Part shown: piece after piece, positions 1-34,674 of the stretch
Position numbering within the stretch: the stretch's first letter is position 1
How the letters are laid out: the number at the start of each line of letters is the position of its first letter
Sequence record: PQ738613
Source: Escherichia phage PhiKM
Reading direction: 5' to 3' (one strand)
DNA length: 34,674 nt
Notes under the pieces: model-generated
Database searches by the model: none
What the model was told of the DNA's origin: nothing
What the model saw: only the letters and a program-made list of their open reading frames with translations
Program-made: the position numbers and the translations under genes

Positions 1-2
1 TA

Positions 3-548
3 ATGGCCAGACGCAGCACAATAGAAAAGCTGCCGGAAGACGTGCGCCGCTGGCTTGAACGGGCGCTGACTGAATCCGGCTTCAGCGGGTATAACGAGCT
101 GGAGTCACTGTTGCGTGAGCGGGGGTACGTCATCAGCAAATCCGCTATCCATCGCTATGGACAGAAGATTGAGCGCCGCTATGGTGCTATCCGTGCGGCA
201 ACAGAAGCGGCCCGCATGCTGACCGAAGGCGCAGCAGACGATCAGGATGCGCGTTCGGAGGCTGTGATAGCCCTTATTCAGACCGAGCTGTTCGAGAGTA
301 TTGTCCAGTTGCAGGAGGCGGAAGAAGGCGAAGTCGATCCTAAAGAACGCGTGGCCCTGCTGTCGAAGGTGGCGAAGAATGTGGCTACGCTGTCCCGCGC
401 GTCCGTCAACCTCAAAAAGTTCCAGTCTGAAGTACGGGCCAGAGCGCAGCAGGCAGCCAGCAACGCCGAGAAAATTGCCCGTAAGGGGGGACTGTCAAGC
501 GACGCAGTACAGGCGCTTCGTCGCGAGATTCTGGGGATTGCCACATGA
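3..548 (+). CDS. Mu gp27-like protein (DUF3486-type, putative small terminase/DNA-binding subunit)
   Basis: 181-aa ORF directly upstream of and overlapping (ATGA) the large terminase gene; sequence resembles Mu gp27 family from memory. Window starts with TAATG, suggesting an upstream gene stop overlaps this start. Confidence 0.6.
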   Translation: MARRSTIEKLPEDVRRWLERALTESGFSGYNELESLLRERGYVISKSAIHRYGQKIERRYGAIRAATEAARMLTEGAADDQDARSEAVIALIQTELFESIVQLQEAEEGEVDPKERVALLSKVAKNVATLSRASVNLKKFQSEVRARAQQAASNAEKIARKGGLSSDAVQALRREILGIAT

Positions 549-2140
549 CAAAATCATCCGGAGTGATTTTAAACGCCGCTGGCGGCGGCCCCGAAGGGAT
601 GAGTCCCATGGACGGGAGGAATAACCTTGCTCCCGTTTTGCCTGATACCTCGGCGCTGGATGCCCCTCCCGTTCTGTTGCCTTACCAGCAGCGCTGGGTG
701 GCAGACACCTCTCCGCTTAAGGTGATAGAAAAGAGCCGTCGTACCGGTATTACATGGGCTGAGGCATCCGATAACGTACTGACCGCCGCCTCTTCTGCGC
801 CAGCAGGCGGGATGAATGTGTATTACATCGCTTATAACCAGGACATGACCGTCGAATACATTCAGGCGTGTGCGATGTGGGCACGGGCATTCAACTATGC
901 GGCCAGTGAAATTGAAGAAGGATTCTGGGAAGAGGACGACGACGACAAACACATCAAGACTTACACCATCAAATTTCCTGACTCCGGCTTTCGTATTGTT
1001 GCGCTCTCCAGCCGCCCGTCTAACCTGCGTGGCCGTCAGGGTATTATTGTTATCGACGAAGCGGCGTTCCATGAGCAACTGGACGAACTGCTGAAAGCGG
1101 CGCTGGCGATGCTTATCTGGGGGGGAAAGGTACGCGTTATCTCCACCCATGACGGTGACGACAATCCGTTCAATACGCTTATCGGGGATATCCGTGCCGG
1201 ACGTCAGGGAGGCAGCATACATCGCATCACTTTCCGGGAAGCCGTATCTGAGGGGCTGTTCCGGCGCGTCTGTCTGCGCACCGGGAAGGAATGGTCGGAG
1301 GCATCCGAGCAGGCCTGGATGGCATCGGTGTACAAATTCTACGGTGCCGGCGCATCCGAAGAGCTTGACTGTATTCCGGCCAACGGTGGCGGTGCCTGGC
1401 TGTCCCGTGCCCTGATAGAGTCCCGCATGTCCGCTGATACGCCGGTATTGCGTCTGACCTGCAAGGAAGGTTATGAACTGCTGTCTGATGAGGTTCGCTT
1501 CCGCGAGACGCAGGACTGGCTTGATGAGTATCTGAAACCATTGCTGGAGGCACTCCCCACTGATGCCCGCTCTTTCCTGGGGCGCGACTTTGGCCGTAGC
1601 GGTGATTTGTCGGTGGACTATCCCCTGCTGCAGGAGAAGAACCTGGTACGACGCGTGCCATTCGTACTGGAGCTGCGTAACGTGCCGTTCAGACAGCAGG
1701 AGCAAATCACCTGGTATCTGATGGATGGCCTGCCCGGTCTGCTGGGTGCAGCGTTTGATGCCCGTGGTAATGGTGCCTATCTGGCTGAATACGCCATGCA
1801 GCGCTACGGCTCCGGCCGGGTTCAGCAGGTGATGCCAACCGAAGGCTGGTACCGGGAGCATATGCCTCCGGTCAAAGCTGCACTGGAAGACGGCAACCTG
1901 GTGGACTTACCAAAGGATGAAGACACACTGGATGACCTGCGGGCCGTTCAGGTGGTGAACGGTGTCCCCCGCGTACCGGAGCAACGCTCAAAAGCAAAGG
2001 CTGACGGTGGTAAACGCCACGGGGATTCAGCCATCGCACTGGCGCTGGCGTATTTCGCCAGCCGTGAAATTAACAAAGGGCCGGTGAAGGCAAGCTCACG
2101 CCGTCGTCGTCAGGCGGCCCGTATGCTGGAGGGATTCTGA
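545..2140 (+). CDS. terminase large subunit (Mu gp28-like)
   Basis: 531-aa ORF between gp27-like gene and portal gene, ATG at 545 overlapping previous stop; size and position as in Mu late operon. Confidence 0.75.
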   Translation: MTKSSGVILNAAGGGPEGMSPMDGRNNLAPVLPDTSALDAPPVLLPYQQRWVADTSPLKVIEKSRRTGITWAEASDNVLTAASSAPAGGMNVYYIAYNQDMTVEYIQACAMWARAFNYAASEIEEGFWEEDDDDKHIKTYTIKFPDSGFRIVALSSRPSNLRGRQGIIVIDEAAFHEQLDELLKAALAMLIWGGKVRVISTHDGDDNPFNTLIGDIRAGRQGGSIHRITFREAVSEGLFRRVCLRTGKEWSEASEQAWMASVYKFYGAGASEELDCIPANGGGAWLSRALIESRMSADTPVLRLTCKEGYELLSDEVRFRETQDWLDEYLKPLLEALPTDARSFLGRDFGRSGDLSVDYPLLQEKNLVRRVPFVLELRNVPFRQQEQITWYLMDGLPGLLGAAFDARGNGAYLAEYAMQRYGSGRVQQVMPTEGWYREHMPPVKAALEDGNLVDLPKDEDTLDDLRAVQVVNGVPRVPEQRSKAKADGGKRHGDSAIALALAYFASREINKGPVKASSRRRRQAARMLEGF

Positions 2141-3636
2141 TGGCGAGGGGTATCTGGGTTTCACCCGATGAATTTGTTGCTTTTTCTGAGCCTCAGAAAT
2201 CACTGACCGCGCAGATTGCCTCCCGCAGCCGCGCGATCGACTTTTACGGACTGGGCATGTATCTGCCCAATCCTGATCCCATTCTCAAGGCTCAGGGACG
2301 GGATATCCGTATCTACCGCGAACTGCGCACCGACCCGCTGGTCGGGGGCTGTATCCGCAGACGTAAAGCAGCGCTCAAATCGCTGGAGCGTGGACTGGAG
2401 CGTGGTCACGCCTCTGCCCGGGTCTTCCGTTTCATCCGCGACATGCTCGACGATCTGGATCTGTCCCGCATCATCGGTGAAATGAGCGATGCCGTGCTCT
2501 ACGGGTATCAGCCCTGTGAAATCATGTGGGGCCGTTCGGTCAGGTCGTGGGCGGTGACGGATATTGTCGGCAAACCGCCTGAGTGGTTTCAGTTTGATAC
2601 GGACAACTGCCTGCGCTTTCGGGCGCGTGATGCGGGTGTGGAGGGTGAGCTGCTGTCACCGTCAAAATTCGTGGTGCCGGCACAGGATGCCTCGTATGAC
2701 AATCCTTACGGTTTCCCGGACCTGTCCATGTGCTTCTGGCCGGTCGCCTTCAAGAAAGGCGGGATGAAATTCTGGCTCCGCTTTGCCGAAAAGTTTGGCT
2801 CCCCGTGGGTGATCGGTAAGCACCCGAGGGGCGCAAATGATGCAGAGATTGAAAAACTGCTGGACTCCATGGAGCAGATGGTGGAGGACGCGGTGGCCGC
2901 CATCCCCGATGACAGCAGTATTGAGCTCAGGGCAGCGGATGGCAAGGCAGACAGCAGCGAGGTATTTCGCGAGCTGATCACACTGTCACGCAGTGAGATC
3001 TCCATTGCATTACTCGGTCAGAATCAGACCACGGAAGCGAACAGTAACAAGGCCTCTGCACAGGCCGGGCTGGAGGTAACGGCTGATATCCGCGATGCGG
3101 ATGCGGACATCATTCAGGCGGCAGTGAATCAGGTCATCAGAACGGTGGTCACCCTGAACTTCGGCGATGTGCCGTGTCCGGTCTGGGCCATGTGGGAACA
3201 GGAGGCCATTGATGACACCCGTGCCACCCGCGACGAAAAACTCACCCGGGCGGGTCTGCGTCTGACCCCGCAGTACTTCAAGCGTGAGTACCAACTGCAG
3301 GACGGCGATATTGACGAGACACCACCGTCGGAACGCCAGAATAACATGCTGCCGCTGTCATTTGCCGAGGCGATTGATGCTGATATTCAGGCTCAGCAGC
3401 AGCTTGACGACGCGCTGGACATTCTGATGAACGGAGGCGCGTTAAATGGCACGCTGGAACCCGTCCTGGCACCTCTGTTCAGGCGGGTCGAAAACGGGGT
3501 TAACCCGTCTGAGCTGCTGGGCGAACTGGCGGAGCTCTACCCTCAGATGAACACGGACGATCTGCAGGAGCGGCTGGCCCGCATTCTCTTTGTGGCAAAT
3601 ATCCGGGGACGTCTGCATGAGCGTGACAACGGCTGA
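2140..3636 (+). CDS. portal protein (Mu gp29-like, DUF935 family)
   Basis: 498-aa ORF, start overlaps terminase stop; position and size typical of Mu-like portal. Confidence 0.8.
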   Translation: MARGIWVSPDEFVAFSEPQKSLTAQIASRSRAIDFYGLGMYLPNPDPILKAQGRDIRIYRELRTDPLVGGCIRRRKAALKSLERGLERGHASARVFRFIRDMLDDLDLSRIIGEMSDAVLYGYQPCEIMWGRSVRSWAVTDIVGKPPEWFQFDTDNCLRFRARDAGVEGELLSPSKFVVPAQDASYDNPYGFPDLSMCFWPVAFKKGGMKFWLRFAEKFGSPWVIGKHPRGANDAEIEKLLDSMEQMVEDAVAAIPDDSSIELRAADGKADSSEVFRELITLSRSEISIALLGQNQTTEANSNKASAQAGLEVTADIRDADADIIQAAVNQVIRTVVTLNFGDVPCPVWAMWEQEAIDDTRATRDEKLTRAGLRLTPQYFKREYQLQDGDIDETPPSERQNNMLPLSFAEAIDADIQAQQQLDDALDILMNGGALNGTLEPVLAPLFRRVENGVNPSELLGELAELYPQMNTDDLQERLARILFVANIRGRLHERDNG

Positions 3637-4438
3637 ACTGGCGTACTGCATGACGCTTCCCCCGAAGCGGGCAATCAACTACCTGAAGTCCAAAGGATAT
3701 CAGATTACCTGGGACTGGGAAGAAATGTGGCAGGAGGCCCATGCCCGCGCCTTTACCGTTGCTAAAGTGACCCGCCTGGATATCCTGGAAGATATTCGCG
3801 GGGCACTGCAGCAGGCTGTCGATGAAGGAAAAACCGATCGCTGGTTCCGGCAGGAGCTGGAGCCGGTGCTGAAGCGTAAGGGATGGTGGGGACCACGTGA
3901 CACGACTGACCCGGTAACGGGTGAGCCGGTCACCATTCAGCAGGGCAGTCCGTGGCGGCTCGATACCATCTTTCGCACCAATATGTCCGTACTCTACAGC
4001 GCCGGTCGTTGGGCGGAACAGATGGAAAACGTCGACGACAGGCCGTACTGGATGTATACCGGCATCAACGACAGCCATACCCGCAGGAGCCATCTGGCGC
4101 TGCATGGTCTGGTGCTGCGCTGGGATGACCCGTTCTGGCAGGCATTTTACCCGCCGAACGGCTGGCGCTGCCGCTGTAGTGTTATTGCCCTGAGTGCGGC
4201 GGATGTACGTGCCCGTGGCCTGAAGGTTATCAGCTCCGGCTCTGCCATGGGCCAGGAACTGAAACTGGTCTCAGAGAAAACCGGCGAAATGCGGAACGTG
4301 GCCACCTTTAATACCGGCACCACGAAGGTGACCACCGACGTCGGCTGGTCTTATGCTCCGGGGGCAGCATACCGTCCCGACCTGGCCCGCTATCAGGGTA
4401 CGCTTCAGCCACTGGCACAACAGGAACTGAGAGGATAA
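3617..4438 (+). CDS. head morphogenesis protein (Mu F-like, gp30)
   Basis: ORF in track starts 3590; ATG at 3617 (MSVTTAEL...) overlaps portal stop at 3634-3636 and is the more plausible start. Follows portal as in Mu. Confidence 0.7.
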   Translation: MSVTTAELAYCMTLPPKRAINYLKSKGYQITWDWEEMWQEAHARAFTVAKVTRLDILEDIRGALQQAVDEGKTDRWFRQELEPVLKRKGWWGPRDTTDPVTGEPVTIQQGSPWRLDTIFRTNMSVLYSAGRWAEQMENVDDRPYWMYTGINDSHTRRSHLALHGLVLRWDDPFWQAFYPPNGWRCRCSVIALSAADVRARGLKVISSGSAMGQELKLVSEKTGEMRNVATFNTGTTKVTTDVGWSYAPGAAYRPDLARYQGTLQPLAQQELRG

Positions 4439-4440
4439 CA

Positions 4441-4899
4441 ATGGCTTCCGATAACCTGGTCAGTATCACCATTAACGATAAGTCCCTGCGCCGGAGCCTC
4501 CGTGCGCTGGATCTTGCTGCCACAGACCTGGAGCCCGCGATGCGCAAAATCGCCGGAACCCTGCTGGCGGAAACACAGTTTAACTTTCTTGATGAGGGGC
4601 GTCCGGGGTGGATGCCCTCGCTGGCAGCGGAAGAACGTGACGGGCAGACACTGCAGGATACCGGGCGTCTGATGGGGTCAGTATCAACCGACCATGACGA
4701 CCGGCAGGCTGTTGTGGGGACCAACGTTGTTTACGGTGCCATTCACCAGTTCGGGGGTAAAACGGGGCGTAATGAGTCTGTTGAACTTCCGGCCCGCCCG
4801 TTCCTGCCGGTGACGGGGGATGGAGAACTACAGCCTGAAGTGGTAATCCCCATCCTCGATACCATTGTCCGCCATCTTGAATCAGCGGCCCGTCGCTGA
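4441..4899 (+). CDS. virion morphogenesis protein (Mu G-like, gp31)
   Basis: 152-aa ORF, ATG at 4441 preceded by GAGAGGA; position after F-like gene. Confidence 0.7.
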   Translation: MASDNLVSITINDKSLRRSLRALDLAATDLEPAMRKIAGTLLAETQFNFLDEGRPGWMPSLAAEERDGQTLQDTGRLMGSVSTDHDDRQAVVGTNVVYGAIHQFGGKTGRNESVELPARPFLPVTGDGELQPEVVIPILDTIVRHLESAARR

Positions 4900-4943
4900 G
4901 TTTTCTCTCTTCAGGCGGGTGATTTATCATTGCCAGCGAATGA

Positions 4944-4990
4944 GGGGCTGTATTACCTTTATAAAGGCTTTACAGCCTCTGTTTTATAAC
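4944..4990 (+). terminator. nested palindrome/hairpin followed by T-rich tract downstream of G-like gene
   Basis: GGCTGTA (4946-4952) pairs with TACAGCC (4971-4977); an internal 12-bp perfect palindrome CCTTTATAAAGG (4956-4967); followed by CTCTGTTTTAT. Confidence 0.4.
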
Positions 4991-5113
4991 CGCCTCCGGT
5001 TCACCGCATTGCTTTCCCTGTCCTTCTCCCCTGATGTTTTCTAAAGCAGATTAAAATCGCCGGGCCTGCATTTCTCACAAACTGTCTCCGACAACATAAC
5101 GCGGGACAGCAAA

Positions 5114-6229
5114 ATGTCAGCCATTCACATTTTTAAAGCCGGTACTCATACCGATATGCACGGCAAAAAACTGCCGTTCACGCCAGACGATCTTGCCGCC
5201 TGCGTGAAAGCCTATGACCCGTCCGTCCATGAAGCACCACTCGTGATTGGTCATCCCAGAACGGAAGACCCGGCGTGGGGCTGGGTGAAAGCCCTGTCGC
5301 TCAGCGGCGTCGATCTGATGGCAGAGCCTGCCCAGCTGGACCCGCAGTTTGCTGAGATGGTCACCGACGGACGATTCAAAAAAGTGTCCGCCTCTTTCTA
5401 CCTCCCGGATTCACCGTCCAATCCGAAGCCCGGCGTGCTCTACCTTCGCCATGTGGGCTTTCTCGGGGCACAGCCACCTTCCGTCAAGGGGCTGAAACAG
5501 GTGTCCTTCAGTGAGCAGGAAGAAGGTGTGGTGGAGTTCGCCGACTGGCAGGCCATCACGAATGCCTCCCTGTGGGGAAAGCTGCGCGATTTTCTGATCG
5601 CCCGCTTCAGTCTGGACGAGGCAGAAAAAGTCCTGCCGGAATGGCAGCTCAACAGTCTGCGCGAAGAGGCGTACCGCGACACACTGTCGCAGGATGCAGC
5701 AGGTGCACAATTCAGTGAGACAGGCCCGGGGCCGTCTTCCGCAAGTAACGAGGAATCATCGATGACAAAAGAAGAGATTGAAGCCCTTCAGGAGGAGAAC
5801 CGCCGCCTGAAGCAGCAGGCTGCTGATCGCGATGCGCGTGATGCACAGGTCAGACAGGAGCAACTGCATAAGGACAATGTGGCCTTTGCAGAAAAACTGG
5901 TCGCAGAGGGCCGTCTGGCTCCCCGCGCCTCCTCCGTGGTGGTTGCCCTGCTGGATGCCGTCGCCGGTGGCGACAAGCCGGTGGAGTTTGCTGAGGGGGA
6001 AAGCCGCACACCGCTGGCCACCGCCTTTCGTTCATTGCTCTCCGACGGGGAGCCGGTGATGAATTTCGCCGAACAGGCCACAAAAGAGCGTGTCGGCGAC
6101 ACGGTGAAGGTGGATGTGGCAGAGTTTGCGGAAGCCGATCCTGAGCGTCTGGCCCTGCATCAGAAAGCAGTGGCCCTGTCCAAAAAAGAAGGCATCAGCT
6201 ATGAGGCTGCTGTCGCACGCTGCCTGTAA
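5114..6229 (+). CDS. head maturation protease / scaffold (Mu I-like, gp32)
   Basis: 371-aa ORF upstream of major capsid gene; acidic coiled-coil C-terminal half typical of scaffold; Mu-like position. Confidence 0.75.
   Translation: MSAIHIFKAGTHTDMHGKKLPFTPDDLAACVKAYDPSVHEAPLVIGHPRTEDPAWGWVKALSLSGVDLMAEPAQLDPQFAEMVTDGRFKKVSASFYLPDSPSNPKPGVLYLRHVGFLGAQPPSVKGLKQVSFSEQEEGVVEFADWQAITNASLWGKLRDFLIARFSLDEAEKVLPEWQLNSLREEAYRDTLSQDAAGAQFSETGPGPSSASNEESSMTKEEIEALQEENRRLKQQAADRDARDAQVRQEQLHKDNVAFAEKLVAEGRLAPRASSVVVALLDAVAGGDKPVEFAEGESRTPLATAFRSLLSDGEPVMNFAEQATKERVGDTVKVDVAEFAEADPERLALHQKAVALSKKEGISYEAAVARCL
5762..6229 (+). CDS. candidate nested scaffold protein (Mu Z-like), in-frame internal start within I-like gene
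   Basis: In-frame ATG at 5762 preceded by GAGGA with 7-nt spacer (aacGAGGAatcatcgATG); downstream product is the coiled-coil, acidic C-terminal 155 aa. Confidence 0.4.
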   Translation: MTKEEIEALQEENRRLKQQAADRDARDAQVRQEQLHKDNVAFAEKLVAEGRLAPRASSVVVALLDAVAGGDKPVEFAEGESRTPLATAFRSLLSDGEPVMNFAEQATKERVGDTVKVDVAEFAEADPERLALHQKAVALSKKEGISYEAAVARCL

Positions 6230-6243
6230 TTTAAGGAGAGAGC

Positions 6244-7197
6244 ATGTCTGATTACTTAAAAGGTAAACGTGTCGTTGATCCGGTACTGACCAGTATCGCC
6301 CGTGGCTATAAAAATGCCGCATTCATCGGCGAACGTATTTTCCCCGTCGTGCTGACGGACAAGGAAGGCGTGCGTGTACCGACCTTCGGGAAAACCGCCT
6401 TTGTGGAATATGACACCGAGCGTGCCGTCGGGGCGGACAGCAATGTTCTGGTCCGTGAAAAAACAGGCACGCTGGACCTGGTGCTGGGTGAACACGATCT
6501 GGCTGCGCCGGTGGACTATCGCGAGCAGGCGGAGTCCATGTTTAACGAAGAGAGCAAGGCCATCCGTCGCGCCACGAATGGCGTGAACCTGCGCCGTGAA
6601 CTTATCGCTGCCCGTCTGGCTCAGGATGAAAAGGTCTACCGTACCGGGCACGTCAAAAAACTGACAGCCAGTGATCGCTGGGCCGGTGGTAAGGGGGACC
6701 CCATCGGGGTGATTGAAGCCGGTATGGAAGCGGTCCGTACGGCCACGGGGCTGCGTCCTAACCTGATGACCATGGGGGCCGGCGTGATGGCGCTGCTGAA
6801 GTTCCACCCGGCGATTCAGGCCGCCATCGGAGCCAACGAACGCAAGCGCATCACCACAGAAATCCTGCAGGACCTCTTTCAGATCGAAGAGATCGTCATC
6901 GGTGCCCCAGTCTCCCTGCCGTCCATGAAAGCGGCAATGGATAAGAACAGCGTGCCGGCGGATATCTGGGGAGACAATCTGATGCTGCACTATGTCGGCA
7001 AACCGCAGCCGGGGGCGGACAGCGCGGACGAGAACGAGCCGTCCTTCGGCTACACCCTGCGTCGTAAGGGGATGCCTGTTGCCGACAAATACGACGGAGC
7101 CGGTGGCAAGGTGAAGTACTGCCGTTATACCGATATCTACAAAGTCGCCGTGGTTGGTGGCGATGCCGGGTATCTCATTACCGGTATCAGTAAATAA
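6244..7197 (+). CDS. major capsid protein (Mu T-like, gp34)
   Basis: 317-aa ORF with strong SD TAAGGAGAG before ATG 6244; position after protease/scaffold; sequence resembles Mu T family. Confidence 0.8.
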   Translation: MSDYLKGKRVVDPVLTSIARGYKNAAFIGERIFPVVLTDKEGVRVPTFGKTAFVEYDTERAVGADSNVLVREKTGTLDLVLGEHDLAAPVDYREQAESMFNEESKAIRRATNGVNLRRELIAARLAQDEKVYRTGHVKKLTASDRWAGGKGDPIGVIEAGMEAVRTATGLRPNLMTMGAGVMALLKFHPAIQAAIGANERKRITTEILQDLFQIEEIVIGAPVSLPSMKAAMDKNSVPADIWGDNLMLHYVGKPQPGADSADENEPSFGYTLRRKGMPVADKYDGAGGKVKYCRYTDIYKVAVVGGDAGYLITGISK

Positions 7198-7206
7198 GGA
7201 GGCGTT

Positions 7207-7545
7207 ATGGGAACCACTCAGCAGGTCATTCTGATCACAACCGTAACGGCAGGGGCAGCACTGGCACAGCAGCGTTTTGTCGGGGCAGATAATACCCCCT
7301 GTAAAGCCGGTGCCGCAGCGCTCGGGGTTGCCGAAGTGGATGCTGTTACCGGCGACAGCACGCCGGTGAGCGTTCTGGGCATTATTGCTGTCGAGGCCGG
7401 GGCCGCTGTCAGCCGTGGTGTGGCTGTTCAGTCAGATGCTCAGGCCAGAGCCGTGCCGCAGTCCGGCGACGGTAAATCCTGTGGTATTGCACTTGATGAA
7501 GCCGGGGGTGAAGGCGACGTCATTCGTATCCTGCGCGGGGTGTGA
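7207..7545 (+). CDS. hypothetical head-associated protein (Ala/Gly/Val-rich, Mu gp35 position)
   Basis: 112-aa ORF with strong SD TAAGGAGG before ATG 7207; low-complexity Ala/Gly/Val-rich composition. Confidence 0.45.
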   Translation: MGTTQQVILITTVTAGAALAQQRFVGADNTPCKAGAAALGVAEVDAVTGDSTPVSVLGIIAVEAGAAVSRGVAVQSDAQARAVPQSGDGKSCGIALDEAGGEGDVIRILRGV

Positions 7546-7546
7546 C

Positions 7547-7993
7547 ATGTACTGCACCCTGGAGGATTTGCTTGCGCAGGTGCCGGAGCGGACGCTTATC
7601 GAGCTCACCAGTGAAGAGATGGACTTCGACTCACCTGCAACAGTGAATACCCGTGTGGTGGACAGCTGTATCCGCTATGCCGACGAGCTGATTGATGCCC
7701 ATCTGCGCGGACGCTATATCCTGCCACTGGCAGAGATACCGACTGTTCTGCGGGACATTGCCATCACGCTGGTCCGTTACCGGCTCTACGCCCGCCGCCC
7801 GGAAGGTGACCTCCCGGATACGGTGAAGGATGACCACAAAGAAGCGCTGCGGCAACTCAGGGAGTTACGTGATAACAGGCTCACGCTGGGGCTGCCGTCC
7901 ACTCAGAAAGATGTGCCTGAGCCTGGCGAGTTTCGTGTACGCAGTCGCCCGGCCACTTTCGGCGGTCGTGACGGTTTACTGGAGAAATACTGA
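7547..7993 (+). CDS. Mu gp36-like protein (DUF1320-type head-tail connector/completion)
   Basis: ATG at 7547 two bases after stop of previous gene; track ORF 7385..7993 has an unsupported N-terminal extension. Confidence 0.6.
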   Translation: MYCTLEDLLAQVPERTLIELTSEEMDFDSPATVNTRVVDSCIRYADELIDAHLRGRYILPLAEIPTVLRDIAITLVRYRLYARRPEGDLPDTVKDDHKEALRQLRELRDNRLTLGLPSTQKDVPEPGEFRVRSRPATFGGRDGLLEKY

Positions 7994-8457
7994 TGAACGT
8001 TCTGCCCGTCCTTGATGCGGTACTGGCCCGGTTACGCGAGAAGCTGCCGCAACTGCAGGTGGAGTACTTCCCGGAGAAACCGGCTGAATATCGCCTGAAC
8101 CATCCGGTTGGCGCGTTGCTGTTGAGCTATGCCGGTTCGCGCTTTGACAGGCCGGATGATACCGGTGCGGTGATCCAGTCTCAGACTATCCAGCTCTGCG
8201 TCACGGTGGTCTTCCGCCAGCTCAACGGTAAAAAAGGGGCGATTAATGTCCTGGATGCTGTCCGCCGCATTCTCGGTGGCCACACCCCGCCCGGCTGCCG
8301 CCGCCGTATCTGGCTGACCCGCGAGGTGTTTATCGGTGAAGTCAGGGGGCTGTGGCAGTACGCCCTCGACTTCGCGACTGAAAGCGTCTTTATCGAAGAC
8401 AGCGATTTACCGTCCGGCCCGCTGTTAACCGAAGTGAACTATGAGGAAAGCGAGTGA
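7993..8457 (+). CDS. Mu gp37-like protein (DUF1834-type)
   Basis: 154-aa ORF, ATGA overlap with previous gene; position as Mu gp37. Confidence 0.55.
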   Translation: MNVLPVLDAVLARLREKLPQLQVEYFPEKPAEYRLNHPVGALLLSYAGSRFDRPDDTGAVIQSQTIQLCVTVVFRQLNGKKGAINVLDAVRRILGGHTPPGCRRRIWLTREVFIGEVRGLWQYALDFATESVFIEDSDLPSGPLLTEVNYEESE

Positions 8458-8708
8458 TGAAAGAATACCGCTATTCCGGCCCGGCCAGCGGCGTCACGCT
8501 GTCGGACGGAACCGAAATCCTGCTCTGGCCGGGGAAGACGGTTTCCCTGCCGGAGGAGCATGACTACGTGAAGGTACTGGTGGCGCTGAAACATCTGACG
8601 CCGGTACCTGAAGAGACTAAACCCGCCGGCACACCGGCTGTGCAGTCACCAAAGCGCAGAAGCAGCAGTGACAGCGAAGTGAAAACGGAGGACACCCATG
8701 GCAGCTAA
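8457..8708 (+). CDS. small hypothetical phage protein (Mu gp38 position)
   Basis: ATG at 8457 preceded by GAGGA; track start 8454 is GTG; ends overlapping sheath start. Confidence 0.5.
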   Translation: MKEYRYSGPASGVTLSDGTEILLWPGKTVSLPEEHDYVKVLVALKHLTPVPEETKPAGTPAVQSPKRRSSSDSEVKTEDTHGS

Positions 8709-10125
8709 CTATCTGCATGGTCCCGAAACCATTGAGGTGGAAAACGGTGCCCGCCCGGTTAAAACGGTGAAATCTGCCGTTATTGGCCTGATTGGTACCG
8801 CCCCGATGGGGGATGTCAATACGCTGGTACAGTGCCTGTCTGAGAAAGACGCAGCGGCATTTGGCAGCCAGTTCACCGGCTTTACCATTCCGCAGGCGCT
8901 GGATGCGATTTATGACCATGGTGCAGGCACCGTTCTGGTCATTAACGTCCTCGACCCGGCGAAACATAAAACGGCGATCGAGGATGAGGTGGTTACCTTT
9001 GACAAATCGACAGGGCAGGCCAGACTGGCGCATCCGGTTGTCGCTAATGTGGTGGTGAAAAACAGTGAAGGCAGCACCACCCACACGGCGAACACGGACT
9101 ACCGTGTTGATGCGCAGGCGGGTGTGCTCACGAACCTGGGCAAGGCTATTGAGGCCGGTGGCAGCGTGAAGGTGAGCTATGAGTACGCGGACCCGTCGAA
9201 GGTGACTGCGGCGGACATCATCGGCGGGGTGAACAGCGCCGGAAACCGAACCGGCATGAAGCTGCTTAACGACAGCTTCAACCTGTACGGCTATTTCGCC
9301 AAAATTCTGATTGCGCCGGTGTTCTGCACCCAGAAGAGTGTCGCAGTTGAGCTTATCGCCATGGCAGAGAAGCTGGGCGCGGTAACCTACATTGATGCGC
9401 CTGTCGGTACCACCTTTGCACAGGCTCTGGCAGGTCGTGGCCCGGAAGGCACCATCAACTTCAATACCAGCTCCGACCGCGTCCGTCTGTGCTATCCGCA
9501 TGTGAAGGTATATGACCCGGTGACAAACACAGAGCGTCTGGAGCCGCTCAGCCAGCGTGCAGCAGGTCTGCGTGCCAGAGTCGATCTGGACAAGGGCTAC
9601 TGGTGGTCATCCTCCAATCAGGAGATTCTGGGGATCACCGGCGTGGAGCGCCAGCTGTCCGCGATGATTGATGACCCGCAGAGTGAGGTGAACCTGCTTA
9701 ACGAACAGGGGATCACCACGGTATTCAGCAGTTACGGCAGCGGCCTTCGTCTGTGGGGTAACCGGACGGCAGCATGGCCAACGGTCACCCATATGCGTAA
9801 CTTTGAGAACGTTCGCCGCACCGGTGATGTGATCAACGAGTCCATTCGTTATTTCAGCCAGCAGTACATCGACATGCCGATTACTCAGGCGCTGATTGAT
9901 GCACTGACGGAGTCGGTCAACGCCTACGGTCGCAAAATGACTGGTGATGGTGCGGTACTGGGCTTCCGTTGCTGGTTTGATCCGGCCCGCAATCCGGAGA
10001 CGGAGCTGGCCGCCGGGCACCTGTTGCTGAGCTACAAATATACGCCACCACCGCCGCTGGAGCGACTGACGTTTGAGACTGAGATCACCTCGGAATACCT
10101 GTTAACCCTGAAAGGGGGCAACTGA
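8698..10125 (+). CDS. tail sheath protein (Mu L / P2 FI-like)
   Basis: 475-aa ORF, SD GGAGG before ATG 8698; size, position before tube gene, and sheath-like sequence. Confidence 0.85.
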   Translation: MAANYLHGPETIEVENGARPVKTVKSAVIGLIGTAPMGDVNTLVQCLSEKDAAAFGSQFTGFTIPQALDAIYDHGAGTVLVINVLDPAKHKTAIEDEVVTFDKSTGQARLAHPVVANVVVKNSEGSTTHTANTDYRVDAQAGVLTNLGKAIEAGGSVKVSYEYADPSKVTAADIIGGVNSAGNRTGMKLLNDSFNLYGYFAKILIAPVFCTQKSVAVELIAMAEKLGAVTYIDAPVGTTFAQALAGRGPEGTINFNTSSDRVRLCYPHVKVYDPVTNTERLEPLSQRAAGLRARVDLDKGYWWSSSNQEILGITGVERQLSAMIDDPQSEVNLLNEQGITTVFSSYGSGLRLWGNRTAAWPTVTHMRNFENVRRTGDVINESIRYFSQQYIDMPITQALIDALTESVNAYGRKMTGDGAVLGFRCWFDPARNPETELAAGHLLLSYKYTPPPPLERLTFETEITSEYLLTLKGGN

Positions 10126-10646
10126 TGTCAAAGATTGAGATAAACCGCATCACGAATGCCAACATCTATCTGGATGGTACTAACCTGCTGGGACGGGCTG
10201 AGGAAGTTAAACTCCCCGATGTCTCCATGATTATGCAGGAACACAAGGCGCTGGGGATGGTGGGTAAGGTGGAACTCCCGGCTGGTTTTGACAAACTGGA
10301 AGGCGAAATCAAATGGAACAGCTTTTACCGCGATGCGATGCTGTCTGCCGCGAACCCGTACAGGTCGCTGGCACTGCAGTGTCGTTCCAGCGTCCAGCGC
10401 TACAGCTCGCAGGGGCTGATTGACGAAATCCCGCTGGTCACCTTCCTGACGATTATGTTCAAGAAGAACCCGCTGGGGACGTTCAAACAGCACGAGAACG
10501 CCGAGTTCTCCAGTAGCTTCACCTGCACGTATATCAGACAGGTACTGGATGGTGAAGAGCTGCTGCAACTGGACTATCTGGCCAACATCTTCCGGGTCGG
10601 CGGTGTTGATCAACTGACTGACTACCGTATCAATATCGGGGGCTGA
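10125..10646 (+). CDS. tail tube protein (Mu M / P2 FII-like)
   Basis: 173-aa ORF immediately after sheath with ATGA overlap. Confidence 0.75.
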   Translation: MSKIEINRITNANIYLDGTNLLGRAEEVKLPDVSMIMQEHKALGMVGKVELPAGFDKLEGEIKWNSFYRDAMLSAANPYRSLALQCRSSVQRYSSQGLIDEIPLVTFLTIMFKKNPLGTFKQHENAEFSSSFTCTYIRQVLDGEELLQLDYLANIFRVGGVDQLTDYRINIGG

Positions 10647-10648
10647 CG

Positions 10649-10930
10649 GTGAGTGTTGAACTGACGGATAAAGGAGGACGATGTGCGGCACTGGGCATGT
10701 CAAATGGTACGTGGTTTACCCTCCTTGATATTCCGGGGGTGGAAACCCTTTTTAATACCCGTAAAACCAATGACCCGATTGACTGCACACGTTCAAAGGC
10801 CCGCAAACTGGCGGATTTGATTGAAGCATGGGAGCCTCCCGACCACTGGTTCTCCGGCATCGGCAAATCTGAGGGAAAGACGCTTCTCATCGCTTTCCTG
10901 CGTAACTGCAAGGGGTTTCGCACTTGCTGA
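10649..10930 (+). CDS. hypothetical protein (GTG start; uncertain)
   Basis: 93-aa ORF starting with GTG right after tube stop; an intrinsic terminator-like hairpin follows at 10937-10965. Confidence 0.35.
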   Translation: MSVELTDKGGRCAALGMSNGTWFTLLDIPGVETLFNTRKTNDPIDCTRSKARKLADLIEAWEPPDHWFSGIGKSEGKTLLIAFLRNCKGFRTC

Positions 10931-10936
10931 CATCAC

Positions 10937-10968
10937 AGGGGCTCCGGCCCCTTCTTCTTAATCTCCTT
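10937..10968 (+). terminator. rho-independent terminator-like hairpin
   Basis: AGGGGC (10937-10942) tccg GCCCCT (10947-10952) followed by TCTTCTTAATCTCCTTT. Confidence 0.45.
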
Positions 10969-11027
10969 TAATATCCGTCACGCGCTTCTCCCGACATACT
11001 GCCCTGAACTTACACAGGAGCACAATC

Positions 11028-11363
11028 ATGTCACAGACCCCATCCGATACTTTTAAATTGTCTTATCCCTTCACCACTGCTGCAGGCACCAGAATTGAGC
11101 TGGTTGAACTGAAACGCCTGACGGTAAAAGACCTGAAGCAGGTGCGCAAAATCAGCAAAAACCCGGCAGACTGGGACGAACCGCTGATTGCCCGCAGTAC
11201 TGGTCTTCTCCCGGAGGATCTCGACAATATGGATCTGGCTGATTACCTGCAGTTACAGAAACGATTTCAGCTCATCACGGGGATGGGTGAGAGCAACCAG
11301 GGCGCTGACGCAGGCGCAGGGGCTGCTGGCGAGATGGTTCCGGTTTCAGCCGGGGGAGATTGA
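11028..11363 (+). CDS. tail assembly chaperone (lambda G / P2 E analogue), frame-0 product
   Basis: 111-aa ORF with SD CAGGAG 8 nt before ATG, located between tube and tape measure genes; overlapped by a second ORF in the +1 frame. Confidence 0.65.
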   Translation: MSQTPSDTFKLSYPFTTAAGTRIELVELKRLTVKDLKQVRKISKNPADWDEPLIARSTGLLPEDLDNMDLADYLQLQKRFQLITGMGESNQGADAGAGAAGEMVPVSAGGD

Positions 11364-11445
11364 TGCCCTCGATACTGACGATCTGGAGATGTGGCTGGAG
11401 CAGGCTGAAGAGCAAATCAAAAGCGAGTACGGCGACAAATCATAG
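11028..11445 (+). CDS. candidate frameshift-extended tail assembly chaperone (frame 0 then +1 frame near 11352-11356)
   Basis: Frame +1 ORF (11188..11445) overlaps 3-prime end of frame-0 ORF; run of five G at 11352-11356 sits 6 nt before the frame-0 stop; extension encodes an acidic helical tail (EIDALDTDDLEMWLEQAEEQIKSEYGDKS). Confidence 0.45.
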
Positions 11446-11451
11446 TACAGA

Positions 11452-11480
11452 CAGCCGCCAGTAGCGGCTGTTCTGCGTTA
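11452..11480 (+). terminator. weak hairpin after extended chaperone ORF
   Basis: CAGCCGC (11452-11458) cagta GCGGCTG (11464-11470) followed by TTCTGCGTTA. Confidence 0.3.
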
Positions 11481-11520
11481 TCCCCTCACGTCTTTTCACC
11501 TTCCCCGGAGGTTAACCACT

Positions 11521-14386
11521 ATGTCGGGACAGTTTTCAGTCGGCGTTGTTATCGGCGGGATGATTGGCAGCACATTCCGTTCTGCAATGAGCGGTACCCG
11601 CCGTGCGCTTGATTCCCTGAGCGATACCTCACGCCGCCTGCAGGAACGTCAGAACGCTTTAACCCGTGCAACAGAACGTTATGGTCAACTGGGTTCTTCC
11701 CGGATGCAGCATCTCAACAGCGAGCTGCTGCGGGTAAGCCGCACCATGGAGCAAATTGAGCGCCAGCAGCGCCGTCTGTCAGCGGCATCCGCTACCAGTG
11801 ATGCGCTGAAAGCTAACCGCATGGCGCTGTATGGTCAGGGGATTGAAGCGTATGGCATGGCACAGACTGTTTATCATACGGTTTCCCCTGCCGTTCAGCA
11901 GTCCATGTCTTTTCAGGACAAAATGATTGATATGTCGATCACCGCAAAATATGACAATAAAACGCGGGATGCACTTGCCGGACAGATAAAAGGCTGGGCG
12001 CTTAAATACAATCAGTATCAGGATGAGCTGCAGGAGGCGATGGGTTCACTCATCAGCGACAATATTGATAATGTGTCAGATATCGGTTTTCTGATGCCGG
12101 ATATTGCCCGCGCGGCAACGGCAACACGCACGTCTGCTCAGGACTGGGCAAAAGTGGCCGCAGTCTGGCAAAACTCCCTGAAAGGCGCGGCCAGAGATTT
12201 TGGTGCCGTTCAGAATATTATGGCTTATGCCGGTGACCAGGGGTCATTTGAAATCCCGGATCAGGTCAAGTGGATGCAGTCCCTGGCCCCAATGATGGCG
12301 GGTATTGCCAGTGGAAAAGAGGCTGTTGCTGAAATCGGGGCCAGTCTCCAGATAGCAAAAATCGGTGCAGGTTCCACCGACGAAGCAGCCAATAATTTTA
12401 AAAACTTTCTTACCAAAATTTTTGCCCGCGATACTCAGAAACAGTTTGCTGATCTGGGTATTGATTTGCAGGGATCTATTGCGAGTTATAAAGCTGCGGG
12501 GATCTCTCCGATTGAAGGGATGTTGAGTGTTATAGAACGTTACCTCAATGCCAAAAGCCCCGAAGCGCTGGCCGGCTTCAAATCAGCCATGAAAATAAAG
12601 AATGATACGGCAAGAGATGAGGCACTTCAGGCTCTGGCGAAAAACTTTGGTCTGGGCGATATGTTCGCGGATATGCAGGTCATGGCATTTATCCGCCCGA
12701 TGCTGGCCAACATGGACAGATATCGAGAGATCCGTGCCGGTGCTCTCAGGGCTGCGGATAACGATTTGCTTGCCAGTGCTTATGATCAGCGGCTGAAATC
12801 TCCCCTTGAAGCCACTAAAACACTTATGGTCAGCAGTCGCGATCTGGCAATTACGCTGGGCGATCAATTAGCTCCATCTTTTATTTCTCTGACTCAGGAC
12901 TTGCTCCCACTCATTCAGGGGACAAAACACTGGGTGGCGACTCACCCGCAATTTGTCAGTGGGGCTTTTAAGCTCATCAGTGCGCTCCTTGCGATTAAGA
13001 TAGCGACTGTTGGTCTCAAACTGGGGCTGAATCTCCTTATTTCCCCCTTTGTGAACGTCTGGAAAACTGCTGTTTTACTCCGGACCAACTGGCATCGACT
13101 GACTACCGCACTCGGAGAAGGTGGCAAATTACGCTGGCTTGTCACTGGATTCAGCCGACTGACCAGCGGAGGACTGAAACTCAGCAAAGTTCTGGCGGGC
13201 AGCCTCGTTCGCGGTTTTATGAGCGCTGCACGTGCCGTTCTCTGGATTGGGCGAGCGCTGATGATGAATCCCATCGGTCTCGTTATCACCGCTGTCGCGG
13301 CAGCAGCTTACCTTATCTACCGCAACTGGGGGGCAGTCAGTGGCTGGTTTAAACAGCGCTGGGCTGACATTCAGGAAGCCTTTAACGGCGGTATCGCGGG
13401 AACTGGTAAGCTGCTGATTAACTGGTCGCCGGCANNNNNNNNNNNNNNNNNNNNNNNNNNNNNNNNNNNNNNNNNNNNNNNNNNNNNNNNNNNNNNNNNN
13501 NNNNNNNNNNNNNNNNNNNNNNNNNNNNNNNNNNTGGGCTGACATTCAGGAAGCCTTTAACGGCGGTATCGCGGGAACTGGTAAGCTGCTGATTAACTGG
13601 TCGCCGGCAGGTCTGCTCTATAAAGCCTTTGCAGCTGCGCTGAAATATCTTGGTGTTGATCTGCCGGCAAAGTTTACCGACTTCGGTGGCCATCTTGTCG
13701 ATGGTCTGATTAACGGTATCAAAAACAAATGGGAGTCGCTCAAATCCAGTGTAACCGGAATGGGCGACAGCATCAGTGGCTGGTTCAGCGAAAAGCTGGG
13801 CATTCATTCGCCGAGCCGCGTGTTTATGGGCTTTGGTGACAATATCGCGCAGGGGGCCGCCATTGGCCTGCAGCGGACCACTCCGCTTGCAGCTCTGGCC
13901 GGGCAGCGAATGGCCAGTGAACTGCTCCCCAGAATGCCCGTGAGCATTCAGGGGCCAGAAATACGGGATAACACTTCAGGTGTTCGCTTCAGTATGCCGT
14001 TGCCCGATATCAATGGGTTTATGTCGTCTGCTAAAAATGCGATCGGAGCCGTAATCAATAGTTTGTCTTCCATGCCCGCTATTCCGCTCTCCACCCGGGC
14101 ATCGATTTTACCAGGGCAACGTCTGGCAAATGAGATGACACCGGATGTTCCCCGTATCCCCTCGCCTGAAATCCTGGCTGCCGGATATTCAGGCCGTGGT
14201 GCAGCTGCAACCGGCGGTGGAACGTCTGGTGGTATCCAGGTCAGCTTTAATCCTCAGTTTTTCCTCAATGGCAGGGAAACCACAGCGCCTGCAGGACTGA
14301 CTGGTGCCCTGAATATGAGTCTGCATGAGCTGGAAAAAATGCTGGAGCGTCTGCTGGCTCAGAAACAACGTAAGGAGTACCGCTGA
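11521..14386 (+). CDS. tail tape measure protein (interrupted in this assembly by a 100-N gap and a 75-bp duplicated flank)
   Basis: Frame open 11521 to gap and from gap to 14386; peptide before the gap (WADIQEAFNGGIAGTGKLLINWSPA) is repeated verbatim after it; collapsing gap plus duplicate restores one continuous ORF of about 896 aa. Confidence 0.8.
13360..13609. repeat. 75-bp exact direct duplication flanking the gap (13360-13434 and 13535-13609), most likely overlapping contig ends
   Basis: Sequence tgggctgacattcaggaagcctttaacggcggtatcgcgggaactggtaagctgctgattaactggtcgccggca occurs immediately before and after the N run. Confidence 0.9.
13435..13534. other. assembly gap (run of 100 N)
   Basis: Directly visible; exactly 100 N, the conventional unknown-size scaffold gap. 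Confidence 0.98.
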
Positions 14387-15270
14387 TGTTTGCCGTACTG
14401 GGTGATATTGAGTTTGAGCTGATTACCTACTGGGACGGCTTCGAGGCCACGTTCGGCGTCGATTATGCGGAGCATGCCCGCATCGGGGGTAAGCCTGGTC
14501 TGCAGTTCGTCGGCGACAGGCTGGACGAAATCCAGATAACTCTGGTTTTCCATCAGCATTATTGTGTACCCGATGTGGAGCTGGCGAGACTGCGAACAGC
14601 CATGAAAGCCCATCAGGCACTGGCGCTGGTCTTCGGCAACGGTGACTATCGCGGCTGGTTCGTGATCACCGATGTGACTGCAACCAGCGAGCAGACTGAC
14701 AGTACCGGCAACGTGCTGGCTGTCAGTGCCACCGTGTCTCTCCGGGAATACACCGGTGACCCGAAAAATCCTCTGCAACCACCGGCAATACGCACGAAGC
14801 TCCCGGGTGTCGGGGCGGTCTCCGGTGCCATACCTTCACCTTCAGGGGTGGCGCAGTTCATCCGCAACGGCGTCAACTATGCGAAACAGGCGCAGTCTGT
14901 ACTCCAGACCACTATCAGCGCCGTTCGGGTGACACAGAAAATGAAGGATAACCCCGTTGTCGCACTGACCCGTGTGCCGGGGCTGATGAGCGGACTGGGT
15001 AATATCTCCGGGGCTCTGGGGAAAAGTGTTCCGGCGTTTAACGCACTCTCTGAATCCATGCCCGATGCCATCAGTCTGGCCAGAACAGCCAGCGAAGCAG
15101 CCACGTATGTACAGCAGGCACAGTCTGCGCTGAGTGGTGTGGACAAAAGAAATATTGCAGGTGCTCTGGATACCGTTTCCGGGCAGCTTAACGCCGTCGG
15201 CACAGCATTCAACCGCATGTCTCCGGGATTAAGTGCAATGGCCGCCAGAATACTGACGAGGAGTGTGTGA
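14386..15270 (+). CDS. tail protein, P2 gpU-like N-terminal domain with C-terminal extension
   Basis: 294-aa ORF, SD TAAGGAG before ATG overlapping tape measure stop; N-terminal about 125 aa shows gpU-like pattern as remembered; position after tape measure. Confidence 0.5.
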   Translation: MFAVLGDIEFELITYWDGFEATFGVDYAEHARIGGKPGLQFVGDRLDEIQITLVFHQHYCVPDVELARLRTAMKAHQALALVFGNGDYRGWFVITDVTATSEQTDSTGNVLAVSATVSLREYTGDPKNPLQPPAIRTKLPGVGAVSGAIPSPSGVAQFIRNGVNYAKQAQSVLQTTISAVRVTQKMKDNPVVALTRVPGLMSGLGNISGALGKSVPAFNALSESMPDAISLARTASEAATYVQQAQSALSGVDKRNIAGALDTVSGQLNAVGTAFNRMSPGLSAMAARILTRSV

Positions 15271-15482
15271 TGTTTCTTGAACATGTTACCCGTGACGGAG
15301 AGCGCTGGGATTCGCTGGCATGGCAGTACTACGGTGACCCGCTGGGCTATCCCCGGATTATTGCCGCCAATCCGCACGTGGCCATCACGCCGGTGCTGCC
15401 CTCCGGGCTGTTGTTACTGATCCCGGTGATTGAGGCTGAAGAAGCCCGTACAGAAGAGGATATTGCCCCATGGCTGAGATAA
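15270..15482 (+). CDS. tail protein X (P2 gpX-like, LysM-like fold)
   Basis: ATG at 15270 with SD GAGGAG 7 nt upstream, overlapping previous stop (GTGATG); about 70 aa with gpX-like features. Confidence 0.6.
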   Translation: MFLEHVTRDGERWDSLAWQYYGDPLGYPRIIAANPHVAITPVLPSGLLLLIPVIEAEEARTEEDIAPWLR

Positions 15483-16624
15483 ACAGCACTGCGCAAGTCA
15501 CATCAGCGTTAACCGGCGTCAGCGATGTGCTGACACCGGTGTTCACTCTGTGGTATCTGCAGAAAAACATCACCTCTGATATCGCGCCTTATGTCACCCG
15601 TGTGACCTGGAGCGATAACATCAAAAATGAGTCCGATACCATTGAGGTGGAGCTGGACGACACCGATGGCCGCTGGCTGGATAAATGGTATCCGGGCAAG
15701 GGTGACACGCTGACGCTGAAAATGGGCTATCAGGGCGAGAAGCTGCTGTCCTGCGGTACGTTCTCTATAGACGAGATCGAAGTGAGTTCGCCCGCTTCCG
15801 TTGTTTCTATCCGTGGGGTGGCCACCTCGGTTAACAGTGCCCTGCGGACTAAAACCAGTCGTGGTTTTGAGAACACCACGCTGGCAGCTGTTGCGGGGCG
15901 GATTGCCAGAAAGCACCGGCTGAAACTGGTGGGCAGCATTGAGTCCATCAGAATCGACCGGGTGACCCAGTATGCTGAAACCGACGTGGGTTTTCTGCGC
16001 CGGCTGGCCAGCGAGTATGGTTATGCAGTGAAAGTGGTCAGTGACCAGCTGATTTTTTCTCATCTGGCCACACTGCGCAGTCAGGAGCCGGTCAGGCAGT
16101 TAAAACCGCAGGATGTGGCCCGCTTTTCCCTGCGTGACACCATCAACCGGGTCTATAAATCTGCAAAGGTAAAACACCAGAAAAGCAGCAGTAAAAAACT
16201 GATCGTCTACGAAGCTGATGGTGGTACCCGTGAAAGCGACAAAAAGCTCAAAGGTGGTAAGGTTACCAGCGCTGACTCACTTAAAGTTAACAGCCGCGTC
16301 AGCGACCCGGACAGTGCCCGGATTAAAGCGGATTCAGCACTGGCCAGACATAACGAATACCAGCAGAACGGCTCCCTGACGCTGACGGGAACACCTCAAC
16401 TGACAGCAGGCAACAAAATTGAACTGGTGAGTTTTGGGCAGTTATCCGGGCCATGGCTCATAACCACTGCCCGCCATGCGTTTGACCGTAACAGCGGCTA
16501 CACCACAGAGCTGGAAGTGGCACGGGGGCCAGTCACAAGAGGGAAAAAACAAAAAACTCAGAAACTCACGGTTTATCACCCGGATGGCAGTACATCGACG
16601 GTGATTAAGGAGAAGAAAAAATGA
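15470..16624 (+). CDS. tail protein (P2 gpD / Mu gp44-like)
   Basis: 384-aa ORF with SD GAGGA; position between X-like and baseplate V genes. Confidence 0.7.
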   Translation: MAEINSTAQVTSALTGVSDVLTPVFTLWYLQKNITSDIAPYVTRVTWSDNIKNESDTIEVELDDTDGRWLDKWYPGKGDTLTLKMGYQGEKLLSCGTFSIDEIEVSSPASVVSIRGVATSVNSALRTKTSRGFENTTLAAVAGRIARKHRLKLVGSIESIRIDRVTQYAETDVGFLRRLASEYGYAVKVVSDQLIFSHLATLRSQEPVRQLKPQDVARFSLRDTINRVYKSAKVKHQKSSSKKLIVYEADGGTRESDKKLKGGKVTSADSLKVNSRVSDPDSARIKADSALARHNEYQQNGSLTLTGTPQLTAGNKIELVSFGQLSGPWLITTARHAFDRNSGYTTELEVARGPVTRGKKQKTQKLTVYHPDGSTSTVIKEKKK

Positions 16625-17217
16625 CTGGTGTCACTCGTCAGGTCGGTACGGTCAGTGCCGTTGATGCCGACAGGGTTCAGGCCCGCGTTCGTCTGCCTGA
16701 ATGCGATAACCTGCGCACAAACTGGCTTAACGTGCTGCAGCGCAATACCCAGGATAACAAAGATTACTGGCTCCCTGACGTGGGGGAGCAGGTTGAGGTG
16801 CTGCTCGATGCCAACGGCGAGGATGGTGTTATTCTGGGCGCGGTGTATTCAGACGTCGATAAACCACCGTTCAGTGACAAAAATATCCGGGGAACCCGGT
16901 TTGCTGATGGTGCAGAGTACAGCTACAACCGGAAGACGCACACTCTGATCATCCGGGGCGGCATTGAGCATATTGTCATTGAGTGTGGTGCTGATGTGGT
17001 ATTGAAAACACAGAAAGCCACGATTGACGCACCGGAAACCGAACTTACCGGAGATCTGCGTGTCAGGGGTAAGCTGATTTACGAAGGAGGCATGGCGGGT
17101 TCTGGTGGTGAAGGTGTTACCGCGACCATCCATGGCAATATCGAGATTAAAGGGAATGTCCATGCCACGGGCAGTATGTTGTCTGATGGCGAAAACTCCA
17201 GCCACCACTCCCACTGA
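16621..17217 (+). CDS. baseplate assembly protein V (spike)
   Basis: 198-aa ORF, SD TAAGGAG; sequence resembles P2 gpV family (VGEQV motif region, Gly-rich C-terminus). Confidence 0.8.
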   Translation: MTGVTRQVGTVSAVDADRVQARVRLPECDNLRTNWLNVLQRNTQDNKDYWLPDVGEQVEVLLDANGEDGVILGAVYSDVDKPPFSDKNIRGTRFADGAEYSYNRKTHTLIIRGGIEHIVIECGADVVLKTQKATIDAPETELTGDLRVRGKLIYEGGMAGSGGEGVTATIHGNIEIKGNVHATGSMLSDGENSSHHSH

Positions 17218-17271
17218 GCTTTTTAAACGCCTTTAATATCAGCGTTCCCGCACGGGGGCAATACTGCCCCC

Positions 17272-17619
17272 ATGAAAACAACCTCAGTATTCTGGCAACC
17301 AGCCCTGCAGGCTCCCGGCGAAATTGTCCGGGGGCTGGATGATATCCGGCAGGCGATTCAAATTATCCTGCGGACTCCCCGCGGCAGCGACCCGCATCGC
17401 CCGGAGTTCGGCAGCAATCTGCATCTTTATATCGACTGGCCTGTAGACCGGGCCATTCCGCATGTGGTGCGCGAATCCGTCGATGCCATCCGGCGCTGGG
17501 AGCCCCGCTGCCAGCTTATGTCAGTTAAACCCGCCGTCGACGGCGAACATCTTACGCTCCGGGTGAGCTGGAAAGGCTCAGACGGACAGACCCGGACTCA
17601 GGAGCTGCTATGGCGCTGA
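17272..17619 (+). CDS. baseplate protein W (GPW/gp25 family)
   Basis: 115-aa ORF; resembles P2 gpW from memory; directly precedes baseplate J. Confidence 0.75.
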   Translation: MKTTSVFWQPALQAPGEIVRGLDDIRQAIQIILRTPRGSDPHRPEFGSNLHLYIDWPVDRAIPHVVRESVDAIRRWEPRCQLMSVKPAVDGEHLTLRVSWKGSDGQTRTQELLWR

Positions 17620-18713
17620 CAGAACCCGATTTTATTGAACGCGATGCCGACAAAATCACGGCAGAAATGATTGCGAAGTATGAAGCGGATACCGGCAAAA
17701 CGCTGTACCCGGCACAGGCAGAACGTCTGCTGATTGATCTGTGGGCCTATCGCGAAATGCTGGTCAGGGTTGCGGTACAGGAGGCAGCAAAGCAGAATCT
17801 GGTCGCCTTTGCCCGTGAGCCGATGATTGATTACCTCGGTGAACTGGTCGGTGTATACCGTCTTGCCGCGCAGCCTGCCACCACCACGCTCCAGTTCTCC
17901 GTAGATGAGGCACTGGCCATTGATGTGCTGATCCCGGCAGGCACCCGCGTCAGCGCTTCCGACAGCGTTATTTTTGCCACCGATACAGATGTGGTACTGA
18001 AGGCCGGATTGCTGCTGGTCAATGTCACGGCCACCTGTACCGAACCCGGTACCGCTGGTAACGGCTGGCAACCTGCGCAGGTCAGTCAGTTACTCGATGA
18101 GATTGATAACGTTAACCTGCTGGTGAGCAATCTGATGGCCAGTTCCGGCGGTTCAGAACAGGAAGACGATGACAGGCTCCGGGAGCGTATCAGGCTGGCC
18201 CCGGAGTCATTCACCAATGCCGGAAGCCGTGGCGCATACCGCTTTCATGCCATGCAGGCCCATCCCAACATTGTCGATGTTGCTGTGCTTTCCCCGGTTC
18301 CCGGGACCGTAGATCTGTATCCGCTGCTCAGTACCGGTCTGCCGGACGGCGGTGTTCTCACGCTGGTAGAGAGTTTCTGCTCTGATGAGAAAGTCAGGCC
18401 ACTCACTGATACAGTGCGGGCTAAAACACCAGTGAAGGTGGATTACACCATTGAAGCCAGGATTACGATCTATCGTGATCAGGATGCCAGGTCTGTAAAA
18501 GATGCCGCTAACAGCGCCATACAGAACTGGGTGGCATCACGTGCCGCCACGCTGGGGCGCGATATTGTCCCCAGCCAGATTATCAGTGCATTGTCCGTTT
18601 CCGGGGTGTACCAGGTTGAACTGGTGACACCGGCACTGCGGGTGGTGGCAGAAAACGAATGGGCAAACTGTACGGCAATCACTCTTAACATGACTGGAGT
18701 GTCTGATGACTGA
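17610..18713 (+). CDS. baseplate protein J
   Basis: 367-aa ORF overlapping W stop; P2 gpJ-like size and position. Confidence 0.8.
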   Translation: MALTEPDFIERDADKITAEMIAKYEADTGKTLYPAQAERLLIDLWAYREMLVRVAVQEAAKQNLVAFAREPMIDYLGELVGVYRLAAQPATTTLQFSVDEALAIDVLIPAGTRVSASDSVIFATDTDVVLKAGLLLVNVTATCTEPGTAGNGWQPAQVSQLLDEIDNVNLLVSNLMASSGGSEQEDDDRLRERIRLAPESFTNAGSRGAYRFHAMQAHPNIVDVAVLSPVPGTVDLYPLLSTGLPDGGVLTLVESFCSDEKVRPLTDTVRAKTPVKVDYTIEARITIYRDQDARSVKDAANSAIQNWVASRAATLGRDIVPSQIISALSVSGVYQVELVTPALRVVAENEWANCTAITLNMTGVSDD

Positions 18714-19284
18714 GCCATTACAACTCCCGCCACCGCTTGAGGGTGATATCAGTCTCAGGACGCTGGGAAGACTGGCAGGACGGCTGGATAACATCGACCT
18801 GAGCGTACTGATGGTCTTTCTCGTCGATATCGTCGACAGTTCCGCGCTGCCATGGCTGGGCGAGCAGTTCTCACTGTCTGGCGATGGCTGGGAGCTGGCG
18901 GAATCGGACGATGTTCGCCGCATGCTTATAAAAGCAGCCATCGAACTGCACCGGTATAAAGGGACGCCGTGGTCAATCCGGGAAGTTATCCGCCGTTTTG
19001 GCTTTGGTGAAGTGGATCTGATTGAAGGCACAGGTCGTCTCAGTTACGACGGCAATCGCAGCTATAACGGACTGTTTGTTCATGGAGATGCAGCCGCCTG
19101 GGCAGTTTATCGCGTTATTCTGAAACAGCCCATTACTAACGATCAGGCCGCGATGCTGCGTCAGACGCTGGCTGCATTTGCACCGGCCCGCTGCCATCTG
19201 GCCAGCCTGGAGTATCAGTCTGTGGCCATTCGCTATAACAATACCGCCATCCATGATGGCAGTTATAACCACGGGAGCAGTTGA
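18706..19284 (+). CDS. tail protein I (P2 gpI-like)
   Basis: 192-aa ORF between J and tail fiber, overlapping both. Confidence 0.7.
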   Translation: MTEPLQLPPPLEGDISLRTLGRLAGRLDNIDLSVLMVFLVDIVDSSALPWLGEQFSLSGDGWELAESDDVRRMLIKAAIELHRYKGTPWSIREVIRRFGFGEVDLIEGTGRLSYDGNRSYNGLFVHGDAAAWAVYRVILKQPITNDQAAMLRQTLAAFAPARCHLASLEYQSVAIRYNNTAIHDGSYNHGSS

Positions 19285-19286
19285 TT

Positions 19287-20246
19287 ATGGGAAACCTGAA
19301 TGAAACAGAAAAGTGGGAAGAAAATATCTATCAACTGGAGACATCAGATCCGGTTCTGGGTGGTGCAGACGGGATATCAAATCGAGCCCCCCGGCAACTG
19401 GCAAACAGGACGAAATGGCTGAAGAAGAAAACGGAGGAAGCCGCACAGTCACTGGCTGAACACGTACGTTCCCGTAACCACCCGGACGCGACACTGACAG
19501 CTAAGGGGTTCACCCAACTGAGCAGTGCCACCAACAGCACCTCTGAAACGCTGGCCGCCACACCAAAAGCGGTCAAGGCTGCATACGACCTGGCAGCCGG
19601 CAAGGCGCCTGCCAGCCACACTCACCCGTGGAGTCAGATAACGGGAGTGCCTGCGGCTTCACTGACGGCAAAAGGCACCGTACAACTGAGCAGCGCCACG
19701 GACAGTCAATCAGAAACTGAGGCTGCCACGCCGAAGGCGGTCAAGGCTGCATACGACCTTGCAGCCGGCAAGGCGCCCGTCAGCCACACTCACCCGTGGA
19801 GTCAGATAACGGGAGTGCCTGCTGCCTCGCTGACGGCAAAAGGCACCGTACAATTGAGCAGTGCCATCAACAGCACGTCTGAAATACTGGCCGCCACACC
19901 GAAAGCGGTCAAGGCTGCATACGATCTGGCAAACGGAAAACAACCGGCAGATGCCACGCTCACTGCTCTGGCAGGACTTGCCACTGCAGCAGATCGGTTG
20001 CCTTATTTTACCGGAGCAGACCGCGCAGAGCTGGCAACCCTTACAGCTATTGGTCGCGCTATTATCGCTAAGGGCAGTATAAAAGATGTCCTCAATTACC
20101 TTGGTTTGGGGGAAGGCTCGGCGCTGCCCGTTGGTGTACCTGTTCCGTGGCCCACTGCCACACCGCCAGCAGGCTGGTTAAAGTGCGACGGGCGCGCCTT
20201 TACAAAAGAACAATATCCTGTTCTGGCCAGAGTACAATGCCTTTAA
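19287..20246 (+). CDS. tail fiber protein, N-terminal portion with three 56-aa repeats; apparently 3-prime truncated
   Basis: ATG 19287 with SD GGGAG; contains tail-fibre repeat motif (TPKAVKAAYDLA...SHTHPWSQITGVPAAS) three times and the conserved PAGWLKCDGRAF region, then ends abruptly (YPVLARVQCL-stop) where homologs continue; no tail fiber assembly gene follows. Confidence 0.7.
   Translation: MGNLNETEKWEENIYQLETSDPVLGGADGISNRAPRQLANRTKWLKKKTEEAAQSLAEHVRSRNHPDATLTAKGFTQLSSATNSTSETLAATPKAVKAAYDLAAGKAPASHTHPWSQITGVPAASLTAKGTVQLSSATDSQSETEAATPKAVKAAYDLAAGKAPVSHTHPWSQITGVPAASLTAKGTVQLSSAINSTSEILAATPKAVKAAYDLANGKQPADATLTALAGLATAADRLPYFTGADRAELATLTAIGRAIIAKGSIKDVLNYLGLGEGSALPVGVPVPWPTATPPAGWLKCDGRAFTKEQYPVLARVQCL
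19493..19925. repeat. tandem 168-bp repeat, about 2.6 copies, inside tail fiber gene
   Basis: Near-identical units starting 19493, 19661, 19829 (for example gcggtcaaggctgcatacgacc recurs at 19569, 19737, 19905). Confidence 0.85.
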
Positions 20247-20249
20247 TCT

Positions 20250-20544
20250 GCAAATTCTTACGCTGATTGTGATCCACCAGCGTGATGCTGTCGCCCGGCT
20301 GCACGTTGAGGCGTTCCGCCAGTTTGACGCCGATCATCGCATTACGGTCGTCAAAACTAACGCCAATCCAGCTACCGGTGACCTGCCAGTACGGCACCAG
20401 TTTTTGCAGCGACTCGAACCACACGCCAACCATCACCACTTTTTCCAGCTCGGTACGCGCCATGCCGTACAACCACGGACTGGCGCCATGCACCAGCCCC
20501 TGCGGCGCCTGATCGAGAATGCTCTGCAACTCCTGCTGCGGCAT
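20250..20544 (-). pseudogene. fragment of a non-phage gene; region reminiscent of the periplasmic domain of FtsX-family (LolC/LolE/MacB-type) ABC permeases
   Basis: Minus-strand ORF lacks phage context; motif pattern IGVKLAERLNVQPGDSITLV resembles the conserved periplasmic-domain segment of LolC/LolE as remembered; no intact gene is present. Confidence 0.25.
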
Positions 20545-20575
20545 ACTGGAACCGTGCCCCGGCCCGATGTAAAAA

Positions 20576-20651
<76 letters not shown>

Positions 20652-20652
20652 T

Positions 20653-20730
<78 letters not shown>

Positions 20731-20739
20731 TTGCAGATA

Positions 20740-21129
20740 TTACTCTTTTTTCTCCGTATCTGCATCGGGTTCATCAGCAAATAGCTTGCCCTGCATCCGA
20801 TCCAGTTCTTCTTTTCTTACCCGCTTAACCACGCTGTAGACCCACTGAAGCGAAACACCAAATTTGCGGGCCAGTTCGTGGTGGTTGCGTCCGTTAAACT
20901 CCCTGAAGATTTCCCGGTCGCGCTGACTGACCTTCCATACCATGCCCATCGGGAAATAAACGTTTTGCCCGCCCCAGACCTGCATCATTCGGTTCGCGAC
21001 GGCCTGACCAATCTGGTCGGCAACTTCGGGCTCAATATCAATAATCTCGCGAACGGTCTCAGAGGTATGCTGTGCCAGTTCCACCAGGAGTTCCGGCCCC
21101 TTACTTCGAAACTGATTCAGGTCGCTCAT
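20740..21129 (-). CDS. mor: Mor/C-family transcriptional activator (middle/late operon regulator)
   Basis: 129-aa ORF, SD GGGAG; strong resemblance to Mu Mor C-terminal region (GGQ.VY.P.G...FNGRN..EL...GVS..WVY...KR.R). Confidence 0.85.
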   Translation of the reverse strand: MSDLNQFRSKGPELLVELAQHTSETVREIIDIEPEVADQIGQAVANRMMQVWGGQNVYFPMGMVWKVSQRDREIFREFNGRNHHELARKFGVSLQWVYSVVKRVRKEELDRMQGKLFADEPDADTEKKE

Positions 21130-21550
21130 GTTTGACTCCCGCAGCTCTGCGCTGCCACTTCTTCAGTTTCTCAATAACACTGCTTGCCTGTTCAGTACTG
21201 AGCCAGCGCAGGGCGCTGATGCCCGTTTCCCGCTTGATCCACCTCGCTAATGCATTTTCTGAACGGTCACGAACAATGCCGGCAGCAGCCATTTCAAGCC
21301 ATAGCGCACGAATTTTCCTGGACTGCGGATGGTTATCAAGCGGTAAACCGGAGCTGGCTTTTCTGGCTGGTTTAACGCGAAAGCCTTTCTTTTTCATGGA
21401 TTCCAGCACGCAGTTTAGTTGTGTGGTATCCATTCCTTTGGTTGAGGCTTTACCGGTCAGCCCCTGTAACATCTGGCGGTAGGTGTCTTCATCCATACCC
21501 AGTTCATTACGGGCAATATGGATAAGCTGTATCAGGCGTTTTTTCTGCAT
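21101..21550 (-). CDS. gemA: GemA-like protein (Mu gp16 family)
   Basis: 149-aa ORF with SD AAGGAG, immediately upstream of and overlapping mor as in Mu. Confidence 0.7.
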   Translation of the reverse strand: MQKKRLIQLIHIARNELGMDEDTYRQMLQGLTGKASTKGMDTTQLNCVLESMKKKGFRVKPARKASSGLPLDNHPQSRKIRALWLEMAAAGIVRDRSENALARWIKRETGISALRWLSTEQASSVIEKLKKWQRRAAGVKHERPESVSK

Positions 21551-21551
21551 A

Positions 21552-21758
21552 TCATCTCCTTTTTTTCAGTCTGTCGGCAACAATGTCGGTTGCAGCTGGC
21601 AGGGTGACTGGCCAGAACAACATGACGGCGGTCATGTACAGGATGTAATGCGCGGTGTCGTAGTGCCTGCCATAGCCCAGGGAACGATGAAGTCTTGCGC
21701 TGCATGATCCTGCGTACATATACCAGAAAAGAAAACAGACAATGGTTTCAGTAGTCAT
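21552..21758 (-). CDS. small membrane protein (hypothetical)
   Basis: ATG at 21758 with SD GGGGAGG; hydrophobic 68-aa product; track ORF 21552..21914 has unsupported N-terminal extension. Confidence 0.45.
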   Translation of the reverse strand: MTTETIVCFLFWYMYAGSCSARLHRSLGYGRHYDTAHYILYMTAVMLFWPVTLPAATDIVADRLKKRR

Positions 21759-21978
21759 TCTGAATACCTCCCCATTCGATATGAATATTACGGGCAGCAA
21801 TGACAGGGTCGTTATTCCACCATGCACCTGACATGTATTTTTCAACCTGTTCGCGTCCGGCAATAACACCAATTGTGATCCCCGGCCTGACGTTCTTAAA
21901 AAAGGCGCGGGCAAAAAGGTATCTGGCAGATATTCGGCAGGCTTTTAATTTCCGGCTTTTACCTGATAGCGTAATCAT
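21748..21978 (-). CDS. hypothetical protein
   Basis: 76-aa ORF, SD GGAGG 4 nt upstream; ATGA overlap with upstream gene. Confidence 0.4.
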   Translation of the reverse strand: MITLSGKSRKLKACRISARYLFARAFFKNVRPGITIGVIAGREQVEKYMSGAWWNNDPVIAARNIHIEWGGIQNDY

Positions 21979-22658
21979 CTGGCCTCCAGTTTCTGTTGTT
22001 CCTGCCCACTGACCGGGCGGTGCAGTCTGACGTTCTGCCCTTCACGAAACCCCGCATAGCGCGAGGCGTCGCCATTGCGGCTTCTTCCCGGTTTACGCGC
22101 CCTGGTGGTTTGCGTCTGCGGGTATTTATGTTCCAGCCACTGCTGCATCAGTTCACGCTCATCATCGGTCAGGGCAAAGGACTGTATTTCACTGATAACG
22201 GCCAGCACCCAGCCTTCGGCAAACTGGTCTCCACGGCTGGTGCGGGTGGCGGTTTTTATTCTTTTGTTCTGTGCACTGATATACTGCTGACGCGCCTTTT
22301 TCAGCTGACGGGCCAGCACTTCCCAGGTGTATGCAGCCAGTGCCGCACGTTCCCGGTTGCCGTAGAACCCCACAGACGGATGCGTGCCGGGGTGAATGAT
22401 GGAGTTAACACCAAATACCTCGCGGATGATGTTCATCAGGCCCAGCATGTAGCGCGGTGGACGGAGACTGCCTGTCGGCCAGTAGTGACTGATGGTTTCA
22501 TCAATATCACTCATAGCAATGTCGGAATGTGTGATGCCGTGAACATCCATCAGTTTACGGGCTCGGCGCAGTGCCAGAGCGGCCTCGTGCGGGTTGCCGG
22601 ATGCGGCCAGCGCCAGCAACTTTTTCAGTTTCTCAATGTGTTTATTCTGGTCTGTCAT
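21975..22658 (-). CDS. hypothetical early-region protein
   Basis: Start at 22658 (ATGA overlap with upstream gene, SD GGAG) preferred over track start 22694. Confidence 0.5.
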   Translation of the reverse strand: MTDQNKHIEKLKKLLALAASGNPHEAALALRRARKLMDVHGITHSDIAMSDIDETISHYWPTGSLRPPRYMLGLMNIIREVFGVNSIIHPGTHPSVGFYGNRERAALAAYTWEVLARQLKKARQQYISAQNKRIKTATRTSRGDQFAEGWVLAVISEIQSFALTDDERELMQQWLEHKYPQTQTTRARKPGRSRNGDASRYAGFREGQNVRLHRPVSGQEQQKLEAR

Positions 22659-22870
22659 TGTTCTGTATCTCCGGTATTTTTCTGCCGTTTCCATGCCCGG
22701 ACAGCGTCGGACAGCTCTTTCAGGCTGTATGCTGCTTTAAGCTTTTCCCATAACCACTGTGTTGTTATGTGCATCAGCAGGGCAGCCAGGGCTGCCCCCG
22801 CACTGAGGCATGTCGCCAGGCCAGTAAGAATCAGTGTCCATGCGGTGATTTCCCTGAGTATGTCAGCCAT
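22655..22870 (-). CDS. small membrane protein (hypothetical)
   Basis: 71-aa ORF with SD GGGAGG; one predicted hydrophobic helix (WTLILTGLATCLSAGAALAALL). Confidence 0.5.
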   Translation of the reverse strand: MADILREITAWTLILTGLATCLSAGAALAALLMHITTQWLWEKLKAAYSLKELSDAVRAWKRQKNTGDTEQ

Positions 22871-22884
22871 TGAATGCCTCCCGG

Positions 22885-23181
22885 TTACTCGTTCGTGTAA
22901 ATCACGCCCAGTCGTGCAGCCAGACGTTCCAGTTTTTTCTGTTTGTGGAAGTCAATCAGCCGGTCCATCCCCTGAAGGCGCAGTTGCTCTGTCATGATTT
23001 CCACGTCTGCCAGCTCTGCCGCGAGGTCACTTTCGCTGCCCTGTCCGTTCAGGTTGCGGGCGGCACTGGCCGCCAGTTCAGCGGCCTCTTCTGCCAGTTT
23101 CAGGGCCTGTGCGTCCGGCCCGAAACGCTGCAGGGCCAGACGGTAGAGGGCGGTGCGGGTGAGTTCGGTGTTTCGTGTCAT
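22885..23181 (-). CDS. hypothetical protein, possibly MazG-like NTP pyrophosphohydrolase fold
   Basis: 98-aa ORF, SD GAGGG; two Glu-rich helices (LAEEAAELAASA ... AAELADVEIMTEQL) resembling MazG-type EExxE motifs; tentative. Confidence 0.4.
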   Translation of the reverse strand: MTRNTELTRTALYRLALQRFGPDAQALKLAEEAAELAASAARNLNGQGSESDLAAELADVEIMTEQLRLQGMDRLIDFHKQKKLERLAARLGVIYTNE

Positions 23182-23190
23182 GCCGCGCCC

Positions 23191-23463
23191 TCAGTGCTTC
23201 CGGCTGACGGTGATGTGCAGGCCGCCTTCTGCAGTGGTTTCCATCCGGTACGGCACCTCATGCTCTGCCGTGTGGGTGAGTGTGTTCATCAGTACCTGCA
23301 GGGCAGCCTCCTTTCCGTTGGTCGCCACAATGGCCTGTGTGGCCATGCTGATTAGCGCCGTCAGGACGTGCTTCACATCGGTGAGGTCGCGGCATTCACA
23401 CTCGTTGACATAGTGTTCAACAAGGGTTCGGGTGCGCTGTCGTGCTTCCTGTGGGGTAATCAT
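23191..23463 (-). CDS. hypothetical protein
   Basis: 90-aa ORF with SD GGGAGGA; coupled to neighbours. Confidence 0.45.
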   Translation of the reverse strand: MITPQEARQRTRTLVEHYVNECECRDLTDVKHVLTALISMATQAIVATNGKEAALQVLMNTLTHTAEHEVPYRMETTAEGGLHITVSRKH

Positions 23464-23654
23464 TGCGAGTCCTCCCTGTCAGGGCGGGAGAATTCCATGA
23501 CGGGCACGTCTGCCGAAAAATGCTGGCTGCAGTACGGGCAGACCAGGGTGACGCGTACCGCAGGGATGTGGTATTTACCGGACATCACGGCGATGGCGCT
23601 GTGAAAACGCAGGGCTGTTATATCCCTCTCGCACTGAATACATTTAAATATCAT
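23460..23654 (-). CDS. zinc-ribbon protein (CxxC...CxxC), possible regulator
   Basis: 64-aa ORF with SD GAGGAG; Cys at positions 5, 8, 39, 42. Confidence 0.5.
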   Translation of the reverse strand: MIFKCIQCERDITALRFHSAIAVMSGKYHIPAVRVTLVCPYCSQHFSADVPVMEFSRPDREDSQ

Positions 23655-23751
23655 GATTTAATTCTCCTCTGTTTCCGGCGTGCAGAAGCCCGCGGCGCTG
23701 ACGTCGGAATAAAAAAGAAAATGTTTTTATTAAATAATTAACGTGGTGTGT

Positions 23752-24282
23752 TTACTGCACATCCTGCTCAAAAGGAATTATTGAAAAATCCTCAATGTCG
23801 CTTTTAATGGAAATACCGGGAATATTTTTCACGGCCTCTTTTTCATTCAGGATAGCGTCTTTATTTATTTCCTCTTTTACACGAATAAAGCGCTCAAGCC
23901 CCAGACGTCTCAGTAATTCAATAACATTATCCGCCCCACGGATACTGACTGATGGCGGACGGTTTCGCCACTGCACCTCGCCGGTGGTGAGGTTAGCGAA
24001 CTTCACCTTCCCGTTGCCGGTCAGTTCATCACGGTGTGCCTCACACCATGTCTGAATACCGGACTGCAGTTCGGCCATGCGTTTTTTCAGGCTCTCGGTG
24101 AGCGGGGCATAACGTGCGGTGATATCGCCAATGGCGTCATTCATTTCTGTTTCAGCCCTGACCAGTTCACGTTGTGCGTCACCGAGTAGTCTGATTCCCT
24201 CAATGACCTCTTCACGTGTCCCCGGCACCCAGAGTGCTGCTGCGGCCTTGATACGTTTTGCACCTTTTGTACTTTTTGCCAT
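23752..24282 (-). CDS. gam: host-nuclease inhibitor protein Gam (Mu Gam family)
   Basis: 176-aa product with extensive similarity to Mu Gam as remembered (NRPPSVSIRG, IEDFSIIPFEQ). Confidence 0.9.
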   Translation of the reverse strand: MAKSTKGAKRIKAAAALWVPGTREEVIEGIRLLGDAQRELVRAETEMNDAIGDITARYAPLTESLKKRMAELQSGIQTWCEAHRDELTGNGKVKFANLTTGEVQWRNRPPSVSIRGADNVIELLRRLGLERFIRVKEEINKDAILNEKEAVKNIPGISIKSDIEDFSIIPFEQDVQ

Positions 24283-24309
24283 TTTTTATGATTTCTCCAG
24301 TTGTGCTGA

Positions 24310-24579
24310 TTACCACAAAGATTCCGGCCACACGACGCGACAGCCGTGCAGTTCGAAAACGCCCTGACGGAAATATCCCCTGTGGTCATGTCCGGTATAC
24401 AGATAACAGGCCTTTCCCTGCTCAAGCATGCGCATGCAATGCGCACTCCGGGAAACGCGGATGACAGGTTTGTTACCCCTGATGGTGATGCTTTGTACAT
24501 CCGTGTTCGTCGCCTTAAGCGCCATAATGGCTGACTGCACTTTGCTGATTTGCTGGTTGATACCTGTGGTGGATTTCAT
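24310..24579 (-). CDS. hypothetical protein
   Basis: 89-aa ORF, SD AAAGGGG; lies between transposition ATPase and gam. Confidence 0.5.
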   Translation of the reverse strand: MKSTTGINQQISKVQSAIMALKATNTDVQSITIRGNKPVIRVSRSAHCMRMLEQGKACYLYTGHDHRGYFRQGVFELHGCRVVWPESLW

Positions 24580-24581
24580 TA

Positions 24582-25748
24582 TTAAACCCCTTTGACAACG
24601 TCAGCGTTGACCTGTGGAACCCCGATTTCAGCGGCCAGATTCATGGCGGCTATTACCAGGTTACTGACGGCCAGCGGATACAGCAGGCTGACCATATTTT
24701 TACGGTGACTTCCCGGATTGCTCAGGCGGGCACGTATGGCATCCACTGCACCGGCGTCCATAATGTCCGTCAGCTGTTTACCGGCCCGTTGCAGTTTGAA
24801 CGTCAGAAATTCTTCAAGGTTATTGTCCAGAGGCAGAAGTTCGACCACCTCACAGCGCTGAACGACTTCACGGACTTCCATATTGCGTTCAGACAGTTTT
24901 GTCGCCAGTTCCGGCTGGCCAATCAGCACGATGGACAGCAGTTTTTTGAAACCGGACTCCAGCTCAAAAAAGCGTTTGAGGTGTTTCAGTGTCGGAATGG
25001 GCAGACTGTGGGCCTCCTCAATCACCAGAACGTGGCTGAACCCCGCCTGGCTGCTGTCTTTCAGGACGCGATGCAACTGGCGAAAACGGGCGTCCTGACT
25101 GCGTCTGATGCTTTCCAGTGGTGCGATGGTACTGATAATGGCTTCGGCAATAGCTGCTGCCTTCAGGGTTTTCCCTTTCACATCGTTGTCTTCCATAGCG
25201 ATGATGTATGGCTCGATAACAATTACCGGCGCATTCTCGCGGTTGATACGTTCAGTCAGGTCGCGGCGCAGCGTGGATTTACCCGCACCGGACTCACCGA
25301 TGACGGCCATAAACCCACCATGACGGGCTGTCTGGTACAGCGCCTCACGCACGTAGCGAATGTCCGGGGTGGTGAACACATCATCAGAACCCTGCATGGC
25401 TTCGTCGGCGAACGGGTCACGGAAAAGACCAAACGCTTTTTTGGTTGCTGGAAATAACACCTGTTTTTTGAGTAACATATTCTCTTCCTCACTGAGGCTC
25501 GTTTTATCTGTGGTACCCGCTGTACGGGGCGTGGCCGCGCCCTGTACAGCATCAAAACTCTTCGTTGTATCAATCCCCTGACTTTCCAGCCAGGACGCAA
25601 GACGCCGGCGCACTTCTCCGGGGCTGGTGCGGGGCCACGCGTTATGATTCACAATCTGGGCCAGCGTGGCCTCAGAAACATCGACAGCTCTCGCCACCAC
25701 CGCCTGTGGAATACGGGCCTCTTTCAGTTGCTGCTTCAGTACCAGCAT
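24582..25748 (-). CDS. transposition ATPase (AAA+, TniB/ExeA/MuB-like B subunit)
   Basis: Walker A GESGAGKST and Walker B VLVIEEAH; ATG at 25748 preceded by GAGGAGGG; track start 25787 is a GTG whose N-terminal residues would be encoded by the SD itself. Confidence 0.8.
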   Translation of the reverse strand: MLVLKQQLKEARIPQAVVARAVDVSEATLAQIVNHNAWPRTSPGEVRRRLASWLESQGIDTTKSFDAVQGAATPRTAGTTDKTSLSEEENMLLKKQVLFPATKKAFGLFRDPFADEAMQGSDDVFTTPDIRYVREALYQTARHGGFMAVIGESGAGKSTLRRDLTERINRENAPVIVIEPYIIAMEDNDVKGKTLKAAAIAEAIISTIAPLESIRRSQDARFRQLHRVLKDSSQAGFSHVLVIEEAHSLPIPTLKHLKRFFELESGFKKLLSIVLIGQPELATKLSERNMEVREVVQRCEVVELLPLDNNLEEFLTFKLQRAGKQLTDIMDAGAVDAIRARLSNPGSHRKNMVSLLYPLAVSNLVIAAMNLAAEIGVPQVNADVVKGV

Positions 25749-25758
25749 GTTTCCCTCC

Positions 25759-27528
25759 TCAGTTGCCGTTAACAATGCTGATAACACTGCTGCGGGCCGG
25801 TGTGGTCAGCGTGGCCATGACTTCATCCAGTGCGGCTTCCGGTACGCCGTCCGGGTACTGTGCCGTTAACTGGCGGTAATGTTCCGGCGTCCAGGTAAGG
25901 CCGTCGGCGCTGAACTTATCGCGCAGGGCTTTCGCGGCCTCCACATGAGTCATGGGACGTTGTTCAGTGCGCGGCCCGCGTACGTCAGAGGCCTGACCAC
26001 GCTTCGGCATATAGGCCGGAAGTGTGGTGTCGTCGATATGTTTATACGGGTCAAGCCGCCCGCCGAACGGCAGCGCCTTCGCCTTGCGTGCGGCGGCTGC
26101 ATCTGCGGCGTTGTCTGTACCGGTAACCAGCGCTTCGGTTTCTTTTGCCGCCATCTGTGCCGGGGTTTCCGGCAGGGCTTTGTAACTTTCGCCAAATACC
26201 GCCGCGCCTTCAGCAAAGCCAAACTCGTTCTTTCTGACCTCTTCGACCAGGAAGAACGTCTCGTGGCCGTCCTCACCGGTCAGAACCACCTGTGCCACAT
26301 CGCTGCGCCATGGGTTACGGGTAATCATCAGTTTTTCACCAACCAGTACGCCCGGTACCGTTGATACGTCAAATTCAGTGCCCCGGAACGAGACACGAAG
26401 TTTTGGCGTGACTTTGCGGAGTTCTGGTGCCGCCACAGCCAGTTCACGACATACCTCAACGGAAGGCGCTTTTTTCAGCTGCTCAGCAGTAATCTTCAGC
26501 CAGATATCCGTGCGGGTTTTACCGTGGCGGCTGTGAACAGCCGTGGCGTTAAAGTGGCTGCGCCATTTCGCGGCCAGCGCGTTGAGTTCTTCCAGACTGT
26601 GAACCGGCCGGAACTTCAGACCCGGCTCCAGCTTGCGTTCGATAATGTCACGCGCCTTTTCCACCTGTCCGGTGGCGCGGGCGTTATGCGGCTTGTGCGC
26701 TATCAGGTCGATGCCCAGTGAGCGGCACATGTTTTTCGTCATACCCGCGGTGTTTGCCGAGCCGGGGTCGAGATAGAGTATTTTCGGCACGCCGTGCAGC
26801 ACGTCTGCGCCGCCACGCTCCTGCATGGCGTTGATAAGCACAGAACACAGGTTCTCACCTGATTCCGCGCCCGTCACATACTCAACGTAAATCCAGCCGC
26901 TGGCATGGTCGGTAATCTCGTAACTCCACACGCGGTCACTGGCGATACGGGCAAGGTTAGCGGGCTTGTTCTTGTAGAACTTCGCGCTGTCCATCACCTG
27001 CAGCCCTTTATGTCCATTGCTCAGGTAGTAAAGCGTGCAGAGTGAGGCGTCAATCTGCCAGACATGATTGGGATGCAGACTGGCCACTTCGGTATGTGGT
27101 GCAGGGGCATCCAGTTGTTCCGGGTGCAGGCCATAGTTACGCAGAGCACGGCTGATGGCATCTTCAGACAACGGGAAAAACTCACTGGTGGTTTCATCTG
27201 TTCTGCCTGCGGTGATAAAGCCGTTAGCCCGCAGGGTTTCCACTGCATCTGCGATGGAATAGAGACGCTTACCGTTCTTGCGGGTGGCCTCACGCAGTGT
27301 GGCAGATATCAGCGCGGCTTCGTCGCGGGTCAGGGCGCTGCGCCCGGCATCGGCGCGTTTTTTGCGTTTATCAGTCACAGATACCTCCTTCAGCCTGCGC
27401 AGCAGAGTGGCGCGGGACATGCCAAGTTCAGCACAGGCAGCGTCGTATATTGCACCGCGTTTACCATGCCCCGCGTCACGTGCCGCGCGGGCTGTTTCAA
27501 CCAGTTTTTCAGTCAGTGCCGGGGTCAT
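25759..27528 (-). CDS. DDE-type transposase (integrase-core, Mu A functional analogue)
   Basis: 589-aa ORF immediately upstream of the ATPase; N-terminal HTH-like region and rve-like core (HVWQIDAS ... LYLDPGSANT). Confidence 0.8.
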   Translation of the reverse strand: MTPALTEKLVETARAARDAGHGKRGAIYDAACAELGMSRATLLRRLKEVSVTDKRKKRADAGRSALTRDEAALISATLREATRKNGKRLYSIADAVETLRANGFITAGRTDETTSEFFPLSEDAISRALRNYGLHPEQLDAPAPHTEVASLHPNHVWQIDASLCTLYYLSNGHKGLQVMDSAKFYKNKPANLARIASDRVWSYEITDHASGWIYVEYVTGAESGENLCSVLINAMQERGGADVLHGVPKILYLDPGSANTAGMTKNMCRSLGIDLIAHKPHNARATGQVEKARDIIERKLEPGLKFRPVHSLEELNALAAKWRSHFNATAVHSRHGKTRTDIWLKITAEQLKKAPSVEVCRELAVAAPELRKVTPKLRVSFRGTEFDVSTVPGVLVGEKLMITRNPWRSDVAQVVLTGEDGHETFFLVEEVRKNEFGFAEGAAVFGESYKALPETPAQMAAKETEALVTGTDNAADAAAARKAKALPFGGRLDPYKHIDDTTLPAYMPKRGQASDVRGPRTEQRPMTHVEAAKALRDKFSADGLTWTPEHYRQLTAQYPDGVPEAALDEVMATLTTPARSSVISIVNGN

Positions 27529-27543
27529 AGCTTGTCTTCCCTG

Positions 27544-27861
27544 TTATCCGATTCTGGCGGCAATTTTTCTGGCGAGGTCGCACAGTGTTTCGCCATCGCA
27601 GGTTTTCACCACGGTATTTACCGGTTGCGGTGCAACTACCGGGCGTAATGCTGACTGATTCTGCAGACGTCTTATCTGCTGCATCAGCATCACCTCCATC
27701 GTCAGTACAAACGGGTGCGTCTCCTGTGCGGGTACGCAGATTTCACCGGAAGGGGTCACCACGCGGAAACCCTGCACCATCTCCGGCAGCAGATTACACA
27801 GTGCGTGCCCCAGTGCCTCCGGGCTGTCCATCAGGGTATTTTGTGTGTTATTCGTATTCAT
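27544..27861 (-). CDS. hypothetical protein
   Basis: 105-aa ORF, SD GGAGG; TAATG overlap with upstream gene. Confidence 0.45.
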   Translation of the reverse strand: MNTNNTQNTLMDSPEALGHALCNLLPEMVQGFRVVTPSGEICVPAQETHPFVLTMEVMLMQQIRRLQNQSALRPVVAPQPVNTVVKTCDGETLCDLARKIAARIG

Positions 27862-28781
27862 TACTGCATATCCTCCGGTCGGTTGATTTCAGGTTCCGGT
27901 TCGGTCAGCCAGGCGGGGGCATCGTTACCCGATGGAGCGGCCTCAAGGTCAAACGTCTCACGTAATGCATGAACACTGCGTTCAATCTGGCAGACCAGAC
28001 CGGCCATGAAATCTCTGGGGGTATCGATCATGTTTTTGGTGCAGTATTCACACAGGGTCTCAAAAACACTGGACAGCCGGACGGCGATAGCCGATTCGGC
28101 CTCAACCGCTAATGCCGTCACTTCCGCCCGCAATTTTTTCAGTTCTTCGTCTGGCGGCGGAGGTTGCAGGCGCGATTTCTTCTCCAGTTTTGTGGCCAGT
28201 TCGTTGATTTTTTCGTCCTTTCCGGCAAGCACCTGTTGCTGAGCTGCGTTGGTTTCGCGCGCTTCACGCAGGGCGGCCTTCAGTTCGCGGCTGGTCATGC
28301 GATCAATATCATCAAGCGTTGCACCGGCGACGGTTCCACCATCAGCTAATGCGTCGAGTTCTTCGTCATCCAGAACCATCAGTTCATATAACTTGGTTTT
28401 TCCCAAAACGCTCAGCGCTGAGCGTTTTGGCTGTTCATCTCCATTGCCGAGAAATTTCACGCTGGCCTGCATCATGCGACGAGCTACCTGTGGTGCTAAT
28501 CCGAGGTCGTTTTCCAGAATATTTGTGAAATCACCATGCGGTTCATTTTCTTTTAAGATGATCAGCCGCTTACCCGCTTCCAACATAGATTCAGCACTCT
28601 GCGCCATATAAAAACGTGCTTCGTGAACGATGCGTTCACGTTCATAAGGCAGTCCATCACCAAACTGCTGCATGATCTCCATGCGATGCTGTGTCATGGC
28701 ATTCAGGCTGACGTTGAGATCATCCGACAGCGGTACATCGGCGTTCAGTTCAGTGTTAATCGGTGATTTGGTACGTCCCAT
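27861..28781 (-). CDS. hypothetical protein (coiled-coil, acidic; DUF3102-like?)
   Basis: 306-aa ORF with strong SD AAGGAG 6 nt upstream of ATG 28781. Confidence 0.5.
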   Translation of the reverse strand: MGRTKSPINTELNADVPLSDDLNVSLNAMTQHRMEIMQQFGDGLPYERERIVHEARFYMAQSAESMLEAGKRLIILKENEPHGDFTNILENDLGLAPQVARRMMQASVKFLGNGDEQPKRSALSVLGKTKLYELMVLDDEELDALADGGTVAGATLDDIDRMTSRELKAALREARETNAAQQQVLAGKDEKINELATKLEKKSRLQPPPPDEELKKLRAEVTALAVEAESAIAVRLSSVFETLCEYCTKNMIDTPRDFMAGLVCQIERSVHALRETFDLEAAPSGNDAPAWLTEPEPEINRPEDMQ

Positions 28782-28791
28782 TGATTACTCC

Positions 28792-29100
28792 TTACAAACG
28801 ACTACCTGAAATGACACGTTGGTTAATTTCGTTAATACGATCCTGTGCACGTGCCATCTCGTTACTGTGGGCCATGGCGATCTGCAGTAACTGGATGCCC
28901 GGTGCAAAACGTCCGTTCTCCAGTTTCAGAGCCAGCCCTTCTTCAATGAGGGTGTTGAGTGCCCGGTTGATGTTTGCCGGTGACTCGTGCAGTGCTGTCG
29001 CCAGTTCACCGTTAGAAATACCGTTCAGGGCATGACCGCGCAGCGCTTTGAGTACCCGGAGGATGCGACTGCCGGAGCTTGAAACATTCGTCTTACTCAT
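28792..29100 (-). CDS. small winged-helix/HTH protein (IclR-like N-terminal domain only)
   Basis: Pattern ILRVLKAL...GISNGELATALHESPANINRALNTLIEEGL resembles IclR-type HTH; start at 29100 (SD AGAGG) preferred over 29106. Confidence 0.45.
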   Translation of the reverse strand: MSKTNVSSSGSRILRVLKALRGHALNGISNGELATALHESPANINRALNTLIEEGLALKLENGRFAPGIQLLQIAMAHSNEMARAQDRINEINQRVISGSRL

Positions 29101-29152
29101 CTGCATACCTCTTTTGCGATATGTGATAACCTTTTACAAAGACTCAAAATAT

Positions 29153-29341
29153 TTAGGCCGCCTGAGCTGTTGATTTCAGTCCCAACTTCACGGCGATTTC
29201 ATGGGATTTACCGTAACGGGCTTTGGTCTGCCCGTTGAGAACGCGGTATACCTCATTGCGGTTGTAGCCGTTTTCTTCTGCCCAGCGGGTGAAAGTGATC
29301 CCGCGCTGGCGGAAGAGAGCTTTGACTTGTTCTGCAGTCAT
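29153..29341 (-). CDS. Ner/Cro-like small DNA-binding protein (first gene of early operon)
   Basis: 62-aa ORF with SD AAGGAG 6 nt upstream; divergent from repressor across a 93-bp palindrome-containing region. Confidence 0.6.
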   Translation of the reverse strand: MTAEQVKALFRQRGITFTRWAEENGYNRNEVYRVLNGQTKARYGKSHEIAVKLGLKSTAQAA

Positions 29342-29393
29342 CGTTGTCTCCTTTGTTGATGCAATGATGTTTGCCTTATATGTGTTAGATTAT

Positions 29394-29411
29394 TGCTCAT
29401 AATTATGAGCA
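29394..29411. promoter_or_regulatory. 18-bp perfect palindrome TGCTCATAATTATGAGCA, candidate operator
   Basis: Directly read; half-site TTATGAGCA recurs at 29433-29441 overlapping the repressor start codon (29435). Confidence 0.5.
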
Positions 29412-29434
29412 TATCAAGATAGAGATTCACTTTT

Positions 29435-29791
29435 ATGAGCAAAGATATAGGAGAGCGCGTTATTTCTGTGAGGAAGAAAGCAGGGTTGAACCAGAGAGAA
29501 TTTGCAGCTCGTTTAGGTATTTCTAATGGTGGTATCAGTCAGATTGAAAATGGAAAGGCGATGCCTGGAGGGGAGTTTCTGTTAAAGATGCATCAAGAGT
29601 TTAATGTTGATGTAAATTGGTTGCTCACTGGAATGAGCACAGATGGTATGACTAGAAACCAGAATCAAATTTCCCCAGAAAAACAAAAACTAATAGATAC
29701 TTTTGACGACATGACACCAGACCAACAACGCTCATTTCTTGAGATTGGGCGATTCTATACTCAGCCAAAACCAGGAAAAATCGCAGGCTGA
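29435..29791 (+). CDS. XRE-family HTH repressor (Mu c functional analogue)
   Basis: 118-aa ORF; N-terminal Cro/C1-type HTH (LNQREFAARLGISNGGISQIENGK); divergent from early operon. Confidence 0.7.
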   Translation: MSKDIGERVISVRKKAGLNQREFAARLGISNGGISQIENGKAMPGGEFLLKMHQEFNVDVNWLLTGMSTDGMTRNQNQISPEKQKLIDTFDDMTPDQQRSFLEIGRFYTQPKPGKIAG

Positions 29792-29877
29792 TACTGACCC
29801 GGACACAAAGGACAGGTGGTTGATCTGGATGCTTTCAGAAAACATCGCCAGTGACATAGTGGAAGTTGTTTGGTTTA

Positions 29878-29908
29878 CCGGAAAGCATTGTGCTTTCCGG
29901 TTTTGTTT
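29878..29908 (+). terminator. rho-independent terminator between convergent repressor and methyltransferase genes
   Basis: CCGGAAAGCA (29878-29887) ttg TGCTTTCCGG (29891-29900) followed by TTTTGTTT. Confidence 0.55.
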
Positions 29909-30672
29909 CAGAAGTTGCAGATTAGCAGTTCACGGCGCGGCGTGGGTTTACCCGCCAGACTGTAGTTGATATTCACTGTCTGTATGTTCAGTCCAGTGAA
30001 CACCTCGCGCATCTGCGGGATGTCGTTCACCGAAATTATCATTTTTCCTCTGATGCACCGGGCCAGCTCTGCCAGCCGCGAGTAGTTCCCTTCAGGAAAA
30101 TCCACACCATAGCCTTCCGTACCCAGGTACGGTGGGTCGCAGTAGAACAGCGTGTGCGGACGATCATAACGCTCAATGCACTGTTGCCAGTCCATGTGTT
30201 CTATGACTGTTCTGGAAAGCCGCAGGTGTGCCGCTGACAGTTCTTCTTCAATACGTAGCAGGTTGAAGCGTGGCGGGGATGTGGTGGAGGTACCGAAGCT
30301 GTGCTCTGCCACCTTGCCGCCAAACGCCTGCTTCTGAAGGTAGTAGAACCGTGCCGCACGCTGGATATCCGTCAGTGTTTCTTCCGGGGTGATCTGCAGC
30401 CATTTGTAGATCTGACGGCTGACCAGCGCCCATTTGAACTGGCGGACAAATTCTTCCAGGTGATGCTTTACCACCCGGTACAGATTCACCAGTTCACCGT
30501 TGATATCATTGATGACTTCGATCTTGCCGGGTGTCTTAAGAAAATAGAGCGCTGCTGCCCCACAAAACGGCTCCACATAACATTCATGCGCCGGAAACAG
30601 CGGCAGAATGTGTTTTGCAAGGCGGCGTTTGCCACCAATCCACGGCACGATGGGTAATGTCTGCATTTTCAT
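29908..30672 (-). CDS. DNA adenine methyltransferase (Dam / D12-class N6-adenine MTase family)
   Basis: DPPY motif (FYCDPPYLGTEGYG), N-terminal PIVPWIGGKRRL and EPFCGAAALYF motifs; start at 30672 (MKMQTLP) preferred; track ORF extends to 30762 through palindromic non-coding-looking DNA. Confidence 0.85.
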   Translation of the reverse strand: MKMQTLPIVPWIGGKRRLAKHILPLFPAHECYVEPFCGAAALYFLKTPGKIEVINDINGELVNLYRVVKHHLEEFVRQFKWALVSRQIYKWLQITPEETLTDIQRAARFYYLQKQAFGGKVAEHSFGTSTTSPPRFNLLRIEEELSAAHLRLSRTVIEHMDWQQCIERYDRPHTLFYCDPPYLGTEGYGVDFPEGNYSRLAELARCIRGKMIISVNDIPQMREVFTGLNIQTVNINYSLAGKPTPRRELLICNF

Positions 30673-30720
30673 AATCTGCAAGCCTTTTACAATTATTAAA
30701 AAATATGGCAGTCTGGTCAG

Positions 30721-30732
30721 GTCTCGCGAGAC
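30721..30732. promoter_or_regulatory. 12-bp perfect palindrome GTCTCGCGAGAC about 50 bp upstream of methyltransferase start
   Basis: Directly read. Confidence 0.35.
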
Positions 30733-30776
30733 TGACTGAACCTTGGTCGGCTCACAGCGCATTCCTGTGGGGCGAT

Positions 30777-30815
30777 GACCAGCCCGGCTTTCGGGTGCCG
30801 GGCTGGTCGTTCTTT
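30777..30815. terminator. GC-rich hairpin, 11-bp stem
   Basis: GACCAGCCCGG (30777-30787) ctttcgggtg CCGGGCTGGTC (30798-30808) followed on + strand by GTTCTTTC. Confidence 0.4.
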
Positions 30816-30862
30816 CATGATGCGGCAGGGATGGCGGGATTTCTGTTAATGTGGTTTAGGGA

Positions 30863-31078
30863 TTATCCGGGGCGATTTTCTGACCTTATCCGGTCCAGGG
30901 CATAAGTAATACCTTCTGCAAAAACAGAAGTATCAAACTGCTTTTGTATTCCCTGAAAATGAAAAGCGGCACGACAGACACTCAGTTCTCCGCGGTATAA
31001 CCGGATAATATCTTCCAGAACATTGTTCACTGCTTCAGCACGGCGCTGATGTTCTGTTAACGTTAATCGGGGATTCAT
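30863..31078 (-). CDS. hypothetical 71-aa protein
   Basis: Strong SD AAGGAG 6 nt upstream of ATG 31078; alpha-helical-looking product; no recognisable family. Confidence 0.5.
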   Translation of the reverse strand: MNPRLTLTEHQRRAEAVNNVLEDIIRLYRGELSVCRAAFHFQGIQKQFDTSVFAEGITYALDRIRSENRPG

Positions 31079-31079
31079 G

Positions 31080-31481
31080 ATGCACTCCTTAAATGATGAT
31101 TTTTATGTACTCACCGGCAAAATATTCTGCCGATTACTGAACACGCATCCGGCACCTCAGGTTTTGATTTATTCTGGTTTTTTCGATATCCCGGACCAGG
31201 TTGATCACGACCAGAAAAAGTGCCGGTGTTTTATTGATACGCTGATATGGCTTCGGGATAACAGCTATATTCGTTACTCTCAGTTGCTGGCTGTGGGAGC
31301 GGCTGATGTCGTCCTCACGGAAAAAACGCTCTGTCTGCTCAATGCCATGCCGACCTTTCTGCAGCCCCGGCCCGTACCATTTAAAGAGTCACTTCTGGAT
31401 GCAGTAAAAACCGGTGAAAATGCAGTCATCGCTGAATGCGTATCCCGGATTATGCGTTACGTGTTTAATGAACGTAAGTGA
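31080..31481 (+). CDS. hypothetical 133-aa protein (uncertain; fills gap between two minus-strand genes)
   Basis: ORF 31077..31481 with ATG 31080 preceded by GGGGA (6-nt spacer); overlaps the divergent start of the 71-aa gene and the 3-prime end of the NTPase gene. Confidence 0.3.
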   Translation: MHSLNDDFYVLTGKIFCRLLNTHPAPQVLIYSGFFDIPDQVDHDQKKCRCFIDTLIWLRDNSYIRYSQLLAVGAADVVLTEKTLCLLNAMPTFLQPRPVPFKESLLDAVKTGENAVIAECVSRIMRYVFNERK

Positions 31482-32185
31482 GGTTTATCCGCTGTCTGCA
31501 TAATCCCGATAGCCAGTGCGAGGGGAAGTAATTCCGGGGAAACTCTTTCAAACAGCGATGCCCATTCTCCTCTCGCCATCACTCTGTCCAGCCCGCCCTC
31601 CAGTTGCATTTCAGCAATCTTCCTGATTTCCCGGAACAACGCCGCTTTGATCTCTTCATGCTCAGCTTTATTTTCCGGTGTCAGAAGGTATTCGTCGAAG
31701 AACCGGGGAGGCTGGTTAATCGGGATGTGTTCCTGTTTGCCGTACTTCGGGGACGAACAACATTCTGTTGACTGACCAGTGAGTTTACGTAACTCCTTCA
31801 TGAGCAGCTCCTGATCGTAAACTGTCATCAGTGCCGCAATGGTGGCATGCAGTGCATCGGGCAGTATCCAGGGTTGCCGGCCCGTGGGGCATATAACATC
31901 CAGCAGCTCATTCGTCCGACAGATACGCTCCTCGCCGTATGACAACAGGCCCTGTCCCGTGTATTCCTCCAGCCTGATCACTGTGCCAGCCCGTGGTTTC
32001 TGCCATGTGCTCAGATCATCCCCACTCATACGGCGCTCACCGTCCACGTCTGCGGCGTCGACAATGACGCTGTTTCCGAATTCCTGTTTCACCACTTCCT
32101 CTATTCGCGCCAGTACGTAACTTTTACCGCTGCCCACAGGACCGGACACGGTGACAGTGATGACCGGATTCAGTGTCTGCGTCAT
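31457..32185 (-). CDS. P-loop NTPase-domain protein of unknown function
   Basis: 242-aa ORF with SD GAGGAG 8 nt upstream; Walker A GPVGSGKS near N-terminus; C-terminal 140 aa without recognisable family. Confidence 0.6.
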   Translation of the reverse strand: MTQTLNPVITVTVSGPVGSGKSYVLARIEEVVKQEFGNSVIVDAADVDGERRMSGDDLSTWQKPRAGTVIRLEEYTGQGLLSYGEERICRTNELLDVICPTGRQPWILPDALHATIAALMTVYDQELLMKELRKLTGQSTECCSSPKYGKQEHIPINQPPRFFDEYLLTPENKAEHEEIKAALFREIRKIAEMQLEGGLDRVMARGEWASLFERVSPELLPLALAIGIMQTADKPHLRSLNT

Positions 32186-32315
32186 ATCGTATTCTCCTCT
32201 GTGAATAATTCATCGTTTATCCTGCACATCCCGTATCCCCGGCTCTCTTAACGCGCTTTAAAATCCTTCGCGCCCTGTATTTGTGATGCTGTCTCCACCA
32301 GATAAGGAGACACAC

Positions 32316-32666
32316 ATGAAAAACCTGAAAAAATTCATTCCCCCTGTTAAAAAACCTCGCCTCAGCGGCTGGCTGCTGACCTCAGTGCTGTTGCTGGGCA
32401 CCATCGCTCTGGTCTCACCACAGCAGCTGCCTGTTGTGATCTACAAGCTGGCACTCATCACGCTGGCAGCAGTGCTGGGTTACTGGCTTGACCGTTCGCT
32501 CTTCCCCAAAGCCCGTCCCGGTCAGTACCTGAAACATGACGACAGGCTGATGGCTGAAGGGCGTTTCCCGGTACAGACCGGCCTTCACCTGGTGTTTTCT
32601 GCTGCGTTAATCCGCCGTGCACTGATTGTTGCAGCGGTCTGCCTGGCTGTTGCGATGGGGCTTTAA
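32316..32666 (+). CDS. holin-like membrane protein (three predicted TM helices)
   Basis: ATG 32316 with strong SD AAGGAG (6-nt spacer); three hydrophobic segments; immediately upstream of endolysin gene. Confidence 0.45.
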   Translation: MKNLKKFIPPVKKPRLSGWLLTSVLLLGTIALVSPQQLPVVIYKLALITLAAVLGYWLDRSLFPKARPGQYLKHDDRLMAEGRFPVQTGLHLVFSAALIRRALIVAAVCLAVAMGL

Positions 32667-32668
32667 TC

Positions 32669-33409
32669 ATGAACTGGCCGCAGATCACCTGGATTGTATG
32701 CATGTCCCTGAAACTGGCTTTCGAAGCCTTTCGGGTCTTCATCAGAACCGAACGCCTGTCAGTCCGCGCCGGGACCTTTCTGGTTCATATGGCATGGGTA
32801 TTCTTTGTCGCAATGTTGCTCTGGTGTGGCGGCTTTTTCAGCCAGGCATGCGCAGCACAACCTCCGCAGGCTGCGCTGCAGTATCGCGATGATGTGATCC
32901 GTAATGCCCGGCTTGAATGGGGACTGTCTGCGCCGGTGGCCGATTTCGCCGCGCAACTGCATCAGGAAAGCGGCTGGCGACCTGATGCGATCTCGCCGGC
33001 TGGCGCTCAGGGACTGGCGCAGTTCATGCCTGCCACTGCCGACTGGATAAGCCAGTTGATACCGATGCTGAGCAGTCGTGAGCCGTTTAATCCGGCATGG
33101 GCTATCCGGGCGCTGGTCAGCTATGACCGCTGGCTGTGGCAGCGTGTCAGCGCCGCCAGTGACTGCGAGCGTATGGCCATGACACTGTCGGGCTATAACG
33201 GTGGTCTGGGCTGGGTACAACGGGACAGGCGGCTTGCATCACAGAAAGGTCTGGACAGCACCCGCTGGTTCGGACATGTCGCCACGGTGAATGCCGGACG
33301 CAATGCGGCCAGCTGGCGGGAGAACCGCCATTATCCGCAGCGCATCCTGCGCGAACTGGCACCGCGATATCTCACATGGGGAGGCAGCAGTTGTGTGGCA
33401 TCTGGTTAA
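32669..33409 (+). CDS. endolysin, soluble lytic transglycosylase (SLT) domain with N-terminal hydrophobic segment
   Basis: SLT catalytic motif region HQESGW...AGAQGLAQFMPAT; N-terminal stretch MAWVFFVAMLLWCGGFFSQACAAQ is hydrophobic (signal peptide or signal-anchor-release type). Confidence 0.8.
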   Translation: MNWPQITWIVCMSLKLAFEAFRVFIRTERLSVRAGTFLVHMAWVFFVAMLLWCGGFFSQACAAQPPQAALQYRDDVIRNARLEWGLSAPVADFAAQLHQESGWRPDAISPAGAQGLAQFMPATADWISQLIPMLSSREPFNPAWAIRALVSYDRWLWQRVSAASDCERMAMTLSGYNGGLGWVQRDRRLASQKGLDSTRWFGHVATVNAGRNAASWRENRHYPQRILRELAPRYLTWGGSSCVASG

Positions 33410-34043
33410 AAAGCTGCCGTGGCGCGGCATTCTGCTGGCCATTCTTATCAATGCCTTTCTGGTCGGCCTGTATGCCATGGGATACAGAAGTGGTCATGAC
33501 TCTGCAAAGCGTGACGGTGATACCGCGCTAAGTCAGTTGCAGTCAGCATTTGACGCGTACAAAACGGAGCAGGCAACGCTTGAGAATGCTGCGCTGCGGG
33601 CCTGGGCCAGACGGTATCAGGAGCAGGTGGCCGCCGGGCAGCGGGCTGAAGCCGGTTATCTTGAGCAGATTGCTCAACTGGAGAGCCGGAACAAACAACT
33701 ACAGGGGCAAATTAACGATGTCACACAGCGCTGGATTGATGAAAAAGGTAAGAGTCATCCCATTGAGTGCGTGTTTACTCGCGGTTTCGTGCGCCAGTAC
33801 AACGCCGCACTCGGATATGACAACGCATCCGTCGACACCGGTCATTCAGACTCAGTTGCCGCCACTGGCACCCGCTCTGGCACAGCGACCGGGCAACCTG
33901 AAACCACTGACACCCGGTTACGCGATTCGGGTGTCTCCCAGCGTGACGTTCTCGCCAACATCATCGACAACGCATGGCAATGTCGTCGCTGGCGGAACCA
34001 GATAAACGCGCTGCTGGATGAACGGGAAGGATTACAGAAATGA
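33393..34043 (+). CDS. i-spanin (Rz-like)
   Basis: GTG 33393 with SD GGGGAGG 8 nt upstream, overlapping endolysin 3-prime end; N-terminal TM helix then coiled-coil periplasmic domain. Confidence 0.6.
   Translation: MWHLVKKLPWRGILLAILINAFLVGLYAMGYRSGHDSAKRDGDTALSQLQSAFDAYKTEQATLENAALRAWARRYQEQVAAGQRAEAGYLEQIAQLESRNKQLQGQINDVTQRWIDEKGKSHPIECVFTRGFVRQYNAALGYDNASVDTGHSDSVAATGTRSGTATGQPETTDTRLRDSGVSQRDVLANIIDNAWQCRRWRNQINALLDEREGLQK
33739..34005 (+). CDS. o-spanin (Rz1-like lipoprotein) embedded in +1 frame within Rz
   Basis: ATG 33739; product MKKVRVIPLSACLLAVSC... has a signal peptide with a Cys at a lipobox-like position and a Pro-rich mature region (LPPLAPALAQRPGNLKPLTPGY). Confidence 0.5.
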   Translation: MKKVRVIPLSACLLAVSCASTTPHSDMTTHPSTPVIQTQLPPLAPALAQRPGNLKPLTPGYAIRVSPSVTFSPTSSTTHGNVVAGGTR

Positions 34044-34366
34044 CACTGCAGGTTGAATTCTGGACGGTGGTGAGTTTTCTGCTCACCTTCATGAGGTTTG
34101 TGGGAGGGCTCGCCAAATGGTTGTTCAGTAAAACAGAAGAACGCCAGGCGGCACGATTCGCCTCCCTTGAACAGGCCCTGCAACAATCCGCCTCCAACTG
34201 GGGCGAGCTGGAAAAAGAATTTATGCGATTTAAAGCGGATTTACCGCTGAATTATGTCCGTCGAGAGGATTATATCCGTGGCCAGACAGTCATTGAGGCC
34301 AAACTGGACGCGCTTTATAACAAACTGGAAGTGGTACAGCAGTACCGCAATACCGGAGGTCAATAA
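34040..34366 (+). CDS. small membrane protein (Mu gp25-position; candidate releasin/lysis accessory)
   Basis: 108-aa ORF, SD GGAAGGA, ATGA overlap with Rz stop; N-terminal TM helix followed by helical domain. Confidence 0.45.
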   Translation: MTLQVEFWTVVSFLLTFMRFVGGLAKWLFSKTEERQAARFASLEQALQQSASNWGELEKEFMRFKADLPLNYVRREDYIRGQTVIEAKLDALYNKLEVVQQYRNTGGQ

Positions 34367-34674
34367 TGGTCGATATTACCCGGGTACGCCGCGAATCCCT
34401 GCGCTGGAGTCTGCTGGTTGCCCTGAACAAGACCCGCCCTTACACCGCCAGCGAGACGCTGCTGCTGGATGTGTCCCGTGCCATCTACCCGGACACCACA
34501 CCGCTGGAACTGCGCCGCGAACTGGATTATCTGGCTGACCGTAAAATGGTTGAGCTGGAGAAAAAACCTTCTGGCGACTGGTTTGCTGACCTGACCCGCC
34601 TCGGCGTAGACCTGGTGGAATACACCGTGGAATGTGGTCCGGGTATTGCCCGCCCGGAAAAGTACTGGAGTGAA
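34367..34674 (+). CDS. hypothetical phage protein (Mu gp26 position), 3-prime partial at window end
   Basis: ATG 34367 with SD GGAGG, TAATG overlap; ORF runs off the window; would naturally precede the gp27-like gene at window start. Confidence 0.5.

Follow-up and report, generated by a model that had tools for sequence, protein, structure and literature searches.

The window, by which we mean the whole stretch of 34,674 nucleotides analysed here, consists of phage DNA, a run of N and a short piece of plasmid DNA (Table 1). Our intact reference was the 37,045-bp prophage at 1002301-1039345 of NZ_CP023844.1, which lies between aroA and ycaL in an ST131-type E. coli. Window positions 1-13434 and 20577-34674 (27.5 kb) are 100.000% identical to this prophage, and positions 13535-20233 (6.7 kb) are 99.925% identical. 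Gene content and gene order agree between the two, down to the TAATG at the gp26-like/gp27-like boundary. The reference prophage is complete, with both ends, invertible tail-fibre cassettes, an invertase, a 983-aa tape measure and chromosomal flanks. The window, in contrast, has a plasmid flank, an N gap and a flipped cassette region, and it lacks the invertase-side end together with about 2.6 kb that carry the invertible tail-fibre cassettes and the invertase. In the left arm, Pfam and PHROG matches define a leftward early operon (Mor, gp16/GemA, Gam, an ExeA-like AAA ATPase, an rve transposase and DUF3102), a repressor/Dam region and rightward lysis genes (holin, SLT, Rz-like spanin, gp25-like and gp26-like). 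Within the tape-measure gene, the 100 N stand for 186 bp of the intact prophage, and the gene therefore looks frameshifted. Tandem Repeats Finder returned nothing around this gap, the duplication being masked by the Ns. The gap had been missed in the first-pass annotation.

Table 1. Segments, junctions and selected features of the window
Feature	Position	Strand	Description
Late operon, continued	1-13434	+	gp26-like TAA (1-3), gp27/TerS-like (3-548), TerL-like, portal (DUF935), head/tail genes, N-terminal part of the tape measure
100-N run	13435-13534	none	Scaffold gap within a 261-bp tandem duplication of the tape-measure gene
Second contig	13535-20233	+	Remaining tape measure, baseplate genes, constant part of the tail fibre, first 133 bp of the invertible C-terminal cassette
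Chimeric tail-fibre ORF	19287-20246	+	Spurious; residues 1-315 from the phage, codon 316 straddling J1
J1	20233/20234		Tail-fibre repeat abutting the plasmid fragment; read as the two ends of a linear scaffold, head to tail
Plasmid fragment	20234-20576	-	343-bp part of a permease gene from an IncF-plasmid ABC transporter (FtsX-like); 840 E. coli plasmid records match at 100% identity
J2	20576/20577		Plasmid DNA meets the terminal TG of the phage, base-precise; inside a contig
Phage left arm	20577-34674	both	14,098 bases, 100.000% identical to NZ_CP023844.1; starts at the Mor-side end 5'-TGATTAGACTTGAGATAAATGAC
Terminal repeat region	20577-20640	+	Repeated GAGATAAATG / GAGATATTTATGG motifs; resembles both BcepMu termini (direct comparison)
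gp26-like ORF	34366-34674	+	phrog_436; 57% identical to BcepMu gp26; completed by the TAA at window 1-3

Continuity of the window ends and relation to known phages

The late genes run across the two ends of the window. When the last 300 and the first 300 bases are joined, they give an exact 600-base match inside the RefSeq-annotated prophage of E. coli 4/1-1 (NZ_CP023844.1). The first-pass annotation had described the window as a permuted view in which the 3' end continues at the 5' end, and this match bears it out; the continuity is real and far above chance. The wrap 34674|1 shows neither a gap nor a terminal overlap, and both outer ends lie in unique sequence. The gp26-like frame stays open for 103 codons up to the last base. 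Its ATG overlaps the TAA of the preceding gene as TAATG, and the TAA that closes it overlaps in turn the ATG of the gp27-like gene at position 3. A partial gp26-like gene had indeed been annotated at the 3' end, with a start at 34367 that has to be moved to 34366. Completion of this ORF by the first bases of the window, proposed at the time as a check, is seen in the intact prophage of E. coli 4/1-1, where a 312-nt gp26-like CDS adjoins a DUF3486/gp27-like CDS with the same TAATG overlap. Together with the Pfam match of the gp27/TerS-like protein (Phage_Mu_Gp27, E=1.3e-56), this overlap confirms both the stop-start arrangement and the gp27-like start that had been read there. The gene names likewise fit the BcepMu numbering (SLT endolysin, Rz-like spanin, gp25-like, gp26-like, gp27/TerS).

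Rotated to 20577, the window is collinear, with matching strands, with BcepMu 368-33077 (tblastx). It shows the BcepMu-type layout, namely a leftward early operon whose last genes, gp16/Mor, lie at the left terminus, a central repressor region and a rightward lysis-head-tail operon. The divergent early-leftward and late-rightward organisation had previously been attributed to BcepMu rather than to Mu, rightly so in view of this collinearity. BcepMu (AY539836, genus Bcepmuvirus) and phiE255 share with the window phage Mor/gp16 on the minus strand at the left end, the order holin, SLT, Rz/Rz1, gp25, gp26, gp27 TerS, TerL and then P2-like tail genes, termini of the same form as far as the one end in the window shows, and a transposase that is 68-69% identical (67.8% to BcepMu gp09 over 98% of the protein, 68.7% to phiE255). 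Matches to Pfam rve and to the adjacent AAA_22 (ExeA-like AAA ATPase) are present in the window. The window phage differs from BcepMu by its enterobacterial host, by a protein identity of about 30-80%, by the presence of a Dam methylase and by its right end, where the phage has invertible tail-fibre cassettes and a serine invertase instead of the acyltransferase of BcepMu. The BcepMu record is linear from end to end.

Two further records are informative. The closest one in the phage database, Klebsiella phage KP12 clone KP12_2 (OM835952), shows about 86% DNA identity over 75% of a 25-kb query (window 1-25000) and has the same BcepMu-type layout. Unlike the window, it is a linear contig, which begins some 56 bp inside the invertase-side end, stops about 50 bp short of the Mor-side end and contains neither host DNA nor a closure. 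The second, NZ_CP132021.1 (E. coli JCH8249 'plasmid unnamed', 40,540 bp, labelled circular), is a BcepMu-type prophage with contiguous chromosomal flanks, the early region of which is about 79% identical to the window. Its sole non-native join is the closure, which lies exactly at the record origin and not inside the sequence as in the window. Moreover, it holds a complete phage with both ends, the 6-bp duplication TTCACC in yahI, and 2.2 and 2.8 kb of chromosomal flanks.

In Mu, the early genes are transcribed rightward from the repressor end and insertion generates 5-bp duplications, whereas in the window phage the early operon has the opposite orientation and reaches the end of the genome, and the duplications are of 6 bp. 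The layout proper to Mu (rightward ner, A and B from the repressor end, with a MuA-type transposase) is absent from the window, and Mu is also absent from the 68 phage records matched by the transposase, which are BcepMu- and B3-type phages. The window phage resembles Escherichia phage Mu in being transposable, in its TG...CA ends, in a Mor/C-type late activation, in homologues of the gp27/gp28/gp29 head genes, in an invertible segment of the tail fibre served by a Gin-type invertase, and presumably also in packaging with host flanks (PMC5977238). In transposable phages of this type the ends are fixed, and the packaged DNA is linear, with heterogeneous host sequence at its ends (PMC5977238); as a consequence, natural circular permutation is not expected.

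The phage terminus, the plasmid fragment and the tail-fibre join

Dozens of independent insertions define position 20577 as the true transposon end on the Mor side (5'-TGATTAG...). In about 45 IMG/VR loci, ...TCTAATCA is the last phage sequence before host DNA, which differs between loci; over 30 distinct host flanks adjoin the shared terminal ...AATCA. Target duplications of 6 bp were found at three independent sites: GAAGAA between aroA and ycaL, GTAAAT in a DUF2207 gene and TTCACC in yahI. The left terminus at 20577 resembles the BcepMu termini, and the right terminus, absent from the window, is present in otherwise identical prophages. The repeated GAGATAAATG / GAGATATTTATGG motifs of the terminal region are likely transposase-binding sites, judging from their sequence. 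In biological terms, the phage is a linear-ended transposon; its insertion duplicates 6 bp of the target, and its replication is by transposition.

The 343 bp upstream of this end are host DNA flanking the phage and are not part of it. They map to positions 3995-4337 of the NZ_CP023827.1 locus, in a plasmid gene that is almost invariant. An exact-sequence look-up of the chimeric permease fragment found none on record. J2 has the form of a genuine transposition junction. Phage DNA actually stops at 20233 and restarts at 20577, with plasmid DNA in between, which replaces the boundaries of 20246 and about 20600 drawn in the first-pass annotation.

J1 is of a different form. There is no microhomology, phage and plasmid sharing no base on either side, and neither a TG/CA end nor a shared 2-bp core is found. 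The ORF that spans it takes the rest of codon 316, residues 317-319 and the stop from the plasmid, and it is shorter than the tail-fibre profiles and than the 526-aa protein of a relative. An exact-sequence look-up of the chimeric protein, with two start choices, found none on record. Neither the J1 sequence nor the J2 site has a match in IMG/VR, JGI metagenomes, GTDB genomes, the 5,426 complete E. coli genomes or the 72,556 plasmids of PLSDB. All five mismatches of the second contig to NZ_CP023844.1 fall at 20108-20156, and all match the other copy of the inverted repeat; this SNP pattern places the real serine-invertase crossover at about 20101-20107, some 130 bp upstream of J1. Three explanations were considered and rejected. 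An inverted repeat ending at 20233 does not account for the lost similarity, as both copies of the repeat run past this position. Invertase-mediated recombination with a plasmid pseudo-site would call for the 2-bp core of a 26-bp site, which is not shared at J1, and the crossover lies too far upstream, by some 130 bp. Finally, use of a pseudo-end by the transposase finds neither TG/CA nor a binding-site motif there. No other Mu-like contig of IMG/VR runs from the Mor end back into phage DNA; one IMG/VR contig carries the tail-fibre repeat of another prophage in its Mor-end flank.

The terminus of a de Bruijn contig has a signature of its own: the terminal k-mer occurs in two genomic copies and the (k+1)-mer is unique. 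It was computed for k=77 on two closely related intact prophages in place of the source genome: for each of 13434, 13535 and 20233, the terminal 77-mer has two copies there and the 78-mer a single one. Positions of the right-end type are rare, four in 37,045 bp, as are those of the left-end type (four, hence eight in total), and the probability that J1 would land on such a position by chance is p ~1e-4. Positions 13434, 13535 and 20233 are k=77 contig ends. The two edges of the N gap serve as internal positive controls for the signature. As the phage side of J1 is a k=77 contig terminus in the same way as both gap edges, J1 is a scaffold end and not a junction made in vivo. More generally, such a k-mer test is a cheap and read-free way to spot scaffold ends hidden in rotated sequences, provided that an intact relative is at hand. 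On the plasmid side, a repeat boundary or allelic variation at 20234 was sought as an explanation for the other end of the scaffold, and none was found in the sequences compared here; the stop 343 bp into plasmid DNA could stem from a dead-end in coverage, from trimming or from a feature of the source genome.

Origin of the circular arrangement

We consider it highly probable that a draft short-read scaffold of a BcepMu-type prophage common in E. coli ST131 was circularised, then re-cut at gp26/gp27, and in this way became the window. The linear scaffold would start at window 20234, with the 343 bp of IncF-plasmid DNA outside the Mor-side end, and would pass through the early, lysis and head/tail genes up to a contig break in the tape-measure tandem repeat (13434). 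The 100 N would bridge this break, the scaffold resuming at 13535 and ending at 20233, within the inverted repeat that belongs to the invertible tail-fibre cassettes. Head-to-tail closure of this scaffold would create the join 20233|20234, and re-cutting of the closed scaffold elsewhere, at the gp26/gp27 TerS boundary, would leave a window whose 3' end continues at its 5' end. We infer that reads did not make this closure and that it arose in software or in the handling of the record, through a circular flag with rotation or through wrapping of the window. The assembler was probably of the k=77 de Bruijn type such as SPAdes, whose default values of k include 77. The linear records of BcepMu and KP12_2, together with the precedent for a false closure in NZ_CP132021.1, count in favour of an artificial closure. 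The first-pass annotation had offered either a circular or concatenated assembly or two tandem prophage copies. A permuted view of a circularised assembly stands; the tandem copies did not hold up. Nor did the circle as a phage genome, because its closure passes through 343 bp of IncF-plasmid DNA and skips about 2.6 kb of the phage, including one transposon end. The wrap-around gene order therefore reflects the handling of the sequence, and the phage genome itself is neither circular nor permuted.

Another possibility is that the assembler closed the cycle through chimeric reads, a ligation artefact of the library, in which case J1 would be supported by reads and yet artificial. A blunt junction without homology is typical of ligation chimeras, and the 343-bp flank may be close to the size of a library fragment. 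However, such a junction would fall at an arbitrary base and not exactly on the last base of the first shared 77-mer, and assemblers usually discard isolated links of low coverage. We regard this origin as improbable.

That the 34.7-kb circle or tandem is itself real is formally possible, at a very low probability. The first form that it could take, two tandem prophage copies in vivo, seems to us more doubtful still than the chimeric reads. A truncated copy and a 343-bp plasmid remnant would be followed by a second copy, possibly after a phage-mediated chromosome-plasmid cointegrate and a deletion, and the short-read graph would then contain a cycle of 34,674 bp. The topology fits, the step back from the tail fibre to a point lying 343 bp upstream of the left end resembles a duplication junction, J2 shows that the phage adjoined plasmid DNA, and replicative transposition does make cointegrates (PMC10052514; also general knowledge of Mu). 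Against this, the breakpoint on the phage side lies exactly on one of the four k=77 right-end boundaries in 37 kb, which a break in vivo has no reason to do, and J1 lacks any microhomology. In addition, neither junction occurs in the complete E. coli genomes or plasmids searched, and it would be a further coincidence for the window to span exactly one repeat period.

The second form, a covalently closed circle of phage and host DNA like the heterogeneous circular (Hc) DNA that arises in Mu by intramolecular replicative transposition, appears slightly less credible again. Circles with a Mu copy joined to host DNA have been documented during Mu growth (PMC10052514), and the window does hold phage DNA with a short host segment at a precise phage end. 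Yet a circle made by transposition needs both phage ends, and here the invertase-side end is missing with its 2.6 kb; the join lies within the tail-fibre gene and has no TG/CA terminus, and the k=77 signature counts against this origin as well. A molecule with one end could, moreover, neither transpose nor replicate. As for a circularly permuted, terminally redundant genome packaged by the headful mechanism and assembling as a circle, which has in its favour the wrap-around gene order alone, it is practically negligible: a fixed phage end (20577) and host DNA within the closure refute it, as this closure contains plasmid DNA and leaves out about 2.6 kb of phage genes, and the 6-bp target duplications at many insertion sites, the rve transposase and AAA ATPase homologous to those of BcepMu, and the linear records of the relatives all speak against it.

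For a scaffold closed artificially, as we propose, the consequences are mainly practical. The closure introduces a false junction and a spurious chimeric tail-fibre ORF, and it makes an incomplete genome look complete, although this genome is without its receptor-binding cassettes, its invertase and one transposon end. A Mu-like contig flagged as circular or 'complete' should not be taken at face value, because the ends of transposable phages are fixed and bordered by host DNA. The sole biological by-product concerns J2. Our judgement is evenly balanced as to whether J2 is genuine, that is, whether in the source sample a conjugative IncF plasmid had received the BcepMu-type phage by transposition into its ABC-permease gene. 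If so, J2 would be evidence that a prophage common in ST131 is mobile and able to insert into an IncF plasmid, and a transposable phage would ride on, and could spread by, a conjugative resistance/virulence plasmid. The reciprocal junction expected for a prophage truly resident in the plasmid is ...GCATTTATCGCGCGGCGCATCA joined to AAAAATTCGCGCCGAAGG, with the 6-bp duplication AAAAAT.

Continuity of the window ends and gene layout

The window ends in ...TACTGGAGTGAA and starts with TAATGGCC. When these ends are joined, the TAA at positions 1-3 stops the gp26-like ORF and overlaps the ATG at position 3. The last 300 and first 300 bases, so joined, gave an exact 600-base match inside a RefSeq-annotated prophage, that of E. 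coli 4/1-1 (NZ_CP023844.1, 37,045 bp), where a 312-nt CDS adjoins a DUF3486 CDS through an identical TAATG overlap. Comparison of the ends revealed zero terminal overlap and zero bases missing across 34674/1. The first-pass annotation had proposed that the gene order of the 3' end continues at the 5' end; the exact match and the completed ORF confirm this and rule out chance. The gp26-like ORF does run off the window end as claimed there, with its start corrected from 34367 to 34366.

The gene names and the BcepMu-type, rather than Mu-type, layout were also correctly assigned, because tblastx aligns the window, with 20577 taken as its first base, to BcepMu 368-33077 in the same order and orientation, the transposase (rve, Pfam) is 67.8% identical to BcepMu gp09, and PHROG and Pfam matches back the holin, SLT, Rz-like spanin, gp25-like and gp26-like proteins. 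In the BcepMu feature table, the left end carries Mor and gp16 on the minus strand; transposase and central repressor come next, followed by holin, SLT, Rz/Rz1, gp25, gp26, gp27 TerS and TerL. Both ends of the intact prophage resemble both BcepMu termini. The TerL-like ORF has a weak Pfam Terminase_6N match (E=5.8e-4, under the curated cut-off), and its RefSeq version is a shorter 513-aa "hypothetical protein" that leaves a 50-bp gap.

Features of the window and insertions of the phage group
Feature	Record	Position	Details
Phage_Mu_Gp27-domain protein	window	3-548	full-length domain, E=1.3e-56 (Pfam)
TerL-like ORF	window	545-2140	531 aa; ATG overlaps gp27-like stop
Run of exactly 100 N	window	13435-13534	inside tape-measure gene
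Truncated tail-fibre ORF	window	19287-20246	few plasmid-encoded residues at tip
ABC-transporter (FtsX-like) permease gene fragment	window	20234-20576	343 bases; 100% identical to gene in 840 E. coli plasmid records
gp26-like ORF	window	34366-34674 (last base)	103 codons in frame; ATG overlaps TAA of preceding ORF
Insertion	NZ_CP023844.1	between aroA and ycaL	6-bp target duplication GAAGAA
Insertion	NZ_CM137002.1	splits DUF2207 gene	6-bp target duplication GTAAAT
Insertion of relative (prophage)	NZ_CP132021.1	2222-37731, in yahI	6-bp target duplication TTCACC

Origin of the join at 20233/20234

The permutation is very probably an artefact of closing and re-cutting a linear draft scaffold. The window is 100.000% identical to the NZ_CP023844.1 prophage over 1-13434 and 20577-34674 and 99.925% identical over 13535-20233, where phage identity ends. 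Absent from the window are the next ~2.6 kb of the intact prophage, comprising alternative tail-fibre C-terminal cassettes and assembly genes, the serine invertase and the second transposon end. The tail-fibre ORF is therefore truncated and chimeric, with plasmid DNA following; tail-fibre profiles match it to residue 316 only and extend 130-150 positions further. At the join there is zero microhomology; it lacks both a TG/CA terminus and a shared 2-bp core, and is thus neither a transposase product (ruled out by the absent terminus) nor an invertase product (ruled out by the absent core). It was unmatched in IMG/VR, JGI metagenomes, GTDB genomes, complete E. coli genomes and PLSDB, and exact-sequence searches for the chimeric proteins (tail fibre and permease fragment) found none on record.

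The decisive test was k-mer counting on two intact prophages. The 77-mers ending at 13434, starting at 13535 and ending at 20233 each occur exactly twice, and the matching 78-mers once each, which is the contig-terminus signature of a k=77 de Bruijn graph; the edges of the N gap, contig termini by definition, served as positive controls. In the whole 37,045-bp prophage this property is confined to four right-end-type and four left-end-type positions, so that a biological breakpoint would fall on one with a probability of about 1e-4. The 100-N run shows that the source of the window is a scaffold built from two or more contigs. These N stand in for 186 bp within a tandem duplication of 261 bp, whose copies are ~94% identical; hence the apparent split and frameshift of the tape-measure gene into ORFs 11521-13542 and 13760-14386, as against a single 983-aa protein in the NZ_CP023844.1-type prophage.

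In the simplest reading, a linear scaffold would have run from 20234 round to 20233, been handled as a circle, so that its two ends were abutted, and then been re-cut at the gp26/gp27 boundary. Unlike the join at 20233, the window's own ends sit in unique sequence, and the cut, at most 2 bases from a gene boundary, looks deliberate or like the work of a gene-aware windowing step.

Tandem prophage copies, the second alternative of the first-pass annotation, are topologically compatible and might be produced when a phage-mediated cointegrate undergoes a deletion, but their breakpoint would have to fall on the k=77 boundary, and this coincidence, at a chance of about 1e-4, tells against them. The same coincidence weighs on a real phage-plus-host circle, conceivable because Mu is known to yield circles of this kind (Hc-DNA; PMC10052514) and equally compatible in topology; such a circle also requires both phage ends, which are not both present. 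Had the closure come from chimeric reads, the junction would not sit precisely where the shared 77-mer ends. The fixed end, the target duplications, the plasmid DNA within the closure and the absence of phage genes exclude a headful genome with circular permutation. Packaged DNA of transposable phages is linear and carries host sequence at its flanks (PMC5977238).

Insertion into plasmid and chromosomal DNA

The prophage is a transposable phage, real but already known: hundreds of E. coli genome annotations include it. Its ends read 5'-TGATTAGACTTGAGATAAATGAC (Mor side) and 5'-TGATGCGCCGCGCGATAAATGCAC (invertase side), and ~45 IMG/VR loci share the terminal ...TCTAATCA before unrelated host DNA. 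The target duplication is 6 bp in this group, against 5 bp in Mu; more than 30 flanks display no obvious target consensus.

The phage restarts at 20577, exactly its Mor-side terminus. As this junction lies inside a contig and joins an IncF-plasmid ABC-permease gene base-precisely to the phage left end, it is probably a real transposition into an IncF plasmid, be it as a resident plasmid-borne prophage or as packaged flank DNA, with a predicted duplication of AAAAAT. The junction 20576/20577 was unmatched in IMG/VR, JGI metagenomes, GTDB, 5,426 complete E. coli genomes and 72,556 plasmids. No repeat or allelic variation in the sequences compared explains the scaffold end at 20234, 343 bp into the plasmid gene; trimming is possible, or a coverage dead-end, for instance where host DNA was packaged alongside virion DNA.

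A public precedent for a linear prophage with host flanks labelled circular is NZ_CP132021.1 (E. coli JCH8249), a 40,540-bp RefSeq "circular plasmid unnamed" made of a complete BcepMu-type prophage and contiguous chromosomal flanks of 2,221 and 2,809 bp (yahJ-yahI and yahI-yahG-fdrA). Its sole non-chromosomal join coincides exactly with the record origin, which makes a mislabelled linear contig the probable explanation. Properly linear comparators are BcepMu and Klebsiella phage KP12 clone KP12_2 (OM835952.1), which stops ~50 bp before each phage end. Although the latter is filed under Vequintavirinae, its contig is a transposable prophage of BcepMu type, which was probably induced from the host and sequenced along with the lytic phage; its annotation names a Dam methylase "methyl-directed repair" and leaves an ExeA-like ATPase hypothetical. 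Two PLSDB records labelled plasmids, CP088398.1 (377 kb) and CP054248.1 (542 kb), carry a 100%-identical prophage adjoining chromosomal ycaL and look like chromosome fragments.

The invertible tail-fibre system

An invertible tail-fibre system of several cassettes, with a serine invertase, maps to window 20087-20233 and NZ_CP023844.1 locus 1016-3065; NZ_CM137002.1 has three repeat copies. All five mismatches to NZ_CP023844.1 lie at 20108-20156 and each equals the other inverted-repeat copy; the cassette segment is therefore flipped in the source relative to that record, and the invertase-proximal repeat copy is fused to the tail-fibre constant part. The SNP pattern places the crossover at about 20101-20107, which adjoins a gix-like half-site, GGTTTGGGGGAA. 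The constant part also contains internal direct repeats (19492-19939, period ~168 bp, 82-85% identical) whose number varies between strains, an extra unit in NZ_CM137002.1 giving a complete fibre of 526 aa.

Follow-up and report, generated by a model that had tools for sequence, protein, structure and literature searches.

Sequence comparison indicates that the tail assembly chaperone of a Mu-like prophage is very probably made in a second, longer form by programmed +1 ribosomal frameshifting. The shift is likely to take place at the heptamer CGA_UUU_C, which lies about 87 bases upstream of a G5 run that an earlier note on this DNA had put forward as the site. The G5 run itself reads as plain +1 coding sequence for Pro-Gly-Glu and not as a shift site. 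The DNA analyzed, termed the window, is the whole stretch of 34,674 nucleotides from Escherichia phage PhiKM (sequence record PQ738613), and its features are collected in Table 1. From comparison with relatives and known systems, we infer that the shift occurs, which way it goes at the codon level, how efficient it is, and what the proteins do. The relatives were drawn from phage records, E. coli genomes, a set with one genome per species (L010-L039), and viral contigs (L041-L200). They comprise 108 unique loci of the +1 type from Gamma- and Betaproteobacteria and 13 unique loci of the -1 type.

Table 1. Features of the window in and around the chaperone locus
Feature	Position	Strand	Remarks and evidence
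Sheath gene	8698-10125		Precedes the tube gene
Tail tube gene	10125-10646	+	Upstream context; Phage_tube, E = 2.9e-53
Small ORF, 93 aa	10649-10930		Between tube and chaperone; DUF7739; phrog_1239, E = 4.7e-48
Frame-0 tail assembly chaperone gene, gpE-like, 111 aa	11028-11363	+	ORF; Pfam Phage_TAC_7
Proposed +1 shift site CGA_UUU_C	11262-11268	+	Arg79, Phe80, and first base of Gln81
+1-frame extension, gpE′-like	11269-11445	+	58 codons and TAG; predicted to be read after the shift
G5 run	11352-11356	+	+1-frame codons CCG_GGG_GAG (Pro-Gly-Glu)
Stem-loop between E′ stop and tape-measure start	11448-11475	+	MFE -18.1 kcal/mol, z = -3.5
Tape-measure gene	11521-14386	+	Downstream context; ORFs; PGAP name in identical record
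Transposition/early module	21975-28781	-	rve transposase 25759-27528; AAA+ MuB-like 24582-25787; DUF3102; DUF7168/DUF2786

The window is a Mu-like transposable prophage joined with a P2-type contractile tail module. It is called Mu-like and transposable because of its transposition and early module with the rve transposase and the MuB-like ATPase; Portal_Mu and Mu_F complete the list of Mu-like modules found. Copies of the chaperone region that are at least 99% identical occur in 559 of 5,426 complete E. coli genomes (about 1 in 10), and many E. coli chromosomes carry the region at 100% identity. In the identical E. coli record that was inspected, PGAP annotates only the 111-aa protein, named “phage tail assembly protein,” and the long chaperone form is unannotated; the tape-measure gene is named “phage tail tape measure protein.” In the window, the tape-measure gene is broken by a masked run of 100 N (13435-13534), and PGAP flags it as an incomplete pseudogene in the identical record, so the ability of this prophage to make tails is uncertain.

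The position of the chaperone ORF between the tube and tape-measure genes, as described in the earlier note, is confirmed by the ORFs and by Pfam. Residues 8-81 of the frame-0 product match Phage_TAC_7 with 74.8 bits (E = 5.5e-21), and this N-terminal domain (PF10109), which is a feature of the P2 family, scores 74.8-79.2 bits against a cut-off of 25. The gene order tube, chaperone, tape measure is that of the G/GT type, with the DUF7739 ORF intercalated. The chaperone gene is overlapped by a second ORF (11188-11445; 85 codons, counted from a TTG) in the frame that is reached by +1 or -2. This ORF lacks conserved initiation signals of its own, as is found in G/GT-type loci. Gene order and overlapping ORF together bear out the G/GT-type arrangement that had been proposed. 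The -1 frame, which had been read as low-complexity sequence, contains stop codons.

The DUF7739 ORF is also present in KP12-like relatives; in L005, L006, and L009, no DUF7739 gene is annotated, and the chaperone directly follows the tube gene in the annotation. A terminator-like GC hairpin with a T-rich tail (AGGGGCTCCGGCCCCT TCTTCTT, 10937-10952) separates the DUF7739 ORF from the chaperone gene and thus falls inside the expected single late tail operon.

On comparative grounds, the +1-frame extension is real, probably homologous to P2 gpE′, and conserved in 108 unique relatives. Phage_P2_GpE (PF06528) matches residues 100-132 of the predicted long product with 18.4 bits (E = 0.0015), which is below the gathering score of 23 bits; this weak match covers profile positions 4-36 of 37, and the domain order is as in P2. 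BLASTP of the extension against P2 E′ gives E = 0.03 with 30% identity over 27 aa. Residues 87-138 of the predicted long product match phrog_8286, a family of stand-alone E′ ORF calls, with E = 3.4e-33, and an NCBIfam scan returned no hit. PGAP names the second ORF “GpE family phage tail protein” in the relatives L004 and L005. The extension is conserved in Enterobacterales, Betaproteobacteria, and Pseudomonas relatives, and the +1 frame stays open for 25-34 codons beyond the frame-0 stop in nearly all of them. The consensus of the +1-frame peptide is LLARWFRFQP[SG]E[IL][DN]..L......W......QIK.E, in which LLARWFRFQP, encoded upstream of the G5 run, is the most conserved stretch. The extension that the earlier note had seen in the +1 frame holds up; it is conserved and helical and has a gpE′-like match.

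Such an overlapping ORF could also encode a separate small protein, translated from an internal start in the +1 frame with no frameshift involved. This would agree with the separate ORFs of 41-45 aa that PGAP calls in L004 and L005, with the stand-alone calls of which phrog_8286 is built, and with an ATG that is found 15 nt 5′ of the LLARW motif in 33 unique sequences. Internal initiation of E′ is nevertheless quite improbable because no start codon is conserved. A survey of start codons and Shine-Dalgarno-like motifs in 102 unique relatives found no E′ start codon with a conserved position; 6 of the sequences have no E′ start codon at all, and 86 have none that bears a Shine-Dalgarno-like motif. 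At the site of the ATG in KP12-like relatives, the window carries ACG. Selection in the +1 frame moreover extends 5′ of the relatives’ ATGs, and the homologous E′ of P2 is made only as an E+E′ fusion according to its record annotation.

Stop codons in the relatives limit the putative frameshift to a region of about 45 nt. The upstream bound is a +1-frame TGA three codons 5′ of the Arg-Phe (CGA) pair, which is found in a betaproteobacterial group and in Pseudomonas phage Komp_PAO1_1. Downstream, the region is closed by a frame-0 stop 33 nt past TTT (Phe80) in L058 and L059 (98% identity to the window). A second downstream bound is the +1-frame Trp codon TGG six codons past TTT, which shows 0 changes, and the frame-0 residues that overlap this invariant TGG vary (Met/Leu/Val and Gly/Ala/Val). 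Overlaps of just 44 nt (L172) and 56 nt (L144) still include TTT_C. The stop in L058 and L059 arose by a change from CAG to TAG, which cuts the frame-0 chaperone to 90 aa. In the +1 frame, the same change is synonymous (ACC to ACT). The 90-aa form makes up the cluster P0014, which is present on 914 contigs, so that this short variant is common.

The frame under selection was followed through substitutions that are synonymous in one frame but not in the other, which were counted on a minimum spanning tree of 79 unique sequences. Over the 60 codons that precede TTT, the ratio of changes synonymous in frame 0 to changes synonymous in +1 is 671:157, and in +1 codons 1-6 after TTT it is 35:23. It then turns to 53:155 in +1 codons 7-22 and to 4:65 in +1 codons 23-30, which form the LLARWFRFQP part. 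These counts indicate that selection changes frame near CGA_TTT_C.

Within the stop-bounded region, CGA_TTT_C is the only conserved slippery element. TTT is present in all 69 unique sequences of the window’s clade and CGA in 67 of them (L025 and L113 have CGG in its place), and the next codon is CAG, CAA, CTG, or CAT. When changes at third codon positions were counted by the Fitch method on a neighbor-joining tree of the 79 unique sequences, the third position of TTT showed 0 changes versus 4-13 at other invariant two-fold residues, and that of CGA showed 2 versus 12-19 at other invariant four-fold residues. The synonymous sites of CGA_TTT_C are thus conserved beyond coding need, and the conservation of Phe80 may be partly structural. 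In the window’s long ORFs, 3.6% of Arg codons are CGA. A codon-usage estimate for GC-rich betaproteobacterial loci was set aside as unreliable, as long spurious ORFs inflate the counts. The heptamer CGATTTC itself is not rare in the window (6 copies versus 4.8 expected).

Across the wider family, an in-phase TTT_Y in the overlap is found in 108 of 108 unique +1-type loci and in 0 of 13 unique -1-type loci. The latter, which are Pasteurellaceae-like, carry G_GGA_AAG in 13 of 13 cases. An in-phase canonical -1 heptamer of the type X_XXY_YYZ is absent in 99 of the 108 unique +1-type loci. Distant +1-type relatives (about 40% identical) keep the same Phe in the contexts TGG_TTT_CGY, TCC_TTT_CGC, ACT_TTT_CGC, TTT_TTT_CGY, and GTG_TTT_CGG. 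The carriers of the -1-type E′ are L178-L196, L199, and L039 (Volucribacter), in which G_GGA_AAG often occurs as A_AAG_GGA_AAG; these -1-type relatives have no Phe at the position used by the +1 clades.

The +1 shift could instead occur at lineage-specific sites a few codons 3′ of TTT_C, for example at ACG_GGG_A (11277-11283), where the G4 run at 11279-11282 does fall within the allowed region. The mixed substitutions in +1 codons 1-6 would be in line with this reading, which is still unlikely: the clades share no conserved element in the stretch from TTT to the Trp codon, and the re-pairing from GGG to GGA is poor. It would also leave unexplained both the synonymous invariance of CGA_TTT_C and the perfect association of TTT_Y with the +1 arrangement. 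A second G4 run, GCA_GGG_GCT at 11319-11322, was rejected as a site; at this place, relatives read GAT_GGC_ACT or AAT_GGC_GCT, and the +1 frame is under selection further upstream as well. The same applies to a stop-assisted +1 shift at GTT_TAG as found in KP12-like sequences, as the window and many other sequences have no stop at this position, and the product would skip LLARWF.

The G5 run was the earlier note’s choice, and its position was given correctly; it lies 4 nt before the first base of the frame-0 TGA. It is not the only homopolymeric candidate, as the overlap also contains TTT_C (11265-11268) and the two G4 runs. Frame 0 reads GCC_GGG_GGA_GAT_TGA across the run, and GGGGG is less frequent in the window than expected from shuffles (41 copies versus 88). 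A shift at this run, by +1 from GGG or by -2 from GGA, would give the junction ...VSAG(G)-EIDALD... and can draw on the ability of tRNA-Gly to re-pair both ways on G5, as well as on the verified -2 shift of phage Mu on a G5 run (PMC5009743; Mu record annotation). It is nonetheless highly improbable. The run is rejected as the shift site because it is missing in relatives, because stops lie upstream of it, because the changes upstream of it are silent in +1, and because the GpE match would be lost. At its position, most relatives have GCC_GAG_TGA, GCC_CAG_TGA, or TGT_GGA, in contrast to GCC_GGG_GGA in the window. The check for conservation in relatives that the earlier note had suggested thus finds the extension kept and the run absent from most. 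More than 30 unique sequences have the position of the run 3′ of the frame-0 stop, including 31 in which this stop lies 75 nt past TTT (TAG in Klebsiella phage KP12). Just upstream of the run, the differences between the window and KP12 (AGA/AGG, TTC/TTT, CGG/AGA) are all silent in +1 and none is silent in frame 0, and purifying selection in the +1 frame reaches about 85 nt upstream of the run. A product joined at the run, with the junction ...VSAG-EIDALD... that had been predicted, lacks LLARWFRFQP and loses the Phage_P2_GpE match, which the product of the upstream shift keeps. The codon phase is also unlike that in Mu (GCC_GGG_GGA versus CGG_GGG_CGA, the latter as read in the Mu record, which annotates a -2 shift).

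Database proteins with the exact G5 junction do exist (P0003-P0005, P0007-P0009; L119), and a loss of 1 nt yields an open fusion. In these entries, a 1-base loss at or near G5 joins frame 0 to the last 29 residues of E′; the same losses shift the normal E′ frame out of register, and they recur in several assemblies. The fusions sit, however, beside joins at other G runs and beside multiply frameshifted sequences, mostly on short Logan/ENA contigs. Fusions at varied G runs together with multiple frame errors form a pattern that suggests homopolymer indel errors or mutants, and the G5-joined fusions probably stem from sequencing errors in homopolymers or from defective prophages or mutants. Natural in-frame fusions were also considered as a guide to the junction. 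Their joins are scattered over G runs with none at TTT, and several are multiply frame-errored, so they are uninformative on the shift site. The apparent fusion in L026 (Apirhabdus) is due to the loss of 1 nt five codons before CGA and thus probably reflects an error or a pseudogene.

A change of frame by slippage of the RNA polymerase, and not of the ribosome, has next to no probability. Transcriptional slippage needs a long A or T run, and the longest runs in the overlap are only T3 and G5. Polymerase slippage is known as an alternative route elsewhere (PMC5009743), and nothing specific points to it here.

In the proposed model for CGA_UUU_C, most ribosomes would translate frame 0 up to the TGA at 11361-11363, yielding the 111-aa chaperone as the abundant product. 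A minority of ribosomes would shift by +1 at CGA_UUU_C and yield the E+E′ product of 138 aa, which would consist of residues 1-80 followed by SSSRGWVRATRALTQAQGLLARWFRFQPGEIDALDTDDLEMWLEQAEEQIKSEYGDKS. Two routes would lead to this identical 138-aa protein. In the first, the peptidyl-tRNA-Phe (anticodon GAA) would slip from UUU to the overlapping UUC, and CGA, then in the E site, would ease the slip. Such a +1 slip improves the pairing, because the GAA anticodon of tRNA-Phe fits UUC better than UUU. In the second, CGA would be in the P site, and Phe-tRNA would bind the +1-frame UUC directly. CGA is read by an inosine-containing tRNA-Arg via a weak I:A wobble. For a shift at CGA_UUU_C, the predicted junction is ...LQKRF-SSSRGW..., which would be contained in the Lys-C peptide RFSSSRGWVRATRALTQAQGLLARWFRFQPGEIDALDTDDLEMWLEQAEEQIK. 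If the parallel with lambda gpG/gpGT and P2 gpE/gpE+E′ holds, the N-terminal domain common to both forms would coat the tape-measure protein, the rare extension would recruit tube subunits, and a fixed low ratio of long to short product would be what tail assembly requires.

The frame-0 codon after UUU is one of the abundant codons CAG, CAA, and CUG in the window’s clade, and CGC, CGT, or CGG are found only in sister clades. A slow-to-decode frame-0 A-site codon of the CGN type is thus absent from the window’s clade, and the common A-site codon leaves no obvious pause element there unless CGA supplies one. Neither a Shine-Dalgarno-like nor an RNA-structure stimulator was found to be conserved or significant (z = -1.4 for the fold of 11255-11330 and z = +0.3 for that of 11340-11400). 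The lack of a conserved stimulator is in keeping with the low efficiency that chaperones of this class are expected to show.

Downstream of the extension, a stem-loop precedes the tape-measure gene. The earlier note had located this hairpin after the extended ORF but had called it weak, which does not agree with its folding energy and z-score (Table 1). Its stem arms are ACAGACAGCCGC/GCGGCTGTTCTG, and the same stem with different loops is found in KP12 and L004. It was not called terminator-like, and as no T run follows the stem-loop, it is not a canonical terminator.

The comparison points to an annotation gap, in which the long form is missing from the inspected E. coli record and the second ORF is elsewhere called a separate small gene. 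It also carries a caution for method, in that the most conspicuous homopolymer next to a stop codon need not be the conserved site. A single chaperone family appears to reach its extension by four routes, namely -1 on T6G, -1 on G_GGA_AAG, -2 on G5 (Mu), and +1 on UUU_C. The family thus offers a compact natural series for studying how a frameshift can change its direction with the product ratio maintained.

Frameshifts of the lambda G/GT type in tail chaperones are conserved across tailed phages; they are mostly -1, with -2 in Mu and +1 in some (PMC5009743), and a SEA-PHAGES genome survey lists about 350 annotated “forward” shifts (PMC10274946). Because some phages use +1 and so many forward shifts are annotated, the +1 direction in a tail chaperone is not new in itself. 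A literature search turned up no report of a +1 shift on UUU_C in the Phage_TAC_7/gpE-type chaperone family, although an earlier description is possible. In function, the window’s locus would fall into the class of G/GT and E/E+E′. With lambda gpG/gpGT, the window shares the gene position and, as we infer, the logic of two products at a fixed ratio.

P2 gpE/gpE+E′ resembles the window in the order of Phage_TAC_7 and a putative Phage_P2_GpE domain and in the location between tube and tape measure. P2 shifts at Phe84, and in the alignment the Phe codon at which the window would shift is no more than a few residues away. The Phe lies 11 residues after a shared Asp-Leu in both proteins, and it precedes the start of the GpE profile by 20 residues in P2 and by 17 in the window. 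The two differ in that P2 shifts by -1 on a T6G run (GGT_TTT_TTG), whereas the window has its extension in the +1 frame with CGA_UUU_C as the proposed site, and sequence identity is low. A T6G or T7G run of the P2 type for a -1 shift is absent from the window, which has T3 followed by C.

With Mu, the window has in common the Mu-like head and transposition modules, an extension in the +1/-2 frame, and a G5 run near the frame-0 stop. The -2 frameshift of Mu gp41 at C_GGG_GGC_GA was reportedly verified by Xu, Hendrix and Duda in 2004. The Mu chaperone, however, matches Gp41_Mu (PF23746) with 119.5 bits, and the window protein gives no hit to this family. The G5 run of the window is in another codon phase, is unconserved, and lies inside the conserved E′ domain. 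The Mu-like relatives in Pasteurellaceae and lambda differ in another way, as they use a tandem -1 slip on G_GGA_AAG, and no such heptamer is conserved in the window’s clade.

The in-phase UUU followed by a pyrimidine that characterizes UUU_Y sites is present in the proposed site. [quoted passage not shown] The window shares with the E. coli argI error site, Yersinia YopN-TyeA, influenza A PA-X, and the amalgaviruses an in-phase UUU followed by C, on which tRNA-Phe can re-pair with UUC. Sister clades of the window’s chaperone family carry exactly the UUU_CGN of PA-X and the amalgaviruses. The window’s clade is different in that the Arg codon CGA stands before UUU and not after it, and that a common codon comes next in frame 0. 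If the proposed site is correct, it would add a phage example to the UUU_C and UUU_CGN motifs of influenza PA-X and the amalgaviruses, and it would provide a simple bacterial system to ask whether a preceding CGA stimulates +1 shifting.

A bolder reading, which is tentative and on the doubtful side, holds that CGA_UUU_C is a distinct bacterial +1 signal that works with CGA in the P site and without slippage of the peptidyl-tRNA. Such a signal would have been kept across Mu-like prophages of Gamma- and Betaproteobacteria and exchanged within one chaperone family with UUU_CGN, T6G (-1), G_GGA_AAG (-1), and the G5 run of Mu (-2). The closest parallel to this reading is the yeast Ty3 +1 site GCG_AGU_U, at which no peptidyl-tRNA slippage takes place and at which CGA is among the few codons able to replace GCG (PMC5009743). 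Ty3 is a eukaryotic system, and the frame-0 A-site codon UUU of the window, unlike that of Ty3, is not rare. In this reading, both sites combine a P-site codon that is read via an inosine purine-purine wobble with a +1 A-site codon that is read by an efficient tRNA.

Follow-up and report, generated by a model that had tools for sequence, protein, structure and literature searches.

Organization of the divergent ner/repressor region

We analyzed a 34,674-nt stretch of DNA from Escherichia phage PhiKM (sequence record PQ738613), referred to below as the window. Judged by its sequence, the window carries a BcepMu/B3-like transposable prophage of E. coli; the phages most similar to it in DNA sequence are Pseudomonas B3-like phages and Ralstonia phages. 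The region under study lies between two divergent genes, each encoding a small HTH protein, and its main elements are as follows:

29153..29341, minus strand: ner-like gene (62 aa; PHROG 925, 3.8e-33), first gene of the Pe operon
29435..29791, plus strand: immunity repressor gene (118 aa; HTH_3/XRE), encoding an HTH, a linker and a two-helix C-terminal tail
29389..29417, minus strand: Pe, predicted early (lytic/transposition) promoter, with a -35 TTGATA (29417-29412), a 17-bp spacer and a -10 AATAAT (29394-29389)
29877..29901, plus strand: terminator-like intrinsic hairpin 3′ of the repressor gene, an 11-bp stem followed by a T run, kept in the related loci L001 and L005

The 93 bp that the preliminary description gave as the distance between the divergent ner (start 29341) and repressor (start 29435) genes agreed with the coordinates of the open reading frames. 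Leftward from Pe, the early genes follow in the order ner, an IclR-like HTH ORF, a gene for a DUF3102 protein, a gene for an rve-domain transposase (PHROG 310, 3.7e-147) and a gene for an AAA ATPase. The repressor and ner genes are thus divergent and ner heads the early transposase operon, which is the arrangement typical of Mu. Some RefSeq copies of the ner product are annotated as 'BcepMu_gp16 family'.

The ner/repressor region was found with 100% identity in many E. coli chromosomes. A survey of 5426 complete E. coli genomes detected the Ner region in 592 of them, while the immunity type of the window, designated type A below, was present at ≥99% in 391 of the 5426, several of which are labelled ST131.

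Pe was the only match to the sigma-70 consensus (10/12 positions) in the interval 27500-30000, and it reads into ner and the transposase genes. Its -10 hexamer and a -35 of the form TTGAYn occur at fixed positions in 45 distinct relatives. No consensus sigma-70 match that could serve as a repressor promoter was found on the plus strand of the same interval. Inspection by eye pointed to three candidates for such a promoter, none of which is preferred: a conserved extended -10-like element TGnTAGATT (29383-29391), a weak nAnnTT hexamer 8-13 bp 5′ of the ATG (the transcript would then possibly be leaderless), and a -10-like CATAAT located within the dyad O1 described below.

Three sites with a common dyad sequence

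Three sites with the pattern TGCTCA-N6-TGAGCA, or a degenerate form of it, were found in and next to the repressor gene:

29394..29411, no strand: O1, predicted primary operator, TGCTCA-TAATTA-TGAGCA (TGCTCATAATTATGAGCA), a perfect 18-bp dyad that fills the Pe spacer
29424..29441, no strand: O2, predicted degenerate secondary operator, GATTCA-CTTTTA-TGAGCA (GATTCACTTTTATGAGCA), matching at 9/12 specified positions and overlapping the repressor ATG at 29435
29622..29639, no strand: O3, predicted intragenic operator, TGCTCA-CTGGAA-TGAGCA, an exact match covering repressor codons 63-69 (LLTGMST)

The preliminary description had reported the perfect 18-bp palindrome at 29394-29411 and a recurrence of its right half, TTATGAGCA, at 29433-29441 across the repressor ATG; both were found exactly there. 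Its view of the element at the start codon as a half-site was right as to the presence of that half, but the element is better read as a full degenerate site, O2, with one consensus half and one degenerate half. Likewise, the two sites that it listed exist, but the third, exact site inside the repressor gene (O3) had been missed. The O1 and O2 sites are separated by 30 bp, centre to centre. The distance from O1 to O3 is 228 bp, corresponding to 21.7 helical turns, which is not a whole number.

We evaluated how often such sites would be expected by chance. Exact copies of TGCTCA-N6-TGAGCA occur twice in the window, against an expected 0.002. Of the 9-mer TTATGAGCA there are exactly three copies in the 34.7 kb, which are clustered inside 48 bp, and the number of one-mismatch matches to it elsewhere in the window is at background level. 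A perfect palindrome with arms of at least 9 nt is not rare by itself, as one was found somewhere in the window in 70/500 dinucleotide shuffles. The same kind of palindrome within the AT-rich 93-bp intergenic region is rare, however (5/20000 shuffles), and chance was rejected as the origin of the intergenic palindrome. A fourth candidate site, TGTTCA-N6-TGAACA at 29985-30002, was rejected: it is identical in phages of other immunity types (B, C and G; see below) and absent from the type-A relatives.

Immunity types differ in the dyad that occupies the promoter spacer

We typed by pattern 80 further loci found via Ner, plus others. At least eight immunity types were recognized in this way, in addition to further dyads each represented by a single locus. 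Every type has its own dyad, and its position is always the one flanked by the conserved -10 and the TTGAYn -35:

Type A (the window): TGCTCA-N6-TGAGCA
Type B: GTGCAG-N5-CTCAC
Type C: ATACAC-N4-GTGTAT
Type D: GAGAAC-N4-GTTCTC
Type E: TGTCTAA-N4-TTAGACA
Type F: TGTGAT-N6-ATCACA
Type G: TATCCCAT-AA-ATGGGATA
Type H: TTCCC-N4-GGGAA

The layout in which a dyad overlaps the core of the lytic promoter, as in switches of the Cro/CI type, is constant in the 45 distinct relatives. A counterpart of O2, that is, a copy of the type's own dyad, lies at the same place in other types, 29-34 bp from O1, and types B, C and D carry their own, different half-sites over their start codons.

Intragenic sites were less uniform. 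In type B, O2 is exact and the repressor gene contains a perfect palindrome, GTGCAG-TTAT-CTGCAC, which is located 175-176 bp from O1 in all distinct sequences; no other invariant run in the coding sequence of this type is as long. A weak intragenic candidate, of which the right half alone is invariant, was seen at +191 in type C, and candidates at +277 in type H, while B3 has at most a candidate with two mismatches. O3 was not detectable in types D, E and G or in phage Fc02, where O1 is present and O2 usually so, nor was it detectable in the relative L101. Since none was detected in types D, E and G and in L101, the third site is not essential to the design. O1 and the intragenic site are 228 bp apart in type A and 176 bp apart in type B. 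The difference of 52 bp corresponds to 4.95 helical turns and places the sites of these two unrelated specificities in the same helical phase, as would be expected if a looping geometry were under selection; with two cases, this is suggestive at best.

The dyad changes together with the DNA-binding domain of the repressor

The preliminary description had left open which HTH protein binds the palindrome. The E. coli relatives with partial matches to the window are mosaics, and one of them, L001, separates the candidates. Its Ner is 100% identical and its IclR-like protein (ORF104) 97% identical to those of the window, whereas the N-terminal domain of its repressor is just 24% identical and its dyad is unrelated: the L001 repeat is GGTGCAGATTACCTCACC, with a second copy 31 bp away that abuts the L001 ATG. 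In a sliding-window comparison, identity to L001 is 97-100% up to 29393, drops to ~40-50% from 29394 to ~29690, climbs gradually from there and reaches 100% from 29813. The breakpoint between the two immunity types therefore coincides with the first base of O1 (29394). Another locus, L084, has a recombination joint halfway through O3. The segment exchanged is:

29394..29690, plus strand: immunity cassette (O1, Pe -35, O2, repressor DNA-binding domain and O3), inherited as a single block

The same relationship holds on a wider scale. Over about 70 typed loci, the median identity of the DNA-binding domains is 0.90 when the dyad type is the same and 0.26 when it differs, and F and D, the types with the most similar domains, have related half-sites as well. 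Operator and DNA-binding domain thus covary, as is typical of determinants of immunity specificity. The single outlier (L091) was considered as a counter-example, as it combines type-A hexamers with a different repressor, but it was dismissed, since it resembles type E both in its recognition helix and in the geometry of its dyad.

In phage Mu, Ner binds in the divergent promoter region. The palindrome of the window might by analogy be a Ner operator, as that of Mu between Pe and Pc, with the repressor acting elsewhere, and Ner is here an HTH protein encoded next to the region. We regard this reading as highly improbable. An identical Ner coexists with a completely different dyad in L001, the dyad follows the repressor domain and not Ner over the typed loci, and L101 retains a type-A domain and TGCTCA dyads with a Ner that is only 57% identical. 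Moreover, a better candidate for the Ner site exists elsewhere in the intergenic region:

29358..29374, no strand: GATGCAATGATGTTTGC, candidate Ner operator, better conserved than any other non-coding block and located downstream of the predicted Pe start by a few bases

This block has the highest information content across 45 distinct loci and is kept in every immunity type and in B3-like phages; its assignment as a candidate Ner site is based on its co-conservation with Ner. The IclR-like ORF104 was rejected as the reader of the dyad on the same grounds as Ner, being 97% identical in L001, whose dyad differs. As the dyad changes with the DNA-binding domain of the repressor while Ner, the IclR-like protein and the flanks stay the same, we conclude that it belongs to the repressor. 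The data support its designation as a predicted binding site of the repressor and not of Ner.

The operator region of Mu overlaps the internal activation sequence bound by MuA and doubles as a transposition enhancer. With this precedent, the dyads could be read by the transposase or a host factor, repression being secondary. This can hardly be upheld for the window, as its repressor is an XRE HTH protein and Pfam shows the rve core alone in the transposase. In addition, the dyad varies by immunity type next to early-region DNA that is 97-100% identical, and a host factor would not need type-specific sequences.

Conservation of the sites at the DNA level

The type-A immunity cassette is effectively clonal within E. 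coli (≥99% in the 391 genomes mentioned above) and we therefore turned to relatives from other genera. Type-A homologues with 57-78% repressor identity were found in Serratia, Klebsiella, a Citrobacter-type locus, Symbiopectobacterium and metagenomes. The comparison of the intergenic region among relatives, proposed in the preliminary description, showed that the palindrome is kept in all of these same-type loci. O1 is present in each as TGCTCA-N6-TGAGCA at -41/-40 relative to the ATG; its outer hexamers are invariant, while the centre varies (TAATTA, CAATAA, TTATTT, TAATTG, TTATTA). O2 is found in all of them at -11, where its right half is exact and its left half of the TTCA type, and O3 in all of them at +188, with 0/12 outer mismatches and with variation in its centre and at neighbouring synonymous sites.

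O2 overlaps the ATG and the Ser codon, and O3 overlaps the conserved peptide motif WLLTG. It could thus be argued that only O1 is a genuine operator, O2 being a start-codon context and O3 a by-product either of the WLLTG motif or of domain-boundary recombination. The recombination joint in the middle of O3 in L084 and the lack of O3 in several immunity types and in L101 would fit such a view. We tested conservation at the coding level in ten distinct type-A sequences (mean nucleotide identity of 74%) over the first 225 bases of the coding sequence. Runs of at least 6 nt without any variation were limited to 1-7 (ATGAGCA), 188-193 (TGCTCA) and 200-205 (TGAGCA). Codons 2, 64 and 68 were fixed in the ten sequences, as against 0/37 of the other degenerate codons for conserved residues (Fisher p = 1e-4). 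Codon 69 begins with A throughout, although it specifies any of four residues (T, S, N, M); where Thr is changed to Ser at codon 65, the codon is AGT; and type C encodes the same WLLTG motif by other codons (CTT CTT). These three observations indicate selection on the DNA and not on the protein. As for O2, L101 retains TGAGCA in spite of a GTG start codon, and the half-sites over the start codons of types B, C and D differ in sequence from that of type A. Taken together, the results make a by-product origin of O2 and O3 unlikely.

Inverted repeats of 6 bp with a variable 6-nt centre would also be the pattern left by a small hairpin in RNA or DNA, for instance an O3 stem-loop that affects the stability or translation of the repressor mRNA. 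However, the arms are invariant and never covary, and O2 has one good arm only. The same 12 bases are found at O1, which is a mostly untranscribed promoter spacer, and at O3; this is explained by a shared sequence-specific reader, whereas hairpins need not copy each other's sequence. Type B shows the same sharing between O1 and the intragenic site with different bases, and a search of Rfam returned no RNA family match. We thus consider hairpins very unlikely to account for the repeats.

Operators that repress the early promoter, as the preliminary description had suggested, are supported by the position of O1 in the Pe spacer, by conservation within the type and by covariation with the repressor domain.

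Domain structure of the repressor

Pfam assigned the repressor to HTH_3 (4.6e-15) and Phage_CI_repr (1.8e-5). The HTH domain comprises residues 1-66. In a profile search against the PDB, the DNA-binding domains of P22 c2 and 434 ranked highest, with P22 c2 as the best match (1e-11). The repressor thus carries an HTH_3/XRE domain of the 434/P22 c2 type, as do repressors of the Cro/CI class. In the AlphaFold model of the monomer (pLDDT 79), five helices are followed by a linker that is disordered (residues 71-77) and by two further helices at the C-terminus. When examined with Foldseek, the HTH superimposed on chains of the P22 c2-operator complex with an rmsd of 1.2 Å. The top Foldseek match was full-length SinR (E 2.7e-4, 110 columns, 24% identity), with a score dominated by the HTH and an overall rmsd of 12 Å.

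No S24 peptidase domain was found by Pfam in the 118-aa repressor, and in the model the HTH is followed by two short helices in place of a LexA-like domain. The long tails of two distant relatives (L083 and L086) contain a GDSMEP motif, which suggests a peptidase domain of the S24 type in those proteins. Nor did Pfam detect a SinI-type domain in the repressor of the window. A MuA-like winged-helix domain acting on clusters of asymmetric repeats, as in the Mu repressor, was not seen either, as the domain is an XRE HTH and the sites are simple dyads.

Types A, B, C, G and H have the two-helix tail in common, and its exchange is not tied to that of the DNA-binding domain. SinR consists of an HTH followed by a two-helix tail, through which tetramers form, and it is plausible that the present repressor also oligomerizes via its tail. 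We considered whether the presence of O3 is correlated with the class of the tail, but the correlation is not clean: types G and E2 share the tail and have no detectable O3. Over its full length, the repressor is 31% identical to the annotated repressor of phage Fc02.

Proposed mechanism of the immunity switch

The reading that we favour, with a probability of about 0.8, is an immunity switch in which repressor dimers at O1 occlude Pe, O2 serves autoregulation and O3 acts by looping or as a roadblock. Operators of P22 c2 are 18 bp long, with conserved outer bases and a centre that is not contacted. The repressor of the window is most likely dimeric on TGCTCA-N6-TGAGCA and would read the outer hexamers, leaving the AT-rich centre uncontacted. 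As O1 is located between the -35 and the -10 of Pe, a bound dimer would exclude RNA polymerase. Such a dimer would silence ner, the transposase gene and the rest of the early operon, thereby maintaining lysogeny and conferring immunity to superinfection.

At high repressor levels, O2 most likely lowers expression of the repressor (negative autoregulation, as the preliminary description had also suggested); this is made likely by the fact that several immunity types have O2 over the beginning of the repressor gene. As for O3, it most likely either stabilizes the occupancy of O1 and O2 through a repressor-bridged DNA loop or forms a roadblock to transcription of the repressor gene itself, or has both functions. 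Because the plus-strand promoter of the repressor gene was not located, we infer the direction of the effects of O2 and O3. Their action on repressor expression is also rendered uncertain by Fc02, in which transcription of the repressor gene during lysogeny begins 5′ of ner, at a distal promoter.

In an extended form of this model, the DNA-binding domain and all three operators are packed into one cassette of ~250-300 bp, and O3, written into the codons at the domain boundary, closes a ~230-bp loop that encloses the start of the repressor gene and its N-terminal coding part and couples repression of the transposase promoter to self-limitation of the repressor. We put this forward tentatively, as a possibility with somewhat less than even odds. 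If it is true, immunity could be swapped by a single pair of crossovers.

The prophage family is common in E. coli and its lysis-lysogeny switch has not been dissected previously. At least eight repressor/operator pairs on one scaffold should be useful for predicting superinfection immunity groups, and the catalogue of pairs offers material for studies on the evolution of HTH specificity as well as a source of orthogonal parts. O3 is a clear example of a predicted regulatory site kept by selection on synonymous positions, and it gives a simple testable prediction regarding looping or roadblock autoregulation.

Comparison with known systems

In the literature searched, we found no operators and no binding, footprint or reporter data for this phage family. 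We regard the locus as a phage immunity switch of a familiar kind that is new for this group of phages, with a predicted intragenic third operator.

The lambdoid switches (lambda, 434, P22 c2) share with the window a Cro/CI-type HTH repressor and dyads with conserved outer bases and a variable centre. In both, the operators lie between divergent genes, overlap the lytic promoter and are near the repressor start, and the immunity cassette that is swapped comprises operators as well as DNA-binding domain; among solved structures, the domain of P22 c2 comes closest to the repressor of the window. Differences are found in the repressor, which has 118 aa with a two-helix tail and no S24/LexA-type autocleavage domain, and in the number of intergenic sites (two here, three there). 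The auxiliary site is 228 bp away within the repressor gene, whereas in the lambdoid phages a second operator cluster is located kilobases away. Furthermore, the partner of the repressor is Ner and not Cro, and the controlled operon encodes a transposase.

With Mu, the window shares the transposable lifestyle, the divergent repressor and ner genes and the position of ner as the first gene of the early operon, followed by transposase genes. The Mu repressor has a MuA-like winged-helix domain and acts, with the help of IHF, on clusters of asymmetric repeats (O1-O3). The window has instead an XRE HTH repressor and simple 18-bp dyads. A further difference from Mu is that the early and late genes have inverted orientations with respect to each other, an arrangement known from genomes of the BcepMu type.

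The Pseudomonas B3-family phages B3 and Fc02 are similar in having a homologous repressor (that of Fc02 being the one compared above) and Ner, and a dyad in the promoter spacer, TGGGAC-N6-GTCCCA in Fc02 and GGTGC-N8-GCACC in B3. They differ in the C-terminal tail of the repressor, which belongs to another class, and no intragenic third site was detected in Fc02. With a temperature-sensitive repressor in Fc02, inactivation by heat leads to transcription from pE into ner; the short intergenic region contains predicted, overlapping pC2 and pE, and in lysogens the repressor is driven by the distal promoter pC1, upstream of ner (PMC9936078). Operators are not described in that paper (PMC9936078).

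The CI switch of TP901-1 (OR, OL, OD) likewise comprises three operators with dyad symmetry, of which one is placed at the lytic promoter and another, the distal one, in a coding sequence, and its CI consists of an N-terminal HTH and a helical hook; the topology is kept among relatives even though the operator sequences differ (PMC7250872). The window matches this plan in having three cognate sites, the distal one in a coding region, but that region is the repressor's own gene, while in TP901-1 it is the lytic gene mor. CI of TP901-1 is also larger and forms hexamers. The lac O3 site resembles O3 of the window in that the gene of the repressor itself carries, internally or at its end, an auxiliary operator that can serve both looping and roadblock autoregulation (PMC3711431). 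It belongs to a chromosomal operon and an unrelated protein family, whereas the site in the window lies mid-gene at a domain boundary. OD of TP901-1 (PMC7250872) and lac O3 (PMC3711431) provide precedents for an action of O3 by looping or as a roadblock.

Repressor modules and their operators

Comparison of the window with related loci showed that in L084 (IMGVR_UViG_3300018478_000099) a repressor DNA-binding domain of immunity type E is followed by a linker and a tail that hardly differ from those of the window repressor. The recombination joint lies within the central spacer of O3, the predicted operator inside the repressor gene, at the equivalent of window position 29631, so that the right half-site ATGAGCA was left as a relic. 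Locus L101 encodes a type-A DNA-binding domain and carries the predicted operators O1 and O2; O3 is absent and, at the codons for the WLLTG motif (+176 from its GTG start), is replaced by a different perfect palindrome, GTGGCTCCT-TAC-AGGAGCCAC. For L091 (IMGVR_UViG_2576861014_000008), the dyad in the O1 slot, TTGCTCAA-TATT-TTGAGCAA, has hexamers identical to those of the type-A window, despite a type-E-like recognition helix in its repressor. It looks as if the half-site sequences of two specificities have converged.

In the type-D prophages L003 and L004, the annotated repressor ATG (RefSeq WP_001259267/8) falls within the O1 palindrome ATGAGAACTATTGTTCTCAT (1779-1798). A GTG preceded by GAGG is located 36 nt downstream and is more likely the true start; the RefSeq proteins are thus probably 12 residues too long.

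The C-terminal tails of the window repressor (29435-29791) and its relatives can be sorted into four or more classes that are exchangeable, one of them with a shared ...QPKPxKxAG sequence. Also among the classes are the long tails in the repressors of two related loci (L083 and L086); these contain a GDSMEP motif, which suggests a putative S24-type peptidase domain. Given these different tail classes, related phages may differ in their route of induction.

Symmetric sequences in the early region

Two further symmetric elements were observed in the window:
28403-28430, perfect 28-bp palindrome within the early-operon gene for the DUF3102 protein, CCAAAACGCTCAGCGCTGAGCGTTTTGG
29358-29374, imperfect dyad (GCAA..TTGC) a few bases downstream from where transcription from the early promoter Pe is predicted to start, GATGCAATGATGTTTGC

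The palindrome encodes the peptide PKRSALSVLG. It does not represent an operator for the immunity repressor. In relatives of different immunity types its symmetry is preserved by compensatory changes, as in the variants from two related loci:
L033, CCAAAACGGCAAGCGCTTGCCGTTTTGG
L074, TCAAAACGGCCAACGTTGGCCGTTTTGG
Such symmetry-keeping changes point to conservation of a hairpin, a cruciform or a symmetric site.

The block at 29358-29374 shows the highest non-coding conservation across all immunity types and B3-like phages, and is a candidate operator for Ner, the product of the first gene transcribed from Pe.

Gene orientation

The majority of long ORFs in the first part of the window are found on the plus strand, converging with the early operon:
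1-20600, plus strand, presumably late genes, as judged by position
20740-29341, minus strand, leftward early operon
In Mu the early and late genes are collinear, whereas in the window the presumed late genes are convergent with the early operon.

Follow-up and report, generated by a model that had tools for sequence, protein, structure and literature searches.

Face-to-face promoter interference operates at the P2 Pe/Pc and 186 pR/pL switches, where a small protein with a DNA-binding fold and a small partner (C/Cox in P2, CI/Apl in 186) are divergently encoded with overlapping transcripts. The T4 internal proteins and the polymorphic conflict proteins combine a constant N-terminus with a variable C-terminus. 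In phage Mu, com-mom is a late-expressed modification operon, and phages P1 and T4 each carry an orphan Dam methylase of the D12 class with no nuclease partner.

The gpA-gpQ (old/tin) region of P2 is a defense hotspot (PMC9122126). The locus described here resembles it in having a fixed position in the phage backbone, rapid swapping of cargo and a partly lower GC content, and the two physically share a winged-helix/small-gene pair. Unlike the P2 hotspot, it lies in a BcepMu-type transposable phage, PhiKM, flanked by the immunity repressor and the late promoter. Moreover, none of its cargo matches a validated defense system, and most of its genes run against the lysogenic direction.

An accessory slot beside the late promoter

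The window, meaning the whole stretch of DNA that we analyzed, is the 34,674-nt PhiKM sequence (PQ738613). It represents a BcepMu-type transposable prophage in circularly permuted form and is identical to the one next to ycaL in E. coli ST131. The prophage was present in 636 of 5,426 complete E. coli genomes, mostly of the pandemic ST131 lineage. PhiKM is a BcepMu-type phage with an inverted early region, and its repressor-lysis junction is therefore normal. The following features were found in the slot at this junction.

29877..29901, plus strand: intrinsic terminator behind the repressor gene (11-bp stem, T tail)
29908..30672, minus strand: orphan Dam-family (D12 class) N6-adenine DNA methyltransferase, 254 aa, WP_000783854.1
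30673..30862, minus strand: Dam leader region, conserved in Dam-bearing relatives by upstream-region comparison
30777..30808, plus strand: GC-rich hairpin, its 12-bp arms pairing perfectly, followed by a T-rich tail on the plus strand
30863..31078, minus strand: 71-aa helical protein s71 (phrog_4490), with a strong SD, AAGGAG
31077..31481, plus strand: 134-aa winged-helix protein with a C-terminal helical hairpin (fam134, phrog_2266)
31457..32185, minus strand: 242-aa protein (phrog_3787), Walker A GPVGSGKS at residues 15-22
31457..31705, minus strand: Cdom, the C-terminal helical domain of the 242-aa protein (about 75 aa, residues ~161-242), shared with a Serratia 89-aa protein

The four open reading frames named in the original prediction are real and correctly placed, save for the first ATG of the plus-strand frame. 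That frame exists, but it begins at 31077 rather than 31080, which is the second of two in-frame ATGs. The terminator at 29877..29901 forms the left border of the slot, and the Dam gene converges on it.

In support of the original prediction, the slot varied strongly among relatives: 74 related loci displayed 57 gene architectures, while the flanking backbone was conserved. BcepMu itself carries unrelated genes at the same position. Presence/absence polymorphism among otherwise syntenic relatives is what defines a moron or hotspot, and it was observed here. Base composition told a more divided story. The segment 31081-31260, thought by eye to be AT-rich, had 42.8% GC against 55.0% for the whole window (3rd percentile of 180-nt windows), a real but modest difference. 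The 71-aa and 134-aa genes (44-46% GC) were distinct from the 55% backbone, while the Dam and 242-aa genes (53%) resembled it. The 71-aa/134-aa pair is thus compositionally foreign, in line with the proposed horizontally acquired moron.

We conclude that the slot is an accessory locus, bounded by the immunity repressor on one side and the activator-dependent late (lysis) promoter on the other, and that it is not one system. Its contents comprise three separable units: Dam, a three-gene cassette, and a Walker A mini-domain with its middle module. Literature searches under the protein accessions, DUF2513 and BcepMu-like returned nothing relevant.

The Dam methyltransferase and the late control region

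The methyltransferase call was borne out. The protein matched PF02086 (6e-29, 102 bits, cut-off 22) and TIGR00571 (116.6 bits, cut-off 114.85), and its translation contains the catalytic DPPY motif (FYCDPPY) and a SAM-binding motif of the FxGxG type (EPFCGAAA). In PADLOC it matched only methyltransferase models, MTase_II among them at 6e-112. It is an orphan: its neighbors are the repressor and the 71-aa gene, with no adjacent restriction endonuclease.

A protein identical to Dam is present in EC958. On the basis of strain, prophage and domain, it is very probably M.EcoMIV of the ST131 prophage Phi2. In EC958 lysogens, M.EcoMIV transcription was significantly lower than that of the host dam gene by RT-PCR; no methylation motif could be assigned to the enzyme, it has no homologue of >65% identity with a known site, and its type IIA label in REBASE is putative (PMC4659465).

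Like P1 Dam and T4 Dam, the PhiKM enzyme is a phage-borne D12-class methylase without a nuclease partner, and it is apparently silent in the lysogen. It differs in that its assigned type is putative only and its host already has Dam. Mu com-mom offers a further analogy, although PhiKM Dam is not homologous to Mom and the timing of its expression is presumed.

Dam had been grouped with the small genes as cargo. Instead, it proved to be semi-conserved backbone among relatives, with its own conserved leader, and to lie outside the small-gene cassette. In several relatives (L016, L018, L023, L025 and others) the cassette is absent and Dam directly abuts the holin promoter, and in L110 an N75 gene (see below) ends 30 nt before Dam. 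Within the leader are a short inverted repeat, CTCACAG/CTGTGGG, and the GC-rich hairpin at 30777..30808. A counterpart of this hairpin was found in five relatives (L016, L029, L040, L043 and L052), where the arms are altered and still complementary. It probably acts as a rightward terminator, shielding the late operon from repressor-side read-through.

At the other end of the slot lies the control region.

32186..32315, no strand assigned: divergent control region, followed by the holin ATG at 32316
32194-32199: SD of the 242-aa gene
32219-32226: leftward conserved motif ATCCTGCA
32248-32261: near-palindromic late-promoter box TTAACGCGCTTTAA, a putative late-activator box
32286-32291: -10-like ATGCTG
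32290-32312: hairpin sequestering the holin SD, from single-sequence folds (indels misalign the 3' arm across relatives)

The center of the late-promoter box is 32 nt from the ATGCTG hexamer. For a leftward ATGCAG-like element the distance to the box is 4-6 nt shorter than for the rightward element, and shared or symmetric activation of the leftward promoter is therefore uncertain. A sigma-70 consensus scan gave nothing convincing for the leftward unit or for the winged-helix gene.

The three-gene cassette and its antisense gene

In the original prediction the NTPase and its small partners formed the unit of interest. The linkage that is conserved is another one, joining the Cdom, the winged-helix protein and the 71-aa protein. 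The order is a leftward gene ending in the Cdom, the rightward, antisense winged-helix gene and the leftward 71-aa gene. The last 25 nt of the Cdom overlap the 3' end of the winged-helix gene, whose start codon overlaps that of the 71-aa gene in a CATG (31076-31079).

A cassette with these same overlaps occurred in four divergent lineages: E. coli, Serratia, L119/L120 and L121/L122. The Serratia version showed 53% and 29% identity to that of E. coli (29% for s71). For L119/L120 and L121/L122, the fam134 HMM matched at 6e-35 and 1e-27 and the Cdom at 5e-8 and 2e-6; s71 homologues were found in L119 (E 9e-6) and L121. In two natural variants (L096 and L099), which do not have the winged-helix gene, a 53-nt spacer separates a 247-aa gene from s71, and both share their strand with Dam; the leftward genes are therefore co-oriented with a short gap. 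Purifying selection was evident wherever divergent copies permitted the test, with dN/dS of 0.06 for the P2-type winged-helix gene, 0.22 for the N-domain of the 242-aa protein and 0.24-0.41 for s71.

The winged-helix topology of the 134-aa protein apart, no defense-system profile, Pfam family or solved fold matched the three small proteins, nor did the searches reveal an enzymatic or effector domain in them. Among deposited phage genomes, tblastn found no match to the 242-aa or the 71-aa protein. The 134-aa protein gave significant structural matches, and its topology, H-(strand)-H-H-hairpin, is that of a winged-helix fold with predicted DNA binding. Some databases label its homologues DUF2513; none of 36 members reached the gathering score of that family, the best E value being 0.073 for one member. 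No terminator was found after the gene. A perfect palindrome upstream of its start, TTAACGTTAA (31055-31064), was considered as a shared operator and was absent in Serratia.

The winged-helix gene lies antisense within the leftward gene string and points in the direction of the repressor, as it does in all BcepMu-type loci. With a small-gene partner it is also found in the gpA-gpQ hotspot of unrelated P2-like phages, beside varied cargo. It occurs alone in Vibrio superintegron cassettes, in Photorhabdus and in a Mu-like head module, where it is antisense to the lytic genes; it therefore has a function that does not depend on its cassette neighbors. The 63-aa partner in P2-like phages was compared with s71 by hhalign (probability 0.1%), and the two are treated as analogous rather than homologous.

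The reading that we prefer, with a probability of roughly 0.4 and so only tentatively, is that of a three-unit slot in which a leftward lytic-cycle operon with conflict functions is gated by the antisense winged-helix gene. The 242-aa, 71-aa and Dam genes would form a lytic-cycle transcription unit starting beside the palindromic late-activator box, while a promoter within the 71-aa gene would drive the winged-helix gene in the repressor direction. By face-to-face promoter interference of the kind that operates in the P2 and 186 switches, this antisense transcription, and probably the DNA-binding winged-helix product as well, would shut the leftward unit in the lysogen. Induction would override the block, after which Dam may modify the replicating phage DNA. 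The small non-enzymatic proteins may be binders that act against the host or against rival elements, counter-defense seeming likelier than defense.

An anti-phage defense or superinfection-exclusion role, expressed by the lysogen, is a rather unlikely alternative. In this scheme the winged helix would sense or bind incoming DNA with the P-loop and small proteins as its partners. The hypervariable slot, the presence of the winged-helix/small-gene pair in the P2 hotspot, the superintegron cassettes and the repressor-ward direction of the winged-helix gene would all fit, and slots of relatives contain a PADLOC candidate family (PDC-S42, 1e-28) and weak RexB- and KwaA-like matches. However, the leftward genes lie on the same strand as Dam, which is nearly silent in the lysogen, and the proteins are very small (71-242 aa, 89 aa in Serratia), with no nuclease, membrane-spanning, NADase or other effector domain found. 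The check with a defense finder that had been suggested also went against a defense system: PADLOC (PADLOC-DB v2.0.0) matched neither the 71-aa nor the 134-aa protein, and its matches for the 242-aa protein were all of P-loop type and sub-threshold (E values of at least 0.003). Finally, the cassette was considered as the “three genes without predicted domain” system of PMC9122126. Four conserved 14-38-nt strings of the P2-type gene, together with DUF2513 and WP accessions, were used as queries, and that gene was not found among the cloned sequences in the available part of the supplement.

Back-to-back genes with overlapping starts imply face-to-face promoters, which suggests another role. The winged-helix and 71-aa proteins might form a bistable switch of the CI/Cro or C/Cox type that times Dam and late genes as part of phage development, with no part in conflict. 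The winged-helix fold, the position between the immunity region and the late promoter and a weak resemblance of the 71-aa protein to HTH_psq (E 0.083) are consistent with this. Against it, many close relatives are without the cassette, which is therefore dispensable for development; the same pair accompanies varied cargo in unrelated P2-like phages, and the winged-helix gene alone is an integron cassette. The cassette also departs from the P2 and 186 switches in that the start codons themselves overlap, it is dispensable and mobile, there is no homology to C, Cox, CI or Apl, and promoters and operators are hypothetical. We consider a purely developmental role fairly unlikely.

A toxin-antitoxin or addiction-type module that stabilizes the prophage is very improbable. 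Small, tightly linked, overlapping genes, an antisense arrangement reminiscent of RNA-controlled modules and high prevalence in a clonal lineage might suggest one, but no toxin or antitoxin family matched, the genes are divergent or convergent rather than in the co-directional operon of type II systems, and the members of the pair occur separately. In addition, the natural variants that cleanly lack the winged-helix gene keep its neighbors intact.

The 242-aa protein and its N-terminal mini-domain

Besides the Cdom, through which it is linked to s71 and fam134, the 242-aa protein comprises two further parts.

31952..32185, minus strand: N75, a ~75-aa mini-domain with Walker A, from exhaustive phmmer, alignment and a PDB profile
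31766..31951, minus strand: middle module (residues ~79-140), from sequence comparison among the family

A word-indexed search with the 242-aa protein recovered E. coli copies only, and the N75 family was seen by exhaustive phmmer search. N75 is the constant N-terminus of a protein family whose downstream parts are mosaic; variants of 182 aa, for example, lack the middle module, while other members carry it as their C-terminus. Genes headed by N75 always occupy the first leftward position beside the late promoter. The Serratia cassette encodes an 89-aa Cdom-only protein and no N75, and the mini-domain is therefore optional for the cassette. Conversely, N75 proteins without Cdom (L012, L042, L047, L050 and L101-L110) lack both other cassette genes. 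Stand-alone N75-like ORFs were also observed in high-GC viral contigs (L111-L115).

The original prediction of a P-loop NTPase was right about the Walker A motif, but the motif belongs to a mini-domain and not to a full NTPase fold. A working kinase or ATPase performing a nucleotide-dependent enzymatic task for the cassette is accordingly improbable. In N75, G20, K21 and W61 are invariant and E50 is nearly so. Such an enzyme would account for the constancy of K21, the Walker A lysine, across 37 family members, in which G20 is likewise invariant. Residues 10-70 were modeled with high confidence (pLDDT ~95), and an N75 profile searched against PDB sequences matched the beta1-P-loop-alpha1 element of ABC ATPases (the best matches), cytidylate kinase and PilT. 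The sequence conforms to GxxxxGK[ST], but in three members the serine is replaced by asparagine. Furthermore, Asp 43 in VIVDAAD, the sole Walker B-like residue, is conserved in the enterobacterial group only and is D, E, C, S or K elsewhere. Conservation spans only ~75 aa, with no fold match, where a full P-loop core domain needs about 150 aa or more. Pfam and NCBIfam P-loop matches were all under curated cut-offs and covered 30-45 residues; the best in Pfam scored 16.5 bits against a cut-off of 27, over residues 11-49. No homology to a housekeeping or known enzyme, which would have spoken against a new system, turned up.

N75 has a strand, Walker A, a helix and the invariant lysine in common with the heads of ABC-type P-loop NTPases and with a designed minimal phosphate-loop protein, PDB 6c2u, which was among the top matches. 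In contrast to ABC-type heads, its ~75 conserved residues include no signature motif, Walker B or further core strands. In its genetic organization it recalls the T4 internal proteins and the polymorphic conflict proteins: at a single hyperplastic locus, short C-terminal modules are shuffled behind a constant N-terminal one. The constant part differs in being a P-loop mini-domain and not a short targeting peptide.

It could be speculated, and we think this quite doubtful, that N75 is a natural minimal P-loop of ~75 aa, derived from the Walker-A-to-Q-loop part of an ABC head, that serves as the handle of shuffled inhibitors in an antisense-gated counter-defense locus. The architecture would be strand, Walker A, helix and strand, followed by conserved E-R and W-x-x-P. 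As a constant handle it might bind nucleotide or phosphate, or it might act as a decoy for ABC-type defense ATPases. The new counter-defense locus would then combine N75 proteins with the Cdom, winged-helix and 71-aa cassette.

A part in conflicts of phage with host, or of phage with phage, is a good though unproven candidate function for the slot. The annotation of its three small genes goes no further than hypothetical, and the locus is well delimited and easily cloned. The N75 family is relevant to the study of minimal P-loop folds, and the interleaved antisense layout, kept across lineages that share ~30% identity, provides a compact and testable case of overlap-based regulation. More broadly, the slot joins the P2/P4 hotspots as a second, comparable accessory slot, this one found in transposable phages of Enterobacterales and Burkholderiales, and accessory slots of this kind are productive sources of new defense and counter-defense functions.

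Position and gene content of the slot

The window matched a prophage of E. coli ST131 (JJ1887, EC958 and many more) at 100% identity; the insertion site of this prophage adjoins ycaL. The window contained no host DNA and proved to be a circular permutation, with the right end of the prophage (after the tail-fibre genes) joined directly to the left end between positions 20576 and 20577; the left end, TGATTAGACTTGAG..., abuts ycaL in JJ1887. The tape-measure gene showed a repeat-length polymorphism relative to JJ1887 (13435-13534; 100 nt in the window, ~186 nt in JJ1887), and the flanking repeats were 92-94% identical.

Genes for Ner, an IclR-like regulator, DUF3102, a DDE transposase, an ExeA-like B protein, Gam and Mor form the early region and run leftward (minus strand), and the repressor and the lysis, head and tail genes run rightward (plus strand). 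This gene order is the arrangement of BcepMu, not that of Mu. In BcepMu-type phages the lysis cassette naturally follows the repressor, and therefore the finding is the stretch that separates the two, which we call the slot. All four ORFs placed there by the original prediction were present.

Genes of the slot
29908-30672, minus strand: Dam, D12-class Dam-family methyltransferase (PF02086, 6e-29; TIGR00571 above cut-off; DPPY motif)
30863-31078, minus strand: 71-aa gene, PHROG match of unknown function
31077-31481, plus strand: 134-aa (winged-helix) gene, PHROG match of unknown function
31457-32185, minus strand: 242-aa gene, PHROG match of unknown function

Purifying selection supports the coding status of all four, and the last three had no match to a known family. 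The genes are tightly interleaved: a CATG at 31076-31079 holds the start codons of both the 71-aa and the 134-aa genes, the Shine-Dalgarno sequence of each sits within the first codons of the other, and the 3' ends of the 134-aa and 242-aa genes share 25 nt. The AT-rich patch that had been noticed by eye is real (42.8% GC versus 55%, 3rd percentile) but modest; it is a property of the 71-aa/134-aa pair, and Dam and the 242-aa gene have the composition of the backbone. A perfect 10-bp palindrome, TTAACGTTAA, lies within the 71-aa gene (31055-31064), 13-22 nt 5' of the start codon of the winged-helix gene. This sequence might be an operator and is not conserved in the related Serratia locus.

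Variation of the slot among relatives

The slot was surveyed by anchoring on the holin gene in 64 loci, with each species represented by a single genome, and in 29 viral contigs, with genes mapped from Ner to holin. The backbone was kept on both sides from Enterobacterales to Burkholderia, Pandoraea, Bordetella and Pasteurellaceae. Between these flanks the slot ranged from 0.85 to 5.3 kb and took 57 architectures among 74 loci, which bears out the predicted variable cargo position. The contents of the slot do vary, but Dam, which had been counted among the cargo, is a semi-conserved resident: together with a conserved leader it was present in most enterobacterial relatives. It was absent from Pectobacterium, several Brenneria, Lonsdalea, the Burkholderiales and BcepMu itself.

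Two sub-slots could be distinguished. The first, right of the repressor and co-directional with it, held varied genes, including a pair encoding NA37 and a membrane protein, the PADLOC candidate family PDC-S42 (1e-28), and weak RexB-, KwaA- and 2TM-like matches. In three loci (L016, L056 and L064; L numbers denote the relative loci and contigs compared) it carried genes for a 335-aa protein, probably NA37 (YejK-like, match at 9e-86), and a ~400-aa partner with hydrophobic segments apparent by eye at its C-terminus. The second sub-slot, between Dam and holin, held nothing, a 188-aa gene (phrog_5663), a relative of the 242-aa gene, or a three-gene cassette.

PADLOC matched Dam to methyltransferase models only and found no nuclease. 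EC958 has a locus identical to that of the window, and its prophage Phi2 carries M.EcoMIV, a PF02086 orphan methyltransferase predicted to be a Dam homologue (Forde et al., PMC4659465). Strain, prophage location and Pfam domain agree and the order of locus tags is compatible, from which we infer that Dam of the window is M.EcoMIV. A GC-rich hairpin lies 5' of Dam (30777-30808), its 12-bp arms perfect and its plus-strand tail rich in T; by eye it is kept in Dam-bearing relatives, with arms that have changed and are still complementary. It resembles a rightward terminator, which would shield the late operon from read-through from the repressor side.

A three-gene cassette and a Walker A mini-domain

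A word-indexed search with the 242-aa protein returned E. coli relatives only (247, 182 and 141 aa). In an exhaustive search, wide conservation was confined to residues 1-75, a mini-domain that we call N75. N75 heads proteins of 73-364 aa, the remainder of which consists of short modules in differing combinations. The middle module of the 242-aa protein recurs as the C-terminus of other family members, and its C-terminal helical domain (Cdom) recurs in two others and, in Serratia, makes up an 89-aa protein by itself.

Residues G20, K21 and W61 of N75 were invariant and E50 nearly so, the Walker A serine was replaced by asparagine in three members, and the Walker-B-like aspartate was not conserved beyond the enterobacterial group. 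Every match to Pfam and NCBIfam P-loop families fell below cut-off and spanned 30-45 residues. Matches of the N75 profile to PDB sequences were limited to the strand-P-loop-helix(-strand) element in ABC ATPases, cytidylate kinase and PilT, plus a designed 'phosphate-loop protein' (best E-value 9e-5). The P-loop NTPase of the original prediction is thus a mini-domain with a genuine Walker A element, but NTPase identity is not demonstrable. An enzymatic role for the cargo is one of the less likely readings.

The same arrangement of Cdom gene, antisense winged-helix gene and small gene was present in four lineages.

The cassette in four lineages (Cdom gene; winged-helix gene; small gene; 3' overlap; start overlap)
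E. coli (window): 242 aa, leftward; 134 aa; 71 aa; 25 nt; CATG (2 nt)
Serratia: 89 aa, without N75; 139 aa, 53% identity; 73 aa, 29% identity; 37 nt; CATG (2 nt)
L119/L120: 258 aa; 147 aa, HMM 6e-35; 69 aa, E 9e-6 versus the Serratia protein; 4 nt; CATG (2 nt)
L121/L122: 224 aa; 168 aa, HMM 1e-27; 66 aa (uncalled ORF, resembling the 71-aa protein by eye only, no phmmer match); 54 nt; 8 nt

Where N75 proteins lacked Cdom (L012, L042, L047, L050 and L101-L110), the other two genes never followed. Two viral contigs, L096 and L099, were natural variants with the winged-helix gene deleted. Their remnant (5740-5800 in L096) keeps the first ~52 nt of that gene, in which lies the Shine-Dalgarno sequence used by the 71-aa gene; the 247-aa gene remains intact and is followed, 53 nt on and on the same strand, by intact copies of the 71-aa gene and Dam. 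Taken together, the recurrence, the loci without Cdom and the deletions identify the Cdom, antisense winged-helix and small genes as the conserved unit; N75 is an add-on and Dam a neighbor. The proposal that the NTPase and its small partners form the unit is not supported, as the linkage follows Cdom and not N75.

The winged-helix gene ran in the direction of the repressor in every BcepMu-type locus. Photorhabdus and Brenneria relatives had a paralogous type 3' of the repressor and co-directional with it. In some E. coli copies (L007/L008, 7393-7773, and L097) the interval from the 71-aa gene to Dam held a second gene, of the Photorhabdus type (126 aa), which likewise ran in the repressor direction.

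Relatives of this gene also occurred elsewhere: as a single-gene superintegron cassette in Vibrio (L084-L086), in a common Mu-like phage (L116/L117), antisense between the scaffold gene and a G-type morphogenesis gene, and beside unannotated 328-aa and 767-aa genes in Pseudomonas tohonis (L081-L083). From these contexts, it behaves as an autonomous mobile unit. In three P2-like phages a homologue lay in the gpA-gpQ hotspot, back-to-back with a 63-64-aa gene and with the same CATG start overlap; no homology could be detected between this small partner and the 71-aa protein. That hotspot is a reservoir of defence systems (Rousset et al., PMC9122126). The hotspot and integron contexts would fit a defence or exclusion role expressed from the lysogen, above all for the winged-helix gene, and we regard this as a serious rival to the counter-defence role discussed below.

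Late control region and possible role of the slot

The late (lysis) control region at 32248-32318 was conserved in 24 BcepMu-type loci, Burkholderiales included.

Elements of the control region
32248-32261: near-palindromic box TTAACGCGCTTTAA, 5' of holin
24-nt spacer between the box and ATGCTG
32286-32291: ATGCTG hexamer
32290-32312: hairpin GTCTCC-N9-GGAGAC, burying the holin Shine-Dalgarno sequence

By spacing, the center of the box falls near -43.5, as is the case for the Mor/C-type activators of Mu; a homologue of Mor is encoded by the phage. All ten divergent versions of the hairpin (10/10) fold into the sequestering form, their arms differing and staying complementary, which suggests that the first late gene is controlled at the level of translation. 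The start of the leftward gene is ~60 nt away from the box and is preceded by a strong Shine-Dalgarno sequence and by the motif ATCCTGCA (32219-32226), which accompanies N75/Cdom genes, that of Serratia included. An ATGCAG-like hexamer facing leftward is nearer the box than the rightward hexamer by 4-6 nt, and because of this difference activation of both units from the same box is only possible.

The leftward genes would belong to one unit expressed in the lytic cycle. The winged-helix gene would be transcribed in the lysogenic direction from within the 71-aa gene and may gate the leftward unit by face-to-face interference, perhaps by binding DNA. A regulatory function as the main role of the slot is less likely, as is addiction. 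The small proteins may be non-enzymatic binders used in conflict. We lean towards a counter-defence role because the genes keep company with an orphan methyltransferase, because the leftward Dam gene is apparently silent in the lysogen, and because the proteins are small and mosaic in make-up.

The original observation is confirmed, and its interpretation is supported in part only. A phage accessory hotspot with uncharacterized cargo is of an already known kind. What is unusual here, and testable, is the conserved interleaved antisense cassette and a mosaic family headed by a 75-aa Walker A mini-domain.

Follow-up and report, generated by a model that had tools for sequence, protein, structure and literature searches.

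A BcepMu-type lysis cassette in Escherichia phage PhiKM with a predicted cleavable endolysin leader and a membrane protein in the Mu gp25 position

Five open reading frames lie at positions 32316-34366 of the Escherichia phage PhiKM DNA analysed here (34,674 nt in all, hereafter the window), and all five were confirmed at these coordinates (Table 1). They make up a late lysis operon of the BcepMu type, carried by a BcepMu-like transposable prophage that is common in E. coli, and BcepMu gp21-gp26 matches the cassette gene for gene when the two are compared for synteny. The gene identities first assigned from the sequence (a holin, an SLT endolysin and an embedded Rz/Rz1 pair) agree with Pfam and PHROG family matches and, for Rz1, with frame and lipobox. 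This type of cassette is already known and has been annotated since 2004; no experimental study of BcepMu gp21-gp25 or their homologues came up in our literature search. Among 5426 complete E. coli genomes, 638 (~12%) carry the cassette, and phages KP12 and Phi06_2974 B are 88% identical to it at the nucleotide level. One carrier of the prophage is E. coli strain 4/1-1 (CP023844). The holin stop codon and the endolysin ATG are 2 nt apart, start and stop codons overlap from the endolysin-Rz junction through TerS, and a scan of the cassette gave no sigma-70 promoter or terminator signal that exceeded chance. The start codons given by PGAP in E. coli agree with those used here, and Rz1 is left unannotated. 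In an NCBIfam scan, the holin, Rz, Rz1 and the 108-aa protein encoded by the last gene of the five were not assigned to any family.

Table 1. Features of the lysis cassette and the adjoining gene, in window coordinates. KD19 is a 19-residue Kyte-Doolittle window.
Feature	Coordinates	Strand	Evidence or remark
Holin, 116 aa	32316..32666	+	Pfam PF13272 Holin_2-3 1.1e-41; phrog_1528 holin 5.5e-55
SLT-type lytic transglycosylase endolysin, 246 aa, predicted 62-63-aa extended leader	32669..33409	+	Pfam SLT, phrog_669
Leader segment H1, residues 6-25, ITWIVCMSLKLAFEAFRVFI	32684..32743	+	KD19 peak 1.43
Leader segment H2, residues 37-57, FLVHMAWVFFVAMLLWCGGFF	32777..32839	+	KD19 peak 1.92, strongly hydrophobic core
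A60-C61-A62, predicted signal peptidase I site (-3,-1 rule)	32846..32854	+	9-10 residues before conserved AALQYR
Rz, predicted i-spanin, 216 aa	33393..34043	+	phrog_1403 Rz-like spanin 4e-92
Rz1, predicted o-spanin, 88 aa	33739..34005	+	Fully inside Rz, +1 frame (346 nt offset)
108-aa bitopic inner-membrane protein (phrog_462 family)	34040..34366	+	phrog_462 2.4e-35
Mu gp26 homologue, 103 aa	34366..34674	+	phrog_436 6.9e-42

The holin gene, which PGAP labels 'putative holin' at identical coordinates, has a GGAG ribosome-binding site 9 nt before its ATG and encodes a protein with a basic N-terminus and three hydropathy peaks (residues 16-34, 40-58 and 92-110). Its match to the Holin_2-3 profile is full length (positions 1-106 of 106), and with three predicted transmembrane domains (TMDs) and a gene adjoining that of the endolysin it is a putative holin of this family.

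Rz starts at a GTG with GGAGG 8 nt upstream, is homologous to BcepMu gp23, and has an N-terminal TMD (residues 12-30 by hydropathy) followed by a helical periplasmic domain. The Rz1 frame within it has the signal MKKVRVIPLSACLLAVSC and the lipobox LAVSC, with Cys18 as the predicted lipidation site and Ala at +2, and its mature part is rich in Pro, Ser and Thr (11 Pro in 71 residues); a Pro-rich mature region had been described for this embedded lipoprotein frame at the outset. Of 52 related loci, 48 matched a regular expression for the LL(A/V)(V/A)SC lipobox with (A/S)xTTP after it. Rz1 extends over 0.53-0.94 of the length of Rz, a placement typical of embedded spanin geometry (PMC6139136), and BcepMu gp24 is annotated as Rz1. 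In its gene architecture the Rz/Rz1 pair is a predicted two-component embedded spanin.

The endolysin matches Pfam SLT (PF01464) at residues 97-193 with an E-value of 1.8e-14, above the gathering score, as well as phrog_669 (8.8e-69) and the C-domain of Slt70 (1.7e-5, Slt70 residues 463-560). E100 lies in HQES, a catalytic-type QES motif, and is invariant in the endolysin alignment (A5); the SLT domain and the catalytic Glu in QES identify a family 1 lytic transglycosylase. A hydrophobic N-terminal segment is present, as the original prediction held, but it spans residues 37-57 (H2) rather than 41-64, and both the preceding segment H1 (residues 6-25) and the A60-C61-A62 site had been missed. 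H1 is moderately hydrophobic and is followed by the basic loop RTERLSVRAGT; an uncharged TMD, ITLIILLAFGLGVTAI, takes its place in KP12 and other Enterobacteria, and the start of the protein, MNWPQIT, is kept in the alignment as far as Pseudomonas B3. Derivation of the E. coli leader allele from the KP12 allele by frameshift was rejected, as the other frames do not match. The predicted n1-h1-n2-h2-c layout of the two-segment PhiKM leader would resemble that of autotransporter extended signal peptides. It should be noted that H2, at 21 residues, has an unusual length for a signal that is cleaved, and it might instead anchor the protein stably.

Small residues occupy -3 and -1 of the site that follows H2 in all 109 distinct leader variants of the endolysin family, and the strict AxA form is found in 81 of them, compared with 9.7% in control windows. 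Many relatives of the endolysin carry plain signal peptides of 20-25 aa, and short classic ones are found on the endolysins of Photorhabdus, Pectobacterium, Lonsdalea and BcepMu relatives. Because the AxA-type site is kept throughout and relatives have short signals, we predict that the leader is cleaved and the enzyme set free in the periplasm; judged from sequence, the endolysin is most likely exported by Sec and processed rather than tethered, and the label 'membrane-anchored-type' that it had first been given does not stand. A lipoprotein endolysin was also considered for the window and rejected, since LLWC has Trp at -1. Endolysins with a predicted Sec signal and signal-peptidase site, encoded beside a holin, are represented by Lys44 of Oenococcus phage fOg44 and the lysin of Burkholderia phage KS10 (PMC2628397); for the latter, a homologue of the PhiKM enzyme, SignalP predicted a cleaved 44-aa leader (PMC2628397). 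Lys44 acts in a Gram-positive host and its processing is experimental, whereas that of the PhiKM endolysin is predicted from motif conservation.

The 108-aa protein belongs to a family with 1095 cluster representatives at 50% identity, and is 51% identical to BcepMu gp25 and 41% to B3 ORF28. The ATG of its gene overlaps the Rz stop codon (ATGA) and its stop codon overlaps the next ATG (TAATG). An acidic or neutral N-tail of six residues precedes a TMD at about residues 7-25 (the hydropathy peak), after which K26, K31, R35 and R39 predict an N-out/C-in topology. An AF2 model (pLDDT 93.8) consists of a helix at residues 7-73, a kink and a helix at 76-104; within this helical cytoplasmic domain, which is near neutral (13 basic and 12 acidic residues), residues 68-91 form the near-invariant motif LPxxYVRREDYxRGQxVIEAKLDA (alignments A1, A3 and A4).

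Rz and Rz1 separate the gene from that of the endolysin, making it the third gene downstream, and a phrog_436 (gp26) gene follows it directly. Owing to circular permutation of the window, the stop codon of this gp26 homologue falls on bases 1-3; in the E. coli chromosome the window end joins the window start. Translational coupling links the gp26 homologue to both its neighbours, the 108-aa gene before it and TerS (3-548) after it. As phrog_436 is common to PhiKM, Mu gp26 (7.3e-43), BcepMu gp26, B3 ORF29 and JBD25 gp0030, the next gene is of the Mu gp26 family, and the claim that the 108-aa protein occupies the gp25 position is therefore correct by synteny.

Homology to Mu gp25, a DUF2730 protein (PF10805), is another matter. 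BLASTP gave no alignment of the 108-aa protein with Mu gp25 and an insignificant one (E 0.32) with the DUF2730 protein of JBD25, and hhalign against DUF2730 with three profile pairs of rising diversity gave probabilities of 1.6%, 10.4% and 13.5%. The protein itself has no Pfam match at E<=10, and among members of its family the Pfam DUF2730 profile hit 0 of 44 and 4 of 122, with a best E-value of 0.025, among coiled-coil noise. A Foldseek search of BFVD with the AF2 model returned one match at E=7, and a PDB profile search with the family returned ATP synthase b-like noise only. The protein falls in PHROG 462 and Mu gp25 in PHROG 736; by sequence it is not a DUF2730 protein, and we rejected it as a Mu gp25 homologue. 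The releasin reading in the original prediction, which had named a cleaved Sec signal with constitutive periplasmic activity and a lack of gp25 homology as the outcomes that would speak against it, thus fails on these terms at the level of prediction. As a side observation, the best hhalign alignment lines up conserved 'LP' and 'G' landmarks; at 13.5% probability it was not counted.

The likeness to Mu gp25 is one of place and shape. Both proteins are encoded directly upstream of a gp26 homologue and downstream of the spanins, are of similar size (99 aa in Mu, 108 aa here), and have a single N-terminal N-out/C-in TMD with almost no periplasmic part. Each has a predicted helical cytoplasmic domain that appears broken once near a conserved Pro, the low-confidence model of Mu gp25 showing helices at 10-49 and 56-97 with a loop between them. 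Both families pair with many endolysin classes, soluble enzymes among them. In IMG/VR, a member of the 108-aa family lies directly upstream of 78 of 78 subtype-A gp26 genes, and a DUF2730-type protein with a TMD and a coiled coil takes its place at 78 of 78 subtype-B genes. No DUF2730 gene co-occurs with the 108-aa family in 80 loci or in the window. B3 and JBD25 are 93% identical in the holin, 96% in the catalytic domain of the endolysin and 66% in Rz, and carry phrog_462 and DUF2730, respectively, in the slot. The 108-aa family differs in its strongly conserved YVRREDYxRGQxVIEAKLD motif, which DUF2730 lacks, and the cytoplasmic domain is anionic in Mu gp25 rather than near neutral. The cassettes also differ, Mu having a SAR muramidase and no holin, whereas in PhiKM a holin accompanies an SLT enzyme whose leader is predicted to be cleavable. 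We conclude that in position and topology the 108-aa protein corresponds strictly to gp25, of which it is not a detectable homologue.

All genes of the PhiKM arrangement recur in BcepMu (AY539836; Bcepmuvirus), with its Holin_2-3 holin, SLT endolysin, Rz with embedded +1 Rz1, bitopic protein, gp26 and TerS. The host there is Burkholderia rather than E. coli, and BcepMu gp22 has a short, 20-aa N-terminus like a classic signal peptide (MRVLIAFVVALLGAAAPVAA/Q), whereas the PhiKM endolysin has a two-segment leader of 62-63 aa. The B3-like Pseudomonas phages (B3 ORF24-29; JBD25 gp0024-0030) share the holin family, the SLT endolysin family and Rz, and differ by an extra small ORF between endolysin and Rz. 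B3 further resembles PhiKM in its phrog_462 protein and in a long two-segment endolysin leader, starting MGIPQT, while in JBD25-type phages a type II DUF2730 protein occupies the slot and the endolysin leader is short and contains a lipobox. A holin together with a gp25-slot protein, which had been put forward as possibly combining features of two lysis strategies, is no special hybrid and is the norm in BcepMu/B3-like phages, and JBD25 has a true DUF2730 protein with the same holin family.

Based on these results, we lean towards a BcepMu-type operon that relies on a pre-exported and cleaved endolysin, holin timing, the Rz/Rz1 spanin and the 108-aa protein as an accessory lysis factor, and hold this to be somewhat better than an even bet. 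The SLT endolysin would be exported by Sec via its extended n1-h1-n2-h2-c leader and cut by signal peptidase I after A62 or A63, yielding a soluble lytic transglycosylase in the periplasm before lysis. The Holin_2-3 protein would time lysis by making the inner membrane permeable or by depolarising it, whereupon the enzyme already in place would become lethal, in the manner of other secreted endolysins, while the spanin suggested by the embedded gene architecture would fuse or disrupt the outer membrane. The 108-aa protein and the gp26 homologue would form a fixed two-gene pair at the boundary of lysis and packaging, the former perhaps acting as an accessory lysis factor from the cytoplasmic face, analogous to a releasin, and probably not specific for a tethered endolysin.

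It is possible, though we think it rather unlikely, that the lysis cassette ends at Rz/Rz1 and that the 108-aa protein and gp26 belong to a packaging or head module (for example, a membrane-associated terminase or prohead function) or to late regulation. The 108-aa gene invariably adjoins gp26, coupled to it in translation and followed by TerS, and the gp26 subtype co-varies with the family in the slot. Since the mosaic breakpoint between B3 and JBD25 coincides precisely with the Rz stop, inheritance of the slot gene is with gp26/TerS and not with the lysis genes. This association also speaks against an accessory lysis role, as a packaging or head-module role fits it at least as well; the near-neutral cytoplasmic domain and the company of soluble endolysins count against that role too. 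The 108-aa family occurs with six different endolysin classes, including the soluble Phage_lysozyme, GH108, Amidase_2 and Peptidase_M15_4 enzymes, and at three loci with no endolysin within 3 kb, and the strong conservation of its cytoplasmic motif points to a specific partner that is likewise conserved. A packaging role is opposed by the directly post-spanin position of the gene in most loci, by a membrane anchor for which Mu-type packaging has no known role, and by the Mu slot gene itself, since experiments show that Mu lysis needs gp25 and that gp25 and gp22, expressed from plasmids with no other Mu protein, suffice to bring it about (Chamblee et al. 2022, PMC9239132).

Tethering of the endolysin by an uncleaved signal anchor, with the 108-aa protein as a gp25-type releasin and the holin as a second layer of control, is improbable. 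The length and strong hydrophobicity of H2 favour stable anchoring, the slot, size and topology shared with gp25 would suit such a role, the 108-aa family replaces DUF2730 beside the same lysis genes in B3 versus JBD25, and Mu gp25 frees unrelated SAR endolysins non-specifically (PMC9239132). However, the site conserved in every leader variant argues for cleavage, there is neither sequence or profile homology to DUF2730 nor a fold match, soluble cytoplasmic endolysins found with the 108-aa family need no release, and the basic-residue dependence of Mu gp22 has no obvious counterpart in the PhiKM cassette. We likewise give little credence to a classical pinholin/SAR system, in which an uncleaved SAR leader would exit the membrane on depolarisation by a Holin_2-3 pinholin: the holin adjoins an exported endolysin as in phage 21 and P1-type systems, related Pseudomonas SLT endolysins of the JBD25 type were classed as SAR by Chamblee et al. 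(PMC9239132), and some short-leader relatives are moderately Ala/Gly-rich (Gly/Ala/Ser/Thr fraction, GAST, of 0.44 in the BcepMu segment), but H2, with a GAST of 0.19 and 0.71 large hydrophobic residues (LIVFMW), is not the weakly hydrophobic, Gly/Ala/Ser/Thr-rich TMD of a SAR endolysin (GAST 0.62 in Mu gp22, and 0.55-0.65 in the proven SAR domains of P1 Lyz and R21), the AxA-type site is universally conserved and yet superfluous for SAR function, and besides AFA the JBD25 leader contains a lipobox (LLSAC).

The SLT family of the endolysin, whose related enzymes have been labelled SAR so far, looks in sequence like a signal-peptidase-processed secreted endolysin of Gram-negative hosts, a class that to our knowledge is barely characterised experimentally. 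The cassette itself is ordinary, and the fixed pairing of the slot gene with gp26 is a modest, testable lead. We speculate, with considerable doubt, that phrog_462 (>1000 clusters at 50% identity) and DUF2730 are two versions of an ancient module, made up of a bitopic membrane protein and gp26, that virtually every Mu-like phage has; the two would have diverged until no longer recognisable, or one would have displaced the other, and the 108-aa protein would represent a second releasin-type family. If so, it would control activation of the exported endolysin from the cytoplasmic side even where there is a holin, possibly with gp26. In transposable phages the releasin slot always holds a bitopic protein paired with gp26 and drawn from at least two mutually unrecognisable families. 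An inducible E. coli prophage offers a ready genetic system for asking whether releasin function is general or the slot gene serves packaging, and the unnamed slot family is large, occurring in ~12% of complete E. coli genomes.

The cassette, whose five ORFs lie on the plus strand throughout and are tightly packed across 32316-34366, is an ordinary lysis cassette of the known BcepMu type, carried by a very common E. coli prophage. Together with the gp26 homologue it shares the gene order of gp21-gp26 of Burkholderia phage BcepMu (annotated as holin, SLT, Rz, embedded Rz1, 'putative inner membrane protein' and conserved hypothetical), and this order, with the Pfam and PHROG matches, upholds the holin, SLT, Rz and embedded Rz1 calls of the original prediction. 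The cassette DNA is 88% identical to that of Klebsiella phage KP12 and Escherichia phage Phi06_2974 B, and of 5426 complete E. coli genomes, 638 carry the region, mostly with at least 99% identity. PGAP called the same ORFs there, missed Rz1, and labeled the i-spanin, the 108-aa protein and gp26 'hypothetical protein'.

Features of the lysis region and of the loci compared with it (coordinates refer to the window unless prefixed: L001, Mu; L003, B3; L004, JBD25; L074 and L076, prophage loci)
Feature	Coordinates	Strand	Description
DNA adenine methylase gene	29908-30762	-	upstream of holin
134-aa protein	31077-31481	+	farther upstream of holin; phrog_2266
242-aa protein	31457-32185	-	divergent from holin, directly upstream; weak P-loop match; phrog_3787 4.9e-170
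Holin	32316-32666	+	116 aa; full-length Pfam Holin_2-3 1.1e-41; phrog_1528 'holin'
SLT lytic transglycosylase endolysin	32669-33409	+	246 aa; Pfam SLT 1.8e-14; phrog_669 8.8e-69
Variable part of endolysin leader	32690-32812		endolysin residues 8-48
Rz-like i-spanin	33393-34043	+	216 aa; GTG start, good Shine-Dalgarno; phrog_1403 4e-92
Rz1	33739-34005	+	88 aa; +1 frame within Rz; lipoprotein signal, Pro/Ser/Thr-rich mature part
108-aa protein	34040-34366	+	phrog_462 2.4e-35
gp26 homologue	34366-34674	+	next gene after 108-aa ORF; Mu gp26 family, phrog_436
Mu gp24	L001:3525-3719		CxxC...CxxC protein
Mu gp26	L001:4015-4305		subtype B
B3 ORF25	L003:1396-2190		endolysin
JBD25 gp0026	L004:3398-4027		endolysin
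JBD25 gp26 homologue	L004:5169-5471		subtype B
phrog_54 zinc-finger gene, examples	L074:3591-3827; L076:1461-1709; other loci		DksA/TraR-type C4

Stop and start codons overlap at the endolysin/Rz, Rz/108-aa gene and 108-aa gene/gp26 junctions, and a scan of the cassette region for sigma-70 promoters and terminators gave no signal above chance; the cassette looks like a single activator-dependent late operon continuing into the terminase genes. The window represents the phage genome in circularly permuted form: its last 30 and first 30 bases directly adjoin each other in E. coli CP023844. Its last base thus joins its first, so that the gp26 stop (TAA) is formed by window bases 1-3 and the terminase gene TerS starts at base 3, while the true phage ends should be located at the strand switch, at ~20.3-20.7 kb.

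Rz has one TMD, at its N-terminus (residues 12-30), and Rz1 extends from 0.53 to 0.94 of the Rz length, matching the layout typical of embedded spanins (PMC6139136). A simple pattern match recovered the Rz1 lipobox LL(A/V)(V/A)SC, with (A/S)xTTP after it, in 48 of 52 related loci, and the Ala after the lipobox Cys is consistent with sorting to the outer membrane. In four prophages of Lelliottia, Superficieibacter and Phytobacter (L050, L058, L061 and L063) the phrog_462 gene comes directly after the end of the SLT endolysin gene, with no Rz/Rz1 homologue between the two and no gp26 BLAST match downstream; their spanin must be located elsewhere, be of another type, or be absent.

The 108-aa protein had been placed in the position of Mu gp25, and this placement is borne out very strongly. 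We gathered IMG/VR loci through gp26 rather than through the slot gene directly upstream of it, and the gp26 homologues fell into two subtypes. A phrog_462 gene lies directly upstream of gp26 in 78/78 evaluable subtype-A loci, and a DUF2730-type gene encoding a TMD plus coiled coil occupies this place in all 78 evaluable loci of subtype B, the Mu/JBD25 type (57 detected with a narrow HMM, 21 by inspection). The two families occur together in none of 80 genome loci, nor in the window. This perfect covariation suggests that gp26 and the slot protein interact or are inherited as a unit.

Positional equivalence is not accompanied by detectable homology. Mu gp25 belongs to DUF2730 (phrog_736), and BLASTP gave no alignment between it and the 108-aa protein. 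Family-level hhalign probabilities were 1.6%, 10.4% and 13.5%, the last with the DUF2730 side built from 29 diverse DUF2730-type proteins; a DUF2730 profile matched 0/44 and 4/122 members of the 108-aa family, which is noise level, and a fold search against BFVD found no match. We therefore do not regard the protein as a DUF2730 member. Its own family is large (1095 cluster representatives at E ≤ 0.001). The protein consists of a six-residue N-tail, a TMD followed by basic residues, which imply an N-out/C-in topology, and a cytoplasmic domain in which the motif LPxxYVRREDYxRGQxVIEAKLDA is nearly invariant; in the confident AlphaFold2 model (pLDDT 93.8) a kink separates a long helix (7-73) from a second one (76-104).

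Mu gp25 is the releasin required to free the SAR endolysin gp22 and aids other SAR endolysins, and DUF2730 proteins occur with many endolysin types, whether or not an export signal is present (Chamblee et al., PMC9239132). The phrog_462 family likewise accompanies varied enzymes: besides SLT, its partners include soluble and TMD-bearing Phage_lysozyme, GH108, a GH19-like enzyme, Peptidase_M15_4 and Amidase_2, and at three phrog_462 loci no endolysin lies within 3 kb. B3 and JBD25 share their holin (93% identity), endolysin catalytic domain (96%) and Rz (66%), yet beside these genes B3 carries phrog_462 and JBD25 DUF2730. Their nucleotide homology ends exactly at the end of Rz, so that the slot gene shares its inheritance with gp26 and TerS, not with the lysis genes. 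A role of the slot protein in the packaging or head module is a serious rival to one in lysis. Our data support a shared slot, a shared architecture and interchangeability beside the same lysis genes; a specific role of phrog_462 as a releasin for a tethered endolysin finds no support in them. Nor is a holin alongside a slot protein a special combination of strategies, as had been suggested, since BcepMu- and B3-like phages have both as a rule; JBD25 has the same holin family as the window and a true DUF2730 protein in the slot. We consider the fixed pair of bitopic protein and gp26, with its two alternative slot families, the worthwhile lead, as it allows the generality of the releasin idea to be tested in E. 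coli.

Pfam searches with gp26 give weak matches to winged-helix DNA-binding domains. Among prophages of beta- and alphaproteobacteria, the gene immediately upstream of the slot gene is often a phrog_54 zinc-finger gene. Mu gp24, which occupies this place in Mu, is likewise a CxxC...CxxC protein, and this suggests an older three-gene unit of zinc ribbon, bitopic protein and gp26.

The endolysin, which among solved structures is closest to the Slt70 catalytic domain, had been labeled membrane-anchored-type, the one hydrophobic N-terminal stretch noted being taken to suggest export or tethering. Two such stretches are present, at residues 6-25 and 37-57, with a basic loop between them. Phe, Trp and Leu abound in the second, and Gly/Ala/Ser/Thr make up only 19% of it, compared with 62% for the SAR domain demonstrated in Mu gp22; S-Q-A-C-A-A follows immediately. 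Among 109 distinct N-terminal variants of the same family, drawn from 240 related loci, all have small residues at -3/-1 of the junction with the catalytic domain, and 81 have a strict AxA, found in 9.7% of control windows. Ordinary signal peptides of 20-25 aa are found in the Photorhabdus, Pectobacterium, Lonsdalea and BcepMu relatives (ending ALA|D, VCA|D, AHA|D and VAA|Q, respectively), whereas the long two-segment leader is common to the window, KP12, Pandoraea prophages and Pseudomonas B3; for the KS10 homologue, SignalP gave a 44-aa cleaved leader (PMC2628397). As the small-x-small motif survives otherwise complete leader turnover, it is best explained by signal peptidase I processing, and from this conservation we infer a secreted endolysin rather than a SAR or stably tethered one. 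The membrane-anchored reading of the enzyme is probably wrong; given the 21-residue hydrophobic core of the leader, a stable anchor is possible.

JBD25 gp0026 and B3 ORF25 have catalytic domains that are 96% identical and completely different leaders, long and two-segment in B3, short with a lipobox (LLSAC) and then AFA in JBD25. The JBD25-type enzyme was classed as a SAR endolysin (Chamblee et al., PMC9239132); a lipoprotein or cleaved form seems at least as likely. The variable part of the window's leader exists as two unrelated alleles, which are not frameshift versions of one another: the E. coli allele of the window and a KP12/Mixta/Erwinia allele (…GLGVTAIKHGEPRNDKYSFWWQLAGN…), both set between the conserved flanks MNWPQIT and LLWCGGFFSQAxAA.
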